Shown here in pieces: positions 1-64,000 of a DNA stretch of 64,000 bases. Positions within the stretch are counted from its first letter, which is position 1. Every line of letters starts with the position of its first letter. The notes beneath the pieces are model-generated. The model saw only the letters and a program-made list of their open reading frames with translations. It did no database searches and was not told the DNA's origin. This DNA comes from Psammoneis japonica (Eukaryota). The stretch is taken from NCBI GenBank assembly GCA_008632985.1, contig QPGO01000025.1, positions 372,001 to 436,000 on the forward strand, written 5' to 3'. Both the position numbers and the translations under genes were made by a program.

Positions 1-3000
1 TTTTTGTTGCTTGTTTTTGAACAAATCCATTCACAATCACCGTGTGGCAGTTGCAGAGCACACAACCACACAACAGACTGCCAGAGAAAACAACAACAAC
101 AACGCATGCACCACACAGCAGGTCCGTCCAGGCTTTGAGAAGGCAGACACTGTGCAGAAAACATGTTGGCTCTGGTGCCTTCTGGGGTGCATTGCAAAGA
201 TGCTGCTTTGTTCTCAAAGGTGCTTGGTGTGTTTTTTCTCTGTTCCCAAAAAAGAGGGCCAGAAATGAAAAAAAGGTGCTTGCTTTTTGGGCTGGTTTTT
301 GCAAGGCATTTTCAAAGGTGCAAGCACAGCATTGTTGCACTTTTGCACAAAATGTGCAGTGTGCAGCAGCTGCCAGCTGTTTTGCCAAGTGGCTGAGTCT
401 TGATTTCCATTGAGTGGGCAGCTTCGCAGGTGGCGCAACCTGTTCTGATGCACAGGTGAAAGACTGGGTGTGGAGTGCAGAGGCATCATCATGCAGACTG
501 CTTGCACAGGATGGCATGGGCTGCAACTCTCAACAGTGCATGATGTGTGGCCAAGTTGCAACTGGGCTCCCTCACCAGTTTGATGGAAGAGGGAGAGCTG
601 GCCAGCTTTGCTGTGGAGGAAACTGCTTGGGTGTCTGGGCGGCCCTTGCAAGGTGCCAGTTTGCCCAGAAAGCTGTCCTCGTCAATGAAAAATGTGCACA
701 CTGGACCCAAAGAATGCCTGGGTTCTGTGGCATGCAGCTGGCAAGCCCCCCCAGGTTCCAAAACAGAGTTGTGAGACATTGCAGCTTTGCCAGTGCTTGC
801 AGAGAACCTCAACTTCAAAAGAAGTTGCTCTGAGCCACTCACCAGCATCTTTCCGCTGAGATCACAGCACAATGTTGCTTTGTTCAAGGCAAGAAATGAC
901 AGAAAAATTTTGGCAGAGTGCTGATCCTGTGCCTGTGGAGTCCACATGAGCTGCAACAGCCACAATGGTGGCACCACAGCCAAGGGCAACAAGGGGTGCA
1001 ACACACTTCAGGCATGCACACCAAGCAGATGGGCAAAACTCCACCAGCTCTTCCAAAGCTGAAATCATTGCCAGAGATGGCATCACAACAAAGGTTTTGG
1101 TGTGAGCCAAATGTTGTCAACAGAGACATCCAGCAGAGTGCCATCAAATGACGGGTGGAAAACAACAAAGAGCAGCAAGGAAACACCAGGAAAACACCCA
1201 CACAACACTTCTGCATTGAGCACTTTTACAATGTTGTTTGTCTTGCCAAGCATGGTGAAAGTGAAATGCTGCTCTCTTCCATTGGACCAGATGAAAGTTG
1301 AATGTCAGCAAAACGTCAGCTTGCCACACACATTGCAAGACTTTCAATGAGTGTCATTTGGGTCAACACAAGGAGTTGGTTGCAAGAAGAGAATTTTGGC
1401 AGGTCCTGTTGGTGCCAGCAGGAGAGTGAGTGAGAGCACAGTTTTTCCAGAAGCCCATGCAAAGGCTGAGCTTCCCTGCCAAGTTGGTCACCAGGTGTGC
1501 TGGCATTTTTGAAAGACCACCATGGTGCAGTTGATTTTTGCTCAAGAGAGCTGTGCACTCATGCACTGGCTCTCTTTCAACTCTTGGGAGAACAAGTGCA
1601 ACAGAACTTTGCATGCCCAGCTGCCCTCTGAAGTGCCCTCTTCAGTGGAAGGACTGCAAAACATTCAAAGAAACAAGATCTTCTTGAGGGTGACATTTCT
1701 TTCTCCATGAGAGGGCACAGATTGAACATGCCTTTTGTGGTGTGCAGGTGTGCAGGCTTTGTCTGTCTTGTGCTTTTTGATTTTTTTGCACATGTCCATG
1801 ACTCAAAATGACCAGACACTGTTGGTTGTCACACAGATGGCAGAGCCAGTGCACTGAACCAAAATGACGGGTCTGTTGCACACACAATTGGCGAGCATCC
1901 CTGGGTTCTAAGTCAGAGCAAAGATTGCCCCACCACACCATTGCCAGCACTCCAAGAAGATGTGATGCTTTGCAATGCCAGCACTGCCATGCTGCACAGC
2001 AGTGGCTGTCCATTTGCAGTCATTGCCAAAGCTTTCACAGAGCCAGTGTGCTTGAGATTTGCTGGCTTGTTGTTCAAAACAGCCTGACAAAGAGCTTGGG
2101 GAAAGATTGCCTGTGCTCCAGATTGGGGCTGAAATCTCTCAAATGTCAGGTCAAGTTAATTGCCTCAGGTTGACATGATCGCCCATCTGACAAACATCTC
2201 TGACTGACAGGTTCTCATGTTCTTTCTTGGGTGCTGAGAGTTTGCATTGGCCACTTTGCTGTCAAGCACCAGCAAAAACTGGGTTGCACCTCATGGTCTG
2301 CTCTGTTTCCAACATGCTCTTTTTTGTGCTTCTTTGAACTCAAGCTCATCTTTCCAAAGCTGCGGGTGATGCAGCTGCTGCTTTTGGCACAATTCATGTC
2401 CTCAAGAGTTTTTTCCATGGAGCTTTTGACAACTTGCCTTGCTGTTTAGAGAGGTCAGAGTGGAAAAGCAGGCACCCTCCTTGCAAAACCAGGTGACCAG
2501 CTCTGCCAGCCAGTTGGCAGCACAAGTTTGCACTTTGCACTTCAAAAAATTCTGCACCTTGAAAGAAAACAAGCACCTGTTGAAAACTTCACACCACCCT
2601 TTTGAGTCCATCCCAGTTGCACTCATTGTGGGCTGCTCCTGGAGATGGCACACAACAGCTGCAAAGTGTTGGGTCTCTTTGGAGCAGAGGATGTGACATG
2701 TCAAGATCACAGATGCTGGTGTGCAGCCACAGAAAACACGTTGGCTCTGGTGTCTTCCTGGGCACTTCAAAAAGGTGCTGCTTTTGTTCTCACAAAGGTG
2801 CTCAGCTCTTTTCACCTTTTCAAAAAGGGGCTGAAAATGAGAAAATGTGCTTGCTTTTTGGGCTGCTTTTTTCAAAGCAAGGCATTTTTGATGGTGCCAA
2901 GCAACTCATTTTTGCAGCTCCTGCTTTGCCATCTTTCCTTTGGAAAAAAGTTGGCTGCACAACAAAGCCAGCTGTGCAAGCTCCAAGTTTGTCCACGGTC

Positions 3001-3450
3001 CCGCTGGCAGCACCACATGGCTCCGAACTTTCAAGAGCCAATGATGCCAGCCCAGGCCACACACCTTTAAATCAACACGAGCCGCTGGTTGTTGCGAGAG
3101 AAGAAAATTTGTTGGCATGCCCCATTGGCCAGCAGAGCAGTGCAACAGAGCACAATTGCCTGGAGCATGCACAAAGATTGAGCTCAAGCCAAGTTGGTTG
3201 AGCTGGGTCAGCGCTTGCGAAACACTGCAGCACACTGCCCCGCTCATTGAAGAGAGCCAAAAGCAGCCTCTTTCAAGAACAGCTCTTGGGGGACAACTGC
3301 AGCAGAACTTTGCATGCCCAGTTGCCCTCTGAAGCACCCCAGCTTGAAGGAATGCAGAAGATGCCAAACAAACAAGATCTCTCTAGAGCAGAGAGTTTCA
3401 ACTTGAAGTTTCCACATCCTTTCTCCAAGGCGCAGATTGAAGATGCTTTC
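1..3450. repeat. Old, heavily mutated repeat/TE-derived block depleted of TpA and CpG
   Basis: Only a handful of TA dinucleotides in ~3.3 kb (e.g. 1909, ~2157, ~2447, ~3067) and few CG. Internal diverged duplicates: ~154-310 resembles ~2729-2888, and ~1598-1685 resembles ~3298-3382. No recognisable intact ORF. Confidence 0.7.
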
Positions 3451-3576
3451 AGGCGCAGGCCTGTCGTTCTCTCCTTGCTTCCTCCGTTTCCCGCGCTTTT
3501 GCTTTCTTTGTACAGCACAAAGCTAAATATTTTTTTGAATAAAAACGAATGGAAGATCTGGATTCGAAATGCTGTA

Positions 3577-4115
3577 ACACGGCACACGGCACACGGCACA
3601 CGGCACACGGCACACGGCACACGGCACACGGCACACGGCACACGGCACACGGCACACGGCACACGGCACACGGCACACAGCACACGGCACACGGCACACG
3701 GCACACGGCACACGGCACACGGCACACGGCACACGGCACACGGCACACGGCACACGGCACACGGCACACGGCACACGGCACACGGCACACGGCACACGGC
3801 ACACGGCACACGGCACACGGCACACGGCACACGGCACACGGCACACGGCACACGGCACACGGCACACGGCACACGGCACACGGCACACGGCACACGGCAC
3901 ACGGCACACGGCACACGGCACACGGCACACGGCACACGGCACACGGCACACGGCACACGGCACACGGCACACGGCACACGGCACACGGCACACGGCACAC
4001 GGCACACGGCACACGGCACACGGCACACGGCACACGGCACACGGCACACGGCACACGGCACACGGCACACGGCACACGGCACACGGCACACGGCACACGG
4101 CACACGGCACACGGC
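3577..4115 (+). repeat. 7-bp tandem satellite (ACACGGC)n, ~77 units
   Basis: Near-perfect heptamer array of 539 bp with one variant unit (G>A at 3679). The long RHTAHGT/CRVPCAV ORFs are translations of this repeat. Confidence 0.97.
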
Positions 4116-5185
4116 ACGCAGTCAATAACAGCACTGCAAGCATGCCTCCTCAAGGAAGAGGAAGGGGAAAACCTATTCCAGCGTGGATGGCACAGAATCC
4201 TTCAGAGCAAGGTTCTCGAAAACAGGTGGGCACCTCTTATCCTTGGTAGCTATATGATTGGTCTTGATTGGCGGGACGGAAAAGGTACATGCGCACACTA
4301 CTGTTCTGGCGACGGCCTTGGGGGACACTTGCTAGAGTCTATGAGCAGCTGAGAGAACTTCAATGCCAAAGTACCTTATACAAATACACGGGGACACGGC
4401 AGCTACATCGCGATAATAGGGGACGATCTTAATGACAAACACTCACAAATACGTCGAATTCTTATTCAATACTTCAATAGCACTCTAACTTTGAGGCTCT
4501 CTCTCTCTCTTCAACGTGTTCCCGTTCGTAGCAATCATTGTTCTTTGCTACCTCTTGCGTTGGAACGGTCATTCTTCTTCCGTGCGCTAGAATCTATCGT
4601 GAGCATGGCTGCTGTGACCACCTTATTTGGTGCTGTGCTTCGGTTCTTCAAAAAGGTTTTGTAATGTACCGTAAATTAATGATACCCGTAGTGAAGATCA
4701 ACGTCGGAAAAGACGGCTTTGGCCAAGGACCGCCGCTAGTATCTATATATTACACCAACCGCCTATCTCTATGGTTCCATGTAAAACGAATGCCTCCAAT
4801 GTCTTCTTCTGTCCTTGTCGCCAAACATGAATACGTGCAACAAGTACCGGTATACTCTGTTCTTCTTTTTTCTCCTTGCTAATTTGTGAATATATGTACT
4901 TCCGTCTTTTACGTTCCTTGCTTCTAACGAACATAGTCCTTCGTCTACGACTATTGCCAATCCCTGGATCATTATTATGTCTCTCATTCCCTGCTCCAGT
5001 TGTCTTTGCTTGGAGGATTACCGTGGCCGCACGTCTCCGCAACAATAAGATAGCCGATTGACGCAGTTTTGCCCTGTCAAACACGGCACACAGTGGTGTC
5101 AATCACCCTCATGACGATACCATCCTATCGAGCTTCTGGGCGGGAGCAGAGGATTGGATGATGAGTCGTCGCACTTCTGGAGACG

Positions 5186-5730
5186 GACGTGGGGACGCCG
5201 TACGGCCCTACTGTACGGCGTTTCCATCCTCGTGACTCAGCGTCCCCACGCATCGTCCCCACGTGGGGCGCCGTACGGCCCTACTGTACGGCGTTTCGTC
5301 GTGGCTCAGCGTCCCCAAGCATCGTCCCCACGTGGGGACGGCCGTCCCCAGTGGGGACGCCGTATGGCCCTAGGGCCTACTGTACGGCGTTTCCTCGTGG
5401 CTCAGCGTGGTGCTGCAGGGCCCTAGTTTCCTCGTGGCTCAGCGTCCCCACGCATCGTCCCCAGGTGGGTAAGAACGTCCCCACGTGGGGACGCCGTACG
5501 GCCCTACAGTACGGCGTTTCCTCGTGGCTCAGCGTCCCCACGCACGTGGGGACGCCGTACGGCCATGCAGCACTGTACGGCGTTTCCTCGTGGCTCAGCG
5601 TCCCCGCGCATCGTCCCCACGTGGGGACGGCCGTCCCCACGTGTTGACGCCGTACGGCCATGCAGTGCTGCACGGCGTTTCCTCTTGGTCCTCACGCATC
5701 GTCTCCACCGTGGGGACGGCCCTGCAGTAC
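5186..5730. repeat. GC-rich imperfect tandem array (~60-80 bp units) built from palindromes CGTCCCCACGTGGGGACG and GCCGTACGGC
   Basis: Recurrent motif cgtccccacgtggggacg-ccgtacggccctactgtacggcgtttcctcgtggctcagcgtcccca in roughly 6-7 partial copies. Confidence 0.9.
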
Positions 5731-5824
5731 GAAATGTGCATGCTGCACATGCTTGCGGTGCCGATGCGCAGGAACTGCTGCATCTTCTCACCAGACGTGA
5801 AATTTCGCGCGGCGGCGAAAACAG

Positions 5825-7860
5825 TGTTCTTTTTTTCGCCGCAGCCGCACGTTTTGCGAGATCATCAATTGCTTCCCAGTTTGACCTCTCTTGCCATTGA
5901 ACAAGGTGTCGGTGAATCAGAAATCAATGTGCGAGTCTATTTTAACCTTTGATTTTGAAAATCGGTCGTAAACCCGTTGAGCCAGTCATTGAGACTGCTG
6001 ATTTTGCCTGTTTTTGCTTCCGCATCGTTGGCCGCATCGTTTGCACTTTGCGGACACGGCTTCATCCGTTGTCTTTCATGGCTCGGATCGTTTGTTCATT
6101 GCATTGAGAAGAGCGGCTGATTGTTTTGTTGTCATGGGGAGTGTTGTCGTTGCAATGTAAAGTCGTTTTTATGTTGCTTTCTTTGTGGTCGTGCTTGGAA
6201 CCAACGGCACTTTTTGTTTCGATGCAGTTACATTGTGGTCACTCTAGCTTCTTTGTGGCAACAAGAACAGAACAACGGTCATTTCGGGGATGCGTAAATC
6301 GATTCAGGGGGCTCATGTGAAATCTGGAGTGCGCTGCTTCACTTGTTTGCGTCCTCCAGCCTCACGAAGCCATGGTGGAGAATGGCATGATGACAAGAAA
6401 ATCCAGAACGAGCATGTTGAAATGATGCGACAATGGACAAGTCAGGTGAAAAGTCTTGGAGCTGCGCCAACAAGGATGGACACAAAGTGTGAAAGCTCGA
6501 ACATGTTTGGCAGGAAACAGACAATGTTCTTGGTCGGTCGGAGAGTGCCCTGTGAAACCTTTTGGAAGTGGTTTCATCATTGCCTCCGCAGTGCGGCGAG
6601 ACGAAAGCTGAAACTCGTCGTAGAATGAGAAGCAGGAACAGACGGTGTGGTGTCACGACAAGAGCTACTTCATTTTCTGATGCTGACAGTGATGTGCTCC
6701 GTGACATCAGCTCTAGCATCCTACACGATGCTGTGGAGAGCATTCGACGAGACGCGACAGATAGCGTCTAACGCAATGCGATAGATATATTCGATAGATA
6801 GTATTAGATAATAATGTAGACAGCATTCGATGCAACACAAAAGCTAGTACCCGACATGATACTGTAGATTGTATTCGATGCAGTGCGATGGCTAATATCC
6901 GACGCGATACTGTACTGTAGACAGTATCCGACGCGATACGATAGCATCCGACACGATACTGTGTTCGACGTACGATAGATAATATTTGACAAACTTTACT
7001 TCTTCTTCCACCCTCGGAATCATTGAAGCAATGGTGAGGTACGTCTTGGACAGATCGACTCGAGGAACTAGAGGAACTATCGTTTTCTATTTTCAGGTGG
7101 TACTTCCTTCCTGTTGCCCCGTTTCTCGGAGCGCGCTGCTCTTGCTTTCTTCACATCGACATCATTTTCCTCTGACAATACTGCTGCAGCTGATGGTGCT
7201 CGCTTTCGACGCGGTCGCTCACTCATGGTATATGTGTCTTCTGACCAAGCTGTTCAAAGCAACAATAAAAACAAAAAGTACCGTTAAGTTGCACGACCAC
7301 AAGAACGAAAGGAGTACAGCAAAAACGACTTTTTGTTGCAACAATAACACTCACCATAACAATACAACGCTCAAGCGCTCTTCTCGATTCAATAAACAAA
7401 CAATACGCGCCATGAAAGCCAACGGATAGAGTCGAATCCGCAAAGTATAAACGATGTGGCCAACGGCATGGGATCAAAAACCACAATACTGCGCACAAAA
7501 CGACTTTTTTATTACGATGATAACACTCCCCATAACAATACAACATTCAAGCGCTCTTCTCAATACAATAAACAAACGATACGAGCCATGAAAGCCATCG
7601 GATGAAGCCGTATCCGCAAAGTAACATCGAAATGGCCAGCGACGGATGCAAAAATTAGGCAAAAACACGCAGAAGCAACGACTTTCTCCACGAGTTTACC
7701 ACCGATTTTCGAAAACAAAGGCGTAAAGAGATTCTTACATCGATTTCTGATTCACCGATACCTTGTTCAATTGCAACGGAGGTCAAACGGGGAAGCAAGT
7801 GCGACGCTTTCTTCAAAAGTGCCGCGTGGTGGCTGTGCGGCGAAAAAAAAAACGACAGAC
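5825..7860. mobile_element. Putative non-autonomous foldback/long-TIR DNA element (diverged inverted arms ~5825-6220 and ~7268-7860)
   Basis: The reverse complement of 5825-6220 aligns to 7268-7860 (e.g. ttgaacaaggtgtcggtgaatcagaaatc vs gatttctgattcaccgataccttgttcaa). The right arm has an internal ~176-bp tandem duplication (~7320-7470 / ~7496-7650). Low-complexity GATAC-rich tract at ~6720-6990. Exact termini and TSD not resolved. Confidence 0.6.
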
Positions 7861-8084
7861 CGCGCGCCACAACGATTTTTTCGTTGGTTGCAAGTTGCAA
7901 ACCGACAGACCGCGACAACGGACGTAGACTTCGCTTTTCGAAACCAATCATGACGATTGACGATGATACTACCACTGCCGACGACCAAGTGAGGGGAAAT
8001 CCGGTTGTTTCAGTGACTATATATGCAAAGTGATGTTGTCATCTTTTGATTGACCCAGCAGTGACTGCCTCGTTTCGCATGGCC

Positions 8085-8246
8085 TGCAGTGTCTCGCACC
8101 TTATTTTTCTGATATATAGTATTAATGAACCTATTAGATATAACGGAAGCCGTTGTAACGGGCTTCGCTGAAAGCGACCCTCGTTACCTCGGTCTTTCGC
8201 TCACAATTTTGTTATCACTGAAGTCTTTATCTCGTTAGACCTTGCA
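8085..8246 (+). repeat. 5' LTR of element 1
   Basis: Matches 13310-13471 base for base; contains a TATATAG box. Confidence 0.97.
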
Positions 8247-8275
8247 CTGTAATTACAGTCGATTCAAAGAACTGG

Positions 8276-8491
8276 ATGGAGACTAGGAACAATACAAACA
8301 AATTGACTAAACGTGAGAAAAGAGAACTACGCGCAAGAGCAGCGGTTTGGGCCATTGAGCACCAGAAACAAGTGCAACAACGCAAACGACACGAACAGAA
8401 TTTGGCGAGCCGAGTGCATCATTTGGAGTCAAAGGTAGAGTCCCTGGAGAGGACTATTGAACAATTGCATTCCCTTTTTCATGATGAGTGA
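8276..8491 (+). CDS. Small upstream ORF of element 1 (basic region plus coiled coil, 71 aa)
   Basis: ATG-initiated, overlaps the gag start in another frame, and is homologous to 22128-22352 in element 2. Confidence 0.6.
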   Translation: METRNNTNKLTKREKRELRARAAVWAIEHQKQVQQRKRHEQNLASRVHHLESKVESLERTIEQLHSLFHDE

Positions 8492-11400
8492 ATCGTTGAA
8501 GGAGCCTTGCATTGGCTATGAAGCTAAATTTGAGCATTCTGACTTGGAGGAAGTGAAATTGACCCAATCGCATGATGACGGTAGCACTCGTACAAAAAAG
8601 TGTCCGCGTTTTGATGGCACTCATGGTGTTGAAGCATTGTCATTCGTTGAGGATCGTTTTCGTAAAATTGCTGTGAAATTGGAGCACACCACTGGCGAGG
8701 AGTTGTTCGAAAATTTCGAGGAAGTGCTTGCGGATGCTGCAGAGGACAAGTGGGCGAACTTGACCAATGCAATTGACGATGCCGATAAAACTGTCGAGCG
8801 TTTTGATCAGGAAATCAATCGTTTTTACTTGTCTTATTGTGACAATGAAGCGCGTGATACGATGATTGAACATTTGCCAACTTTGAAAAAACCACTCAAA
8901 TCTGAAGTGCAGGCGCATGCAGATCGCATGGAAACCTTGATTCGGTGCTCCAACAAACTTCCAGGAAACACTCCTCAAGTCAACGAAGCTCAGAAGAAAA
9001 AGATGACATTCGACAGCTTTCCTCGTCGGTGGCGTGAGATGTGCACTCGAGCAGGACGGGCGACAGCGAACGACACTCTCGCTGAGATCATCAGTCATGT
9101 GAACAACGAGAAATCTTTTGCTGACAAGAGCAGCAACAAGAAGCAGGACAAGAAGAGGAAAAGCAATGGTGCTTCGTCTCAAGCTTCAAGACACTCTCGT
9201 GGCAACAGTGGCAGAACAGATCCAGAATCTAGATGCCCGGTGCACACGAATCACGACCACAAGTGGAAGGATTGCATTTTGAATCCAGAAAGCCAAAACT
9301 GTCGACCGAGGTCCGACCGTGGCGGTCGTAGCGGAGGTCGTGGTGGAGGCCGAGGAAACTGCCAAGGCAGAGGACCCCAAGGTCGAGGCGGTCGTGGCAA
9401 CTTCCAAGGTCGAGGACGTGGCAATTGTGGCAATCAAGGAGGATGTGGAGGCCGAGGTTATGGCAATTGTAATGACTCCCAGAATTCTCAAGGGAATGGA
9501 TCCCATTGCCAAAATCAAAACGGCACCCAAGCCAACGGTGACACCCAAGGCTGTGGAAATCCGGCTGGAGCAGCTCCTCCTGGTGGCTGGCAAATGGAGT
9601 CACACCATTTTGATCAAGGAGGGCCTCGTGAGATGTGAGGTGGAAATGGATGCGATCAGAACGGTCGCACCCATCAAGGCCAACGAAGTTGGCACAATTG
9701 ACAAGGGACGGAAGTGCCCGAGTCAGAGCGTGTCGCTCAATCTTTTCATGTTTCATGTGATTGTGAAGAAAACACATGTTTTAATGTTGATGACAATGTG
9801 GGAGACCTGATGGAATCTCATGCTGTGAATGAAGAAAAATTGGGCGGCGTTTTGGAGTGCGCTGCACCAACCCCTAAAACTGCGACTCCCAAACCATTGA
9901 ATGTGGTGCCAACGACATTGATGGCGGCGCGTGCCATTCAAAATCAAGAGAGCAAGCGAGTGTCACGAGTGCCATTGGATTCAGGAGGTGCTGACACTCT
10001 TGTTCATTCTTGAGTTTTGCCGAAGGGAGCGAATCCGACCATGAGCGATGAAGGACGGTTGAGCTTTCAGACGGCAGACGGATGACATGAATCCTCCCGA
10101 TGCGTCATTATGAAGGACTTGACATTGCCAGAATTTGACAAGTCAAAACAAGTCGACAGCATTGCGGCTCAAGTTTTTGACACCCCATGCAAGCATGATT
10201 TAATTTTGGGACAAGACTTTTTGTCGAAAGCCGGAATCGTGCTTGATTTTCGATTTGGAGTGACAAAGTGGTTGGAAACGTCAATCCCAATGAAGCAATC
10301 CAATCATTGGAACTCAGTTCAGAATTGGTTGGATACACTGGAAGACGACGGAGAGGACGAAGACGATGAGGAAGCCTTCGGACAATCTTTTATGATGGAC
10401 GCCAAATGCGAGAAAGCATCATCCGCGAAAGTGGCGCAAGCTCAAACTCACTTAACTCAAGAACAACGTGATGAGCTGCAGGCAGTGCTTGAAAAGCATG
10501 AAACCCTCTTTGATGGAACGCTTGGTAAACATCCGCATGAGACTGTTCACTTGGAAGTTGATCCCAACACTGTTCCCTTCCATTCTAAGGCTTGCGAAGC
10601 ACCCAAGAGGGGTGAAGCCGTTTTTAAGAAAGAACTGCAACATCCATGTAATGTTGGCGTGCTGGAACCAGTGGGACCAACTGAATGGGCAGCCGGAACT
10701 TTTGTAACTCCCAAAAAGGATGGACAAGTTCGATGGGCATCCGATTTTCGAGAGTTGAACAAGGTGCTCAAACGAAAGGTCTGTCCTCTGCCGATCATTC
10801 AAGACGTTATTCACCAACGCTCGGGATGCAAGCACTTGACCAAGTTGGACCTCACCATGTTTTATTGTCATGTCGAGCTTGACGAAGAATCCAAGGATTT
10901 GTGTGCTGTTGTTGCTCCGTTTGGAAAATTTTGATGTTGTCGATTGGCCATGGGTTTGAAAACCTCTCCCGACATTGCTCAAGCCATCATTGAAAAAGTG
11001 GCAAAAGGAATCGATGTTGAAACTTACATCGATGACATTGCTCAATTTGATGATTCGTTTGATGCTCACATGCGTCGACTCGATGAGCTGTCATCCAGAC
11101 TAGAAGAGAACAATCTGAAAATTAACCCACTCAAGTGCGAATGGTGTGTCCAAGAGACGGATTTTTTAGGCCATTGGCTCACGCCTGCAGGAGTCCGACC
11201 GTGGAAGAAGAAAGTGGAAGCGGTGCTACGAATGCAACCACCTAAAACTGTGACGCAACTACGATCGTTTGTCGGTGCGGCAACTCATTGTCGCAACATG
11301 TGGCCTCGTCGCTCACACGTGCTCGCTCCACTCACGAAGTTGACAGGCAAGAGCAAATTGGAATGGACCCCTGAATGTCAACGAGCCTTTGAAGATGTGA

Positions 11401-13196
11401 AAACCTTGATGCTGGACGACACCCTTTGGGTCCACCCGAATCATGACAAGCCATTCCACATTTGTGCTGACTCTTCGGACTGTCAGATGGGAGCCGCAAT
11501 TGTGCAAGACGGGAAACCAGTGGCTTGCTGGTCCCGGAAACTCAGCGCAGCACAACAGAACCACTCTGCGATTGAAAAAGAATTGTTGGCGGTGGCAATG
11601 TGTTTCAAAGAATTTCGAAGCATGTCATTTGGAGCTGACTGCACTGTTTTCACGGATCATAAAAATCTCACCTTTCGTGCGCTCAATTCTCAACGAGTTC
11701 TCAGGTGGCGACTCTTCTTGGAAGATTTTGCCCCAACTTTCGAATGCGTTGATGGCAAAGATGATCTCTTGGCGGATTGTTTTTCAAGATTGCCGCGTGT
11801 GGACCCTCCTGCGGAAGGGAAGTGTGCTCCCAACAAGGGCAAACTGATTGATTTTAAGGCGATCGACCCTGCCATGCTGCCGCATGAAGAAGAACTGGAT
11901 GACCAAAACCGTGTGTCTCATTTTTCCTGTCGTCGTGAAGAACCATCTCCATTTTACTCTTCTGTCGTGGACGACCCCGAATTGTGTGAATCATTTTTGA
12001 ACCATCCTTCTCTCAAGGAAATGCAAAACCCTGCAACCATGCAACGAATTCAAGAATGCCAATTCGTCGACGTGGAGCTGAACAATGTGCGACAACAACA
12101 TCCAGAACGCTTCGTTGTGGAATGTGTGAATCAGCGTCCTGTAATTTGTTGTCGTGCTCGACCGAATGATCCTCCGACTGCATGGAAAATTTGTGTTCCA
12201 ACGGCGTTGCTGCACGACATCATACGATGGCATCACAGGATTTTGGGACATGCAGGAGTGCACCGAATGCTTTCCACTGTTGGCGCACATTTCTGTCATC
12301 CTGCCCTTCGTCAATCCTGTGAAAGATTTCATTGTGCTGATTGTCAACATTTGAAAACTTTGGGCCCTGGACATGGGGACCTGCCTGAACGGGAAGCGCC
12401 TTTGTTGCCATGGACGGAAGTTGCGGTTGACCTCATCGGTCCCTGGAAAATTGAAATTCAAAACCATGAAATCGAATTCAACGCTTTGACTTGTGTTGAT
12501 GCCGTTTCGAATGTGACTGAACTCATTCGCATCGACAACAAAACCTCGTCTCACATTGCTTGACAATTTGAAAATTGTTGGTTGTCTCGTCATCCTCGTC
12601 CCAACCGTTGTGTCCATGACAATGGTGGAGAATTCATTGGAGAGGACTTTCAATTGTTATTGCAACGAGCAGGAGTGGAAGATGCTCCGACTGCGTCGCG
12701 AAATCCACAAGCCAATGCGGCATGCGAGCGTGTGCATCAAACTGTTGGAAATGTCTTGCGCACTTTGCTTCATGTTTATCCTCCACAGAATGTTGAGCAG
12801 GCTAATCAACCAGTGGACAATGCATTGGCAACCGCCATGCATGCAATGCGATGTGCGGTTTCTCGTGCTCTCAAGATTTCACCCGGTGCCATGGTTTTTC
12901 AACGTGACATGATTCTTGACTTGCCGGTCCCAGCCGATCTTGCTGCCATTCAAGAACACCGACAAGCGATTGTTAATGCGAATCTCCGTCGAGCCAACGC
13001 TAAACGCCGATCCTACGATTTTCAAGTTGGCGGACAAGTTCTACTCAAGGCTGTCGACCCAACCAAGCTCGAGCCACGAGCTCACGGTCCATGTCCTGTC
13101 ATTCAAGTGCACGCTGACGGCACGATTATGGTCCAACGTGCACCTCATGTGACAGAACGATTGAATATTCGTCGCGTCGTACCGTATCGTACCTGA
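8481..13196 (+). pseudogene. gag-pol of element 1 (Gag, aspartic protease LDSGG, RT YIDD, RNase H, integrase), one frame interrupted by TGA stops
   Basis: ORF pieces starting 8457, 9714, 10110, 10944 and 12582 share one frame. Motifs PLDSGG, DFRELNK, ETYIDD, TDHKNL, VDLIGP/HDNGGEF. Pol stops are TGA at positions consistent with CGA (10011, 10932, 12561). Confidence 0.93.
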
Positions 13197-13309
13197 GGTT
13201 AAGGGTTTTCTCCCCAACATTTGGGTTTCCCTTCTCTCCTCATCCATTGGAATTTAAATTTTTTTGAGTCCCGCATGATTCTCGACACTCGAATCATGGA
13301 AGGGAAGAG

Positions 13310-13471
13310 TGCAGTGTCTCGCACCTTATTTTTCTGATATATAGTATTAATGAACCTATTAGATATAACGGAAGCCGTTGTAACGGGCTTCGCTGAAAGC
13401 GACCCTCGTTACCTCGGTCTTTCGCTCACAATTTTGTTATCACTGAAGTCTTTATCTCGTTAGACCTTGCA
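13310..13471 (+). repeat. 3' LTR of element 1
   Basis: Follows the PPT, is identical to the 5' LTR and is followed by TSD TGGCC. Confidence 0.97.
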
Positions 13472-13761
13472 TGGCCAAGGCTGGCTCACTTTCAATTTTG
13501 TCAGCAGACGGTGACGGACAAGAGTTGGTATTTGGCATGTCATGGCACACACAATTTAGAAACGGTTTCAGCGTCACTGACGTCGGTGACGGTGATTGTC
13601 ACCGACATGCACAGTTGTGAAACCGTCCTCGAAAGAAAGGTTGAAATGGAACGAAAACCTTTTTCAAACAAAATTGGCAATTTGAAACACGTCGTGTTTC
13701 CACGCTGTCAAGCTACAAATTATTCACAAACAAATGTCAAAGGAAGTTTGCTGCAACAACA

Positions 13762-14718
13762 ATGCCAAAGACGTCAACCGAGCGCACGAGGAAGTGGAGG
13801 GCCCGTAAAATCGAGAGATTGGGACTGGGAGAGTACAAGAAAGATCGCAGGCTTGAAGGCCGTGAGTATCGCGAGAGGAAGAAGGAAGAAGCAAATGGGA
13901 CTTCAAAAATCCTTGCCGCTGCCAAGGAGCTTCTGAAGGACCAAGGGAAGGAGCGTGGAAACGTTCTGGAGAGCCAAGCGAAGGAGCGCAAGTAGGAGCG
14001 CAAGCTTTTTGTGAGATTGATTGGTGCGAAACCGACCGCAAAGAAGAGCCACGGACGCTATCATGATGAGGGTTCGTTGTCGGATGGTGAGATTCGAGAG
14101 TACAAGCATGAACCCATCTTGGATGAAGAGGAACACTTGGACGATGACCAGCACGAACCCGCCTTGTTCGACGAAGAGAAATGCTCGGACGACGAGGAAA
14201 CTAGTGTCGGCAATGTTGGTAGTTACAACCGTCGCTGGAAACAGGGTGACTCGATAATAAGTTTGCCCTTAACCGAGCGTTCTCGAACTGTGTGGATTGA
14301 TCGCGGAAATGATTCGGCCCTCTCTATTATTGGAACGAAGATTGTCCAAGAGGCCTTCGAAACACACATTCCAACGTTGAAGAAAAAGGACGGTCTCGGT
14401 AAGATCTTAGAACAAGTGGAAGATGACTTGCCCAGAAAGGTTCTTAAGAGCCTGCGGTACATTCTAAAGCATCGCAACCATCTTGTGCACAAAAAGTGGT
14501 TGTACCAGCTGGAAAACCGTAAAAAATATGAGAAGCAGTTGAAGTTCGTCCTGGAAAAACTCTGCCCAAAGTGGGAATTGTGTCACGACAACCCCGAAGC
14601 GGAACGTCTACGACAAGAGCTCGATGATGCAAACGCAGAGATTGAGCGGCTCAGGCAAGAGCTATATGATGCCGAACACTGCCGACCGACAAAGCGCCAC
14701 CGCCGGGAATACTATTGA
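13762..14718 (+). CDS. Hypothetical protein with putative HEPN/DUF4145-like domain; in-frame TAG at 13993
   Basis: ORFs 13762-13995 and 14011-14718 share a frame, and the stop lies within a short duplication (aaggagcgcaag/taggagcgcaag). C-terminal part reads GLGKILEQVEDDLPRKVLKSLRYILKHRNHLVH (RxxxxH). Normal TA content. Confidence 0.55.
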
Positions 14719-15637
14719 ACAATACTCTACAGATTTATTGTCAGCGACATGGCGCTTCCGAAGGGATACTGCTTCTATTGTAATTAACTTCTATAACTAT
14801 CATATCTGGAATAAGTTGTAATGCGTGTACGCACAGTAAAATATAAAACGAGTGTAGCTGCATAACGAATCGTTTACTCTTTTGGGGCATCGGGTTGGAC
14901 ACTAGGATCAGACGCCCATCATGGCGTTTTTCCGTTGTGAGCTGATCGTTTTCAACTCGTTTTTGGACCCGTCGTCTTTTGTCTGGGTGAATTCCCCGCA
15001 AAAGAGGCTGCCTCAACCGACCCAAAACGCGGCGCAGGCTCGGATTCTTTCCCCTCGGTCCCGTGTAAATACCGGCGTGATCAGGATAAATCCAATCGAT
15101 GTAATTTTCCTACTTGTTCATGCAATCCAGGGGCCTGGTATGCAAGTGGAAAAGCAGCATGCACACGGGCCCCAAACATTGAGCGCAAGATTTCGCAAAC
15201 CTCTAAAAATCAAAATAGACCCTTCCAAACAACTGAGCAAAAGCCAATAAACGAAGGGTGCGACGCGGGGGCATGCGGTATTGTGTTTTCGCATCCGGTT
15301 CCTTCTTATAGATGGGGATTAAAGTTCCAGTTCCGCTGGTGCTTCAAAATCCTCCTGAGCTTTCAATTCATTCGAATCACACACGGAGCCTGCCAAAATC
15401 AGGCATCTTAGTGCACATTCTTCTTGCTCACTGTGGTCCTGCATGGCAGACGCGACATTGAATACGAAGCATTTATCAAGGATTGCAGGGGATACTTCCA
15501 AAGCGATGGTCTCAGCGTCATGTATTGGTTGTTGAAAGGGATGAGTAAATCTCGGCAAACACTGCTTGACCCCCAACGAGCTCAAGACGAGCTCATTTAG
15601 AACATCAATGACAAAGGATCATGATGTATCTTCGCAT

Positions 15638-17350
15638 CTAACTGTCGTCCTTTCCACACAGAGTGCGTTTCCCTTTTGTCGGGTTAGATTGGTCCACTAG
15701 TTTTGTAAGGCGAAACGACGCAGCAAACCAACAAGCTGAAACACAACTAGATGCCATTGCAATTTGACAAAACATCCCAGAATCGGAGCCGTAGGCAGCT
15801 GTAATTGCAGAGAGACTTACAGCCATAAACGACTTGCCCAGTCTGTTTGCAAATAGCCCAACGATTTCCTTTCCGACGAATCTACTTTCGTAATCAAGCG
15901 ATACATATACCTATGCATTCACAACAACACGGTGAGAAAAACCGGGAGATGACAATTTATTATTCCAGTACGAATTCAGGACGGCGACGGTATCTGTCAT
16001 TTCTACTCACCATCTCGTTTGCTACTCCACGGAGCGAATACTCCATGGTCTTCATTGCAAAGAAAGAAGCGGTTATAAGCTCCAAAGAAACAGTAGGTTG
16101 CAAGCCAAGGAACATGGTGAAACACATCATCACAAGAGGCATGAACAGCCAAATTGATCGGGTGTCAATGTGCTTAACCAGAAGCGGAAGAGCGAAAAAC
16201 TGAATGACGCCGCTCACTCCGTTGATCCATGCGTAGCAATTCCCCGTCCATGCAGCTCGCTTCTCATCATCCGAAATACTCTCTTTCACTTGCATCATGT
16301 ACAAGAACGAAATCAAAGACGACAAGCATTGACAGCTCAAGACCTCAGAGCAAAGTGCGCCGAGTACGGGCACTCTACGAAACAAGCGGCGGGCAGTGAG
16401 AAGCAAGGATTGATCGGCACTACTGCTCTTTTTCTTTGAACTCTTTTGTTCCGTTACTTTCCGTGGTTCGAAGCCATACTACAACACGAAATATGTTTTC
16501 AGAAACAAAACTATTCAGAATGGAAGGATTGTATTGCCATACAAACAGTACTCAGAAAACTTACCTGATCCGCAACATTGTAGGCCCAATCGCCGCACAT
16601 GGCACTTAGAATCAATAGAGACGCTGCTGCATACAATAATCCTCCCAATCCCATCGTAGCTACCAACGGCGCAACCGAAAAGGCAGCCAGAGTCGATGAA
16701 ATGGACGCAATTCCCGCAATGAGCGAAAGCCAGACAGCTCCCTCTTTGCGGCTCTGTAAGGAACCAAGAAAGGACCAGTGTTGTGTGTACAACAGCTGCA
16801 CGAACCCACTTTGTAGCACATACATGAAAAACAGAGCTACACGGGATATCGAATGGTAAATGTTTCGCTGGGACGCTGCCTCGCTGGGAATTAAATCATC
16901 ATCAAGGTACTCATCAATAGTAGTTAGCATCAACCCACCACATGAGAACATGCAGGCACAAAATAACGTGCTGTATCGAAGAGCCTTTTGAGGACCACTT
17001 TTGCCCAGAATCTTTGTGTATATCATTAGCAAGCATATCGAGAAAGGAGCGACGCAACTACGCACACAGGGAAGATTCGAGGAAGAGATGACCGTGAGTA
17101 AGAAAATAGCCCGCAGCATCACAGATTGTACCAGCATACGATCAAATGTGAATAGCACTCACCCGGTCGCAAACGGAAGCGCAGAAGGATTAGAAAAGCC
17201 CGTACGATGGGATGTGAACATGGCCAAGACTGAACTTCTAGCAAACTCGTATCCAGAAAAATGAAGGGCACTCGCCAACGTCATGGCGATAACGGATTGA
17301 GCCTTTGGATGTATCGACACATTGTACATTACTCCCCTTGAACGCTTCAT
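15638..17350 (-). CDS. TLC/NTT-like (ATP/ADP or nucleotide translocase-like) membrane transporter, 4 exons
   Basis: Spliceable hydrophobic ORFs: approx. exons 17350-17163, 17057-16565, ~16478-16011, ~15910-15638 with GT-AG introns. Motifs GYEFARS, QHWSFLGS, KTMEYSLRGVANEMVYVSLDYESRFVGKE...NRLGKS. Start codon uncertain. Confidence 0.75.
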
Positions 17351-17729
17351 GGTTCGATAACGTCTTACGGTAGGCGCACTCAACGCACTGTATTCATACC
17401 ACGGCTGTCTTTCTCTCCATCCTTGCAGGCCCCCACATCATTTTTTCCCGCGCTTTTTGCTTTCTTTGAAAAAGGGGGGAATTAAATTTTATTAAAAGCT
17501 ATAATATTGAATATATTTTTGAATAACGCAATGCGAGCCATCGGTAATCAGGGAATGCCGAGTGCAAAATAAACGTTTGCAGAGCGTTCCGTGTTATTGG
17601 TGTTCAATCATTGAATCGAAGTTATTCTCCTCGCTGTCTTGTCGCTGTCGTGATTTGTGAAATATATTTCAGGGAAGAGCAACGAGGAACCAAAACACCT
17701 GCGCCGCTTCACAAAACGCGAACAGCATA

Positions 17730-19088
17730 ATGCCCGACAACATTCATCTTGCAATCGCCATGGCGAAGAAAGGCGAGATGAATCCAGAGCAGTTCAAAAA
17801 GGCAATGCCTGATTCTGCGGCTCGCCTTAGAGGCAACTTTGATCGGTCTATCTCGGAACCGCCGTTTGATCGCATCTACGCTGTCACATTGTCTCAGCTC
17901 GAGTATCCAGATCTCATGGACAAGACGCTACCTTTCAAGGCCAACGTTGGCACCCCGACAGTAATGAAAGAGGTCAAAGAAATCCTTTCGTTGGTTTCTG
18001 TCCTAACTTGTATGGATGCTGCTGTGTACGCAAATGCTCCATATCAAGCACTGTTCTACCTCTCATATGTAAAAAATGTGCAGCAGAAATGCGAAATCTT
18101 TGGTGTTGGTGGTGATATGATTGCCGACATATATCACTCTGCTTTCGTCAAGACTGCATATGAGTTTCAAGAGGAAATTGAGAGTGGAGGCCGGATGAGA
18201 CTCGGCGATGTATGTGATTACCTCAATGATAGCGATGGCTTTCGCGACCAGTTCATTGATTACCTCGAACACGCTGTCACCCTCCCAGACAATCTGACGA
18301 CGGTCGAGGAACTCATTGAACACGCGAAGGAATACCATTCGGCACAGGCTGTTACGCAATCTTTCGTCAAGTCTGTCAGAGTCATTAAGGAGTTTCCAAA
18401 CTACTTTTCATGTCTTCAATGCTGGGTCTGCGGAGCTACTGAGACAAAGAACTGTTCCGCATGCAAGGTTGCAGCTTTCTGCGGCCGACCCTGTCTCCGG
18501 AAAGCTTGGAAGAAGAATCACAAGGTTCATTGCTTCCATTACAAGAGGGTAATGGATTATGTAGAACGACAATGCAGACGCATTGAACAGGCCTTGATGG
18601 AGAGCTTTCTTGCACCGGGAATCAGTTTGTTACAGCCGAATCAGCTCTTTGATTATACGATGGTCTGTACTCAAGCGTCGTTTATTGCTCAAGATCCCGG
18701 AGCTTCGCTACAGGAAGACACAGTTTCGATCAACAACTTCTACAAGAATCTCCTGCAAGTTGAGAAGGACGATTCGGCTTTTCGTTAGCTGTTTAAGCGC
18801 GGAACTAAAGTGGACAACAATGCGGCTATTCACTCGTTGGTCAATGTGTGTGTCAGTCTCATGTACAATGGGAGCCCTCCGCAGACACTTCCATTTCCAA
18901 AGGTAACTCGAAACACGTTCTTGAAGAAATACAAGGATGCGTCAGGCTTTGTCAAGCAATCGGAGGAAATGGTGAAGGCTTCAGTGATTGAGGACCTCAA
19001 GGCGTTCTTTACATCCGAAGACTACAGTCAGCTTTCCGTCGAGGAAGTCAACCATCGTTGTCAAGAGGTAAAAAAGGCGGGTATCTGA
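17730..19088 (+). CDS. MYND-type zinc finger protein (in-frame TAG at 18786-18788; frame continues to 19088)
   Basis: CWVCG...CSACKVAAFCGRPCLRKAWKKNHKVHC motif in a 352-aa ORF with an in-frame downstream continuation. Confidence 0.75.
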
Positions 19089-19298
19089 TAGCCTCTCACT
19101 AGAGAAGTCCTTGCATTATAGCGACGGGACTGGGGCTTCATGCAAGCGAACGACAAAGATAATAGCAATGCCAGAAAAATACTAAATTATGAACAAGTGT
19201 ATACATAGGTACACGCGTTTGAAACTGACTGATAACTAGTAGTACACAGAAATCTACGTTAATCCTTTTTCCAATACTCAACACTTGGACTTTGAGGC

Positions 19299-19910
19299 TT
19301 ACTCTTCGACTTCTTCCCATTCGTCGCTATCTTTGTTCTTCGCTTCCTCCTCCATTGGAACGGTCGTCACCTCAATTTCCTCCTCAGCCTTCGCCTCCTC
19401 GTCTTCCTTAGGCTCAGCCTTATCAGGCTCGTCATGGAGAATCGTAGCTTCAGCTTCTGGGACAACTTCGGTCTTTTCTTCCTCCTCCATGGATTCATCC
19501 GTTGGAGTACTGATCTCGGTAATTGGAATCGTCTGAGATGTAGGCTTGGAACTCTGTGGAGCTCGAAGATGCAATACGCCATTCTCCAACGAAGCTGTCA
19601 TGTTTGAAACATCGACGCCGTCGTCATCAAAGCGGAAATACTTGGAGATCTCTTCATATCCCTCACGTTGTCCTGAAATATGAAGAAGTCCATCTTCAAC
19701 TTCGACCTTCAGATTACTGAGCTTGATACCCGGCACGTCGACCGATAAACGGAATCCTTCATCGCCGTTGGTGAAATAATACCCCTTGTTGCAGGAAAAG
19801 GATGGACGTTGCCTGGGACCATGGTGGTAGGCTCTCCACGAGCGGTGATATGGCGCTCCGTAGGAACGATGGTGGGAGAAACAGGGGCTTCGAGTGGTCA
19901 TAAAGTACAT
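19299..19910 (-). CDS. Small heat-shock protein (HSP20/alpha-crystallin domain) with acidic tail
   Basis: LSVDVPGIKLSNLKVEVEDGLLHISGQR...ASLENGVLHLRAP; ATG at 19910. Confidence 0.9.
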   Translation of the reverse strand: MYFMTTRSPCFSHHRSYGAPYHRSWRAYHHGPRQRPSFSCNKGYYFTNGDEGFRLSVDVPGIKLSNLKVEVEDGLLHISGQREGYEEISKYFRFDDDGVDVSNMTASLENGVLHLRAPQSSKPTSQTIPITEISTPTDESMEEEEKTEVVPEAEATILHDEPDKAEPKEDEEAKAEEEIEVTTVPMEEEAKNKDSDEWEEVEE

Positions 19911-20322
19911 TGTTGTCGGTTGCGTTTTAGCTTCACCTTCGCTTTTTGATTTTTTATGAGCAGTTTGTGGGAGGAAAAAAGTGAGGAGCGTGATGGAGAA
20001 ATCGAATGGGTTCAGCACTTGGTTTTGTGCTGAAGTCCTACGAGGGGCTACGGAAAAACATCTACGTATGCTTCAAACACATTTCTAAATATAATAATAT
20101 GTATGTACAAAATATACGAAAAATCACGTAAGAATGATCGACGAGGTCGAAAGAAAGCGGTGCGAAACACGACTCGACTAACTTCTGTTTCCTTCGATAG
20201 CTGTCGGACTGAATCTTTATTATTCTTCTTTCTTTCAGTCTCGCAATTACTTGGATCAAAGTAGTATGAATGCTAGAGAAAAGTATGCATAGACTGTATT
20301 GTACTCGTTCAAAGCTTATTAA

Positions 20323-21684
20323 TTACGCTGGTAGCTTTTCCTCCTTAAGTTCCAATTCTCTGTAGCTTGGTCCGTCGCTGCTTTTCGTTGAGGCGATCGA
20401 TCGAGCCATTAGCAACCAAAAGAAGGCGCACAATCCCCAGAAGAACGTTGAAAGATAAAATAGATTCAGTGCTAACGCATGGGCTTTTTCAGATTGCATT
20501 GATTCACTGGTTTCGTCAATCATTCCTTTCGTGAGGTAGCCTACGAGCGGAGCACCAAAAATTGCAGCGGCTGTCTTTTCTAACAGGATCCAAAATGCAA
20601 CAATCTGAGCTCTCTCTGACGGATTTCGAGCCAAGTCCGCACAGATTGGGCGAATAGCAGCTGCCTGTGTCCAGCAGCCCACGATAAAGAAGCAGTTGTA
20701 CCAAACCATTGCCCATCCATAGGAACTTGAAAACAAGAAAAGGGAGAAACTGACAATCCCAGCAATGATACTTGTAAGAGCCACATAGATTCGTCCCCTG
20801 GTGTGGTGAGCAAACATATCACCAAGTGATCCACCGATCATTCCGCCAAACATTCCGCAAACACCCGAAGAAAACTGGAGAAAGACAACTTCCTCCTTCG
20901 AGAATTCCTTCCATTCCATTAGAAGCAACACAAACGACATCATATTCCAAGGTACTCCGCCTGTAACGCCTTGGGCGACAAGGTAGAAAAAGGTGGGTAT
21001 TCGTGCAATCCGTCTCATAATTTGTCCAAAAGTCATTTGTGGTTCATCGCTGGAAACCGCGTCGCTGTCACTGTTGCTGCGTTTTCTTTGAATTCTCAGT
21101 TTGCCCTTGGCCGCGATTGCGACAGCACCAGACATCAAGCCTACTACAACATACGGCATCCTCCACTCATCGAACCACACTACAGACGAAGTGGCAATGG
21201 TTCCTGCTGCTCTCTCCATCAATCCCATCAACCCGAATGCTCGACCCTTCATTGTCGGTGGCACGAATTCGATCAACATCGTTTGACTAAGTGGCAGAAT
21301 CGAGGCCAGCGCAGCGCCATTAAAACTTCGAAAGATCGCTTGAGAAACAACTCCACCAAAGGCAGCGATTCCAAGAGTAGCGAGTCCCCAGGCAAAACAC
21401 GACACGGACAAAATGTTGTGCGCTTGATAAATTGTGTACCGATGAACGAGCCAACCCCAGAACGGAAGCGATAGGGCGTAGGAAAGATTTGTAAAGAGGG
21501 AAAAATAACCAAGAGTTGCCACGTCAAGGTGAAGGGTCCGCTCAAGTACTGGAAACGATGCAGAGAGCAAGGCGTTATCAGCACTGTCGAGTGCGGCGAT
21601 GAAAACAAGCAGAAGAATCGGGAGCGTGAACAACGCCTTGTGGCTGTCCCAAAGCGAAGTAAGCGCCGCCATTTTCAAAGTCAT
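20323..21684 (-). CDS. MFS transporter, Spinster-like
   Basis: ~450-aa intronless multi-TM ORF with ALDSADNALL, FWGWL and KGRAFGL MFS-type motifs. Confidence 0.88.
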   Translation of the reverse strand: MTLKMAALTSLWDSHKALFTLPILLLVFIAALDSADNALLSASFPVLERTLHLDVATLGYFSLFTNLSYALSLPFWGWLVHRYTIYQAHNILSVSCFAWGLATLGIAAFGGVVSQAIFRSFNGAALASILPLSQTMLIEFVPPTMKGRAFGLMGLMERAAGTIATSSVVWFDEWRMPYVVVGLMSGAVAIAAKGKLRIQRKRSNSDSDAVSSDEPQMTFGQIMRRIARIPTFFYLVAQGVTGGVPWNMMSFVLLLMEWKEFSKEEVVFLQFSSGVCGMFGGMIGGSLGDMFAHHTRGRIYVALTSIIAGIVSFSLFLFSSSYGWAMVWYNCFFIVGCWTQAAAIRPICADLARNPSERAQIVAFWILLEKTAAAIFGAPLVGYLTKGMIDETSESMQSEKAHALALNLFYLSTFFWGLCAFFWLLMARSIASTKSSDGPSYRELELKEEKLPA

Positions 21685-21933
21685 TCCTTTTCGCACAGGT
21701 TGGTCCTCTCTTTTTTTCGTTTAGCAACGGCGACTGGGAAGGGCGCATAAATCTTTTGGGCCGTCTCTACGAGTATAAAGTCTCTACCACCAAGATGAGG
21801 TGCAGAACTTGGCCATGGCTCCCTCTTATTTTGATTTTTTGAGATGCCAGAAGAACCTACCGTACCGACCGAAGACCAAGCGGAATGTCCGGGGCAATAG
21901 AAGTTAAAATGAACAGATACATTTTATGATGTC

Positions 21934-22097
21934 TGCAGCAACTCACTCGCACGCTTCTGATATATAGTATTAATTTTGGATATTAGATTAACGTAGCCGT
22001 TTGAGAGGGGCTCGCCAGCGTTCGCTAACGCTTAGGCTCCCCTCTCTTCGGTCTACTCACTTCTTTGTTTTGACATCAGTTTCAGCTTGAGCTTGCA
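21934..22097 (+). repeat. 5' LTR of element 2 (TpA intact)
   Basis: Colinear with 33593-33756; shares ctgatatatagtattaat with the element 1 LTRs. Confidence 0.96.
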
Positions 22098-22127
22098 CTG
22101 TAATTACAGTCGATTGTAAAGAGCTGA

Positions 22128-22352
22128 ATGAGAAACAACGATGCAACTAATGGGCTTGCGAAACAAGAGAAAAGAGTGTTGAGAGCGAAGGCAGCGAACT
22201 GGGCTTTGGAACAAAAACGGCAAAAGGAGACACGAAAACAACGCGAACAGGATTTGGCGATTCGGGTTGCACAACTCGAGTCGAAGGTAGAGTGCTTGAA
22301 GCAGTTTCTTGGAGGACCAACTTGGCCTGATGAGCAATCGCGAGAGCCTTAA
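22128..22352 (+). CDS. Small upstream ORF of element 2 (74 aa)
   Basis: Homolog of 8276-8491 (EKRxLRAxAAxWAxE...EQxLAxRVxxLESKVExL). Confidence 0.6.
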   Translation: MRNNDATNGLAKQEKRVLRAKAANWALEQKRQKETRKQREQDLAIRVAQLESKVECLKQFLGGPTWPDEQSREP

Positions 22353-23706
22353 AGAACCGTGCATTTTGCATGCTGTGAAATTTGCTCATTCGGATTTGGA
22401 GCTTGCAAAATTGACTCAATCGCACGATGATGGCAGCACGCGTACGAAGAAGTGCCCTTGTTTTGATGGAACTAGTGGCATTGAAGCGTTGTTGTTCATG
22501 GAAGATCGTTTTCGTAAACTGGCTGCAAAACTTGAATTCACTGCAGGCGAAGAACTGTTTGACAATTTCGAGGGGAAGTGTTGACAGATGCCGCTGAAGA
22601 CAAATGGTCCAATCTCACCATGGCGATTCCGGATGCGCAGAAGATGGTGGCTCGTTTTGACCAAGAATTGGCTCGTTTTTATTTGTCATGTTGTGAAACT
22701 GAAGCACGTGACACGATGATTGAATGCTTGCTCTCTCTTAAAAAGCCACACGATGTTGAAGTGCAGGCACGTGCGGATCGAATGGAGACCTTGGCACGAC
22801 ACACGAACAAGTTGCCGGGAAACAATCCAGTTGTCACTCAGAACCAGAAGAAGAAGATGATCTTTGACAGCTTCCCTTTGTCATGGCGCGAGATGCACAC
22901 AAGAGCAGGACGCACGATTGGAAATGATGCATTGGCGGAAATTGTCGCGCACATGAGCACGGAGAAATCATTTGCAGATGGGAACAAGAAGACTTCGAAG
23001 AAGCGCAAAGACGGACAGTCGAAAGGTGGTGGCTCTGCCAAGAAGAAAGGCAATCGCATTGACCCAGAATCTCAATGTCCTTTGCATGCTCACAATCACA
23101 AGTGGAAAGATTGCGCCATGAATCCCGACTCTAACAACTGCCGTCCAAGAACTGATCGCGGAGGTCGCGGGTGTGGTGGCCGTGGCGGTCGAGGTGGCGG
23201 TCGAGGTGGAGGTCGTGGTTGTGGCGGAGCGCAAGGTCGTGGTTGGCAAGGCCGTGGCTGTCAAGGTCATGGTGGTGGCCGAGGAAACTGCGGTGGTCGC
23301 GGAAAACACAACTCTGGCGGCAACAGCGGCGAGCATCATGATGATGGTGGCTCTTGCATGCAACATCAAAACGACACCTGAACCAATGCAGATGGCGGCG
23401 GTTACGGCAATCTGGCCAGAACGGCTCCTCCCAATGATTGGTCTGCTGAAAGCCATCATCTTGATTTGATGGGAGGGCCTCGAGAGCATCGAGGTTGAAC
23501 GGGAAGTTTTCGACCTGGTGGTCGCTTCTTGGGACGCGGTCGACACTCACCCAATGAGCTTGAAGAGCTGTCGTCCGAGTGTGTCACTCCTGATTCTTGC
23601 ATGTTTGATGATTGTGCTGACTGCATTGATGATTGTTGTGTGTGTGCTGCTGATGCATTTGATGATGACGATTTCGGAAATTACACTGTGAATGACGAAG
23701 ACGATG
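22330..23706 (+). pseudogene. gag and gag-pol junction of element 2 (frameshift near 22572)
   Basis: ESLKEPCI...LTQSHDDGSTRTKKCP as in element 1; CPxHxHxHKWKDC knuckle-like motif and RGG-rich tail. Confidence 0.88.
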
Positions 23707-24907
23707 TGCAACATGCGTTGTCATGTACGTGTCATGTGTGTGTGTCCATGTGTTAAATAAAAGCACATTTCAATCGCACGTCAATCGTGGGTTCGTACGA
23801 AGTGCAGATCAGTCACACAGAAGTGATCGGATGTCGAGAATCGCAAATGCGATCGCACGATGATGTTGACATCTTGTGTGTCAACATCAATCGAATCCGG
23901 ACAATCTGTCGTCACGATCATGTTCTCCGAAAGGCCTTTTGTCTGTAGGAGCAGTGCAAAAGGTTTAGGCTGTTGAGAACCCGTTCGGAGAAACCCAAAG
24001 TGATTGCGCAGAAATGATTCTCATAATTTTCACCTTTTGAACTTCACTCTACTTTCGTTTGCACTCGTTCTTCGAGCACAGTGCATTGTGCACACACACC
24101 ACAGAAGGTGATGAGTTCAAGATGAAGCTTTCACCTCATGTGGCCAATGCCAAGACTTCGTCAAGGCAGGAGAAAATCGTCCCTCAACCGCTGGAATCGA
24201 ACTCCGAGCCGAAGAGCCTCAAACCGAGCCAGCACCTCAAGATGGAGCAATGTTTTCATCCCGAGAAGAAGGACAGCCGCACCCACACCATCAATGTTGA
24301 GCACTGCAAGAAACAAGGTGTCCCCAAGTTCATCAAATTTCTCAAGAGCTGCGATCAACTTCTGGTGGGCCAGAATGTCAGGAAGCAATCTGATGAGTTT
24401 CGTCTCATGCGTGTGTTGCTCCAAGGAGATGCTCTACGTGCCTTCGAGAATGCGGCAGCGAACCTTGAAGACGAATCTGCGGAAGGAAGCTTTGCAACAT
24501 GCGTTGTCATGTGCGCACTACACACGTACATCTACACATTAAACAAAAGTGTGTTTCAATCGTACGTCAATCGTGGGTTCGTACGAAGTACAGATCAATC
24601 ACACAGAAGTGATCGGATGTCGGGAATCGCAAATGCGATCGTACGATGATGTTGACATCTTATGTGTCAATGTCAATCGCATCCGGACAATCTGTTGTCC
24701 CGATCATATTCTCCGAAAGGCCTTTTGTCTGTAGGAGCAGTGCAAAAGGTTTAGGCTGTTGAGAACCCGTTCGGAGAAACCCAAAATGATTGCGCAGAAA
24801 TAATTCTCATAATTTTCACTTTTTGAACTTCATTCTACTTTCGTTTACACTCGTTCTTCGAGCATGGTGCATTGTGTGTACACACCACAGAAGGCAATGA
24901 GTTCAAG

Positions 24908-26062
24908 ATGAAGCTTTCACCTCATGCAACCAACGCCAAAACTTCGTTAAGGCAGGAGAAAATCGTCCCTCAACCGCTGGAATCGAACTCCGAGCCGAAG
25001 AGCCTCAAACCGAGCCAGTGCCTCAAGATGGAGCAACGTTTTCATCCCGAGAAGAAGGACAGCCGTGCCCACACCATCAATGTTGAGTGCTACAAGAAAC
25101 AAGGTGTCCCCAAGTTCATCGAATTTCTCAAGAGCTACGATCAACTTCTAGTGGGCCAGAATGTCAGGAAGCAATCTGATGAGTTTCGTCTCATGCGCAT
25201 GTTACTCCAAGGAGACGCCCTACGTGCTTTCGAGAATGCGGCAGCGAACCTTGAAGATGAATCTGCGGAAGGAAGCTTCGAGAAATGCCTGCAACATCTC
25301 ACGAGGCATGTGTTTCCCAAGAACGCACTTTCGGTGCAGAAACGTTATTTGCGTCGTGATCTCAAGAAGCCGGAGTCCATGAAAGTACGCGAAATTGCTG
25401 CTTGGGTCCAGGAAGTCAACGAAGACCTCAAGTTCTATCCTCCCTTTGGGAAGGAACAGAAGATCGAGGACGACGAGCTCAAGGACATCCTCTTCAACCT
25501 TGCACCTCGAAAGTGGCAGCGTCAGTCGACCGTCCAGGGTTTCGAAATTTTGAAACATACCTGTGACGAGCTGGTTGAGTTCTTGGAGCGCCTGGAGGTC
25601 GCAGAAGACATGTTTGATGGCATTCATGCCAAGGCTGATGGCAGTGGCGGCACTGCATCAAAAGCCAAGAGTGGTTCCCAACGTGGTTCCAAAAATGGTC
25701 ACCAACATGGTGCCGAAAAATCTCAGTCCGAGAAGTGGTGCATTTTGTGCGAGAAACCCACTCATAACACGGACAAGTGCTGGTCGATCAAAAGACTTGC
25801 GAAAGAACGCCTTGGGAACTATGAACCCGACCCGAAACGGCGCCGTTCAAATGGCAATCGCACGTGGTCTCGTCGCGACAACGACAACGCCGCTCGCAAA
25901 GAAGAGTTGAATGCCATGGCGATCCAAGCAGTTCAAAAAATGCTCAAAGCGAGTTCTTCGAACAATGATGAAAAACACAAGAGCAAAGATTGTGATTCTG
26001 ACACCCTTGACGAGGAAAATCATCAGTTTGAAAAAATGACGCGCAGTGATTCCGAGGAATGA
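24908..26062 (+). CDS. Gag of element 3
   Basis: Open 384-codon frame with LLQGDAL, QKRYLRR and CILCEKPTHNTDKC zinc knuckle. A truncated duplicate of its 5' part lies at 24122-24492. Confidence 0.85.
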   Translation: MKLSPHATNAKTSLRQEKIVPQPLESNSEPKSLKPSQCLKMEQRFHPEKKDSRAHTINVECYKKQGVPKFIEFLKSYDQLLVGQNVRKQSDEFRLMRMLLQGDALRAFENAAANLEDESAEGSFEKCLQHLTRHVFPKNALSVQKRYLRRDLKKPESMKVREIAAWVQEVNEDLKFYPPFGKEQKIEDDELKDILFNLAPRKWQRQSTVQGFEILKHTCDELVEFLERLEVAEDMFDGIHAKADGSGGTASKAKSGSQRGSKNGHQHGAEKSQSEKWCILCEKPTHNTDKCWSIKRLAKERLGNYEPDPKRRRSNGNRTWSRRDNDNAARKEELNAMAIQAVQKMLKASSSNNDEKHKSKDCDSDTLDEENHQFEKMTRSDSEE

Positions 26063-29000
26063 CTTGCACCGCAAGAGGAGTCTTGCGCTCTGCTGGATGT
26101 TGGGAAGCCCAGAAAAAGGGCCAAAGTAATTCATGCTAGTCCAGCAGTCGTCGCCCATATGAACACTTCATTGGGTGAGGCAAAAAATAAGCCTCTGCGC
26201 GTTCTCCTCGATGGCGGAACATCGTCAACCATAATTTTGCGCAAATTCACGCGGAAACTCAGAACAAAAGTGTCCGCCACCAAACTCTGGGAAACCAAAG
26301 GAGGGCTTTTCACGACTGACAGTCGATGTAAGATCCAATTCACCTCACCCGAATTTGACAAACACAAGATGATTGAAACAACGGCACATGTTGACAACTC
26401 CCCTTCTTCTTCGAGTCGTTGTGACATGATCATGGGACGCGACTCAATGTCAAGTCTTGGGACAACATTGGACTTCTCGAATGAAGAAATTAAGTGGGAA
26501 GATGCAACTGCTCCTGTGAAGAATGTTGATGCACTCTTCGATGCCGATGTTTTTAAGTTGATTGCCAATCACATTGAGGAATCTCATGCAGTGATTGGTC
26601 TCAATGACAGGGTCAATCGGATCCTTGACTCAGACTGTCACGCTGCAAACCTCAACAATGTGACCGCAGCAGCTGCTCATCTAACTCCTGAAGAGCAGAA
26701 GCAGCTGAGCTTCCTCTTAAAAAGATTTGAAAACCTTTTCGATGGTTCTCTGGGCAAATGGACCGGGAAACCGGTGGATTTAAAGTTGAAATCGGGCGTG
26801 AGTCCGCATCATGCCAAACCATTTCCCATGCCACAAGCCTTGGAGGCGACTGCTCGTAAGGAGGTTGAAAGACTGTGCAAGTTGAAAGTCTTAAGAAAAA
26901 TAAATTGTTCTGAATGGGCGGCTCCAACCTTTGTTCAACCCAAGAAAAATGGCAGAGTTCGGTTCTCACCCGACTTTCGAGAGCTGGGTAAGAGGTTAAT
27001 TCGTGCTCCGTTTCCTCTGCCCAACATTCAGGACATGCCACAGAAGCTCGAAGGCTTCATGCATGCAACGTCCCCAGATTTAAACATGGGATGCTGTCAC
27101 ATCGAATTGACGCTGCATGCACGTCGCTTGTGCACGATCGTCATGCCTTGGGGCAAACATGAGCACTGTAGACTCCCGATGGGAATCTGTGGAGCTCCAG
27201 ATGTTTTCCAAGAGCACACGAGTGAGCTCATGGCAGGTCTGGAGTTCGTCAGAACTCACATTGACGACACATTGTGTCTTGCAAAAGGTGATTTTCAAGA
27301 CCACCTCAAGAAGCTTGAAACGGTGTTCTTGCGCCTAGAACAAGCCGGATTGAAGGTCAACGCCGAGAAGTCCTTTTTCGCTAAACCCGAAGTGGACTGT
27401 CCAGGCTTTCATGTCACCCGCAAGGGCATCAGTCCGATTCCAAAAAAAGTAGAAGCGATTCACGCGATCGCAACTCCTAAAACTCGCAAGGAATTGCGAC
27501 GCTTTATCAGTGTGATCAACTGCTGTCGAGACATGTGGCCTCGACGATCTCATGTTTTAGCTCCTTCAGCCAAACTCACTTCTGCCCAAGTAAAGTGGCA
27601 ATGGACCGAAACAGAACAAAAAGCCTTCGAAAATGTGAAGCGCATCATCTCCAAAGACATGCTGTCATCACACCCGAATTTTAATGTGCCCTTTGAGACA
27701 TGTGCCGATGCCAGCAAATCTCAATTGGGGGCGGTTGTTACTCAGAAAAACCGACCAATTGCCTTCTACAGCCGCAAGCTGAATGGAGCGCAGACGCGTT
27801 GTGCTGCAACGGAAAAAGAGCTGTTGTCCACAGTGGAGACGTTAAAAGAGTTCCGAAATGTGCTGTTTGGCCAACAGACAAACATGCACACGGATCACAA
27901 AAATCTCACACACAAAAATTTCACAACGGACAGAGTCATGCGTTGGCGTCTAATAAAATGGAAGAATGCAGTCCCAAAATAACATGCCTTCTACCCAAGT
28001 GAAGTGGCAATGGACCGAAACAGAGCAAAAAGCCTTCGAAAATATGAAGCGCATCATCTCCAAAGATGTGCCATTGTCACACCCGAATTTTAACATGCCC
28101 TTTGAGACATGTGCCGATGCTGGCAATTCTCAATTGGGGGCGGTTGTTACTCAGAAAAACCGACCAATTGCCTTCTACAGCCGCAAGCTGAATGGAGCGC
28201 AAACGCGTTGTGCCACAACAGAAAAAGAACTGTTGTCCACAGTGGAGACGTTAAAAGAGTTCCGCAACACACTGTTTGGCCAACAGATGAACATGCACAC
28301 GGATCACAAAAATCTCACACACAAAAATTTCACAACGGACAGAGTCATGCGTTGGCGTCTAATGAAATAGAAGAATGCAGTCCCAAAATGACATGCCTTG
28401 AGGGCAAGGCAAATGTTGTCGCAGATGCGATTAGCCGACTTGCTATGAAGAAAATAGAACCCATGGAAACCCTCAGCACAGAAGAGCTGGCTGAAAAGGT
28501 CCCACCAAAATCCTGCGACAATGTCTTTCCGTTAAATTACAAAGTTCTTGATTATGAACAAAAACGGGACAAAGACATTCTCTCCCAATTGTCAAATAAG
28601 ACGTTTCATACGAAGACTTTTCGTGGAGGCGAGCGAGACCGGTTGCTCACATGTCATAAGGATAAAATTGTCGTCCCGAGGACGTTACAAAAGGCAGTGA
28701 TAGATTGGCATCACACGCACCTTCTTCACCCTGGCATAAATCGAACAGAAGAAACAATCTCACAACACCTGTGGTGGTCCACCTTACGTGAAGACATACG
28801 AAAATACGTGTCGAGATGTGAGACGTGCCAAAAATTCAAAAAGAAACACAAGAAACATGGACATTTACCTCCTAAGTGCGCAGAATCCGTGCCATGGGAA
28901 CGACTGTGTGTGGACCTTGTTGGGCCATACAAAATACGTCGTAAGGGAAAGAAAAAACCCCCAGTCCTGAAATGTTCAACTATGATCGATCCAGCAACTG

Positions 29001-29674
29001 GATGGTTTGAAGTTGTGGAAATCCCAAACAAGGAGTCCACAACTGCAGCTGGACTGCTAGAACGAACATGGTCAAGCAGACATCCTTGGCCATCGTCAAT
29101 TGCATGTGACCGTGGAAGTGAGTTCATCAGACACCAATTTAGAGAAATGGTGCAAGATGATCATGGCATTGAAGTCAAGCCTGCAACTGCATGAAATCCA
29201 CAAGCAAATGCAGTTGTTGAACGTGCACATCAAGCACTGGGGAACATGCTCCGCACATTTGATTTGCAACACACACCTCTGGACACTGAGGATCCTTTCG
29301 CTGGAGTGCCATCAGCGGCAGCGTTTGCGGTGCGTTCTGTGCATCACACCACTGCGCAAGCTACACCAGGACAACTGGTCTTCAATGGAGACATGACATT
29401 CAACGTCCAACATGTCGCAGACTGGAAACCAATCCAGCAGCGAAAACAAGAAATCACAAATAAAAACAACGCTCGAGAGAATGCTCGACGCACTCCTTGC
29501 ACGTGCAGAGCAGGAGAAAAGACACTGCTCGAGAAAGACTCGCAAAAATTAGAACAGCCCTGTGTTGGACCGCATGCAATGACAACGGCACATGCCAATG
29601 GCACAGTGCAGATCAAACGCGGCAACGTCATTGACACTGTCAACATTCGTCGAATGGCGCCGTTTGACGACTGA
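26063..29674 (+). pseudogene. pol of element 3 (PR LLDGG, RT with THIDD, RNase H duplicated, integrase)
   Basis: ORFs 26159-27982, 27966-28370, 28109-29194 and 29246-29674 with Gypsy motifs; frameshift caused by a 409-bp tandem duplication. Confidence 0.92.
27582..28399 (+). repeat. 409-bp tandem duplication of the RNase H region
   Basis: 27582-27990 repeats at 27991-28399, with CTT microhomology at the junctions. Confidence 0.93.
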
Positions 29675-30079
29675 CTCTAATGTGCAATTGGGGAGGCGAG
29701 TGCAACATGCGTTGTCATGTGCGCACTACACATGCATGTCCACATGTTAAATAAAAGTGTGTTTCAATCGCACGTCAATCGTGGGTTCGTACGAAGTGCA
29801 GATCAGTCACACAGAAGTGATCGGATGTCGAGAATCGCAAATGCGATCGTACGATGATGTTGACATCTTGTGTGTCAACATCAATCGTATCCGGACAATC
29901 TGTCATCACGATCATATTCTCCGAAAGGCCTTTTGTCTGTGGGAGCAGTGCAAAAGGTTTGGGCTGTTGAGAACCCGTTCGGAGAAACCCAAAGTGATTG
30001 CGCAGAAATGATTCTCACAATTTTCACCTTTTGAACTTCATTCTACTTTCGTTTGCACTCATTCTTCGAGCACAGTGCA

Positions 30080-33000
30080 GATGTGGGACTTGAGTGTGCT
30101 GCACCAACCCCAAAAACAAAACCAATTGAACCATCAAATGTGGTCCCCACAACCTTGTTCGCGGCGCGATTCATTCAAGATGAGGAAAGCAAGCGCGTGA
30201 TGCGGGTGTTGCTTGATTCCGGTGGAACCCATTCAATGATTCATGCTCGGGTGTTGCCGGTTGGAGCGGTTCCAGCATTGGAAGAGACAGGACCAATTCA
30301 TGCGAAGTTCAGGACAACAGCGGGAGAATTCGAATCAACTTGTTGTGTTCGACTGCAGGACTTGGTGCTCCCTGAATTCGACAAGATGAAACATGTTGAC
30401 GGCATGCATGTGCATGTGTTTGACTCACCCTGCCAATGTGACATGATCCTTGGACAGGACTTCTTGGTGAGAGCGGGTGTCACATTGGATTTCGAGCACG
30501 GAATTGTCAAGTGGCTCGGTTCAAGCATTGCGATGAAGCCGAGGAATCAGCGGACTGGCACCCAGCAATGGCTCGATGATTTGACTGATGAGCCAGCCAA
30601 TGATGATGAAGTGTGGGACAGCTGCATCCTCGATGCAAAGCATGAGGAGATGTCCCTTCTGAAGTGGCTTCAGCTCAGAAGCATCTTGCTGCCGGACAGC
30701 AAGAGAAATTGCGCCTCGTGTTGGAGAAACACACTGCTCTTTTTGATGGCACCCTTGGCAAGTGCACTGGCGAAAAAGTTCACCTTGACATTGATCCTGA
30801 CGCCGTTCCGTGCCATTCTCGAGCGCATGCAGTGCCGCACAATGATCTCGAGACTTTCAAGCAAGAATTGGATCACTCAGTGGCTCTTGGCGTTCTTGAA
30901 GAAGCCGGAACTTCGGAATGGGCTGCAGGTGCCTTTGTTCAGCCGAAGAAAGATGGTCGAGTGTGGTGGCTCAGTGATTTTCGGGAACTCAACAAAGCCC
31001 TCAAGCGCAAGGTTTGTCCCTTGCCGATCATTCAAGATGTGTTGCAAAAGAGAGCAGGGTGCAAATTTCTTGCAAAGTTGGATCTCTCAATGATGTGCTG
31101 CACGTTTGAACTGGACGACGATTCCAAAGATCTGACGACAATCGTGACACCCTTTGGAAAGTGTCGATGCTGCTGTCCAGCAATGGGTTTGAAGCCGGCT
31201 CCGGATGTTGCGCAACACTTGATTGAGAAAACTGTGCATGACTTGGACGTTGATGCATGTGTTGATGATCTCGCTCAATTTGATGACAATTTTGACATTC
31301 ACCTTGGTCGTCTCGACAAACTCCTGCAACATTTGGAAGAAGCTGGATTTAAAGTGAATCCTTTGAAATGTGAATGGTGTGTGCAGGAAACAGATTTCCT
31401 TGGGCATTGGCCAACTCCGACTGGAATTCGTCCGTGGAAGAAGAAAGTGGAAGCTGTTCTGCGAATGCAACCTCCGGAAAATGTCAAGCAGCTTCGTTCG
31501 TTTCTTGGTGCTGTGACACACTGTCGCAACATGTGGCCTTGGCGTTCTCACTTGTTGAAACCCTTGACAGATCTCACAGGCAAAGGCTCGTGGACGTGGA
31601 CAGCAGATTGTCAGGCGGCGTTCGAAGAGATGAAAGCAGCTCCAGCGGCCGAGACGTTGATGGCGTGTCCGAATCATGACAAACCCTTCCACATCTGTGC
31701 CGATGCCAGTGATCACCAAATGGGTGCAGTGATTGTACAAGACGGAAAACCCATTGCATGCTGGTCTCGAAAGCTGAACGCGGCGCAACAAAACTGCTCG
31801 ACGATCGAAAAAGAACTCTTGGCCGTTGTCATGTGCTTCCGCGAATTCCGAACGATGCTCCTTGGCGACGACTTGCACGCATTCACCGACCACAAGAACC
31901 TCACCTTTCGCACCTTGAATTCACAACGTGTGCTCCGTTGGCGCCTCTTTCTGGAAGACTTTGCCCCTCAATTCCATTGTGTCGAAGGCCGCTTGAATGT
32001 CTTGGCTGATTGTTTTTCTCGTTTGCCTTGCATGGATCCTCCCTCTGAAGGGAAGAGCTTGGCTCTGGGCAAAGGAACTGTTGTTGATTTTGCTCCACTC
32101 GATTCGAAGTTGGTGCCGAGTGAGGAACCATCCGAAGTCGAGGATTTCCACGATGAGGACTTGGAGCTCGGCGCATGCCGATTCAAGTGTTGTCGCAACA
32201 TTGAAAATGAAGTCCACTCACACTTCTTCTCTTTCTTTGTTGATGAGCCGAAACTGTTCGATTCCTTTTTGAATCACCCTGCGATGCAGGAGATGCAAAA
32301 TCCAATGACGTTACAATGGATTCAAGAGCACCAGTTCGAGGACCAACAATTGAACCAGATGCACATTGCTCACCCTGATCATTTCCTTTGTGGAATGTGT
32401 GAACAATCGACCGCTTGTGTGTTGTCGCATGCGACCAAATGATCCTCCAGGACAGTGGAAAATCTGTTTGCCGACTGCGCTTGTGCCCGACATCTTACGG
32501 TGGTGTCATCTCGTCCTTGGCCATGCCAGAAGCCAGCGCATGCGTGAAACAATCCAGGCTCATTGTTGTCACCCTGGGTTGCGTCGTGTGTGTGATGAAC
32601 ATTCTTGTGCTGATTGCCAACGCAACAAAACTTTGGGTCCTGGCTGTGGAGAGCTGCCCAAATGAGAAGCTCCATTGACTCCCTGGTTGGAAGTGGCAGT
32701 TGACCTCATTGGCCCATGGAAAATCAAAGTGCCGAATGGAGAGATTGAGTTTCGGGCATTGACCTGCATTGATCCTGTCTCTGATCTTGTTGAACTGGTG
32801 AGAATTGAGAACAAAACTGCTCGACATGTTGCCAACCAATTCGAAAACTGCTGGCTTGCACGCTGTCCCAGACCGAATCGATGCATCCACGACAACGGCG
32901 GCGAGTTCACTGGGTGTGAGTTTCAGATGCCATTGCAACAAGCCGGAATTGATGATGTGCCGACTGCTTCATGCAACCCTCAAGCCAACGCCATTTGTGA

Positions 33001-33469
33001 ACGAATGCACCAGACTGTCGGCAATGCATTGCGCACGCTCATTGCTTCTAATCCACCTCAAAACCTTCAGGGTGCAGCCAGCCTCGTGGACGATGCTTTG
33101 GCAACTGCAGTGCATGCAACCCGCTGTGCTGTTTCCCGTTCCTTGCAGATTTCACCAGGTGCCATGGTGTTCGGACGTGACATGATCTTAGACATCCCAG
33201 TGCTGGCGGATTTGTTGACGATTCAAGGCCATCACCAGATGCTGATCAACGACAACTTGCGATGAGCCAATGCCAAGAGAAGATCCTGCGATTGTCAAAT
33301 GGGTGATCAAGTTCTAATCAAGTCCATTGAGCCATCCAGACTCGAGCCTCGTGCTCATGGCCCTCATCCTGTTGTTCAAGTGCATGCAAATGGCACACTC
33401 TCGGTTCGTCGAGCTCCTCATGTGGTTGAGCGCCTCAACACTCGGCGCCTGATTCCTTTTCGCGGTTGA
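30080..33469 (+). pseudogene. pol of element 2 (PR, RT with CVDD, RNase H, integrase) with frameshifts and stops
   Basis: LLDSGG, DFRELNK, DACVDD, TDHKNL, VDLIGPW, HDNGGEF; colinear with element 1 pol. Confidence 0.93.
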
Positions 33470-33592
33470 TCAGGGGGTTTTCTTCCCAACACCTGGGTTT
33501 CCTCCTGTCATCATCTTTGCTTTTGGTTTTGGTCCTTGGTTTTTGGCCCTTTGCATGATCCTCCAGTTCTTTCGGATCATGGAAGGGAAGAG

Positions 33593-33756
33593 TGCAGCAA
33601 CTCACTCGCACGCTTCTGACGTGTGGCATCAATTTTGGACATTGGATTGATGCAGCCATTTGAGAGAGGCTCGCCAGCGTTCGCTGACGCTCAGGCTCCC
33701 CTCTCTTTGGTCTGCTCACTTCTTTGTTTTGACATCAGTTTCAGCTTGAGCTTGCA
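33593..33756 (+). repeat. 3' LTR of element 2 (all TpA converted)
   Basis: Same length as the 5' LTR, 17 substitutions, no TA left. Confidence 0.96.
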
Positions 33757-36022
33757 ATGTCTGGTCGGTCATCATTGCAGTGCAACTCACAAATGACCTG
33801 GAAACAAATCCCCTTCAGCATGTGAACGTGAACCCACCGCACTCGGGAGGTCGGTGGTCGCATTTTTCAGTCGCTTGTGCTTGTGTTGCAGTGCACGTGG
33901 CACAGAAATAAAAGGGTTCTACGCTGGGCTGCACGCAAAACTGTTTCACCTGCCACCTCTTGCTCCAAACCCAAAATTGGTCAAATTAAAATTTTGAGCA
34001 CACCTCACATGCCAAAATCGACCATTTTCTTTCGATCTGTCGGCGGACCTGATGCGAAAAACGATCAGAAAGTCAATTTTTCGACACAGCCGGTTTTTGA
34101 AAACTCAAAATAGACCCACTCTGCTGATTTTCGAGAATGGATCCGCCGACAGTTCATTTCCTCATTGTTTTTAGTGCAAACATGCGCAACCATCGACCAA
34201 AAATTCCAAGCATTTGGCTTCGAATGAGCACTTCAGTCTTGCTCGGCTTTCGCCCGCAGGAGCCACACTGTTTCCTGCTGACGGTGTCTCTGAACGCACG
34301 AAATGACCCCGTCATGCACATCCCAAATGTCATGCACAAACACATGTGCACGTCATTTCATGTGAACACCTGCGCAAAATGCACATCAATTCAACTTTGA
34401 TCATTTCTAGTTCACTCTAAACATCTGTGAGTCAGCCGGGGCAGGGCTGGTTGGTCGCACACGTTTGGGTTCGATGCAGCTGTGCAACTGGCCATGCCCT
34501 GCAGGAAAAGCTGTTTGGTGGCGTGCGAGCAGATGCAGCACAGTGTGCGGTGTGCATGGTGCGTGCTGTAGAAGCAACAAAGCAACAAAGCAAAGAGCAC
34601 GGCGTGGGTCAAAACGTTGTAAAATGACGCGACAACAAGCAGCAAGAAGAAACCCAACTTGACCCATGAACACAGCGCATGAACATTGTGCAACAACTTC
34701 AACAGTGTCTCGCATTCCCTGCTTGTAGATCAGTGAACGCCGCTCGCATGTTGCTCACCATGGTGTTGTTGGGCGTTGTCGTGTTGTTTGCGCACGAAGA
34801 ACATTCTGTCCATTTGTCCGACAGTGACTTTGTTTTGCCAACAGTGGACATTTTGCTGTGCACAATCTGCAGACATTTTGAGAAGTGCTTCGGGGAAACC
34901 CTGTTCGGACCGTTGAATAGAAATTTTTTTTACACAGATTTAAAAATGTGTTTCGGGGTGTTCCTCACTTTTTTGAATTTGGGTGTGTGCGTTTTAAAGA
35001 CCAAAGAAATGTCAATGACATGTAAAATCCTCAGAGACCGCAACAAATTTATGTTCCATGTAGACCACGTAAACTGTGTGCTGGTGGAAAATCCACCGCC
35101 TGATGCGCTCCAGGTCTGGGTGGGGCCTCGCACTGCTGAACTGTGACATCGACAGTTTTTTGAGTCTCGTCGTATGTTGCGCACGTAGATTTCTACGTGA
35201 TTTTTTCAACATTTTGTGTCATTTTACGGTGCACTTGTTGAGTGATCCGTCCAACAACTTTTGACATTTTTTGTTGCAGCGCGATTCTTTGATGTCTTAA
35301 GAATCGCGTGGGGCAGGCGAAGTTGCAAAAACGTCAAGTGGCAAGAGGCACAATTGCACCACAAACTTGGCCATTTATTTGATGTTGAAGATGAACACAT
35401 CCATTGATTAAATTCTCGCACCACGGAGCTCGCACGCAGAATTCTGCAGGCCCAATGTCACACGGAGTCCCACCTGGGGCTGGAACGTGTCGCCTGTCAA
35501 CTCATCAGCAGCAATTCTGCGTGTGCTCCACTTGCACCTCACACACGCACACACACCTGCGCAGTCCAATGACGCGCACACGTGCGCGAGACCAGAGACC
35601 ACAGCAAAGGCGCCGTTGGAAAGAGCAGATTCTCAGCTTTCATCGATGTGCCGTTTTGCAGTGTGCCTTGCCACTGGACAACATGGCGAGACCGTGCATG
35701 AGCCTCTTGTGCATGGCAACGCAGCATTGTCAACACGCACCTGGGAAGCATGACCACAGGAGGGCGTGGCTCCAGGTCTTGGGCAATTCCAGAAGGATGC
35801 CAAGAGAGCATCCATGTGAAGCACACCAGCCCGTCGTCTGGCCCACGATGGCAGCGTGATTCCACACGATGACATCACTCGTGCATGGCGCGTGGTGGCT
35901 TGATGATTCGCACGATCCACAATGCGAACGCACGATCGATTTGATGCGATCCAAATGCGAACGAACAGGGATTTGGCAAGATTCCCTGTTCGCACGATCC
36001 CACTTTCTCTGCTCTAAACTGG

Positions 36023-39000
36023 TGCAGCATGCGACTGTTGTGTGCACACCCATGATTGTACATTGTTTGTGTGTCAATCGCACCACAGTCGTGGATGCGT
36101 GCAAAGGACAGAACGATCACACAGAGTTGATCGGATGTCGAGAATTGCAAATACGATCGATTGACGATGTTGACATCTTGCGTGTCAACAGCAATCGCAC
36201 CCGGACAATCTGTTGTCACGAACACATTCTCCGAAAGGCCTTTTGTCTGTAGAAGCAGTGCAGAAGCTTCAGGCCATTGAGAACTCGTTCGGAGAAACCA
36301 AAAATCACAGAGCAAAATTTAATCTCATAATTTCCACTTTTCGTGCACTGTTCTACTTTCGTTTGCACTCGTTCTTTGAGCACAGTGCATTGTGTGCACA
36401 CACCACAGAAGGTAAAAAGCACGGAAAATGAAAATTTTAACTAATGTGCCTTTGCAAATTCTTCTGTGAACAGGAATGAATCGCGTCAGTTCTGCTGGAA
36501 TCGATTTCCGAGCGGAAGAAGCTCAAGCCGAGCAGTGCCTCAAGATGGAACGCTGTTTTTCGTCCACCAGACAAGAGGATTCGCTCCAATGCGGTCTATT
36601 CCAAGCACCCAAGGATCAAGGGCTCTCAAGCACACCGCATTGTCAAAAAATCTACACCAAGTCATGGTTGCAGAGAATGCAAGTTCTGAGTCAATCAGAT
36701 CCGAGAAATGCGTCTGCCATGCAAGGAGAGACTGTTGGAGAGTTTTTTGAGACCGAGTCGATGATCCTCGAGTCCAAGGAACAAGAGGGAATCGTTGGAA
36801 AGCACCTCAAGCATCTCACAACTCATGTCCTCCGAGGAAATGCACTTCAGAATCAGGGAAATTATTTTCGAGACGACCTGAAGAAACCAGAGCTGCTTGA
36901 CAGCGAGAAAGCCTCTGTTGGACCCAAGAGGTCAACGATGAGAGTCTGTGCGACCCTCAGATGGATTCTAAGTCGAATCTAGCGGGAAACCGAGCGCTGA
37001 TTTATCAGCTGTCACTCGCACCGCAAGGATGGCAGCATCAGCCTACTGTCCAAAATGTTGAACTGCTGGATCATGCCCTTGACGAGCTGATTGAGGTTTG
37101 AGTCGTCTAGAGGTCGGCAAGGACGTCCATGACAAAAAAACATGTCAATTCGGGCTCTGACAGCGCAGTTGATTCCACAATCAAAAAGGTTCCAATTTTG
37201 GTTCCAAAAATGGTCTCCCACATGGCACCACCACAATCCAAAGTGAACAAAAGGTCCAATCTTTGAAAAAAGAATGCCTGCATCACGGATTAAAGCCATT
37301 CCGAAAATGAACTAGCAAAAGAGTGCAAGGGTGACTCTGAAAGAGACCCAAAAATGCGCCGTTCAAATGGCAATCGCACGCGGTCGCGTCGCGACAACGA
37401 AAATGCCGCTCGCAAAAAAAAAAGATGAACGTCATGATTGATCAGGCGGTTCAAAAAATGCTCAAAGCGAGTTCCTTGAACAAAGAAAAAGAGCACAAGG
37501 GCAAAGAATCAGATTCTGATGCCCTCAGTGAAGAAAAATGCCAATTTGATCGGATGATCCAGACTGAATCCGAAGAACAATTTTGGTCCATTCACGAATC
37601 ACATGCTTTGCTGGACATTGGGAAGCCTAGAAAAAAGGCAGAAATAATTCATGCCAGTCCAGGAGTCATCATTTACATGAGTGCTTCCTTGGGAAAGGAG
37701 AGAAAAAAAAAGCATCTGCGTGTTCCTGTCGACAACGGAACATCGTCAACCACAATTTTGCGCAAATTCGTGCGAAAGTTGAGAACACAAGAATCCGCCA
37801 CCAAAAACTTGGGAAACCAAGGGTGAGCTCTTTACGACTGATGGTAAACACCGAATTCAGTTCTCACTGTGCGAAATTTAAGGCATGCTGATGTTCAAAC
37901 AGTGTGTGTTGAAAACACCAAATTTTCTTCAGGTTCAAATGACATGATCATGGGACGCGACTTAATGTCCAGTCCTGCAAGTCATGTTGGACTACGCAAA
38001 TGCAGAAATCTAATGGGAAGAAGCAATTGCCTTATGAAGAATGTTCGTGCACTCTTCGATGCCGATGTTTTCAAGCTGAAAACCGATCACATTGAAAAAT
38101 GTGACGCCGTGAATAGAGTTGACAACGGAACCAATGGTCCTCGACTCACATTGTCACGCCATCGATCTCAATCAAGTGACAACTACGGCGATGCATCTAA
38201 CCCAAATGAACACAACCAACTCAATCTTCTTCTTAAGAGGTTGAAATCGTTTTGAAAAGTTCCTCAGACGAATGCATGGGAAGCATCAGTGGATCTCATC
38301 GTGGAAAATCTGACGCGATTCCACCACGCGTGAGAACCTTCTCCTATCACAGTCTTTGGAGGCGTCCAATCAAAAGGAGTTTGACCCATTATGAAAGATT
38401 GAAGTCTTGAGAATGAAATTGCTCTGAACAAGTCGCTCTGAGACTCATTGTCCAAAGAAAACAGGTCGAGTTCGACCGTGTCCGACACTCAGAAGCTTAG
38501 CACAAGGTTCATACAGGTGGTGTGTCCTTTACCCAATATTCAGGAAATACTGTTGAAGCAAGAACGTTTCACATATGTAATCTATTTGATTCAAACATGG
38601 AATGCCACCATGTCAAATAAAAAAAGCACACGTCGTGCTCACACGAAAATCATGCCGTGGGGAGAAAATGAGCACTGTGGACTTCCAATGAGAATCTATA
38701 GAGCCCCAGATATTTTTATACAACACTTGAGTGAACTCATGACAGGTTTGAAGTTGTCAGAACGACTATATGTGATAGTTTGTGCCTGACAAAAGTAACT
38801 TCAAAATATCACCTGTACAAGCAACAGCTTAGTGCGACATTCAAACGACTAGAACAGTCGCTTAGAAGGTTAACAACAAAAGTCCTTCACTATTTAACTT
38901 GAAATAAACTATCAAGACTTCCATACGTAACGATATGCAATCGATTACAAAGAAAATGGAGGCGATTCAAGCAATCGCAACACGAGAAAAACGTAAAGAA

Positions 39001-40722
39001 CACTACGACATCTCGTTGTCATACGTTACTATTATCGAGACATGTAGTCTCAACGATCTCCTGTACAATACTAGCCAAATTCACCTCAACAAAGGTCAAA
39101 CGGCAAAAGTACAAGTACGGAACGAAAAGTCTCCGAAAATATGGAGCGTATCAAATCAAAAACTATGTTGTTATCATACACGGATTTCAATATTATACGT
39201 TACAACGGAAAAAAGAACTTCTGTCCATAGTGCTGTTTGGCCAACAGATTTATACATGTGCGGATCATAAGACACAACGGACAAAGTCATACGTTGACAA
39301 CTTCAGTCCCGAATTAGAATACAACGAAAGCAAGGCGAACATCGTCGCGATAGACGCGATCAGCCGACTTACTATAGAAAATTGAATCCTACGACAATGT
39401 CCTGCCGTTAAAACGGGATAAAGACATTCCCTCCAAATTGTCGGACGCGACATATCATACGAACACTTTTCGTGGAGGCGAGCGAGATCGAAAAATGCTC
39501 ATGTCACAAGGATAAAATCGCCTTTTTAAAGGACGATTTAGGAAAAAACAGTGACAGATTGGCACACATTATACGCATCCACTTCACACTGGCAAAAGAC
39601 AATCTCACAACACCCGTACGGTTGTATTGTACAATGTACGAGGCAAGACATTAAAACACACATCATGTCGACACACGAGATGTGCCAAAGATCTAGAAAA
39701 AGAAAAGAAAAATGGACATTTGTCCACTTGGTGCACGAAACCAGTGCCTTCGGAATGACAAAATGGCGCCGGCATGTCAGAAAGAAACGTCCAAATGACG
39801 ATTAAAATCCAACTGATAGATGGTTGAAGTGCAAAAAAAAAATCCATGATGGAATTCATGACCATCACAGGATTGATTGTCAAGACGAAATGGTCGCAAC
39901 ATCTTTGACCATCGTTTGTTGTCACTTGTGAAACGTGGCAGTGCAGCAGAGCAATGTGGCACACAAAGTGAGCCCGCCAAACCACATGAAATCCACAAGT
40001 GAGCAAGTGAACGCCACAATTGAGAGCGCACATTAAGTGCTGGGCACGATGCCATGTGCAATCGATGTCAGGAAAAACACTTGCTCCAGGACAATTGGTC
40101 CTTGTGTTCACATCAACAAGAACGTCAATGAGAACACTCGACGTAATGCCACACACACACACGTCAAGTGAGAAACAAACAATGTCACTCTCAAAAGACA
40201 TTCGGAAATTGGAACGGCCCTGTGTTGCCTGTGCAAAACAACAACAGTCATTGCCAATGGCACAATGCAGTGAAAGTGGAGACATCGTTGACACTGTCGA
40301 TGTCCGTCGAATGATCCACTTGCAAATGACTCTAATGTGCAATTAGGGAGGCGAATGCAGCATGCGACTGTTGTGCACATGTTTGTGATCACACATTGTT
40401 TGTGTGTCAATCGTGCCACAGTCGTGGATGTGCACAAAGGACAGAACGATCACACAGAGTTGATCGGATGTCGAGAATTGCAAATACGATCGATTGATGA
40501 TGTTGACATCTTGCGTGTCAATGGCAATCGTATCCGGACAATCTGTTGTCACGAACATGTTCTCCGAAAGGCCTTTTGTCTGTGGAAGCAGTGCAGAAGC
40601 TTTGGGCCATTGAGAACTCGTTCGGAGAAACCAAAAATCACAGAGCAAAATTTAATCTCATAATTTCCACTTTTCGCACACTGTTCTACTTTCGTTTACA
40701 CTCGTTCTTCGAGCACAGTGCA
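36023..40722 (+). mobile_element. Ty3/Gypsy element 4 (family B), internally very degraded or non-autonomous
   Basis: 367-bp LTRs at 36023-36389 and 40356-40722; TSD CTGG (36019-36022 / 40723-40726); PPT AGGGAGGCGAA. Interior still alignable to element 3 gag-pol (aatggcaatcgcacg, gatcatgggacgcgac, VDTVDVRRM). Confidence 0.92.
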
Positions 40723-40928
40723 CTGGCTCATAATTTTCACAACGACAAAGTCGCAACACATCTTTTTCAGCGCCTGTTCCACCCCTGTGGCAGGGGAGAA
40801 CATGGTGATGTCATGGTTACGTGGCAGTTTATATCTTGTTCATTGTGTTTTTGTGCAAATGTCCTCACATTTATTTGTGCATTTGTACACAAATGCCAAT
40901 GGCAGCAGGAAAAATCCTGAACCATGTT

Positions 40929-42866
40929 CTCCCCTAAAACTCCAACCACCAAAAACCGAGGGGTCCGAAGTGCACTTTTGGGAGCTCTTTTTCTCTGCAC
41001 AAAAAACACGCGTTTCGTCGACTCGACCATGACGACCTCCCGTTCTTCGTCCCCCACACCACCTGACGTATCCCCGCCTGCCACATCTGATGCGGCAGTC
41101 CCTCCTGTGTTGGCCGGTGCTGTTGCACCCGCTGTCGTCACCCAAACACAGCCGATTTGCCATCCAGAGGATTTGGGCTTCTGTTCGCCGGATCCTGTGC
41201 CTGAAACACAAACACAGCGCCGTGATTGGTCTGCTCCTGTCATTGCGTCCCCAGAGAAACTGGACTCTCGTTCGTGTCGCCGTGTCATGGAAGGCACTGA
41301 TGAGCCTTCTCTCAAACGGTCTGGGGTGCAGCTCCGAAACCAGGTCAAAAAACAAAAGCAACAAACCGACGTCAAGGTTCAGTGGGCGTGGCAGAGGAGC
41401 ATCTATGACAGGAGGCATGGTGACAACCTTTCTCAGGATGATCATTCCCAAGCAGAACCTTGTCTGTCTGGAGGTGATTGAGACTCACCCAGAGCCCAGC
41501 GGAACCAATCGGAGCCAACAACAAGTGTCAAGATGAACCGCAGCAACATGTGAAGGAGGACGCAGCCAATGGAATGCGGGCAGAGAAGGTGCCGGCATGC
41601 AAAGTGGCAGCATGGCTGTCGACAAGGCACCAGTTTTGAAGGTCTGACAGCGACAAACACAGTGAGCATTTGCCAAAAGCACGTTGCTGCCTGCCTCCAT
41701 TTTAGCAACATGCAAAAACAGCATGTTGCACATCACATGCAGAATTCAAATGGCGAGAGTGGCCTCTTGTGGAACTGCACATGATGACCTGGTCCTGGAA
41801 AATGGAGTGGTGTCCAAGTCACATGCACCATTTGAAACCTTGCCAAGTCACCTGCAAACAAATGCCAATTCGCTGACCTCTCCAACTTGAAACTAAAAAA
41901 CTGTGAAAGCATGCCTGCCATCCAATTGTCGTCAGGTTTCTAATTTACAGAGAGCTGCACAATGTGTCTGTATGTTCCAAAGATTAGACTGCACTTGAGA
42001 GCCAACCAAGAGGCACCATTCATGTCCATTGATGTGTCGTCCATCAGCAGGCCGTGGTTGCGTGGGTTTCCTGGTCCGCCATCATCCGTCATCCATTGTG
42101 TTCCTTCCAAAGCAAAAACAATGACAGTGGCAACAGTGACTGCAGCAGCAAGGGTGGGATTGACAGTGTCGGGCATGCCAGGGGGCCGAAACGCAGGCAT
42201 GGCATTGGAATTCGTGATGGCATCTGTGGGAGGCGGTGGGGCGAGAATGAAAGAAGTGTGAGTTGCAAGCATTTCGTTGTGGACGTCATTGGCAAAAGAC
42301 AACAACAGCATCAACAGCACCTGCGGCAGCAAGGGCAGGAGCAACAGTGTCGGGCATGCTGGGGGGCCGAAACGCAGGTGCGGCGTTGGAATTCGTGACA
42401 GTGTCTGTGGGAGGCGGTGGGGCGAGAATGAAAGAAGTGTGAGTTGTTGGCATTTCATTGTGGACGTTGTTGGCAAAATGCAACAACAGCGTCAACAGCA
42501 CCTGTGGCAGCAAGGGCAGGAGTGACAGTGTCGGGCATGCCAGGGGCCCGAAACGCAGGTGCGGCGTTGGAATTCGTGACAGCATCTGTGGGAGGCGGTG
42601 GAGCGTGCAAACAACAGTGTGAGTTTGTAGCATCTTATTTTGTACGTGTCACACCCACGAGAACCGGAATGATGACATCACCTGTTGCATCAGTGTTGTT
42701 GGCAACGGTGTCAGCAGGATCGGCATCCTGGGAAGGCGATGGGGAAGAACCACGAGGCATCATCATGGTCGAGTCGACGAAACGCGTGTTTTTTGTGCGG
42801 AGAAAAAGAGCTCCCGAAAGTGCGCTTCCGACCCCTCGGTTTTTGGTGGTTAGAGTTTTAGGGGAG
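40929..42866. mobile_element. Putative long-TIR (Mutator/foldback-like) non-autonomous DNA element
   Basis: About 125 bp of strong inverted repeat (40929-41054 vs 42741-42866; ctcccctaaaactccaaccaccaaaaaccgagggg / cccctcggtttttggtggttagagttttaggggag), with weaker similarity on both sides. No TSD resolved. Confidence 0.7.
42146..42603 (+). repeat. 181-bp tandem repeat, ~2.5 copies
   Basis: cagcaaggg...gacagtgtcgggcatgc unit begins at 42146, 42327 and 42508. Confidence 0.9.
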
Positions 42867-43113
42867 CTGTGGAATAGGAATTTTTGCTTGTGGAACACAC
42901 ACATTCGTGTGGATGTTAAAATTAAAACTCAACGCGCACAACCACGCACACACACACAGCTCCCCTGCCACAGGGGTGCGCCTGTTCCTAGTGGGAACAT
43001 GCATGGGGCAGTTTGTTCCCCACGTACGATTTGTGCCGGAGATGCAGTCGTGGCAGTCCAAGCGGTTTTATGTCCAGCACAGCGCAATTGTTTCGCAGAT
43101 TCTATCCTTCACC

Positions 43114-44070
43114 ATGTCGTCTGACTTGTTGCCGCTAGCAGCTGCAGCTCTCAATGATAAAATTTCCTTGGAAGCACATGAAGAGCTCCTTGAATTGAGG
43201 AAGCAACTCAACAGTGCTCGCGCGGTCGAAATCATTTGTGTGCCGCAAGACGAGGACGACCAAGTCCACGTGCATGCGTCTGGTCAATTTCAGGATGGGG
43301 AGCATTCGGAAAACCCAAACTCATGGCAAGTGGACTTGGAAGCGAAAAGCGAAACTCGCTGTCGCCTTGCTGATTTGAGGGACTGTCGGATTTGCGTTGG
43401 TGGTGGGTTCCCTGTCGACAGCTTGGATGACGAGTTGGAAAACCGTGCATGGTGTGAAGGGTTTTTTGATCCTGATGACAGTGATGGCGAATGTTCAAAG
43501 GCTGTGCGTTTTTGCTTTTGTCCAAACTCTTTATGGTTGGGCATGGTGGCACATGGTTGGCCACGAGAGGCGTGGCAACCGGTTGTCGAGAGTGACGACA
43601 TGGATGAAGGGGACACGATTCGCTTTCTAGTCGACGACGTAGCTTCTGAGCACCCTGAGACAACAGTTGAATTTACATGTGTCTGTTTTGTGACCAACAA
43701 AGTCCACCCCGCTCTGAAGCGATTGTTGCCCCCGAGACGTGTTCAAGAAGTTCGGGCCAAGAGAGATGGACGTGATGAATCTGCAGCTGACTTGGTGACG
43801 TTTGTTGCCCAAACTGTGCGAGAGCTTGGTGACCAGAACAGTGTGGCACTCTTCATGCCGCAGCTTGACGAAGTCATCGGTGTGTTGGCTGAATTGGACA
43901 TTCAGGAACGCAATGACAACAACGAACGAATGATCACGTCCCTCATTGACTTGTGTCAACGATGTGGTCGAGAGACGGTCGAATCAACGATTTCTGAGGT
44001 GCGAGCTAGAGTGCATGACGAAGAAACTGCATCAGGAAACGGACGTGGAGAGATGGACAGCTTGGAATGA
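43114..44070 (+). pseudogene. Hypothetical protein gene copy 1 (open 318-aa frame, no tyrosines, probably hypermutated)
   Basis: MSSDLLPLAAAALNDK...VHVHASGQFQDG; paralog at 46128-46950; TpA-depleted. Confidence 0.65.
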
Positions 44071-44559
44071 TCAGACATGTCAGGAAAGAGAGCCTTGTCG
44101 CTCTCATCTTCAGACCTCCTTCCACCGCAAGGCAAAACTAGCCAGTGCATGAAATTGCAAACAATGCATGAATTTCCACAACAAAGTGAAATGTGAATGT
44201 GTCCCTTCAGCTGAAAGTTCCCATTGGCAAGCAACATTGCAGCATGTGGGTCACACTTTGCCCCCGTGCCTTGTCGACACCTGGCATTTGTGAGGGAGGA
44301 AATGCTGCTGCATTTCACCTGCAGTTGCTGAACGTAGCAGCTCACGACAACAACAGCAATGCAATGATGGGCCCTGCCACAAGCGCAAAAGTCGTGTTTG
44401 TGGCTTTTTGAACAGCAACAATGTGGTGGACTGCAACATCATGAACACACTGTGGGCCATCACTTCAACATCAAACAGAACAGAGAACACCTCCCAGCAT
44501 GATCAATGTGGCCATGCAATGCAAACATTTGAACAAAAGACTCTTGCCAATTGATGTGC

Positions 44560-44800
44560 AGAACAGCCAAGCAGCATGCTGCATTCAAAGATTTGCCACA
44601 GCACCCTGGTTCATGAGGTGGTCAGCTGTCTTGTGTGTGTGTGCTTCATGACCATCACAGTGGGAGTGATCCTCATTTCCTTTTTGTTGGCAAGCACTTT
44701 CTTCTGCCCCTGACATTCAATGCACTGAACTCTTTTCAGATGACACTCACCTGGAGAGTTTGTTTGCCACATCCATGACTCCTTTTTGGGTTGACACAGA
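44560..44800 (+). pseudogene. Decayed copy of the DUF2892-like gene
   Basis: tgcttcatgaccatcacagtgggagtgatcct resembles tgcttcatgatcgtagtgggagtgatcct at ~47548; upstream 44080-44480 aligns with 46995-47410. Confidence 0.6.
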
Positions 44801-46127
44801 AGAGAACCAAAGGCATGTCTTGCCTCCAAGCTGAGTTCATCAACCTGCCAAAGAAAAGCCACCATCTCAGGATGACCCAGCGGACAATCTCTCATCAGGC
44901 AAGGCACCCAAGTCCAAACCATTGCCCTTTCAGGTTGACAAAGCAGAGCCTGCCAAACAGCTGCCTCCTTTGGTTGACTTGGCAGACCCCAGCAAAATTG
45001 CAAGTGTGCTGGGTTCCCCCTGAGGCTGAAACATTTTTTCAACCCGATGCCTTGCTTGCAAAGCATGGGAGGGAGCTCGTGCTGTGACAGCCGCTGTGTC
45101 ACCACATGGCGCCAATTCAAGCAAGTGCTTTGTCACCTGTCTCTTGTGGCACTGCAGCACACACAAAGAAGCCCCACAAAAGACTGGCAGCAAGAGTGCA
45201 GAATGGAAAAAACACCAAAACTTTTGAAAGCACACCCGCTCGACAACCGGCCTCCAACGCAGCACAGCTGTGGACAAAGACAAGACTTCAGAGCTGTTGC
45301 TTTGTGGCACTGTGTTGCAAGAAAGGAAAACTTGCGGTGCTGAAACTGTGCGAGACATGGCCTTCTTTTGAGTCCAGCAGAGGGCTGCCCCCCTGGGAGG
45401 ACAAGGAACGACCCTTTGAGACCCGAGGCAAGAAAGTTAAAAAAGCCAGATTGTCCTGCAAAGAAGTGGCAGCAATTGTGCAGTTGCTCAACCAAGCAAG
45501 GGCAAAAGCTGCCCTGCTGTGTTTGTGCTGTGCTCACTTGGGCAGCAGAAAAGACAAAACCCACCAGAGGAAGCTCCCAAGGCAACACAGCTTGCTGCTC
45601 CTGATGGTGTCTGACTGTCTGTCTTTTGTTGGCATTTGACAAAACACAAGGCACAGTGCAACAGGCTGTGCTGCTCTTTGCAGCCTCAAAAAAACTTCCA
45701 CAGCTCTCTGGCCACCCCTTTGCAAAACAGCCATGCTTTCTTCTTTCCAGGTGTCACTGGCTCCAATGTCGTGCACAAGAACTTTGGCAGGGCATGAGTG
45801 GAAGGAGGCACTCGCAAAAATGGCACATGACCTCTCCTCAATGTGCAACACTTTGGGCGCTGGCTTGAACATGAGTTCATTTCCCAGCACTCATGTTGGA
45901 AAGAACACAAAGCAAAAAATGGTCACAATCATTGCCACACTTCACAAGTGACCCGACAAAGACCTCCCTCCACTCTTCATCCAAAAGCAAAATGCAAACC
46001 CAAAACCCAATGGCCCAAATGCAACTGAAAAAGTGACTCCCTCAAAAACCGTGTTCATTTGTGGGAGTGTCATTGCGGCAACTGCAAAGGGATTGCCTTC
46101 TTTCTTACATTCTTTGCAGCTTTTACC

Positions 46128-46950
46128 ATGTCATCTGACTTGTTGCCGCCAGCAGCTGCTGCTCTCAATGATGAAATTGCCTTGGAAGCACAAAAAGAGC
46201 TCTTTGAATTGAGGAGGCAACTCAACAGTGCTCGCGTGGTCGAAGTCATTTGTGCTCCGCAAGATGAGGACAAACAAGTCCACGTGCGTGCATCTGGTCA
46301 ATTTCAGGATAGAAAGTGTTCAATCAACCCACAGTTCTGGCAAGTGGCCTTTGAAGCAAAAATTGAAACACGCTGTTGCCTCACTGATTTGAGGGACTGT
46401 CGAATTTGTGTTGGCGGCGGGCTCCCTTTCGACAGCTTGGGTGACGAGTTGGACAACCTCCGCGCATCTTGTGCAGGGATTTTTGATCCTGGCAATGTTG
46501 ATGGTGATTGTTCAAGGGCTGTGAGCTTCTGCTTTTGTCCAAACACATCATGGTTGGGCATTGCAGTGCATGGTTGGCCACGAGAGGCGTGGTGACCGGT
46601 TGTTGAGTCTGACGATGTGGATCCAGAGGACACGATTCACTTTCTAGTCAAGGACGCAGCTTCTGAGCACCCAGAGACAACAGTTGAATTTAAAAATGTC
46701 TGTTTTTTGGCCAACAAAATCTGTCCCACTCTTGAGAGATTGTTGCCCCCAAGGCGTGCTCAAGAAGTTCGGGCCGAGAGAGATGGACGTGAACCACTGG
46801 AATTTGGCTTGTTTGAAATGGACATTCAGGAACACAGTGATGATGACAATGAATGACAGATCAGGTCCCTCATCAACTTGTGCCATTGATTTGGTTGAGA
46901 GATGATTGAACCAACAATTTCTCAGGCACTGTCAAGAGAGCGTGGCTGAC
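46128..46950 (+). pseudogene. Hypothetical protein gene copy 2 (stop and deletion)
   Basis: Clearly alignable to 43114-44070; TGA at 46593; internal deletion near 46800. Confidence 0.8.
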
Positions 46951-47487
46951 GAAAAAACTGCACCAGGAGATGCGACATTGTGCGCAGTGGACTTGTCAGA
47001 CATTTGAGGAAAAGTGAGCCTCGTTGCTCTTCAAACCTCCTTCCCCAGTGAGGCCAGTGTGCACAAAAATAAATTCACACAACAGAGTGAAAAACGAATG
47101 CATCGCTTCATCTAAAAGCGCCCATTGGCAAGCAACATTGCAGCATGTGGGTCACACTTCGCCCCCGCGCATCGTCGTGCACCTGGCGTTTGCGAGGGAG
47201 GAAATGTGCTGCTGTGCTACAAACTACACTTTGCTGAACGTAGCAGTTCAGGACAACAACTGCAACACACAGTCAGGCCCTGCCACTAATAAAAGGCATT
47301 TCCGCGGCGCATTCCAAATAATGAGAATGCGGCAGGACTGCGCACGGCCCGGTAAATGCCATACGTACGATCGACAGACCGCAGCTTCTTTTGACACTTC
47401 AAACAGAAAAAAGAAAAGAAGTGTTCTCACGATCAAATTGCCACAAAATGCGAACATTAGTGTGCAGAACAGTTGAAGTTGAGCAAC

Positions 47488-47832
47488 ATGCCGGATTCAA
47501 AGAATAATGCTGGTATCCCAGTCTACAAGGTCATCAACCGCCTCGTCTGCTTCATGATCGTAGTGGGAGTGATCCTGACCCACTTTGTTAGCGAGTACTT
47601 TCTTCTATTCCTGCTATTCATTGCGTTGAATTTCTTTCAGTCGACATTCTCCTGGGGAATCTGTCCACCATCCATGGCTCTTGACGCAATTGGGTGGATA
47701 CATGAAGACCCTGAAGAAAGTCCGGCGCCTGTGAAAAAGGTGTACTTTTTCGGAAGAGGCATCCCAGATGCCGCTGCCGTTCCTGAAGAAGAAAAGCCTC
47801 GTGTATGCGCTCCAAATGCCTCCCAAAAGTGA
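47488..47832 (+). CDS. DUF2892/YgaP-like small membrane protein
   Basis: Two TM segments followed by NFFQSTFSWGICP; normal TA and Tyr content. Confidence 0.78.
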   Translation: MPDSKNNAGIPVYKVINRLVCFMIVVGVILTHFVSEYFLLFLLFIALNFFQSTFSWGICPPSMALDAIGWIHEDPEESPAPVKKVYFFGRGIPDAAAVPEEEKPRVCAPNASQK

Positions 47833-48081
47833 AGAGGACCGGCAAACCTCCATATCATTTCGTTTAGAGCATGAAGTAAGGCGTTCAGAAGATCTGTATA
47901 TACATAAGTACACTACCCGCGCTCCCAAGATCCATGACTACGAGGAGCAGCTTCTCGGCGTCGCCCGTTTACGGTTTGCGGTACACGATTGCACCTGCAT
48001 GAATCCCGAAAACCCGAAAGAGGTCGGTAACTCGATTCATATCCTGGATTTACATATAAATATCATTGAAAAAAGCATATA

Positions 48082-49060
48082 TCAGTCCCAAATCCACTTT
48101 GCGCGCCCCAGTTTCTCCTCAGCGTTCTCTTGAAAGCTCTCTTCAGAAACCGGTGCGTCTTCAGCTTCCCTTAATCTGTTGCCTATGTTTATGTCACCTG
48201 TGATGCTGTCTGTATTGGTATTTTGGTTGTTGTCATCACTGCTTCTGTTTCTGAAATCCATGAAGTTGTTGCTTTCGTGGTTACATCTCTTTTCAGCTGG
48301 ACCTCCACACAAGATTCGTTCTTTTATTGTCGACAGTCGTCCGTTCGTGTCATTCACGGCACGTTCGTTGTTGCAGGAGCAGGTATTCTCGTGTATCTGT
48401 TCCCACTTTTGAAACGAGCCGATTGCAACTTGCAAAAGCGCAAGCTTGGTCTTATGGTATGCCAGCCTTGAGCGTATCATTGCTTTCGTTGCGATTCGTG
48501 AATACGGTGTCGCGGGTGGCAAGTGACAAACCTCCTCCTTTTCCTTTTCAACTGCAAGCCTACAGGATCGCCCCAAATGATAATCCCCGAAACGTGGAGT
48601 AAAGGCGCAATCACAAAAGGGTTCACAACGCGCATACCTCCAGTCCCATCGGCATTCTGCATCCGTGTCGGGAATCTACACGTGGTAACAATAAAAGAAA
48701 GTCGCAGTGAGGACGGAAATAACAGGTATTGTAGCCGAAGAGAACGAATCAAAGAAAATGAACTCTTCGACACGTCAGATTCGCACATACCGCCCGCTGT
48801 GTCAAGTATTCTTTGGCTATTTCTCCAAACATATCTAGCAGCGTTCGGTCGTCGTCCTCCATAGCTATGGGCTCTTCCTTTTCTGTTTTAAGCACGTCTT
48901 CCTTTACCGGTATTTCATTGCCTTCCCTAGATTTGGCATTTTCGTCGTTTAATATTGCGTCAGAAGCGCTTGCTATGACAAGCATCATCATGAGAAACCA
49001 TGTCTTCGTCCAGCGCTTTCTTCGTGCTGAGAAGGTGCGTTGCCCGGTCTGTAGATTCAT
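48082..49060 (-). CDS. Hypothetical protein, 2 exons
   Basis: A GT-AG intron at ~48789-48682 joins YLTQRA to IPDTDAECRWDWRYARCEPFCDCAFTPRFGDYHLGRSCR and on into ORF 48082-48576. Confidence 0.7.
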
Positions 49061-49394
49061 TCTTGCTTTGACGCAGTTTTCGATTCCAGTCGACGACCTT
49101 ATCTTACAAAATCAAACAACTGTAAAGTAAGCGACAGAAAGGTAGTCTACAGCATAGAAACAGCAGAGTGCCGAAAGCGAAGCAAAAGACCCCTTAGTCT
49201 GCGGCAGCGCCATCTTTTGAAACGCACCTCCCGCTCCTCTCCTCCATAGACCTTTTTTGGCGGAAGACGTGCAGACGAAAATTGCTGTTTGTGATGGCGC
49301 TAACTTTTTTCTGGATTTTCGACACTCCATCGCACAACGTCGAGGTGCGCTCGTCAAAGCACTTATGTGCTGAGCATCATCTCTGAGCAGACCC

Positions 49395-51644
49395 ATGGGA
49401 ATCCACGGACTTCTACCACTAGTGCCTTTACCCCCGAACAGGCCAAAGACGTTTCGTCAGCTGAATTTTGGGAAAAACCGTGTTTCATTTGATGCAGCAG
49501 GCCTTCTCCGAAGCTGCATGATGTCTTGCACCTCAACCGACAAGGAGAATGTTGATTGCTCCATCCCACTCTGACATTTTGCTCGTAAGATTTATCACTT
49601 CCGATGCATGTGTCAGTGGAACATGTTTGTGGTCTTTGATGGTCAAGACTTGGCCGACAAACGCCATGAACATGAGCGTCGCGATGCCCTCCGCCGAGAA
49701 GCTGCTGAACATGGCAAACAAGCAAGCAGTCGAACGGCTCCATTGTTCATGGCGATGACAAAGAAGGTGTGCAATGACCTTGGCATCGATTCCATTGTTG
49801 CATGTGGAGAGGCAGATCACCAATGCCACCTGACTGGGTTCAACAATGATGACGGCAGCCATCCATGTGCTGCAATCACGGGCGACAGCGATCTCCTTGC
49901 GCTTGGGCACCAGCGTGTCGTGGCAGTTGATGGCCATTCAAGAGAGGATTTTCGATGCTTTGATCTTGCATCAATTCCAGACAGTCCAGAGCTTGACTCA
50001 AACAATCCATCTGCCACAATTTGGAAATCTTTCAAGAAGTTCGGCCACGTTGTGTTCCAGATTTGTGGAGCTTGTTTCGGATGTGATCACACGCCGGACA
50101 AAAGTGGAACACACGGTGCTGGGAAGCAAACGGTGGCTGATACATTCCAGTCCACATTGAGTTGTCCAGGTGTGACAGTTGAATTGCTGGTTGCTGGCTT
50201 TGCTCTCCATCTTAGCTCAAAACTCAACAAAAATGTTCACGACGACTTGCATGCTGTGGAACGGTGTGAAACGTACATTCACAACGTTGTGACGTGTTAC
50301 GAAGAGTGTCGCTGTTGTGACATTAACAGCAATGTTGCACAGTCTGGCAAAACAATGGAGCGGTCAAATGAAAGGACAAGACAGCATTCTGGCTGATTGA
50401 TCAATCCACGAACGTGCGAGGAATTTTCCAACCAGGAGAAAGGAGCACTTGAGTCAATGAGCACGTCGCAGTTACTTCATCGTTCGAAAGAGGAGATTGA
50501 CAGCACAGCCAGCTTCTCACTGCCAAAGAACAAGGGAGTGGAGGATTGTGCTGTTGCTGAATTAAAAGACTGCTTGAGTGCTCATGGTGGAAATGCAGTG
50601 AATGACATGGGATCCGCCATGTCGCGTGACGAAATGAGGCAGTCGGCACGAGGCTTCCAAAACCTTTTCTCTTCCATTCCCCAGCTGTGTCATGCATGCA
50701 ATCGAGATGAGAAGACCAGTGGATCATTCAAAAAAATTGAGACAAAATGCGACAACAGCAAAGAATCCATTCTCCGAATCTCAAACAATCAATTGAGCGA
50801 CCCATTTGTTTTGGATCCACAGAGCTGCCACATTGAGAAGCACCTCCAGGACTGCCGCAACTTGTTTGCTGGAGGAAAGTTCAGTGATGACTTTGACAAC
50901 AATTGCACTGAAAGTCCTGAACTGCCCGAGTCTACAACACATCAATGCTTTGCTCACATTGGCAGAAACATCAATCAGAAAAGCATCGGGGGGACGTTGC
51001 AGCATGTGTGCGAGGAGAAACAGCTGCATCATCACGCCATCTGTTTCTCCGAGGACAGAGAGCTGCTGCATGTCCCAGCAAAACAACCGGCATCCATGAC
51101 AACTGATTCCACTGCCAAACGAAATGCAGATCCGGGCGAACGTGCTCATTGACGGTTGCACCTGACATCACTTGTGCTGTGAGTGGAGGAGACTTCGTTT
51201 GACAAGGACAAACACAACCTTGGTTGAATCACGGGCATTGTTGCATCACTCTGCATGGGCCCATGTGCTGCTGGGCTGGGCTGCTGCAGTCACAAAGCTA
51301 GGACCATGTGGTCCCAGCACTTTCATTGGGGCGAAGACCGCCTTGCAGAGAAGCCGTCAATGATTGACTTTTGTGCGTGGCTCCAACCATCTTCAAGCCG
51401 ACCGCAAACAAGAACAACAAGTCGCGTTTCACAGAAGCAGATTGCCAGAGCACCCAGGACCACAGAGGAAGGGGAGAAGGAGCTTTCAAAGAAGTGTGAT
51501 TCGGACACCTTTTGAAATGTTGGAAAGGGTGTCGGAGCTAACTTCGAAATCCATGGGACCACAGCAAAACGCAAGAAAATGCTTGATGAAGCTCGCTTTC
51601 GCAGTGATCGTGCCGCAATCAAAGATCTACTCAGAACACTGTGA
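49395..51644 (+). pseudogene. XPG/Exo1(FEN1-family)-like nuclease plus SAP-like and SWIM-like motifs; probable accessory ORF of a DNA transposon
   Basis: One frame with TGA stops: MGIHGLLPLV, VVFDG, GEADHQ, ITGDSDLLALG, GCDH (normally GCDY), VAELKDCLSAHG, CAAGLGCCSH. Confidence 0.78.
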
Positions 51645-52072
51645 GAGTCTTAGAGTGGTGACGTGTTGGCACTTGTCATTGCAGCAACAATGTTGGTGGC
51701 ATGCATTGCAACTGTGGCACTTTTACTTGGTGTTGCAATGAAAGTGTCGACATGCTTTGTAACGACAGCACTTTTGCTTGTTGTTGCAATGACAGCAAGG
51801 TCATTCTTTTTTGTAACGACAGCATCGACATTCGTTGTTGTGATTTATGGGTCACCGACTGCATGCTTCGTGTGACCTTCTCGCAGCTTGTTGTCCCATT
51901 TCTCTTGCAGCACCGTCTTGCCCATTTCGACAAGACTCTCATCTGGGTGCTCGTTTCTCAGAAAAGTGAATCTGTCAACCTCTTTCACGTCACCCCAAAG
52001 ATGAATGTGACCTCTGTGGTCCAACAGGCCTTCATCTGTTGCACCGCACCATCGGATCTCACCACGGCATGG

Positions 52073-53875
52073 TCACTTTCTCGACTGCACCTTGCCATTT
52101 TCGTCAACAAATGATGATGTCTGCCCATGAATCAATGCAGGATGAAAGTTCTGCATCAGGTGTGCCACTCGAAACATCAAAGGTGCAAGACCAAGCTGGA
52201 GGATCGGCACTGGTGAATCAAAACAATGCGTCGACATCTTTGCAGCTCCATTCACCATCTCGTTAAAGATTTGTAGATTCCCAACTTTTTGCGTGGCAGC
52301 CGTGTCCGCTTCTGATTGCTTCACCTGCAGCTTTGTCTTCTTCGGAGGTCGTTGGGTCCCTGCGCCCATCCGTGCTGCAAAATTGTCGATCGTGAATCCT
52401 TTGTCATCCAGAGTTGTGTGACCAAAGGGCACGTTGTCCAAAAGCTTGCTCATCTTTGTTGCGACAGGATCTGAAATTGATCCCGGGTGCCCATCTTCCG
52501 CGATGGATCCATCGTGGGAACAACCAATGGGATCTGTGCCTGCAAGCATTTTTGTTGTGTCATGACCTTTGTGGTCACTGTGCACACTCGAGTGAGCATC
52601 ACTCTTGGTTGTTGTCTGTGTCCAATGCTCTGTCGCATCGAGAAGCAAGAAGACAAGGGCATGTCCACAAGCCCACACAAATCGATCAGGGAAAGCCCAC
52701 AGCATTTGTGATCTGGTTGGAGTCGGAAACCACAGTGACAGAGAATGATTCAAGAAGACAGCCCAAGCGTGTGTTGTGTCACTGATGATGCCAGGAGAGA
52801 CGGCAAACAAAGGTTCCACAGCTTCGTGCGAGATTCCAAGTTTTGCATGCATGGAATGGATCAAGCATTTGGTCTTCCAATCAACAACTCTTGCTTCCGG
52901 TTTGGTGGGAAACTCCTGGTCACTAACATCCACTTCTCCGAGTCATTCTTTGGCAGACACCCTGCTGCATCGATGAAAGCCAACACACAGTCCATCGCCA
53001 CGGTCGCAACCACCTCCCTCTGTGTCATCATCCCAGTTCAGAACATGCAGGAAGGCCTCATTAGAACCACAGTTGGGAAAACACGTGTGCGTCCTCACTG
53101 CCTTTGAAAGTCCACCACCTGGCGCAAGGTCACTGCAAGACAAAGGACGATCCTTGTTTGTGGCATGAGCAGCCACCAACTCGTCTTCCAACTCGAGCAT
53201 TGTCTCTTTGGACTCAATGAGCTCCAATTTGCAGGACTCCAGTTGGCTCTGAAGTTGCTTTGCATTCTTCTCGGAGACATTCTTGTCGTGGTTTGCGAGT
53301 GCAAGGGTGCTGCAAAGATTTGCAATGACACCATCCTTCTTTTCTGACTCTTCTGTTTTCAACACAGCCATCTCAAACATTTTCTTCACAACAACTTGAG
53401 TTTTTGCAAAGGCCACATGTGCAAGAGGAGTTTTGGGATCACGCTCACTCAGTGGTTCGACCAAACGGTGTGCCGCAACCCACGACGGCAAGCCTGCGCC
53501 TCATGCTGATGCCGCCTGCTTGCTTTTCCACCGGTTGATTGGTCGTTCCCAAGCAGGATCAGAAAGCTCGCATGCAACAAAGTCCAAAGGCAGGCAGTTT
53601 GGTGGTGGAAAACCAGTCCACACAAAGTGGTCGCCATCACAGTGTTGCTTGTCGGGATCAATCTCGTTCATCATCCATTCTTTTGTCTTGGGATTGCACG
53701 TCCTTTCTTCCGGTCTAAAATGCCACGGAGCCAGCCACAGTCCCGCACGTGGCTCATTTTGAAGCTTGTCCTTTGCCACATCTGAGAGGTCTCCACCCAT
53801 GGCATTTGTCATCTTGGTCCGAATTTCCTTCTTTCGAGGTGTCCTTATGTTGGTTGCACAGCAGCCGATCTTCAA
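52073..53875 (-). pseudogene. DDE_Tnp_4 (Harbinger/ISL2EU-type) transposase with THAP-like N-terminus, coiled coil and HTH
   Basis: GCCATN...CDGDHF; LLDATE; SDHKGHDTTKMLAG; GSISD; DKGF; VGNLQIFNEMVNG. Fragmented across ORFs 53501-53875, 52943-53491 and 52073-52933. Confidence 0.82.
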
Positions 53876-55089
53876 GCAGCTGTCGTTGCAGCAACAGCAA
53901 CTCTTTTGCGACCAAGTGCTTCATCACGGAGACATTGAGACCCACAGAGACCCCACCCTCGACAATTGCTTTCTTGATCAGCTTTTGGGAACCACCCTTG
54001 ATGGTGGAGAATGCAAAAGTGACCGGAGCCAGGTCCTCTTGATCTGTTGCGGCGCACGGCAGGGCAGTCGCATCCAGAGATGGAGCACGTTTCCCCCTCA
54101 AGCAGCTCCACAATGTGCAAGGCCGCTGCAGAGACATCAAGGAACTCGGACACTTGCTCGACAGTGTGTAAATCACGAAAAAATGACATGGCAAGGTCAG
54201 GAGTGTGAGCCGGGGTGTCATCGTCATTGCGGCTGATTCTGATGTTTTGTGGCTTTGCGGTCTGAAGAGTTAGCGCTGTCACGATGGTCCGTCAATAGTC
54301 CGCCAAAAAAGGTCTATTGTCGTGATCGCAAGCGCCTCGCGCACACGCTCGCGCCGCGTTCTCATTCCTGTCACGAGTCGCGATTGCTTGGCGGGACTCG
54401 CCGGACTGGATCGAGTCCGCCGGACCGGATCGAGTCCGCCGAGTCCCGCCAAATCGTGACTAAAAATTAAAGCTCTGGTCGGTCCGCGCTGGTCCGTCGA
54501 TTTTTGCCGATCCATTTTATTCTCAAAGCATGCTCTCAAACTTTGCTGTAGCAACGCACTTGTCACTGCCAGACCATCAGCCGCGGCACTGCTGATTGCC
54601 ACCGGTGGCATCTTCTGTGGGCGAAATGACACGCGCTGTTTTCTTGCTCACAACAGCGCACACACGGCCGAGCTTCGGCTCTTGTGAAGTGAACAAAGCA
54701 TCCATGATTTCAGTGTTCGCGAGGTTGACCATTGCGATCAGAAGAAAAAGCTGCTTGCGCCAAAAGCAGTCTCGTCCAATCTACAAGAAGATGAAATGAT
54801 TTGCAAACATTGCCTTGCAAGTTGACTTTCAATTTCTGGGCAGAGAAGAAACAGCACAAAAGACTCAAAAAAGAGTGCGGGGGGGGGGGGGGCTGTTTTC
54901 TCAAGTAAAAAAAAAGGATTTTTTTTCTCTGCCACCATTGCTGTCCTCTTGACACTGAATGCTTGCAACCAAAGGCCTCAATGGCTGCAAAGTCAAGAGA
55001 AGCACACCAACAAGCTGGTGCTTTGGTGTGTTGCAGTCAAACACAGCAACAAAGCAACAGTGCTGGCTTGATTGGAAGGAGCACACCAC

Positions 55090-56030
55090 ACAAACAACTG
55101 ATTGAGTGCTTGTTCAAGTTGACAACAATGTGAAGCATGTCTGCATCCCATGACTTTGGCGCCAGCTTTGTGGCCTTTGGTCATCTTGATGTCCCATGCC
55201 CAGGCCACATCCCTGTGTGCATGACAATGGCGGTGCATTCATTGACCAGGGATTTCAAAAGTTGCTCAATCAAGTGGGTGTTGCAGATGCACTGACCACC
55301 TCAGCATGCGGCCCCATGGCAAATGAGATCTGCCAGCAGAGGCCAAACAGCGGCCAACACCCAGCTTGCTGTGCTCATTTCCAACGTGCCAGACAATGTC
55401 AAAGAGGCCAGTCAGACTGTGGACAATGCTTTGTCAGCCACAGTTTCCTGTGCTCTGGGTGGCTTTTTTTTCAAGGTCAGCAAGTGCTTCACATCCAACA
55501 CTTTGGTGCTCCAATGGGAGCATGGTTTTGGACCTCCTGCTTGCCAGCTGTGAAGGACCCAGCCATGGTTGATGATGCCAACCACCAAGTTGTTGATCTC
55601 AACAAGAAGCCTTGAAGACAGATTGCAAAGCAGCAGTTCTTCAGCTGTCAAGTTGAACAAGAAGATGCTTTGGCCAAGTTGGCCAGTCTGACCAAGCTGG
55701 GAAGCTGCGTGACTTGGGCACATTGGTCCATTTTTGTTTGGGTGGAACAAGCTCCTTGCCACGGTGCCATTTCAACGTTGTCAAGGGTGCCACACATTGC
55801 AGAGTGGATTGACAACCTTGGCAGCATGACCCCGCACCAAGGTTGAGGGTTTTCCCCCCATTGTGCGGGTTTCACTTGCTCCTCACTCAGCTTGAATTTA
55901 GTCAATTGACTTGATGGCAGCACATTCATGGCACAGGTTCTTGCACCCTGGGGAGAGTGAGAACAGAACAGCCACCAAGAACACTCAGCAACACAGCAGA
56001 TTTCAAAGAAGCCATTGGAGGGATGCAGAG
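55090..56030 (+). pseudogene. Old relic of a family-A-like Gypsy integrase and 3' UTR
   Basis: PRPHPCVHDNGGAFIDQGFQKLL...ANEIC and VDNALS; 3' motif agggttttccccccattgtgcgggtttc resembles 13202-13230. Confidence 0.75.
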
Positions 56031-58285
56031 TCATTGATCCTGTCCTTGGCTCTCCCACAATTTTTTGAAATGGATTGGCTTTTGATGTGGTCAAAGCAGC
56101 CCTCACTTGTTGACCAGCTTTTGTCAATCACCCACAACAGAAACACAAGTCACAAGCTTGCATTGCACAAATTTTGAGCTGTTTTTGCATGACTGAACCA
56201 TTTGTCATCTTTGTCATTTAGAGAACAATGAGACAACACTGGCCACTCAACTTGTTCTTCATGTGTTTCTGCTCTGTTTTCACATGTTCTAGAAAAGACA
56301 ACAATGGCAAAAAGTTGATGCTCATTGCTTGGAAGCTCTTCCCCAGTTGGTTGCCCCCTCATGCAAGACACAATTTGCTTTGAAGCAAACAAACAGATGA
56401 CCCCAGGCTTGTCAGCTGCATCTCTGTCAGCAGGAGGTGCACACAAAGACTCGCTGTCTTGACCACACTTGCTGGGGTGCTGTCACTTCCACACAGCCAA
56501 TGTAAAGCCTGCAATCTTGTTTCTGTTGCCATCCTTGTTGAGCTAAAAAAGAGTTTGTTGTTGGTGCTCAGCTTTGCACTGCCAACACAGGAAACAGCTC
56601 AAGCATGCACAGCCATGGACTGGAGCTCAGTGGTTCACACTGCACTGTCAGGAAGCACGCAACTCACCATTGCATCTGACAATGCAGCTGATTTGTCAGG
56701 GCCACATCATGAGACAGCAGCAGCATGAAGATGACAAGAAAGCCACCGTGTGGTTGCTCAGCACAAACAAGAGTCCAGATCATTTGAGGCAACAAGGTGA
56801 TCTGCAACACAAGAACCCACAAGCACAAAAAAAAATGGTGGCCACAAGCTGATGGATGAGACCTCTGGGCAACATGACAACCATGTCATGGCAGCAGGGC
56901 CCCATTTGTCCTGACATCATCATGGAGCCTTTGTTGCAATTGGAGATGCAACCAGCACCATGCATTGAGAAATGATGTTGCCTGTGCATTTGTTGCAACT
57001 TTGTGGGTGCTTCGCTGTTGGGCAATGGTGCGTTTGACAACAAGTGCCACATGAGACAATGTTGCCCCAAACAAGCAGTCAACAAAGTGCTGCAAGGCAT
57101 GCAAGAAACCAAGCCTGCCATGAGGAAGTGCACACACGCCAGTTGTCAGCAGATGCAAGGAGCACAATGAGCTGGAAGAAGGGGCACAGAATTTGATCCT
57201 GATTGTGCAACCATGTGCTCAACCTGGGCTTGGCAAATGCCAACATTTCCTGGTGTGCAAACAGGTCCAACTGCATGAGCCACTTTGACAATTGCAAGGG
57301 AGGATGTGTGGAACTCAAGTCAAAGAACATTTGCTCCTTCCCCATCACAGAAAATGGGGCTGCCAAAATGGCAGCTGCATTCCAGAAATCTGTGGCAACC
57401 CGAATCTCCTCCCCAAATTTCTTTTTTTCTCATGTGGCCATGCCACTCACTTGCACAGCACACATCCTGTGAAGCTGTCTTTGCATGACAACCCATGAGC
57501 ATCAAGATTGGAATCAGTGCTTTCTTGCTTCATGACACGATGTGAATCAGCTCATGAAGAAATGCACAATCAAGAACAAAACTTCTGCGTGGAGTCACAT
57601 GGCGATGCTCACAAGGGCCATGAACAAGCATGGTGGGACGTGAAACTTCACTTTCAACAATTGACATTGTGGGCAAGAAGGCAACAGTGTGAGGCTGCAA
57701 GGCATGGGCTTGAAAGCAAACATGACATGCCAAATGCTGGACAAAGGTTGGGAGCATCAACGCTGGTGTGTCGTGTTTCATGAGTCATGGAAGCATGAAT
57801 TGGAGCCCTGCGAGAGACATCCTCCATCATTGGAGACTCCTTGCATGACATCTTCTCTTCCAGAAGATCGAATATGACGCTTCCCAGGAAAGTTTATGAG
57901 GACTTGCAAGCTGTGCAAGCATGCGAAGAGTGTCCAGATGACAAATAAAGCAGAATTTGCTTGAGCATGTCGCGCACCGCCATTCTGGGGGCGATCACCG
58001 ACAATTCACCGAGGAGCAACATCAGACAAAATCTATGACGAAGCAAATGGCTTGGTTTATGCGAGACGTTTCGATGGAGTATTCTCTCGCAGTCGACTTC
58101 CATCCATGAAAGACGCAGTCGGAACGTATCAAACGAACTCAAGCTTCTTCTATTCTAAAGCTTGTAGCGATACACTGGTCTCTCGATGCCATTCTGACTA
58201 ACGAAAAGTACCATAGTGTGGTGTTCATGAGACCACTAAATAATTCAACTTTAGGTCACCGGTATGTACAAACAACAACACTGAG

Positions 58286-59912
58286 CTACTGAAATGAATC
58301 GGACCAATCTTGCTCCTCTTCGTCATTGTCCTGATGAAACAATCGGTCCAACCGAGCATCCACATCATCTTCCTCGTCCTCCTCTTCGTCCTCGTATTCG
58401 GTTTCAGTAGCCTCTCTCATAATAAATCGTGCCACCGAAACGGGTTCCAAACCCCAGCCGTCTAGCACGGAACCCTTGACCTGAATTCTGTCGTTTGTTC
58501 GAGTTGTTTCCGCATCGGGCGCATTGTCTGGTGCAACATTATCACTGTCCTCCTGTTCGTCATCAGCTTCGTAACTTATAATGCCCCAGTATGCCTTTTC
58601 ATCATTCTGCGTCAATCCCATTCCCTCACTTTTGAATAGAATACAGCAAATACGCAAATACCATTGAAAAAATGAGCGCCAAAGGTGATGCAAAACAGGT
58701 AGCGCCAGCAACATGCCGTCAATATTCACTCACCTGTACGTTGATCCCGACACGGAACGACCAAATCCAAATCTCCACACCTGCATCCACAGTTGATCCT
58801 TGTCCTTGCCAATCACATCCCACTTGCCTCTCAATACTGTAGAAGCGCCAAGGCCAGCAACCGTGGAAAAGGTATTGTTGGCGAAAAAGACAAGCTCGAG
58901 CACTCGAATGGGAACGGGTGCGTTCTCCTCGGCCTCTCGGTCTTTTTTGCTCTGCTGTTTTGGTGGATCCTCTTTGAAAAGAAACAACGAGCAACATTTA
59001 TGAATGGCCGGTAACTTTGACACGCACAAGCGACGGCGTAACGTTCTGCTTACCAACAAACTTGTTGTACTTGATGGACCATCGAGTGTTTCCCTTGGGT
59101 CGACGCTTCTCCAGTGGATGACTGGTGAGAAAAAACTTCTTGTCGAGGAAAAAGTCCTTGCTGAACTTCTCAATCACTTCTTCCTCTTGTTCGGGGTTTT
59201 GTGTATTGAGACTTCCCAGAACTTGTCGCAGCTCAAAGGACCCCGTCGGTTTGGGCTGAAAGATTGGCTGTTCAAAAAAGGAGGGATGATTCTTGGGATA
59301 CATGAATTTTCCCACTTCAACCGATCCCTCTGGAACTGACAGGTGCGTGTCCACATGCTCTTGAGTTTTTTCTTCATCATCCTTTTCACTTTCTTTTAGA
59401 TCCACGGGATGATCAACTAGACTTTCCTGATTAGTCGCCACTACCCTGCCAACAAGAATTGTATCCTTGACTTTGCGTTCCTTGGCATCCTCTGGGCGAT
59501 CCGCCGCTAGTATCAGTTGTCCATCCAGAAAATCCCACGTGCCTCGTAATTCTTCTTCCTCTAAAGTTCCCAATTTTTCCTTAATTTTATCAACTTCCTC
59601 TTGCACTTCCGTGCGGTCTCCGTATTGTCGAAAGGACCCATCCTCCTGAAGCATGAGCAGATAGTCCGTGTGTCTGGGCTTTTGTGGTTTGATTTGTTTT
59701 TTCGGATACACGGTAAACTCCTTCATGGGTGCTGCAACTTTTTGTGTCGTTTCCTTGACGGGCAACTCGAGCGCTTGATTTCCCGTGAGACGCCACAGCC
59801 CAGCCATGGCTCGTCGATTCAATTTTGGTGAATTCGCATAGGCTTGCGCCAGCGATGACAAGAGGGCACACGCAGTGACACTGAGCAGTATAATTCGTTC
59901 ATACCAAGTCAT
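58286..59912 (-). CDS. Hypothetical protein with N-terminal signal peptide, 3 exons
   Basis: Approx. exons 59912-59054, 58971-58734 and ~58628-58286, spliced in frame via GT-AG. MTWYERIILLSVTACALLSSLAQA signal and acidic C-tail. Confidence 0.8.
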
Positions 59913-60546
59913 GGTGTTTCTGTGAAACACAAAAGTGGGTTCGAGGTGAGTGAACGTTGCGTCATTGGAGGAGAAAACTCACAACATGCCGACAGAGAAC
60001 AAACAATAACGAGAAAAGCATCAATTTTTACACGAGTTTTCGCTTCTATGAAACGCAAGTCTTTCAACTCTCTCTTGAGTTTTTACCTTGCGACATTCGA
60101 CGAGTCTTTTGATTCAATAACAACCGACTTGTTGGTTTTCTCAATGCTACGGTCGCTGATTTTGTTGATGTCGGCAGTCAATCAGGAAGAAAGAATTTGT
60201 TCGCATCTGCCATCAGAACTTTTTTCAAAATGACCGTTAAAGTCGTACGTATCGGGCCAGTACAGAACTTCAATGTCGACGTCACGAGCGTTTTTCCGTC
60301 AGCCGCGCACTTGTCGCGCAGCAACAGCAAATCTCGCGCGCGCGCTCGTCAAGAGCAAGAGAGGGAGGAGTCGTCGTCGTCACACGACATTCCATGAGGC
60401 CATGAGCAAGAGCACTCCACTTTGTCTCGCTGTGCCGTTATTCGCTGTTCTTCTTATCGTTTCAATTTGAGCAAGATCTGTAGAGACTCTGTTCTCCCTC
60501 AACCAATCACAACCGGTCTTCTTATAACCCGAAAGGTCTACTTACA

Positions 60547-60843
60547 ATGAATCGCACGCTTGCAGCACGCAGACTCTTCTCTTCCACACAAACTCTTGCA
60601 TTCCCCATGAAACCCGGCACGCCCATCAAGGGCTTGGACTTGTATAACAATCAAAGCGCTCCCGTTGCTTTGAAACGAGAAGAATATCCCGAGTGGGTTA
60701 ACCGATTGGCGAAAAAGCGCATCACCTTGGCGGAATTGAGGCGCATGCCTGTGGAGGAAGCCACCGACAAGGAAAAAATGAGATACCTCAAACTCACCAG
60801 GAGGATACGAATCAAGGACAAGAACGCAGAATCGGCGGCATAA
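60547..60843 (+). CDS. MRPL54: Mitochondrial ribosomal protein mL54 (yeast L37 family)
   Basis: Mitochondrial presequence-like N-terminus; IKGLDLY...PVALKREEYPEWV...RYLKLTRRIRIKDKN. Confidence 0.82.
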   Translation: MNRTLAARRLFSSTQTLAFPMKPGTPIKGLDLYNNQSAPVALKREEYPEWVNRLAKKRITLAELRRMPVEEATDKEKMRYLKLTRRIRIKDKNAESAA

Positions 60844-61345
60844 TGACATGGTTTGCGCAAAATGAAAGTTGGTACGCTATGGTAGGATTCGGGATGCATA
60901 TATTTTTGCAAAGATGGACTTCCAATTCACGTCCGGTGTTATTTACGGTAGAGGCTGAGCTGATAGCTGGGTTTGCTTTTGTATTTTGCTCTTTGCTTTC
61001 GAAGATTACTAGTATTTCAAACTGTCAATAACGCAAAATTTTTATCCTGAGTTAGCTCTTACCGTATAGCAAACTGACTGGTAAATTACGTTCTTGCTTT
61101 TGCTCTTTCGAGCAAGCTGTGGCAGTTGCGAGCCAGCCCAGCTGCTGCCTTTAGTTGTTCGCAATCACAGAGCACAGTGAGCCCTAATCCAAGGTGGCCA
61201 TTTCATAGGGCCCTAGTCGTTTCACACATTGGTAGTCTGGTTTTTTCAAGTTCACTACAAACAATATTTTTACCGGGAGTTAAGATAGTTCACTATTTTG
61301 ACAATCGACGAATGCATACACACAGAGAGTAACCAGACAAAACAA

Positions 61346-62121
61346 TTACTCCTCCTCTTCTTCTCCCTTGACTTCGACAACGTCATCGCCTTCTTTCTTG
61401 GCCTTCTCCGCCGCCTCGACAGCTTCCTTCAAGAGACGTTCAGACTTGTTCAGGTCCTCCTCGGTCGGGGTCCAAGTTTTTCCTTCCGCAAGGAGACCCA
61501 ACTTCATGTGAAGGTCGGGAATACCGCTTCTTCCGGAATGTTGACCTTGTCCTCATACAAGACATGGCGATGGGTTAAATTCTTTCCACCGTAGAAACGA
61601 TCGTTCGCTTGCATGCGCCTTCCTAGGGTTCCCACCTCCACAGACAGAGCCGCGAAAACGCCCTTGCGAAACTTCACAGAGACCGTGCCCTTGTTAGGCG
61701 CTTCGATACCGACGTTTGCGTCTCTAGAGAGTTTATTCAACAGTGACACACTCGCTTGGCCTCCCATGCGCGTCTGGACCCTGTCGACAAAATCTTTCAT
61801 GGTTTCATCATCCATGATGAACATGAGAATCTGCGACGTTTCCATTCCGGCAATAACTCCGCCACCATAGCCAACTAATCCGACGGCCGAAGGCGCGCTC
61901 CATTTGTCATCCTCCTTTTTTGCCAAAAACACGCCGGATCCAGAGTGACCCGAAAAGATGAGGCCAGCTGTTTTCACCTTTAGAAGGACGATGCCTTTTG
62001 CTTTTTCAAAATATTCCGGAGGAATCCCACTTGCCTCTGGGCTTAACGCTGCTTCCAAGACCTGGTTGGCATTCCAAATCATGCCCTCGAGGGTGGTGCC
62101 CGGTGGTCCTTTGGTCGACAT
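61346..62121 (-). CDS. SYLF/Ysc84 domain protein (apparent 1-bp frameshift near 61528)
   Basis: IP...EKAKGIVLL...AGLIFSGHSGSGVFLAK...WSAPSA...ANDRFYG. The C-terminus GIPDLHMKLGLLAEGKTW continues in another frame to TAA at 61346. Confidence 0.85.
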
Positions 62122-62415
62122 GGTGCTGCTACCGTACTTATTCTGTCAAATCTTGGGAACAAGATCAGAAGCGTGTCAACAAGAACAGTTCGTCAGTGGC
62201 GAGTTCTGATCATTGAAATTATTAGAGACTATTTATAGCTAAATATTGGGATTTTGGAATTTTGAAGGTGGTACTGTACGTAGCGAAGATACTGAATTTT
62301 TACAGCGCGCGCAGTTCACACGCTCACAATACACTCACCCGGAGCGAGCCATTACAGACCTCCCACCTCCCAAGCCGGGAGTGGGAGCGAGCGGATAGAT
62401 AGATAGCGGGTAACC

Positions 62416-63174
62416 ATGATGATACCAGAAGTTGTCGTCGCTCAAACTGCACTCCCCATTCTCGTTCGTCGTGGTGGTTCGTCGGCATGGCAGGTTCTTG
62501 AGAAGCGATTCCCAATAAACCGTGTTTTCTGCATTGGTCGGAATTACAAAGAACATGCTGTAGAAATGGGAGCAGATCCGCGAGAACCTCCTTTTTTCTT
62601 CCAAAAGCCATCCAGTTCTGTGTTTGACACTTTCAGAGAAGGTGACTGTGTTGCGGAAGTTCCCTATCCATCAATGACAAAATCACTGCACTACGAAGGC
62701 GAGCTGGTGGTTGCAATCGCAAAAGAGGGTGGTGGTACAAACAGTGGTATCGCGGCGCGAGAAGCGGACTCATATATTTTTGGATACGCCGTTGGGTGCG
62801 ACTTGACACGTCGAGACCTACAGTCAGAGGCAAAGAAACGATCGCGACCCTGGTCGACTTCCAAGGGTTTCGATCACAGTGCTCCCTGTGCGCCGATCGT
62901 CCCGAAAGATCAAGTCACAGTTAGCGGCAGCACATTTCTTAAGTCGCACATCAACGGCGAGAAGCGCCAAGAGACTACTTTGGATCACATGATTTGGTCA
63001 ATTGCAGAAACGATTTCAGATCTCTCTCGCTACTTTCGTCTCATGCCTGGAGATCTCATTTTTACTGGTACCCCAGCCGGCGTAGGTGAAATCAGAGTGG
63101 GAGACTTAGTATTAATAAGTTGCGGTGAACTGCCGCATTGCGAGTTTATTGTCGGTGACTCGATAGAAAGCTAA
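62416..63174 (+). CDS. Fumarylacetoacetate hydrolase family protein (FAHD1/acylpyruvase-like)
   Basis: CIGRNYKEHAVEMG, FFFQKP, LHYEGELVV, DLTRRDLQ, KGFDHSAP, GDLIFTGTPAGVG. Confidence 0.93.
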   Translation: MMIPEVVVAQTALPILVRRGGSSAWQVLEKRFPINRVFCIGRNYKEHAVEMGADPREPPFFFQKPSSSVFDTFREGDCVAEVPYPSMTKSLHYEGELVVAIAKEGGGTNSGIAAREADSYIFGYAVGCDLTRRDLQSEAKKRSRPWSTSKGFDHSAPCAPIVPKDQVTVSGSTFLKSHINGEKRQETTLDHMIWSIAETISDLSRYFRLMPGDLIFTGTPAGVGEIRVGDLVLISCGELPHCEFIVGDSIES

Positions 63175-63479
63175 CTTGTCTGTCTAGTAGTCATACTGTG
63201 AGACTTTGTACAACTTTTGTGGAACTTTACAAAGTTAGCAAGCTGCTTATGATGGGCAAACGTGAATTAAAAAATACAATGGGATTCTGGTTACCAGTGT
63301 ACTGGGGAGTAAAACGTTCACTGGGATCCCCGTCAGCAGCGCTTTGCCGGTCGGCCGTATTCGTCATTAGCGTAATGGAGGTGGAGAGTGGCTCTTGCTC
63401 CTCATCCGTCTCGTAGCGACAATCGCGCGCTTCGCAAGCCCTGCTCATGAAGTTGTCACCTGAAGGAGCCCAATGATGA

Positions 63480-64000
63480 ACAGGGCTGAGAACAAATGCA
63501 GGCGCACGAGTCAACTGACGATGATGTCAAAGACACAGAGGACAATGAAGCAATTGGTGTTGCATGTTTTGAAGAGGACTCCTTTAGCAACTGGGCACTC
63601 TCAAGCTCTCACGTGCAGCTTCCATTCCTGTGACCATTGAGTGAACGAGGACATGTGTGAAGAAAGAAGCTGTTGATGTGATGTTTTGTGGTGGCTGCTG
63701 TTGTCACTCAACAATTGTCTCTTCTTGAAACCTCATGACACATTTGTGCTTTGGGTGGACCTTTGTTGTTGAGTTCATTGTTCTGTTGATGCAGTCTCTT
63801 CAATTGTGCACAAAATGACCTCACACAGCCAAGTTTGAAGTTGTTCTTGCCAAATGCAGACAGAAGGAGCTCAGCATCAAGCTGCTGCATTTGCAATTGT
63901 TGCAGAGCCCAGCAAGTGAGCAAAGAGCCTCTTGACAAGCCAGCTCCAACTCATGAAGTTTGCGCAGCCAAACTTTTTGGTTTTCGGTCTGGCCCTTTTT
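63480..64000. repeat. Start of another TpA/CpG-depleted repeat block
   Basis: Abrupt near-absence of TA and CG after ~63480. Confidence 0.55.

Follow-up and report, generated by a model that had tools for sequence, protein, structure and literature searches.

Systematic replacement of tyrosine by cysteine and histidine in Ty3/Gypsy pol of the diatom Psammoneis japonica, and a TpA-directed process that may underlie it

In a 64,000-nt stretch of the genome of the diatom Psammoneis japonica (GCA_008632985.1, contig QPGO01000025.1, positions 372,001-436,000 of the forward strand; hereafter the window), three Ty3/Gypsy retrotransposons have systematically exchanged the tyrosines of their pol proteins for cysteine and histidine. 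At the 72 element positions where Tyr is the family consensus, 3 Tyr, 38 Cys and 21 His are found. This replacement, remarked on in a first-pass annotation of the sequence, is confirmed by comparison with intact relatives. It is probably (at roughly 0.7) the coding read-out of a DNA-level process that acts on repeats after their integration, turning TpA into TpG or CpA and leaving neighbouring genes untouched.

The assignment to Ty3/Gypsy follows from LTRs with 5-bp target-site duplications, the Pfam order Asp_protease_2, RVT_1, RT_RNaseH, Integrase_H2C2 and rve, and named pol homologs that are diatom RT polyproteins. The first element, E1 (8085-13471, plus strand), was delimited by an LTR search, with its LTR ends and the target-site duplication TGGCC; the pol profile matches it over positions 2-1062 in one frame (9909-13193, score 1426), with Pfam matches to RVT_1, RT_RNaseH and Integrase_H2C2. 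Its 162-nt LTRs (8085-8246 and 13310-13471) are identical and hold 15 TpA each, with no depletion, and the TA-poor interior (8600-13000) contains 0-4 TpA in each 200 nt, while the outermost 500 nt or so at both element ends are spared. The Tyr codon of its YxDD motif (11025-11027) remains TAC and is preceded by T (TTAC). E2 (21934-33757, plus strand), related to E1 at about 66-71% nucleotide identity and recognized by its LTRs, the pol profile and the target-site duplication ATGTC, is interrupted by the nested E3, and its own segments are 21934-23705 and 30080-33757. In the profile alignment its pol changes frame at about 30650 and 32400, and its YxDD codon (31258-31260) is now TGT, giving CVDD. 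E3 (23706-30079, plus strand), found by LTR search, pol profile and LTR ends, has LTRs of about 380 nt, two internal tandem duplications (23707-24492 repeated as 24493-25278, and 27579-27990 as 27988-28399) and a YxDD codon (27257-27259) that is now CAC, giving HIDD; its ORF had 84,598 matches in a representative-library search, that is, it belongs to a very large family. A degenerate relative of E3, E4 (36023-40725, plus strand; LTRs 91.6% alike), lies within the same continuous TA-poor block, and its alignment to the pol profile was too poor (score 19) for its Tyr columns to be counted.

The pol profile was built from 117 of 120 listed homologs, representing intact diatom Ty3/Gypsy pol, after three Tyr-poor sequences (P0117, P0019 and P0084) had been removed beforehand on composition. 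A column counted as consensus-Tyr if 50 or more sequences covered it and 60% or more of them had Tyr, which gave 24 columns and thus 72 cells over the three elements. E1 has 2 Tyr, 11 Cys, 9 His, 1 Phe and 1 Trp in these columns, E2 has no Tyr, 18 Cys, 5 His and 1 Trp, and E3 has 1 Tyr, 9 Cys, 7 His, 5 Phe, 1 Trp and 1 Ser. Cys or His thus fill 59 of 72 cells in the elements, as the first-pass annotation had led one to expect, compared with 69 of 2593 in the 117 homologs, where 2219 cells hold Tyr and 374 another residue (206 Phe, 65 His, 30 Trp, 29 Glu, 16 Leu, 4 Cys and 24 others). The losses are concentrated in the Tyr columns, with 2 kept and 22 replaced in E1 versus 361 and 87 at other conserved columns (Fisher p = 3e-13), 0 and 24 versus 372 and 75 in E2 (Fisher p = 5e-18), and 1 and 23 versus 268 and 174 in E3 (p = 2e-8); about 80-95% of the other conserved residues are retained in E1 and E2. 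The expected shift in the Tyr:(Cys+His) ratio between transposon and host proteins is also borne out: it is 0.07 in the pol of E1, 0 in that of E2 (no Tyr in 1105 aa) and 0.07 in that of E3, compared with 0.76 in five host ORFs (1565 aa) and the same value in the 117 homologs.

Nine motifs had been put forward as examples of this loss, and all of them are present: YIDD (11025), HIDD (27257) and CVDD (31258) at the catalytic site, KVCPLP (10776 and 31009), GCKHLTKLDL (10824), PIACWSRKL (31750), QNCSTIEKE (31789), MHTDHKNL (27884, repeated at 28293 in the tandem duplicate) and GCDH (50079). Two of the nine are not diagnostic. HTDH occupies a column where only 53 of the 117 homologs have Tyr and 34 have His, so His is a natural variant there. 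GCDH belongs to an ORF (49575-50393, plus strand) that is Tyr-poor (3 Tyr, 16 Cys, 18 His) and weakly EXO1-like (PDB E 0.04; Pfam XPG_I E 0.0059, under the Pfam cut-off), and its residues 169-172 fall outside the only EXO1-aligning stretch (37-117), with no demonstrable Tyr column. The motifs were also said to be disabled; the replacement of Tyr is real, but loss of function is a further step, and E1 retains YIDD.

The loss is directional, lies in TpA context, involves both strands and is restricted to repeats, and in E2 it took place after integration. With the homologs as outgroup and changes polarized along single-nucleotide paths at conserved columns, 114 of 128 inferred A:T>G:C replacements fall in TpA (A>G after T, 71.1 of 80.1; T>C before A, 43 of 48). 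These TpA-context transitions number 39.3 in E1, 37 in E2 and 37.8 in E3, next to 4, 11 and 9.5 of the CpG type, and the 31-53 transversion paths per element reflect ordinary divergence from the consensus of relatives with about 50-60% identity. The involvement of both strands is seen in Cys:His counts of 38:21 overall, 11:9 in E1, 9:7 in E3 and 18:5 in E2 (binomial p = 0.011 for E2). The proposed conversion of TAY codons to TGY or CAY by TpA>TpG/CpA is upheld against an explicit outgroup, and Tyr, not Arg encoded by a CpG codon, is the ancestral residue, being the consensus at all 24 columns in the 117 intact relatives. It had further been claimed that the change can be polarized without an outgroup; the direction was correctly called, but the argument rests on a family consensus, and this in effect serves as the outgroup.

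Along the window, the observed/expected ratio of TpA is 0.02-0.31 in repeat bins versus 0.60-0.63 in the gene block at 14-22 kb, and the loss can be nearly saturated (3 TpA in 2 kb). The host-gene control block (14500-21900; TpA observed/expected about 0.6) contains genes for zf-MYND (17661-18785, plus strand), HSP20 (19302-20072, minus strand) and MFS_1 (20326-21720, minus strand) proteins. The signature is shared by a DNA transposon, whose DDE_Tnp_4 transposase ORF (52076-52942, minus strand) has no Tyr, 18 His and 4 Cys, with only 3 TpA. The bases flanking TpA also appear to matter: the density of surviving TpA in transposons relative to host DNA, the latter a mere proxy for ancestral transposon composition, is 0.08 for RTAY, 0.21 for RTAR, 0.26 for YTAY and 0.57 for YTAR (chi-square p = 5e-9), and 7 of the 7 Tyr codons surviving in the depleted zone of E1 have T before them. 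A simpler rule, that TTAA is fully spared (transposon/host ratio 1.0), was rejected and the Y/R flank rule adopted instead, since TTGA is also enriched in transposons (10.3 versus 6.1 per kb), and TTAA has become TCAA in an LTR of E2.

CpG decay of methylated transposons is a general phenomenon, and it is active here too, yielding stops and some Cys and His at Arg columns. It leaves the Tyr columns unexplained, as their ancestor is TAY, not CGY. TGA accounts for all 7 in-frame stops at pol positions aligned to the profile, 4 of the 7 lying at columns where Arg is commonest, and the three forward frames of E2 contain 3 TAA, 1 TAG and 108 TGA; stops that are all TGA, mostly at Arg columns, point to CpG decay as their origin and not to TpA erosion. 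Arg columns of E2 have changed to stop, His, Trp, Gln or Cys in 8 of 31 cases, and CpG-type changes make up 41 of 71 differences between tandem copies in E3. CpG decay adds to the same TG/CA pool as TpA loss. The ORF at 3202-4352 is an example of the spurious ORFs that arise from TA-poor, stop-poor repeat DNA.

The closest publication is a preprint on the chlorarachniophyte Bigelowiella natans (Mettrop et al., bioRxiv 10.64898/2026.01.13.699255), and the process has so far been described only there, in an unrelated alga. According to the accessible part of its text, integrated NCLDV and virophage DNA undergoes TpA hypermutation that consists almost solely of A>G/T>C changes, all on TpA, and is limited to foreign DNA; over the long term TpA is left low and CpA plus TpG high, low-TpA coding sequences are enriched in RT and DDE Pfam domains, and an adenine deaminase is proposed, not shown (10.64898/2026.01.13.699255). 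Dominance of A:T>G:C, restriction to TpA, TpG and CpA products, and confinement to repeats or foreign DNA are all found in the diatom as well. The two cases differ in that B. natans belongs to the Rhizaria and its targets are mainly integrated viruses, whereas here LTR retrotransposons and a DNA transposon of a diatom are affected, with near-saturated loss, concurrent CpG decay, an RTAY>YTAR flank rule and spared element borders. In the accessible text of the preprint, the words 'diatom', 'TTAA', 'trinucleotide' and 'flanking' have no occurrence (10.64898/2026.01.13.699255). Literature searches on diatom retrotransposons and TpA, on transposon hypermutation and on TpA-type genome defence gave no description from a diatom among the matches listed, those listed for genome defence being all on classic fungal RIP or unrelated subjects. 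PMC9258296 uses 'hypermutation' for immunoglobulins only, and the abstract of PMC6714961 deals with C-to-T transitions in repeated sequences (RIP).

The resemblance to RIP is one of form: dinucleotide-specific transitions are confined to repeats, transposons are killed in place and single-copy genes are spared. In Neurospora and other ascomycetes, RIP turns CpA/TpG into TpA, with a rise in AT content and new stop codons. The opposite is seen here, where TpA is destroyed, GC content rises and stops cannot be created. TpA is depleted, not enriched by C>T at CpA, and the outgroup shows TA to be ancestral; premature stops of the kind that RIP makes from CAA, CAG and TGG are likewise not what is seen, the in-frame stops being TGA at mostly Arg columns.

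Under the reading preferred here, A>G changes on either strand of repeat DNA, once integrated, would turn TpA into TpG or CpA. Tyr codons, which consist of TA and a pyrimidine, would offer the most sensitive context, so that Tyr would be the most completely erased residue. Such a process would be missense-only: TAA and TAG would be destroyed and no stop could arise, so long open frames would persist, and the stops that are present would stem from a second process, the decay of CpG to TpG/CpA. The chemistry may be the enzymatic deamination of adenine in DNA by a putative enzyme, and its targeting may follow a chromatin-like domain whose influence weakens within the repeat, a few hundred bases short of unique DNA.

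Alternatively, the loss may be a by-product of heterochromatin with no dedicated enzyme, through a context-specific lesion, a polymerase error or poor repair at TpA in silent, methylated repeats. The TA-poor domains do match the repeat blocks with CpG decay, and the gene-side borders (the ends of E1 and the 5' LTR of E2) are spared, as a chromatin-domain effect predicts. This explanation is nevertheless unlikely, because specificity at the level of 114 of 128, near-saturation and a four-base flank rule look enzyme-like, and because mutation-accumulation lines of B. natans, in which the rate was directly measured, showed a rise of about 1000-fold in some lines only, according to the accessible text, which suggests a regulated activity (10.64898/2026.01.13.699255).

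Editing before integration, ADAR-like on element RNA or APOBEC-like on cDNA, would mean that copies were born mutated. ADAR-type A-to-I hyperediting of viral and retroelement RNA marks one strand before integration, and APOBEC3 converts C to U in minus-strand cDNA, which appears as plus-strand G>A, also before integration. The changes described here resemble ADAR editing in being A>G with T/U 5' of the edited A, and APOBEC3 editing in a presumed deamination directed at retroelements and in hypermutation of pol, missense or nonsense. The accessible text of the B. natans preprint notes that ADARs prefer U 5' of the edited A, and it also mentions APOBEC3 editing (10.64898/2026.01.13.699255). Further points in favour are the moderate sense-strand excess of A>G in E2 (18:5) and the state of E1, whose LTRs are identical and whose interior is eroded, in a multi-copy family with many near-identical pieces. 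However, sense-strand T>C accounts for 43 of the 114 polarized TpA events, and for the 21 Tyr-to-His replacements, in place of the sense-only A>G of an ADAR-like route; editing of packaged RNA cannot yield such changes. APOBEC3 editing, for its part, differs from the A:T>G:C changes at TpA seen here on both strands and after integration.

The LTRs of E2, identical at integration, provide evidence on timing. The 5' LTR (21934-22101), about 200 nt from the MFS gene, retains 12 TpA, and the 3' LTR (33593-33760) has 0; 13 of their 18 differences lie at those 12 sites, all of which differ, the 3' LTR having TG, CA or, once, CG there (7 TG and 6 CA products). The LTR of E1, used as outgroup, has a TA-rich block, GATATATAGTATTAAT, in common with the 5' LTR of E2. 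Action at the DNA level after integration follows from this 12-versus-0 difference, whereas editing before integration predicts LTRs alike in their edits; the LTRs of E1 are identical but unedited. TA-type changes also separate tandem duplicates of one locus in E3 (18 of 71 and 6 of 30 differences), and the DNA transposon ORF shows the same Tyr loss, so that editing before integration is, on the whole, improbable. In E2, the older of the two and the host of the insertion, the loss is close to saturation, with 8 TpA left in about 3.7 kb; in the younger, nested E3 it is less advanced. When five LTR copies from E3 and E4 were polarized by majority rule, the directions were mixed, the singletons including both 'T>C before G' and 'G>A after T'; this is attributed to convergent hits; as independently hit copies converge on the same TG/CA states, the majority rule was dropped and the protein outgroup used.

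E1 is a multi-copy element: 1761 contig pieces aligned to it, 384 of them at least 99% alike, and depth was 1387-4469 inside the element versus 52-92 in its flanks. All copies compared come as contigs from a single sample, possibly the one from which the assembly was made, and 40 of 586 variable places were examined. Of two further runs, X2 contributed only 3 pieces, in the flanks, and X3 none. The His codon of E1 at 11562 (CAC) is TAC in 9 sibling contigs (depth 2098/2275), and the 35 best-supported private sites of E1 include 4 with TA in the other copies and CA in the window, 15 of CpG type and 4 with TA only in the window. Much of the TpA loss in E1 may thus predate this insertion, in a lineage that was already eroded yet still propagates, instead of having arisen at this locus. 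The protein search gave no close sibling of E1; its best match is 58% identical.

A sequencing or assembly artefact, in which a modified base at repeat TpA is misread as TG or CA, is very improbable. There is no record of the platform used for the assembly or for run X1, and the public contigs are possibly the same data as the assembly. Yet the letters of the window are reproduced in the public-run contigs, the outcomes CA and TG are site-specific and differ between copies, and the homolog proteins P0019, P0117 and P0084, from other records, show Cys/His at Tyr columns. The same signature was, moreover, obtained in the mutation-accumulation experiment in the other alga, according to the accessible text (10.64898/2026.01.13.699255). 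That Cys and His are ancestral and functional, or that these families inherited a TA-poor codon bias, is scarcely credible: Cys does occur at the YxDD column in 3 of 117 homologs and His is common at columns 423 and 789, but Tyr prevails at every one of the 24 columns, 21-22 of which are still Tyr in the three closest relatives (57-60% identity); of the 20 columns with Cys or His in both E1 and E2, 10 differ between the two (independent hits predict 10.5); and the elements carry stops, a frameshift (E2) and duplications.

Going beyond the DNA-level process itself, it can be tentatively proposed, at somewhat less than even odds, that diatoms possess a genome-defence enzyme that deaminates chromosomal adenine at 5'-TAY, is aimed at repeat chromatin and halts a few hundred bases from genes. 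This putative enzyme would be a natural, context-specific DNA adenine editor and the functional mirror image of RIP. At least one family, that of E1, seems to be still multiplying with intact, TA-rich LTRs and cis-acting ends, and this would then suggest that the arms race is ongoing and that elements are not simply killed.

Builders of base editors would be interested in an enzyme with context-specific editing of adenine in double-stranded DNA, and the flank rule (RTAY most, YTAR least affected) and the missense-only nature of the changes are fingerprints by which the putative enzyme might be identified. The Y/(C+H) ratio, together with the residues at consensus-Tyr columns, makes a simple, outgroup-anchored test for any annotated transposon protein. 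For annotation, TA-poor and stop-poor repeats give spurious ORFs in all six frames, and the process would explain why heavily mutated elements are predicted as long, 'intact' database proteins, 3 of the 120 listed homologs being of that kind. If real, TpA-specific A:T>G:C hypermutation against mobile DNA would be in use in a second, distant algal lineage, diatoms being stramenopiles and Bigelowiella a rhizarian, and would represent a widespread eukaryotic defence, not a one-species curiosity.

Three Ty3/Gypsy LTR retrotransposons, all on the + strand, lie in the 8-34 kb stretch. The first, E1 (8085-13471), has 162-nt LTRs that are 100% identical and a 5-bp target-site duplication, TGGCC. The second, E2 (21934-33757; target-site duplication ATGTC), is related to E1 at ~66-71% nucleotide identity, and its LTRs are identical at 150 of 168 positions. 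The third, E3 (23706-30079), is inserted in E2 and contains two internal tandem duplications with copies 91-93% alike, one of a 786-nt unit of LTR plus leader (23707-25278) and one of a ~410-nt unit in the RNase H region (27579-28399), which doubles the HTDHKNL motif. A degenerate relative of E3, E4 (36023-40725), is found downstream of E2/E3. Pfam matches to protease, RVT_1, RT_RNaseH, Integrase_H2C2 and rve pieces follow the expected order in the elements, and zf-MYND, HSP20 and MFS_1 mark ordinary genes between E1 and E2. The elements' named homologs belong to diatoms (Nitzschia, Mayamaea, Epithemia, Thalassiosira, Pseudictyota), and those closest to a host FAA hydrolase gene (62407-63171) likewise come from diatoms (Odontella, Leptocylindrus and Thalassiosira), with a top identity of 67%.

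The first-pass annotation had described a systematic replacement of Tyr by Cys or His at conserved retroelement motifs, and every motif it quoted was found in its place. The 120 best homologs of the E2 RT-RNaseH ORF served as the starting set, from which P0117, P0019 and P0084 were left out, being Tyr-poor themselves (0.6-1.1% Tyr each); the other 117 were aligned into a 1063-position profile, with which all six frames of the window were compared. At the 24 profile columns that are covered by 50 or more sequences and have Tyr in 60% or more of them, E1 carries 2 Tyr, 11 Cys, 9 His, 1 Phe and 1 Trp, E2 no Tyr, 18 Cys, 5 His and 1 Trp, and E3 1 Tyr, 9 Cys, 7 His, 5 Phe, 1 Trp and 1 Ser, so that Cys and His do replace Tyr in all three; the 2593 corresponding cells of the homologs hold 2219 Tyr, 4 Cys, 65 His, 206 Phe and 99 further non-Tyr residues. 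Conserved residues other than Tyr are retained at ~0.8-0.95 in E1 and E2, and Tyr columns differ from all other conserved columns with p=3e-13 (E1), 5e-18 (E2) and 2e-8 (E3; Fisher). Over whole proteins, the ratio of Tyr to Cys plus His separates the elements in the same way: it is 0.76 both in five host ORFs and in the homologs, but 0.07 in the pol of E1 and of E3 and 0 in that of E2, which contains no Tyr in 1105 residues. The loss of Tyr from the elements is real and far beyond chance. Two of the quoted motifs lose their value as evidence: His occupies the 'YTDH' column in 34 of the 117 intact homologs, and GCDH falls outside the sole part of its ORF with weak EXO1 likeness. Intact family members sharing the Cys/His residues would speak against the erosion, but the three closest intact relatives retain 21-22 of the 24 Tyr; the protein databases reach 58-60% identity, and no closer relative was found in them. 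P0019, P0117 and P0084, predicted proteins of 468-844 aa among the 120 listed public homologs, carry Cys or His at between 9 and 15 of these 24 columns, which extends the erosion to other public records that are annotated as intact.

Polarity was established at conserved columns where an element departs from the consensus, using the single base change that leads from the consensus codon to the present one. In E1, T precedes the changed base in 24.3 of 26.3 A>G changes and A follows it in 15 of 16 T>C changes; the counts are 27 of 29 and 10 of 11 in E2, and 19.8 of 24.8 and 18 of 21 in E3. CpG-type changes are rarer (E1: 4 G>A after C and 0 C>T before G; E2: 7 and 4; E3: 6 and 3.5). At the 20 columns where both E1 and E2 have Cys or His, the two disagree at 10, with 10.5 expected under independence; the residues thus arose by independent changes from an ancestral TAY rather than by inheritance. 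By its outgroup-anchored direction and its TpA context, the proposed conversion of TAY to TGY or CAY via TpA>TpG/CpA is thus upheld.

The flanks of TpA also matter. Relative to host DNA, itself a mere proxy for ancestral TE composition, TpA survives in TE interiors at a density of 0.08 in RTAY, 0.21 in RTAR, 0.26 in YTAY and 0.57 in YTAR contexts (chi-square p 5e-9), and a single rule explains all four values: the preferred target is an adenine with a pyrimidine next, on either strand. This rule replaced a first reading in which T before or A after TpA protects, such flanks accompanying 93 of the 130 surviving TpA in TEs vs 214 of the 525 TpA of host DNA (p 3e-10). T precedes all 7 surviving Tyr codons in the depleted zone of E1, and, with E1 and E3 pooled, 9 of 12 surviving vs 13 of 59 mutated Tyr codons (p 8e-4). 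The rule is a kinetic preference with exceptions, as TTAA in an LTR of E2 became TCAA.

Every in-frame stop of the pol frames is TGA, and 4 of the 7 that align to the profile fall at columns where Arg is commonest, the two in E2 at 86% and 65% Arg columns. TpA>TpG/CpA is unable to create a stop and removes TAA and TAG; the three forward frames of E2 contain 108 TGA, 3 TAA and 1 TAG vs 122, 77 and 63 in the host block (~14-22 kb). The frame-breaking changes are therefore attributed to CpG decay. The TpA process itself yields missense changes, leaves long residual ORFs behind and accounts for the frames open on both strands at 3202-4352.

Window-wide, O/E is 0.30 for TpA, 1.38 for CpA and 1.43 for TpG, and in 2-kb bins TpA O/E ranges from 0.02 to 0.31 in repeats, the lowest bin (30001-32000) holding 3 TpA, and from 0.60 to 0.63 in the gene block (14-22 kb). 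A DDE_Tnp_4 transposase ORF (52076-52942, - strand) has no Tyr, 18 His, 4 Cys and 3 TpA, so the process reaches beyond retroelements. From ~22200 the TA-poor state is continuous across E2, E3 and an unassigned repeat into E4. Within E4, an island at 38400-39600 (1.2 kb, 40% GC), homologous to E3 pol, shows near-normal TpA (O/E 0.72, up to 19 TpA/200 nt) and low TG; it may have escaped the loss or regained TA through some other process. Bins 1-2000, 44001-46000 and 56001-58000 have CG O/E of 0.10, 0.24 and 0.19 and TA O/E of 0.02-0.05, with CA and TG O/E reaching 1.98; almost nothing is left of either CpG or TpA there, as in older repeats where both kinds of loss seem to have gone to completion. 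A tandem array of 56-nt period (3577-4121, >99% identical) in TA-poor DNA has open ORFs in several frames on both strands, one with a borderline Pfam 'antifreeze beta roll' match that is probably a repeat artefact.

In E1, depletion is confined to ~8600-13000; the LTRs (15 TpA each) and ~350 nt inside each are spared. The 600 nt right of E1 beyond the target-site duplication (13600-14200) are TA-poor (2-4 TpA/200 nt), which could be spill-over into the flank or an older repeat; a Pfam search of the ORFs there gave no match. Contigs from public runs of one sample, which may be the assembly's own source, placed 1761 pieces on 7800-13800 (384 at least 99% alike), with a summed depth of 1387-4469 within E1 vs 52-92 in the flanks, and 586 variable places, 491 of them transitions. 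The 40 listed among these 586 places, each one where the window stands apart from almost every other copy, merge to 35 sites: 15 with CpG in the others and TG/CA in the window, 4 with TA in the others and CA in the window (including the His codon at 11562, TAC in the others), 5 CA-versus-TG double differences, 4 TA and 1 CG kept by the window (the TA being absent from the others), and 6 other changes. At 12561 the window's copy alone has a stop, the others having CAA. Erosion wholly in place from an unmutated master predicts that TA-type private sites dominate among the listed ones; since they do not, much of E1's erosion is probably common to its siblings. E1 would then be an eroded lineage still multiplying, presumably helped in trans, with LTRs and cis-acting ends selected to remain TA-rich. 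Alternatively, border zones may be protected in place, as with the 5' LTR of E2, which is likewise spared (12 TpA) and sits 200 nt away from the MFS gene. That the motifs had been disabled, as first proposed, stands as to the replacement of Tyr; disabling itself is only inferred, and E1 retains YIDD, whose survival needs no selection because the Tyr codon stands in a slow context, TTAC.

An element integrates with two identical LTRs. Those of E2 now differ at 18 positions, 13 of which belong to the 12 TpA sites of the 5' LTR; there the 3' LTR, which adjoins further repeats and has 0 TpA, shows 7 TG and 6 CA, one site having changed at both bases to CG. This site (21962-21963 in the 5' LTR, 33621-33622 in the 3' LTR) lies within a TATATA run; a strict TpA rule forbids the second change, so either a single round struck both strands or the rule has leaks. 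A TA-rich block, GATATATAGTATTAAT, is common to the LTR of E1, taken as outgroup, and the 5' LTR of E2, and the 3' LTR has GACGTGTGGCATCAAT; TA is thus ancestral, and the change took place on chromosomal DNA after integration. Between the copies of one E3 tandem pair, 18 of 71 differences are TA-type and 41 CpG-type, and in the other pair 6 and 19 of 30. Both strands are affected (Cys:His 38:21), with a clear bias in E2 only (18:5, p 0.011). His prevails in the minus-strand DDE_Tnp_4 ORF and Cys in plus-strand E2, both corresponding to A>G on the + strand of the window, which hints that strand bias tracks the chromosome, perhaps replication, and not transcription. Alteration of packaged RNA or minus-strand cDNA before integration, as in ADAR- or APOBEC-type editing, is contradicted by the strand and LTR tests; the TA-type differences between E3 duplicates, and the older E2 being closer to saturation of TpA loss than the nested E3, also argue against it.

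Post-integration loss of TpA has its closest description in a 2026 preprint on Bigelowiella natans, whose main text reports, from mutation-accumulation lines, a mutation rate in two integrated viral regions ~1000 times that of the remaining genome, with changes almost only of A>G and T>C and all on TpA, together with an enrichment of RT and DDE domains in coding sequences poor in TpA, and proposes an ADAT2-like deaminase as a candidate (Mettrop et al., bioRxiv 10.64898/2026.01.13.699255). That main text mentions neither diatoms nor flanks beyond the dinucleotide, and a full-text literature search found no account of the TpA process in diatoms. RIP is a functional analogue acting in the opposite direction, and its defining features are absent from the window. 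Sound at its core, the first interpretation leads to a new case, in a diatom and in transposons, of a very recently described targeted hypermutation, to which the window contributes a test of three gypsy elements against an outgroup, the contrast between E2's two LTRs, the missense-only point on stops and the complication of E1.

Follow-up and report, generated by a model that had tools for sequence, protein, structure and literature searches.

Evidence for TpA-specific A:T to G:C hypermutation of integrated transposons in the diatom Psammoneis japonica

Transposons and TpA-depleted tracts in the window

The window (the whole 64-kb stretch of DNA that was analysed) contains Ty3/gypsy elements, a DNA transposon, host genes and several tracts that are poor in the dinucleotide TpA, with the following features (window positions; a dot where no strand applies):

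1..3400,. : tract nearly without TpA (6) and CpG (24) over 3.4 kb, CA+TG observed/expected 1.7-1.9
8085..13471, + : element 1, Ty3/gypsy, about 70% identical to element 2
13472..21933,. : stretch of host genes that served as the internal control (MFS transporter, HSP20, zf-MYND), 350 TpA in 8.5 kb
20323-21720, - : ORF of the MFS transporter
21929..21933, + : left target-site duplication (TSD) of element 2, ATGTC, 5 bp
21934..22097, + : 5' LTR of element 2, 164 bp with TG...CA ends, unmutated, 12 TpA kept
22098..23705, + : 5' internal part of element 2, TpA density normal to 22148, then sparse (14 TpA in 1.6 kb)
23706..30079, + : NEST, a Ty3/gypsy element nested within element 2, partly TpA-depleted (16.7 per kb)
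30080..33592, + : 3' internal part of element 2 (protease, RT, RNase H, integrase), TpA 2.0 per kb
33593..33756, + : 3' LTR of element 2, 164 bp with TG...CA ends, fully mutated, 0 TpA
33757..33761, + : right TSD of element 2, ATGTC, 5 bp
33757..38400,. : TpA-poor tract, unbroken continuation of the 3' LTR of element 2
36023..40722, + : element 3, related to NEST but degenerate, TSD CTGG, 10 CA/TG double differences in its LTR pair
39800..47200,. : TpA-poor tract, CpG also almost gone at 44400-46200
49600..57850,. : TpA-poor tract, CpG also almost gone at 54900-57800
52076..52942, - : Harbinger/PIF-type DDE_Tnp_4 transposase ORF (DNA transposon), 0 Tyr in 289 aa

The LTRs of NEST were located at about 23699-24085 and 29694-30079, and the element also has an internal duplication (786 bp) and, with it, a third copy of the LTR at 24493-24871. 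The two LTRs of element 1 (8085-8246 and 13310-13471; TSD TGGCC) are 100% identical and contain 15 TpA each; its interior is TpA-depleted (8.9 per kb at 8600-13000), with spared margins of about 250-500 bp at each end. This combination of a mutated interior and identical, TpA-rich LTRs needs either very recent mutation in place with spared margins or the mobilisation of an already mutated copy.

The TpA observed/expected ratio was 0.43 or lower in 42 of the 64 1-kb bins, and the recognisable ones among them were all transposons. Over kilobases within tracts the ratio was 0.00-0.05, and the longest TpA-free runs extended to 1,329 bp (at the rate of host DNA, a run of 1,306 bp has P~1e-24). Within the window, the depleted tracts contain gypsy and Harbinger domains or unannotated repeats, and the host-gene stretches have ratios of 0.5-0.7 with 2-4% Tyr in their ORFs (about 0.6 and 2.6-4.3%, respectively, in the control DNA 13472..21933). 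TpA/ApT fell to 0.0-0.2 in tracts and (CpA+TpG)/(ApC+GpT) rose to 1.5-2.3, and 23 of the 64 1-kb bins passed both cut-offs of a test of the type used for Bigelowiella natans (in runs, e.g., 1-4000, 32001-36000, 40001-43000, 44001-47000, 50001-54000 and 55001-58000; our CA/TG value per bin is the mean of two ratios and may differ slightly from that of the B. natans preprint). The interior of element 3 at 38400-39700 has a normal TpA density amid the transposon cluster, an island unforeseen by a simple domain model.

CpG is intact in most TpA-depleted tracts (observed/expected 0.8-1.0), and the TpA process is therefore separate from CpG decay and much faster. Methylation-type CpG decay forms a second signature at 1-3400, 44400-46200 and 54900-57800 (in the last, 6 TpA and 23 CpG in 2.9 kb), as well as in the LTR pair of element 2.

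Direction, context and timing of the changes

The LTRs of element 2 differ at 17 bases, all of them transitions (from the 5' to the 3' LTR: A>G 7, T>C 6, C>T 2, G>A 2). The 12 TpA of the 5' LTR correspond to TG (6), CA (5) or CG (1) in the 3' LTR, in which none is left; the remaining differences are CG/TG (2), CG/CA (1) and one other G/A, i.e., CpG decayed at 3 of 9 CpG. Every count that the preliminary description had claimed for this pair (TSD, 17 differences, loss of all 12 TpA and their outcomes) was reproduced. Thirteen of the 17 changed bases fall within the 24 TpA positions (hypergeometric P=7.3e-10), which none of 2,000,000 random placements of the changes attained.

The base calls at these 12 sites come from the assembly only (the sole exact single-copy contig of run X1 ends at 21959, before the first TpA), the platform is unrecorded, and run X1 may be the source data of the assembly itself. 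If modified adenine at TpA (and 5mC at CpG) had been miscalled as G (or T), the apparent mutations would be epigenetic marks, and they would be expected to be transitions throughout, to fall randomly on TG or CA and to stop sharply at domain edges. However, the run X1 contigs, assembled from exact words of 31 letters (315 kb at most; single-copy depth about 56), match the transposon stretch in 1,402 pieces at 99% or more and themselves differ between copies (CA or TG) at 6 sites, which speaks for accurate reads; the replacement of Tyr by Cys or His recurs in 3 of 120 database homologues (JGI or ENA), which kept Tyr at 3/19, 4/17 and 3/19 columns; and in old copies the signature coexists with many transversions and indels. 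We thus regard an assembly or base-calling artefact as very unlikely.

The direction of change is TA to TG/CA. A Tyr was counted as conserved if 70% or more of 60 related polymerases share it; element 2 kept none of 17 such Tyr (13 Cys, 4 His), element 1 kept one of 11 (6 Cys, 4 His) and NEST none of 18; three control relatives kept 19/19, 19/19 and 17/18. Most other conserved residues of element 2 were kept at 75-100%, with lower values for Ile (3/9) and Cys (2/4). The RT motif YxDD reads YIDD in element 1, CVDD in element 2 and HIDD in NEST, and the DDE_Tnp_4 ORF has His at four columns where its relatives have Tyr. Of the amino-acid changes that one transition can account for, polarised by outgroups, 79 were A:T>G:C and 25 G:C>A:T, and 72 of the 79 lay in a TpA context (A>G following T in 47, T>C preceding A in 25). 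The 3' part of element 2 contains 2.0 TpA, 78.3 CA and 110.5 TG per kb with CpG unchanged, compared to medians of 51.6, 73.9 and 65.7 in 79 unmutated relatives. Finally, the LTRs of element 1 have CTGATATATAGTATTAAT and TATTAGAT...TAACG in common with the 5' LTR of element 2. The ancestral state TA, the A:T to G:C change at TpA with outcomes on both strands, its near-saturation and the erasure of Tyr codons, as put forward in the preliminary description, are all borne out by these data and by the LTR counts, near-saturation holding inside tracts. Gain of TG on the sense strand predominates in elements 1 and 2, not in NEST, and in the minus-strand Harbinger ORF the change is Tyr>His.

The opposite polarity, in which the 3' LTR is the ancestral one and a RIP-like C>T change at CpA/TpG gave rise to the TpA seen in the 5' LTR, would also yield transitions between TA and CA/TG, like RIP of ascomycetes. 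But the ancestral LTR would then hold 0 TpA in 164 bp (5-9 are expected), of the 32 CA/TG sites in the 3' LTR only 11 (and one CpG) would have been converted, and the TpA motifs are common to the unmutated LTRs of element 1; moreover, the mutated transposon ORFs are still open, although RIP makes stops, and the host is a diatom, as homologues of a transposon gene and a host gene indicate, and not a fungus. We give this polarity next to no credence: conserved Tyr and YxDD were lost, not gained, and the conserved-Tyr losses together with the outgroup-polarised changes refute it.

Many RNAs and viruses contain fewer UpA than expected. Host DNA in the window also has a TpA observed/expected near 0.6, and transposons might have avoided TpA/UpA by selection, e.g., to evade an RNase or some restriction-like activity. 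Such selection is practically untenable as an explanation, because conserved and catalytic residues were destroyed (YxDD; the Tyr of element 2), the changes arose after insertion, in non-coding LTRs and unequally between the two LTRs of one copy, and all 79 of the fetched relatives have TpA observed/expected ratios of 0.45-1.00.

In three TSD-bearing LTR pairs, 13/17, 21/27 and 24/30 of the changed bases (76-80%) occur at former TpA sites, with 0-1 transversions per pair. The two of these pairs other than that of element 2 show 7 and 10 double differences of CA versus TG, and therefore each copy was mutated independently after insertion. The DNA transposon is affected as well, so an RNA copy is not a precondition of the process. 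Most of the affected elements in the window are retrotransposons and RNA adenosine deaminases prefer A preceded by U, as might be expected if transcripts had been edited by an ADAR- or ADAT-like enzyme and the edits fixed through reverse transcription; on the U-before-A preference the discussion of a preprint on B. natans agrees (Mettrop et al. 2026, bioRxiv 10.64898/2026.01.13.699255). Nevertheless, RNA editing is extremely unlikely: in three elements the LTRs of a single insertion have diverged, each independently of the other (CA versus TG), the strands are about equally affected in the 3' LTR of element 2 (6 TG versus 5 CA), a DNA transposon is included, and tracts extend beyond element ends into adjoining repeats.

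Targeting and a possible mechanism

We conclude, with a probability of about 0.85, that the hypermutation of transposon tracts recorded in the window is real, took place after integration and is specific for A:T to G:C changes at TpA. It goes by tract, within transposons and across the junctions between them, and seemingly not by repetition as such. In the copy-number control by summed contig depth (21500-34300), every mutated tract that was checked proved to be repeated (e.g., about 11x single copy in the bin 33883-34300), yet the 427-bp bin with the 5' LTR of element 2 (including about 260 bp beyond the LTR) has about 39x single-copy depth and is untouched, as are both LTRs of element 1, and the mutation spectrum of short genic repeats is an ordinary one in which transversions dominate. 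These data do not show that the process is aimed at repeats, as the preliminary description suggested. That it follows marks of silenced chromatin or small RNAs rather than sequence duplication as such is, in our judgement, about as likely as not.

The process acts on DNA in place after integration, turning TpA into TpG or CpA on either strand (an A:T pair becomes G:C where A follows T), tract by tract and close to saturation within each tract. Tracts span transposon interiors, cross transposon-to-transposon junctions and fade 50-500 bp inside an element at its border with gene DNA. The contrast between the LTRs of element 2 arises because the 3' LTR sits in a continuous mutated tract and the 5' LTR adjoins a gene promoter (about 210 bp separate it from the start of the minus-strand MFS transporter ORF) and was spared; this sparing is consistent with tract-wise targeting that ends a few hundred bases inside the transposon at gene DNA.

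As for the chemistry, adenine at 5'-T-A-3' in DNA may be converted to inosine, which would then be copied as G. A change from A through I to G is a standard outcome of deamination, and TadA/ADAT2 enzymes act on A following U; we would put the chances of enzymatic adenine deamination, by a TadA/ADAT2-like or another deaminase, at about one in two. The same hypermutation might instead proceed through an altered thymine (oxidised or modified T pairing with G) or error-prone repair at TpA in silenced chromatin. TpA is self-complementary, TA>CA on one strand being TA>TG on the other, so that the sequence cannot separate an altered A from an altered T, and neither the +1 nor the -2 base predicted the mutated strand (27 informative events, 12 versus 15). 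We nonetheless consider such other chemistry rather unlikely, as no thymine modification is known to yield near-saturating T>C. The authors of the B. natans study favour an ADAT2-like deaminase, as a prediction only (bioRxiv 10.64898/2026.01.13.699255).

TpA hypermutation inactivates its targets for good: every Tyr codon, TATA-like motif and TAA/TAG stop is rewritten, while new stops hardly ever arise. The appearance of a genome defence, raised in the preliminary description, is supported by the LTR, conserved-Tyr and polarised-change data, and the extent is much larger than the LTR pair first suggested.

Comparison with known systems

RIP of Neurospora and other ascomycetes likewise inactivates transposons by changing their DNA; its changes are transitions only, dinucleotide-specific, tract-wise and near-saturating, and they leave a dinucleotide footprint. 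RIP depends on duplicated sequence and on RID/DIM-2 and takes place before meiosis. However, RIP converts CpA to TpA, raises TpA and AT content and creates stop codons, whereas the diatom process runs in the opposite direction, almost never creates stops and spared repeated LTRs in the window; instead of C:G>T:A changes with a rise of TpA/ApT, we found that ratio at 0.0-0.2 in the tracts. ADAR (A>G, favouring a 5' U) and APOBEC3 (G>A) of animals also cause deaminase-type transition hypermutation of retroelements, but on RNA or pre-integration cDNA and on one strand, while the diatom process is post-integration, affects both strands (LTRs of one insertion differ, with TG and CA interleaved 6 versus 5) and includes a DNA transposon. 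Deamination of 5mC at CpG similarly turns a self-complementary YpR step into TG/CA; it is, however, a C>T change at CpG.

The preliminary description knew of no account of such a system, but TpA to TpG/CpA hypermutation has been measured de novo in the chlorarachniophyte B. natans by Mettrop et al. (2026, bioRxiv 10.64898/2026.01.13.699255), so far the one preprint, on an unrelated alga, that describes this direction opposite to fungal RIP. According to that preprint, 230 of 231 mutations in two viral regions of mutation-accumulation lines were A>G/T>C, all placed on TpA, de novo events occurred at about 1000x the background rate in only some lines, the hypermutated DNA is integrated giant-virus and virophage DNA, and TpA-depleted CDS are enriched in reverse transcriptase and DDE domains. 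The rates in B. natans were thus measured de novo, whereas the diatom process is deduced from its footprint alone.

The two systems agree in an almost exclusive A>G/T>C change at TpA, giving TpG or CpA by strand (13/17 of the LTR changes of element 2 are A>G/T>C, and 72/79 polarised changes and 12/12 LTR TpA show the context), in affecting foreign DNA with the rest of the genome ordinary (here, confinement to mobile DNA within the 64-kb window), and in a footprint of TpA depletion and CpA+TpG gain in clusters of 1-kb windows. They differ in lineage (a stramenopile here, Rhizaria there; the preprint, as far as available, names no stramenopile or other species), in saturation (TpA observed/expected 0.00-0.05 over kilobases here versus 0.45 in the NCLDV region of B. 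natans) and in targets (many-copy LTR retrotransposons and a DNA transposon here versus a main target that is single-copy there). Compared with the B. natans account, independent mutation of each copy in LTR pairs, margins left intact where elements border genes, and some tracts that have lost CpG as well are found only here. The process acting on the transposons of this diatom is the one measured in real time in B. natans, now in a stramenopile.

Direction and sequence context of the changes

Element 2 is a gypsy element with an unmutated 5' LTR and a mutated 3' LTR, and NEST is a second gypsy element nested inside it. Element 1 is about 70% identical to element 2, and element 3 is a degenerate relative of NEST.

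Transposon features of the window
8085-8246 and 13310-13471: LTRs of element 1, 100% identical, TSD TGGCC
21934-22097 and 33593-33756: LTRs of element 2 (Ty3/gypsy LTR retrotransposon), 164 bp each, TSD ATGTC (5 bp)
~23706-30079: NEST, gypsy
23753-25278: 786-bp tandem duplication in NEST, including a third LTR copy (24493-24871)
27579-28399: 410-bp tandem duplication in NEST, RNase H region
36023-40722: element 3, gypsy

The LTRs of element 2 differ at 17 positions, by transitions without exception. The 5' LTR contains 12 TpA and the 3' LTR none (outcomes: TG 6, CA 5, CG 1), and apart from these, three CpG in the 5' LTR read TG/CA in the 3' LTR and one site is G/A; all these counts reproduce those of the preliminary description, which was made from the sequence alone. 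Of the 17 changed bases, 13 lie in the 24 TpA positions (hypergeometric P=7.3e-10; equalled in 0 of 2,000,000 random placements), and TpA-rich motifs of the 5' LTR are common to the LTRs of element 1.

The polarity was examined with the polymerase ORF of element 2, for which 610 homologues were found and the first 120 listed were examined; those with names are diatoms (Nitzschia, Mayamaea, Thalassiosira, Epithemia, Pseudictyota), as are the homologues of the host FAA hydrolase (Odontella, Leptocylindrus, Thalassiosira; top host-gene identity 67%). Tyr content is 2.7-5.8% in 117 of the 120 listed. P0019, P0084 and P0117 (3 of the 120; sources JGI/ENA) are Tyr-poor (0.6-1.1%) with Cys or His at conserved Tyr columns, and the same footprint is therefore present in other database records. 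The first 60 listed homologues, after removal of three Tyr-poor ones, served as outgroups.

Fate of conserved tyrosines (columns with Tyr in at least 70% of outgroups)
Element 2: kept 0/17; replaced by 13 Cys, 4 His
Element 1: kept 1/11; replaced by 6 Cys, 4 His
NEST: kept 0/18; replaced by 8 Cys, 3 His, 5 Phe, 1 Trp, 1 Ser
Three control relatives: kept 19/19, 19/19 and 17/18

Other conserved residues of element 2 are mostly kept at 75-100% (lower for Ile, 3/9, and Cys, 2/4). For the RT motif YxDD, element 1 has YIDD, element 2 CVDD and NEST HIDD. Among the replacements that a single transition can account for, A>G replacements occur 47 times after T versus twice after A or C, T>C replacements 25 times before A versus 5 times before other bases, and G:C>A:T replacements 25 times in total (10 in CpG). 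Because of the loss at Tyr columns, the changes in YxDD and the substitution context, TA is the ancestral state and the process acts specifically on TpA, so that the polarity and the specificity proposed in the preliminary description both stand. RIP read with reversed polarity is excluded, since it would require an ancestral LTR without any TpA (5-9 expected); it also predicts a gain of stops and Tyr codons, both of which are removed here.

A miscall of modified bases as the source of the TG/CA calls is unlikely. From contigs of the sequencing run X1 (exact 31-letter words, longest 315 kb), 1,402 pieces matched 21500-34300 at 99% or more. Of the 33 variant sites with the best support, 11 set CG against the CA/TG of the window, 6 the alternative TG/CA and 5 TA; the three database proteins with the same Tyr to Cys/His pattern are listed under other sources. 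On the other side, X1 possibly consists of the reads behind the assembly, the records do not give its platform, and its unique contigs stop short of the 12 LTR TpA sites; thousands of short pieces on this stretch stem from other copies, and none bridges those sites.

As a baseline we used 79 environmental relatives of the polymerase (from the best 80 of 464 matches, a sample biased to intact copies and uninformative on prevalence), all unmutated, with TpA observed/expected of 0.45-1.00. The TpA lost from the 3' part of element 2 is recovered as TG and CA, with no change in CpG.

Dinucleotides per kb
Median of the 79 relatives: TpA 51.6, CA 73.9, TG 65.7, CpG 47.6
Element 2, 3' part: TpA 2.0, CA 78.3, TG 110.5, CpG 48.7

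On the sense strand of elements 1 and 2 (8600-13000, 22200-23690, 30081-33756) the gain is mostly TG (share 0.55-0.60; about +45 TG and +4 CA per kb against the family baseline), an excess that is absent from NEST and the other tracts, and from the 3' LTR of element 2 with its 6 TG to 5 CA. Tyr>Cys to Tyr>His is 27:11 over the three gypsy elements; the change in the minus-strand DDE transposase ORF is Tyr>His. No domain-wide strand pattern was seen among the window tracts (TG share per tract 0.46-0.60), the +1/-2 base did not predict the mutated strand (12 vs 15 of 27 informative events among 50), and the Cys/His outcome is alike at 7 of the 10 Tyr columns common to elements 1 and 2, which given the Cys bias cannot be told from chance. 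Compared with 22,548 TpA of unmutated relatives, the 329 TpA that survive in depleted tracts are enriched in TTAA (2.5-fold), CTAA (= TTAG; 1.7) and CTAG (1.7) and depleted in ATAT (0.16), ATAC (= GTAT; 0.37) and ATAG (= CTAT; 0.52), a hint that RTAY sites mutate more easily than YTAR sites, though the flanking base failed to predict the strand in the 27 events above.

Action on integrated copies and extent in the window

The LTR pairs serve as a natural experiment and show that the process acts after integration and on each copy separately, in tracts that end short of gene borders. In the pairs of NEST and element 3, both with a TSD, 21 of 27 and 24 of 30 changed bases, respectively, are TpA-derived (one transversion in NEST, none in element 3). 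At 7 sites in NEST and 10 in element 3 one LTR has CA where the other has TG, the result expected from one ancestral TA resolved independently in the two copies. CpG ancestors cannot explain these double sites, because CpG is nearly unchanged in the same pairs (NEST 23 conserved and 2 changed; element 3 18 conserved and 3 changed). The 786-bp and 410-bp duplicate pairs of NEST likewise diverge mainly at former TpA sites.

The DDE transposase ORF contains no Tyr in 289 residues; it has His at four columns that are mostly Tyr in relatives and Phe at a fifth (its two closest relatives carry changes at some of these columns too). Since the ORF of a DNA transposon is affected, no reverse-transcription step is required.

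TpA observed/expected is 0.43 or less in 42 of the 64 1-kb bins of the window, many of them at 0.00-0.05, and CA+TG rises to 1.4-1.9 in depleted bins. Stretches with recognizable host genes (MFS transporter, HSP20, zf-MYND, Ysc84, FAA hydrolase and mitochondrial ribosomal protein L37) show TpA of ~0.5-0.7 and CpG of ~1. The longest TpA-free runs are 1,329 bp (56544-57873) and 1,306 bp (30044-31350), the latter with P~1e-24 at the TpA frequency of host DNA. The depleted tracts contain elements 1, 2 and 3, NEST, the DDE ORF (Harbinger-type, DDE_Tnp_4) and unannotated repeats; a Pfam search of 103 further ORFs of the window gave matches for 5.

Tract edges and targeting

The tracts cross junctions from transposon to transposon and fade inside the element where gene DNA begins. 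Element 2 has a normal TpA density across its 5' LTR and as far as 22148, with sparse TpA beyond, and its 3' LTR lies within a depleted tract that runs unbroken into the next repeat (next TpA at 33909). The start of the MFS transporter ORF, in single-copy DNA (depth ~56), is ~210 bp from the 5' LTR. Element 1 is flanked on either side by gene-type DNA; its two LTRs are spared, as are another 250-350 bp per end, and its interior is depleted. Independent decay of sites at one rate cannot yield such a near all-or-none outcome as that of the element 2 LTRs (12/12 vs 0/12).

The preliminary description had the mutagenesis aimed at repeats, a view that the window does not support: the spared LTRs include both of element 1 and the 5' LTR of element 2, the latter within a 427-bp bin (with ~260 bp beyond the LTR) whose summed depth is ~39x the single-copy depth. 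Short repeats in genic DNA have an ordinary spectrum dominated by transversions. The targeting unit therefore appears to be the tract and not the repeat as such, and tract limits short of gene borders constrain any targeting model.

The 100% identical, TpA-rich LTRs of element 1 stand alongside an interior with heavy mutation, in which 1 of 11 conserved Tyr remains. Mutation in place was either very recent and spared both margins, or a copy that was already mutated was mobilized in trans. Directly to the right of this element, 13472-14200 is also poor in TpA (8 in ~730 bp) although it lies outside, which reflects either spread of mutation into it or an older transposon remnant. Imperfect 12-18-bp repeats of GGTGG/CGAGG type occur at 23150-23284, in the 5' ORF of element 2, and encode a Gly/Arg-rich stretch.

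Hypermutation is patchy within element 3, where an island at 38400-39700 has normal TpA (80 in 1.3 kb, 61 per kb; GC 0.41) between depleted parts. An APOBEC-like G>A origin of this island was rejected, as the comparison with NEST shows an excess of C>T (86) as well as of G>A (109), which is as expected if NEST is the more mutated copy.

CpG loss and relation to a known system

CpG is also lost in the tracts 1-3400, 44400-46200, 54900-57800 and 63586-64000 (window end), with CpG observed/expected of 0.06-0.3 and 20-24 CpG in 1.8-3.4 kb (e.g., 6 TpA and 23 CpG in 2.9 kb), so that CA and TG are the sole pyrimidine-purine steps remaining. Their edges are sharp, e.g., at ~54800, next to a stretch of 14 G and a run of A, and no Pfam domains were found in their ORFs (0/11 in 1-3400, 0/6 in 44400-46200 and 0/8 in 54900-57800). 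Such a tract meets gene-type DNA at 3577-4117, where there is a perfect 7-bp satellite (77 copies of ACACGGC with 99% matches). CpG is intact in most TpA-depleted tracts, and the two processes are therefore separable.

We infer a deaminase and a targeting signal for the transposons of the window. A wider reading, to which we give only about one chance in five, is that diatoms and chlorarachniophytes share an old enzymatic DNA-editing defense, guided by silencing marks and not by duplication, in which the same or a partner deaminase would act on adenine at TpA and cytosine at CpG and push invading DNA towards having CA/TG at all pyrimidine-purine steps, of which the tracts 1-3400, 44400-46200 and 54900-57800 would be examples. 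Were this true, a major group of marine algae would possess a natural deaminase with chromosomal adenine as its substrate; and should the process work by deaminating adenine in chromosomal DNA, its enzyme would be a natural counterpart of the engineered adenine base editors.

The consequences for annotation are practical. LTR-based insertion ages are badly inflated, as the process gives 76-80% of the LTR divergence here. Mutated transposons lose TAA/TAG stops and acquire long spurious ORFs in all frames, and domain models match the encoded proteins only weakly (no more than 38-41 bits for RVT_1). The process can be recognized in protein databases by polymerases that are poor in Tyr and rich in Cys and His, such as 3 of the 120 homologues listed.

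The preliminary description knew of no account of such a system; a full-text literature search for TpA-specific A:T>G:C hypermutation returned one, a preprint on Bigelowiella natans, and none for diatoms. According to that preprint, 231 of 302 nuclear mutations in mutation-accumulation lines fell in an integrated giant virus and virophage, at ~1000x the background rate; 230 of these were A>G/T>C changes, all placed on TpA; RT and DDE domains are enriched in TpA-depleted CDS, and an ADAT2-like deaminase is proposed on structure prediction alone (Mettrop et al., bioRxiv 10.64898/2026.01.13.699255). Neither a stramenopile nor any other species is named in its text. The phenomenon in the window is real and of the same kind. 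Until now it was on record for one rhizarian alga, in this one 2026 preprint, and its footprint is now seen at saturation in a diatom, so that the process is either old and widespread in SAR lineages or has arisen twice, both of which make a survey of algal genomes worthwhile. Compared with B. natans, the present case is in a diatom, is saturated, lies on transposons and adds new anatomical detail.

What the first reader, a model, noticed from the sequence alone, without database searches (positions are those of the whole stretch)
27582..28399. 409-bp tandem duplicate shows independent, reciprocal TG vs CA outcomes
SEEN: the two RNase H copies differ mostly by TA/TG/CA swaps: ctgccc/ctaccc, gtaaag/gtgaag, aatgtgaag/aatatgaag, gccagc/gctggc, gctgca/gccaca, cagacaaac/cagatgaac, aataaca/aatgaca. 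INFERENCE: mutation occurred in place after the duplication, on either strand at random. This argues for chromosomal DNA mutagenesis rather than RNA editing or RT error, which would be strand-biased. TG/CA swaps alone could also derive from CpG, but several sites retain TA in one copy.
Basis: partly seen in the sequence, partly recalled or inferred. Interest (0 to 1): 0.72.

Follow-up and report, generated by a model that had tools for sequence, protein, structure and literature searches.

The report
TA-erasing hypermutation in diatom retrotransposons
Two near-identical stretches inside a dead diatom retrotransposon record a process that turns TA steps into TG or CA on both DNA strands after insertion, in sharply bounded patches; the same mutation pattern has been reported in print from one unrelated alga, and its enzyme is unknown.

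Summary
Observation confirmed. The 409-bp RNase H repeat is in both haplotypes. 23 of 30 differences lie at sites where other family copies keep TA (P 5e-13); CG appears there once.

The two units differ at 4 variants that segregate in the family, so they come from two different Ty3/gypsy insertions joined at a 3-bp microhomology, not from one local duplication.

In-place mutation is still shown, by 27 LTR pairs, allele differences and a DNA transposon. A>G at TA is about 25% per strand against 0.5-1.2% at other A, strand-symmetric, TAY over TAR, with no strand clustering.

New here: loss is mosaic. 18 of 27 copies carry long spared tracts at recurrent places, each LTR is either spared or hit, and CpG decay follows the same patches. 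A metagenomic gypsy family only about 63% identical shows the same signature.

Closest known: TpA hypermutation in Bigelowiella natans (bioRxiv 2026). This scan noted the basic pattern before on other pieces of this genome. Best reading: a chromatin-guided DNA A-to-G mutator, probably a deaminase; enzyme not shown.

The parts
27579..27987 (+). Unit A: RNase H region of pol, end of the segment from family lineage X; 31 of 38 TA-class sites are TG or CA
27988..28396 (+). Unit B: RNase H region from family lineage Y; 30 of 38 TA-class sites are TG or CA
27988..27990 (+). 3-bp microhomology at the A/B junction, same in haplotype contig C295
23707..24085 (+). LTR1, 5' LTR of insertion Y (4-bp target duplication at 23703-23706)
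24086..24492 (+). First 407 bases of Y's leader, cut off exactly where LTR2 begins
24493..24871 (+). LTR2, 5' LTR of segment X; differs from LTR3 at 5 non-TA, non-CG sites, two of them family variants; keeps 16 TA
24827..27982 (+). gag-like frame (no Pfam hit) and pol frame (RT, RNase H) of segment X; 12 of 14 columns that are Tyr in most relatives read Cys or His
28106..29194 (+). Integrase region of Y (Integrase_H2C2, rve)
28399..28955 (.). Zone spared in class I family copies; here 16 of 37 sites lost, with many allele differences
28943..28957 (+). 15-nt purine tract, all-purine in 27 of 27 copies, inside the right border of the class I spared zone (possible central PPT; inference)
29165..29955 (.). 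Zone spared in class II family copies (integrase 3' end and the first two thirds of the 3' LTR); largely hit in this copy
29701..30079 (+). LTR3, 3' LTR of Y (4-bp target duplication at 30080-30083)
21934..33756 (+). Outer Ty3/gypsy element that hosts the finding's element (5-bp target duplication); its 5' LTR keeps 12 TA, its 3' LTR none
8085..13471 (+). Second Ty3/gypsy family, absent from C295, 5-bp target duplication; identical TA-rich 162-bp LTRs but interior mostly TA-erased with private outcomes
52076..52942 (-). DDE_Tnp_4 DNA transposon, TA-erased; control without an RNA or RT step

Best explanation
Structure (well supported, route inferred). The repeat is a join of two insertions of one Ty3/gypsy family. 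Most simply, copy X inserted into the leader of copy Y, and a deletion of about 4 kb at a 3-bp microhomology then left two offset RNase H segments side by side. Mutation (shown). After insertion, a host process changes A:T to G:C almost only at TpA, on either strand, site by site, and it continued after the two haplotypes split. Targeting (inferred, about 0.7). It acts where the chromatin is in the silenced, CpG-decaying state; patches and single LTRs that escape that state keep their TA. Chemistry (inferred, about 0.5). Adenine is deaminated to hypoxanthine in DNA by a TadA/ADAT-fold enzyme and fixed as G at replication. The effect is to destroy transposon coding sequence (Tyr to Cys or His) and so to work as genome defence.
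For: Specificity: A>G 26.1% (n 3257) and 24.5% (n 3310) at TA on the two strands, 0.5-1.2% at AA, CA and GA, transversions at TA at most 0.2%. Direction: of 179 columns holding both TG and CA, 164 also hold TA, 4 hold CG, 3 both and 8 neither; TA loss is matched by TG+CA gain (slopes -0.56, -0.46) with CG flat. In place: 27 LTR pairs differ by 278 TA singles, 159 TG<>CA doubles, 72 CG changes and 61 others (25 of 27 have exact 4-bp target duplications). Ongoing: alleles differ at 32 of 128 TA sites plus 8 doubles, against 7 of 5429 other bases; a gene block differs at 4 of 173 TA sites. Not processive: same-strand share 0.49-0.51 against 0.507 expected beyond 5 bp. Mosaic: 18 of 27 copies have a spared run longer than any of 300 simulations. 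CG loss is 6 of 326 in spared LTRs and 53 of 742 in hit LTRs, within-copy r 0.23, 0 of 2000 permutations. Context TAY > TAG > TAA resembles the YAY preference of the TadA-derived editor ABE7.10 (PMC10188366, passage). Weak A>G leak at other A in hit tracts: 77/34924 against 7/14095. ADAT2-like, TadA-like and two A_deamin genes are present; no AAG/MPG hit. A DNMT5-like Tudor-DNMT-SNF2 gene is present.
Against: No enzyme is tied to the process. ADAT2, TadA and ADAT1-type genes are ordinary tRNA editors, and none of the frames scanned showed a chromatin-binding domain. Endonuclease V, which cuts at inosine, is present. A>G and T>C cannot be told apart from sequence. The near-absence of editing at CA is stricter than the YAY rule. 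No methylation data were seen, so CpG decay is only a proxy for chromatin state. LTR sparing does not follow the TA content of the flank (rho 0.00, n 54), so simple spreading from neighbours fails and the cause of the tracts is unexplained. In B. natans the target is single-copy, so repetition itself need not be the cue.
Confidence: 0.6

Rival explanations
1. The lesion is on thymine: T in TpA is oxidised (5hmU, 5fU) or O4-alkylated in silenced chromatin and mispairs with G, giving T>C.
For: Gives the same spectrum. Many C5-methyltransferase matches (27), several DNMT4-like by motif (my reading; diatom DNMT4 is related to the RIP enzyme RID and of unknown function, PMC9998398 passages). One deaminase-2OG oxygenase fusion exists.
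Against: No Tet_JBP match (first look found no candidate, genome may be incomplete). The miscoding chemistry is recalled, not tested. No known enzyme does this at TpA.
Confidence: 0.15
2. Error-prone gap filling (pol eta or iota type) during repair of T:G mismatches from 5mC deamination mutates nearby A:T pairs, as in the second phase of somatic hypermutation.
For: TA loss and CG loss co-occur between and within copies. Pol eta gives WA hotspots after mismatch repair (PMC6423074 passages).
Against: AA is no hotter than CA or GA (0.7% vs 0.9-1.2% and 0.5%). Transversions are near zero. TA changes are about 9 times more frequent per site than CG changes, yet there is no strand clustering. Y-family polymerase genes were not searched.
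Confidence: 0.12
3. The mutator is uniform, and spared tracts are patches recently overwritten by gene conversion from unmutated cDNA, bounded by reverse-transcription intermediates such as a central PPT.
For: Tract borders recur. One lies at a conserved 15-nt purine tract and has a variable left end. CG loss is also lower in spared tracts.
Against: Private transversions are equally frequent in spared and hit tracts of the same copies (7/14095 vs 15/34924, P 0.81), and other C>T/G>A do not differ significantly (P 0.32), so spared tracts look as old. The counts are small.
Confidence: 0.15
4. RNA editing (ADAR-like) or reverse-transcriptase error before integration.
For: Two A_deamin genes exist. 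ADARs favour a 5' U (stated in the B. natans preprint).
Against: Equal TG and CA on one strand. Differences between the two LTRs of one insertion and between alleles. The same erasure in a DNA transposon and in duplicated methyltransferase copies.
Confidence: 0.03
5. The repeat is an assembly artefact joining two loci, or the swaps are CpG decay or fungal-type RIP (CA>TA).
For: A and B do come from different family lineages. Reads across the junction were not seen.
Against: Same junction in two separately assembled haplotype contigs that carry their own differences. One 4-bp target duplication encloses the whole structure. CG is almost absent at the variable columns. TA is depleted, not gained, and conserved Tyr columns read Cys or His.
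Confidence: 0.04

Closest known systems
TpA-restricted hypermutation of integrated NCLDV and virophage DNA in Bigelowiella natans (Mettrop et al., bioRxiv 10.64898/2026.01.13.699255; parts 1-3 of 5 read and a term search, methods and supplements not seen)
   Same: A>G and T>C only at TpA, both strands, confined to foreign or silent DNA, roughly 1000-fold there, TpA-poor DDE and RT sequences as long-term scar, ADAT2-type deaminase proposed but not shown.
   Different: Here a diatom (Stramenopiles, not Rhizaria); targets are multi-copy LTR and DNA transposons, often mutated to near saturation. Shown by LTR pairs and alleles, not by mutation-accumulation lines. The main text has no hit for diatom, LTR or context; the TAY preference, the spared tracts and the link to CpG decay are not in the parts read.
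Repeat-induced point mutation (RIP; RID/DNMT4) of ascomycetes
   Same: Transitions on both strands at one dinucleotide, confined to repeats, disabling transposons. Diatoms have DNMT4 relatives of RID (PMC9998398 passages).
   Different: RIP is C>T and creates TpA; this destroys it. No sign that local duplication is the trigger (61 of 76 sites lost in the two units against 105 of 154 in the rest, P 0.06). Timing in the life cycle unknown.
TadA-derived adenine base editors (ABE7.10) and ADAT2/3 deaminases
   Same: A>G with a 5' pyrimidine and 3' pyrimidine preference (YAY favoured, AAA disfavoured; PMC10188366 passage).
   Different: Engineered and acting on single-stranded DNA. Here the enzyme is unidentified and CA is almost untouched.
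Pol eta A:T mutagenesis in somatic hypermutation
   Same: A:T mutations with TA as a hotspot, linked to a cytosine lesion.
   Different: The WA motif includes AA (PMC6423074 passages); patches and transversions are expected (recalled). None is seen here.

Membership tests
B. natans-type TpA hypermutation | A>G / T>C almost only at TpA | tested here: met
   25-26% at TA against 0.5-1.2% at other A
B. natans-type TpA hypermutation | Both strands | tested here: met
   TG 2102, CA 2160, strand ratio 0.92
B. natans-type TpA hypermutation | Confined to foreign or selfish DNA, genes spared | tested here: met
   TA o/e mostly 0.0-0.4 in elements against about 0.55-0.7 in the gene blocks; allele differences 40/136 against 4/173
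B. natans-type TpA hypermutation | Rate about 1000-fold above background | tested here: inconclusive
   About 135-fold from alleles, about 40-fold from LTR pairs, 400-1300-fold in hit tracts after Poisson correction (my arithmetic); no absolute rate
B. natans-type TpA hypermutation | De novo, episodic, in a subset of lines | not testable with these tools
   Needs mutation-accumulation lines
B. natans-type TpA hypermutation | Same enzyme (ADAT2/3 proposed) | not testable with these tools
   An ADAT2-like gene exists (L089); activity unknown in both organisms
Fungal RIP | C>T transitions that create TpA | tested here: not met
   TA is lost, TG/CA gained
Fungal RIP | Triggered by homology between duplicates | tested here: inconclusive
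   Units 61/76 against rest 105/154, P 0.06; paired LTRs are often spared
ADAR / RT pre-integration hypermutation | One-strand bias, fixed before integration | tested here: not met
Pol eta WA mutagenesis | AA hot as well as TA, clustered by strand | tested here: not met
Ty3/gypsy LTR retrotransposon (the substrate) | RT-RNase H-integrase order, LTRs TG..CA, target duplication | tested here: met

The most novel reading that the evidence does not exclude
Diatoms, and perhaps SAR protists more widely, have a genome defence built on a natural DNA adenine deaminase that is steered by silencing chromatin. Each new insertion acquires a stable mosaic of silenced and protected patches, held by maintenance-only methylation, and the TG/CA scars are a permanent record of that chromatin map for each copy.
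Probability: 0.3. Interest if true: 0.88.

Novelty: new variant of a known kind. Interest (0 to 1): 0.63.

Why it matters
A-to-G hypermutation of chromosomal DNA is on record, in the library searched, from one preprint on one chlorarachniophyte. Finding it in a diatom and in a second, unrelated gypsy family from metagenomes suggests a wider defence system whose enzyme would be a natural DNA adenine editor. The patch pattern gives a direct test of what guides it: compare methylation in spared and hit tracts on the same long reads. It also warns that LTR-identity dating and repeat classification fail in such genomes, since identical LTRs can enclose a mostly TA-erased interior and hit LTRs look far too old.

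Tried and rejected
Public runs: 3 runs listed, one holds 60% of the words, no RNA holder listed. 1121 short contigs of that run were laid and 8 shown; none shown spans the junction, so no verdict. The holder may be the source sample.

Flank spreading as the cause of LTR sparing: no correlation. Family haplotype as the cause of tract class: none seen by eye. Inheritance of mutated states from a master copy: outcomes shared 0.56-0.61 within classes, the same as background; at most 0.75, mean 0.62, in the second family. Extra LTRs beside three copies looked like self-nesting but belong to an 80-85% related subfamily, so they do not support the nested model.

Enzyme searches: Tet_JBP none, MT-A70 none but the control was silent too, AAG/MPG none; none proves absence. 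The atlas search on the deaminase-oxygenase fusion gave only oxygenase hits at 0.78.

Literature: no paper with RIP + diatom + TpA or diatom + TpA dinucleotide + retrotransposon. None of the 20 papers listed holds 'TpA depletion'. One search gave mostly fungal RIP and transposon papers. Searches gave only the B. natans preprint as relevant. Subscription journals are not in the library.

Rows dropped: 4 of 30 loci (own and haplotype copies); 7 of 34 regions without a usable LTR pair; 10 of 27 copies (fully hit or almost unhit) in the private-mutation count; 6 of 21 second-family copies without two complete LTRs.

Full report
1. Observation. The window is diatom DNA (24 silicon-transporter matches in a 91-Mb, 597-contig genome). 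TA o/e is 0.30 overall, about 0.55-0.7 in gene blocks and down to 0.02 in repeats. The repeat lies at 27579-27987 / 27988-28396 in the RNase H part of a Ty3/gypsy pol. It has 30 differences: 9 TG<>CA doubles, 6 TA<>TG singles, 1 CG<>CA, 3 other A/G and 2 transversions. 23 of the 30 fall in TA-class sites, which cover 76 of 409 bases (P 5e-13). Contig C295 is the other haplotype (or a very recent segmental copy): about 99% identical over most of a ~37-kb overlap, with the same junction.

2. Polarity. The genome search gave 42 matches, a lower bound. In 26 other copies, columns that hold both TG and CA nearly always hold TA as well (164 of 179; CG 4, both 3, neither 8), and TA loss across copies is balanced by TG and CA gain with CG flat. 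At 14 columns where at least 70% of 120 protein relatives have Tyr, the window has 6 His, 6 Cys, 1 Phe and 1 Tyr. The direction is therefore TA to TG or CA, not CpG decay and not RIP.

3. What the repeat is. Four of the five non-TA, non-CG differences that can be scored between A and B are family variants (for example A in 9 copies and T in 17). A's pattern is shared by 9 copies and B's by 5 others. The element has three LTRs. One 4-bp target duplication encloses LTR1 (23707) and LTR3 (30079). LTR2 (24493) starts exactly at its first base after 407 bases of leader and differs from LTR3 at 5 non-TA, non-CG sites. The nearest family copies of the middle segment differ from those of the two outer segments, which share theirs. 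The simplest history (inference) is that copy X inserted into the leader of copy Y and about 4 kb was then deleted at a 3-bp microhomology. A double template switch in reverse transcription is possible but less simple. A and B share the same outcome at 19 of 28 doubly lost sites against 16.8 expected by chance (P 0.25), so none of the loss need be shared.

4. In place, ongoing, both strands. Against three TA-rich natural copies, 23 others show A>G in 26.1% and 24.5% of TA on the two strands, 0.5-1.2% at other A, 2.9% G>A at CG and almost no transversions. 27 LTR pairs differ by 278 TA singles, 159 doubles, 72 CG changes and 61 others. The two haplotypes, which share the join, differ in the element at 32 of 128 TA sites plus 8 doubles, 20 of 336 CG sites and 7 of 5429 other bases. 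Polishing errors cannot be fully excluded without reads. A hemizygous gypsy at 8085-13471 has identical LTRs but a mostly erased interior whose outcomes match no other copy closely, so the process is fast. A DNA transposon and duplicated methyltransferase copies are erased too; there most TG<>CA doubles cannot be polarised with three or four copies. Neighbouring mutated sites are not strand-coordinated beyond 5 bp, which points to many separate events. A competing-risk fit on 7694 site observations gives relative rates by 3' base of T 1.83, C 1.61, G 0.67 and A 0.50, with a strand ratio of 0.92.

5. Mosaic loss (new here; a word search of the scan's notes found nothing on it). In 27 full-length copies, 11 are spared upstream of about window 28900-29040 with a variable left end (one marginal), 6 are spared from about 29165-29315 to 29955, 3 in both zones and 7 in neither. 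18 of 27 have a spared run longer than any of 300 simulations that keep site and copy rates. In the second family, of 15 complete LTR pairs 5 are spared at both ends, 4 at the 5' end, 3 at the 3' end and 3 at neither. The class does not follow flank composition or family haplotype, and outcomes are not inherited within a class. CG loss (6/326 against 53/742) and non-TA A>G (7/14095 against 77/34924) are lower in spared tracts, while transversions are equal. This fits a lasting per-copy chromatin state better than recent gene conversion, though the counts are small. Why the borders recur is unexplained; one lies at a conserved purine tract.

6. Elsewhere. Four of 120 protein relatives show 2 to 9 Cys or His at the Tyr columns. 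A metagenome scan with one of them gave 80 loci. A 54-locus family, about 63% identical in DNA to the window's and partly redundant between samples, shows A>G of 19-21% at TA against 1-4% at other A, with TAC 0.30, TAT 0.27, TAA 0.12 and TAG 0.12. An 8-locus family agrees. 18 other loci have TA o/e 0.66-0.90 and show no scar, but the scan favours intact peptides. The hosts are unknown.

7. Mechanism. Shown: site, spectrum, strands, timing after insertion, patchiness, covariation with CpG decay. Inferred: guidance by silencing chromatin (a DNMT5-like gene is present; DNMT5 loss removes most DNA methylation and derepresses young transposons in Phaeodactylum, PMC9998398 abstract passage). Inferred and weaker: adenine deamination. 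In favour are the pure transition spectrum, an equal weak leak at AA, CA and GA, a 3' preference like that of ABE7.10 (PMC10188366 passage) and no AAG match. Against are the presence of Endonuclease V, only ordinary-looking deaminases and the symmetry between A>G and T>C. Thymine modification and error-prone repair remain rivals.

8. Known and new. It reports the same TpA-only signature in mutation-accumulation lines, in single-copy viral insertions, and proposes ADAT2 (parts 1-3 of 5 read; methods and supplements not seen, and they may bear on sequence context or transposons). The diatom case works like that system and meets the three sequence-level criteria; shared enzyme and ancestry are untested. 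It is not RIP. At least ten earlier notes on this genome describe the basic pattern; they are not independent support. Additions here are the two-insertion origin of this repeat, allele-level evidence of ongoing change, the context rule, the spared tracts and a second organism.

9. Verdict. Real, non-random and more than CpG decay. A variant of a recently described and still unexplained kind of hypermutation. Interest 0.63.

Noticed in passing
window 8085-13471: Gypsy insertion present in one haplotype only, with identical TA-rich LTRs around a mostly TA-erased interior; LTR-identity dating would call it brand new.
   Followed up: yes
window 21934-33756: Outer gypsy: the 5' LTR next to the gene block keeps 12 TA, the 3' LTR none; its 30000-33000 part has 1-2 TA per kb.
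   Followed up: partly
window 1-3500, 44001-46000, 56001-58000: Blocks where both TA and CG are nearly gone (o/e 0.02-0.05 and 0.1-0.25), the end state with TG/CA as sink; C295:26001-40000 continues the first block.
   Followed up: no
window 3577-4117: (ACACGGC)n array of 77 units, much shorter in haplotype contig C295.
   Followed up: no
L088:313-1785 (G000 C79): A cytidine-deaminase-fold domain fused to a DIOX_N/2OG-Fe(II) oxygenase; probably base salvage, not tested.
   Followed up: partly
L042-L044, L048 (C297, C301), L051 (C28): Duplicated C5-methyltransferase copies that are themselves TA-erased (o/e 0.03-0.11), some with stops.
   Followed up: partly
L098-L101 (C40, C79): Two separate A_deamin (ADAT1/ADAR-fold) genes; no dsRNA-binding or chromatin domain in the frames scanned.
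   Followed up: partly
window 42112-42647: 181-bp tandem array with 10 TG<>CA doubles between the first two units and almost no TA left.
   Followed up: partly
window 36023-40725: Another LTR element of a related subfamily; its LTRs differ by 10 TG<>CA doubles and 4 TA singles.
   Followed up: partly
L175-L254: Metagenomic gypsy families with the same TA>TG/CA scar and stronger CpG decay (CG o/e about 0.4-0.8); host unknown.
   Followed up: partly
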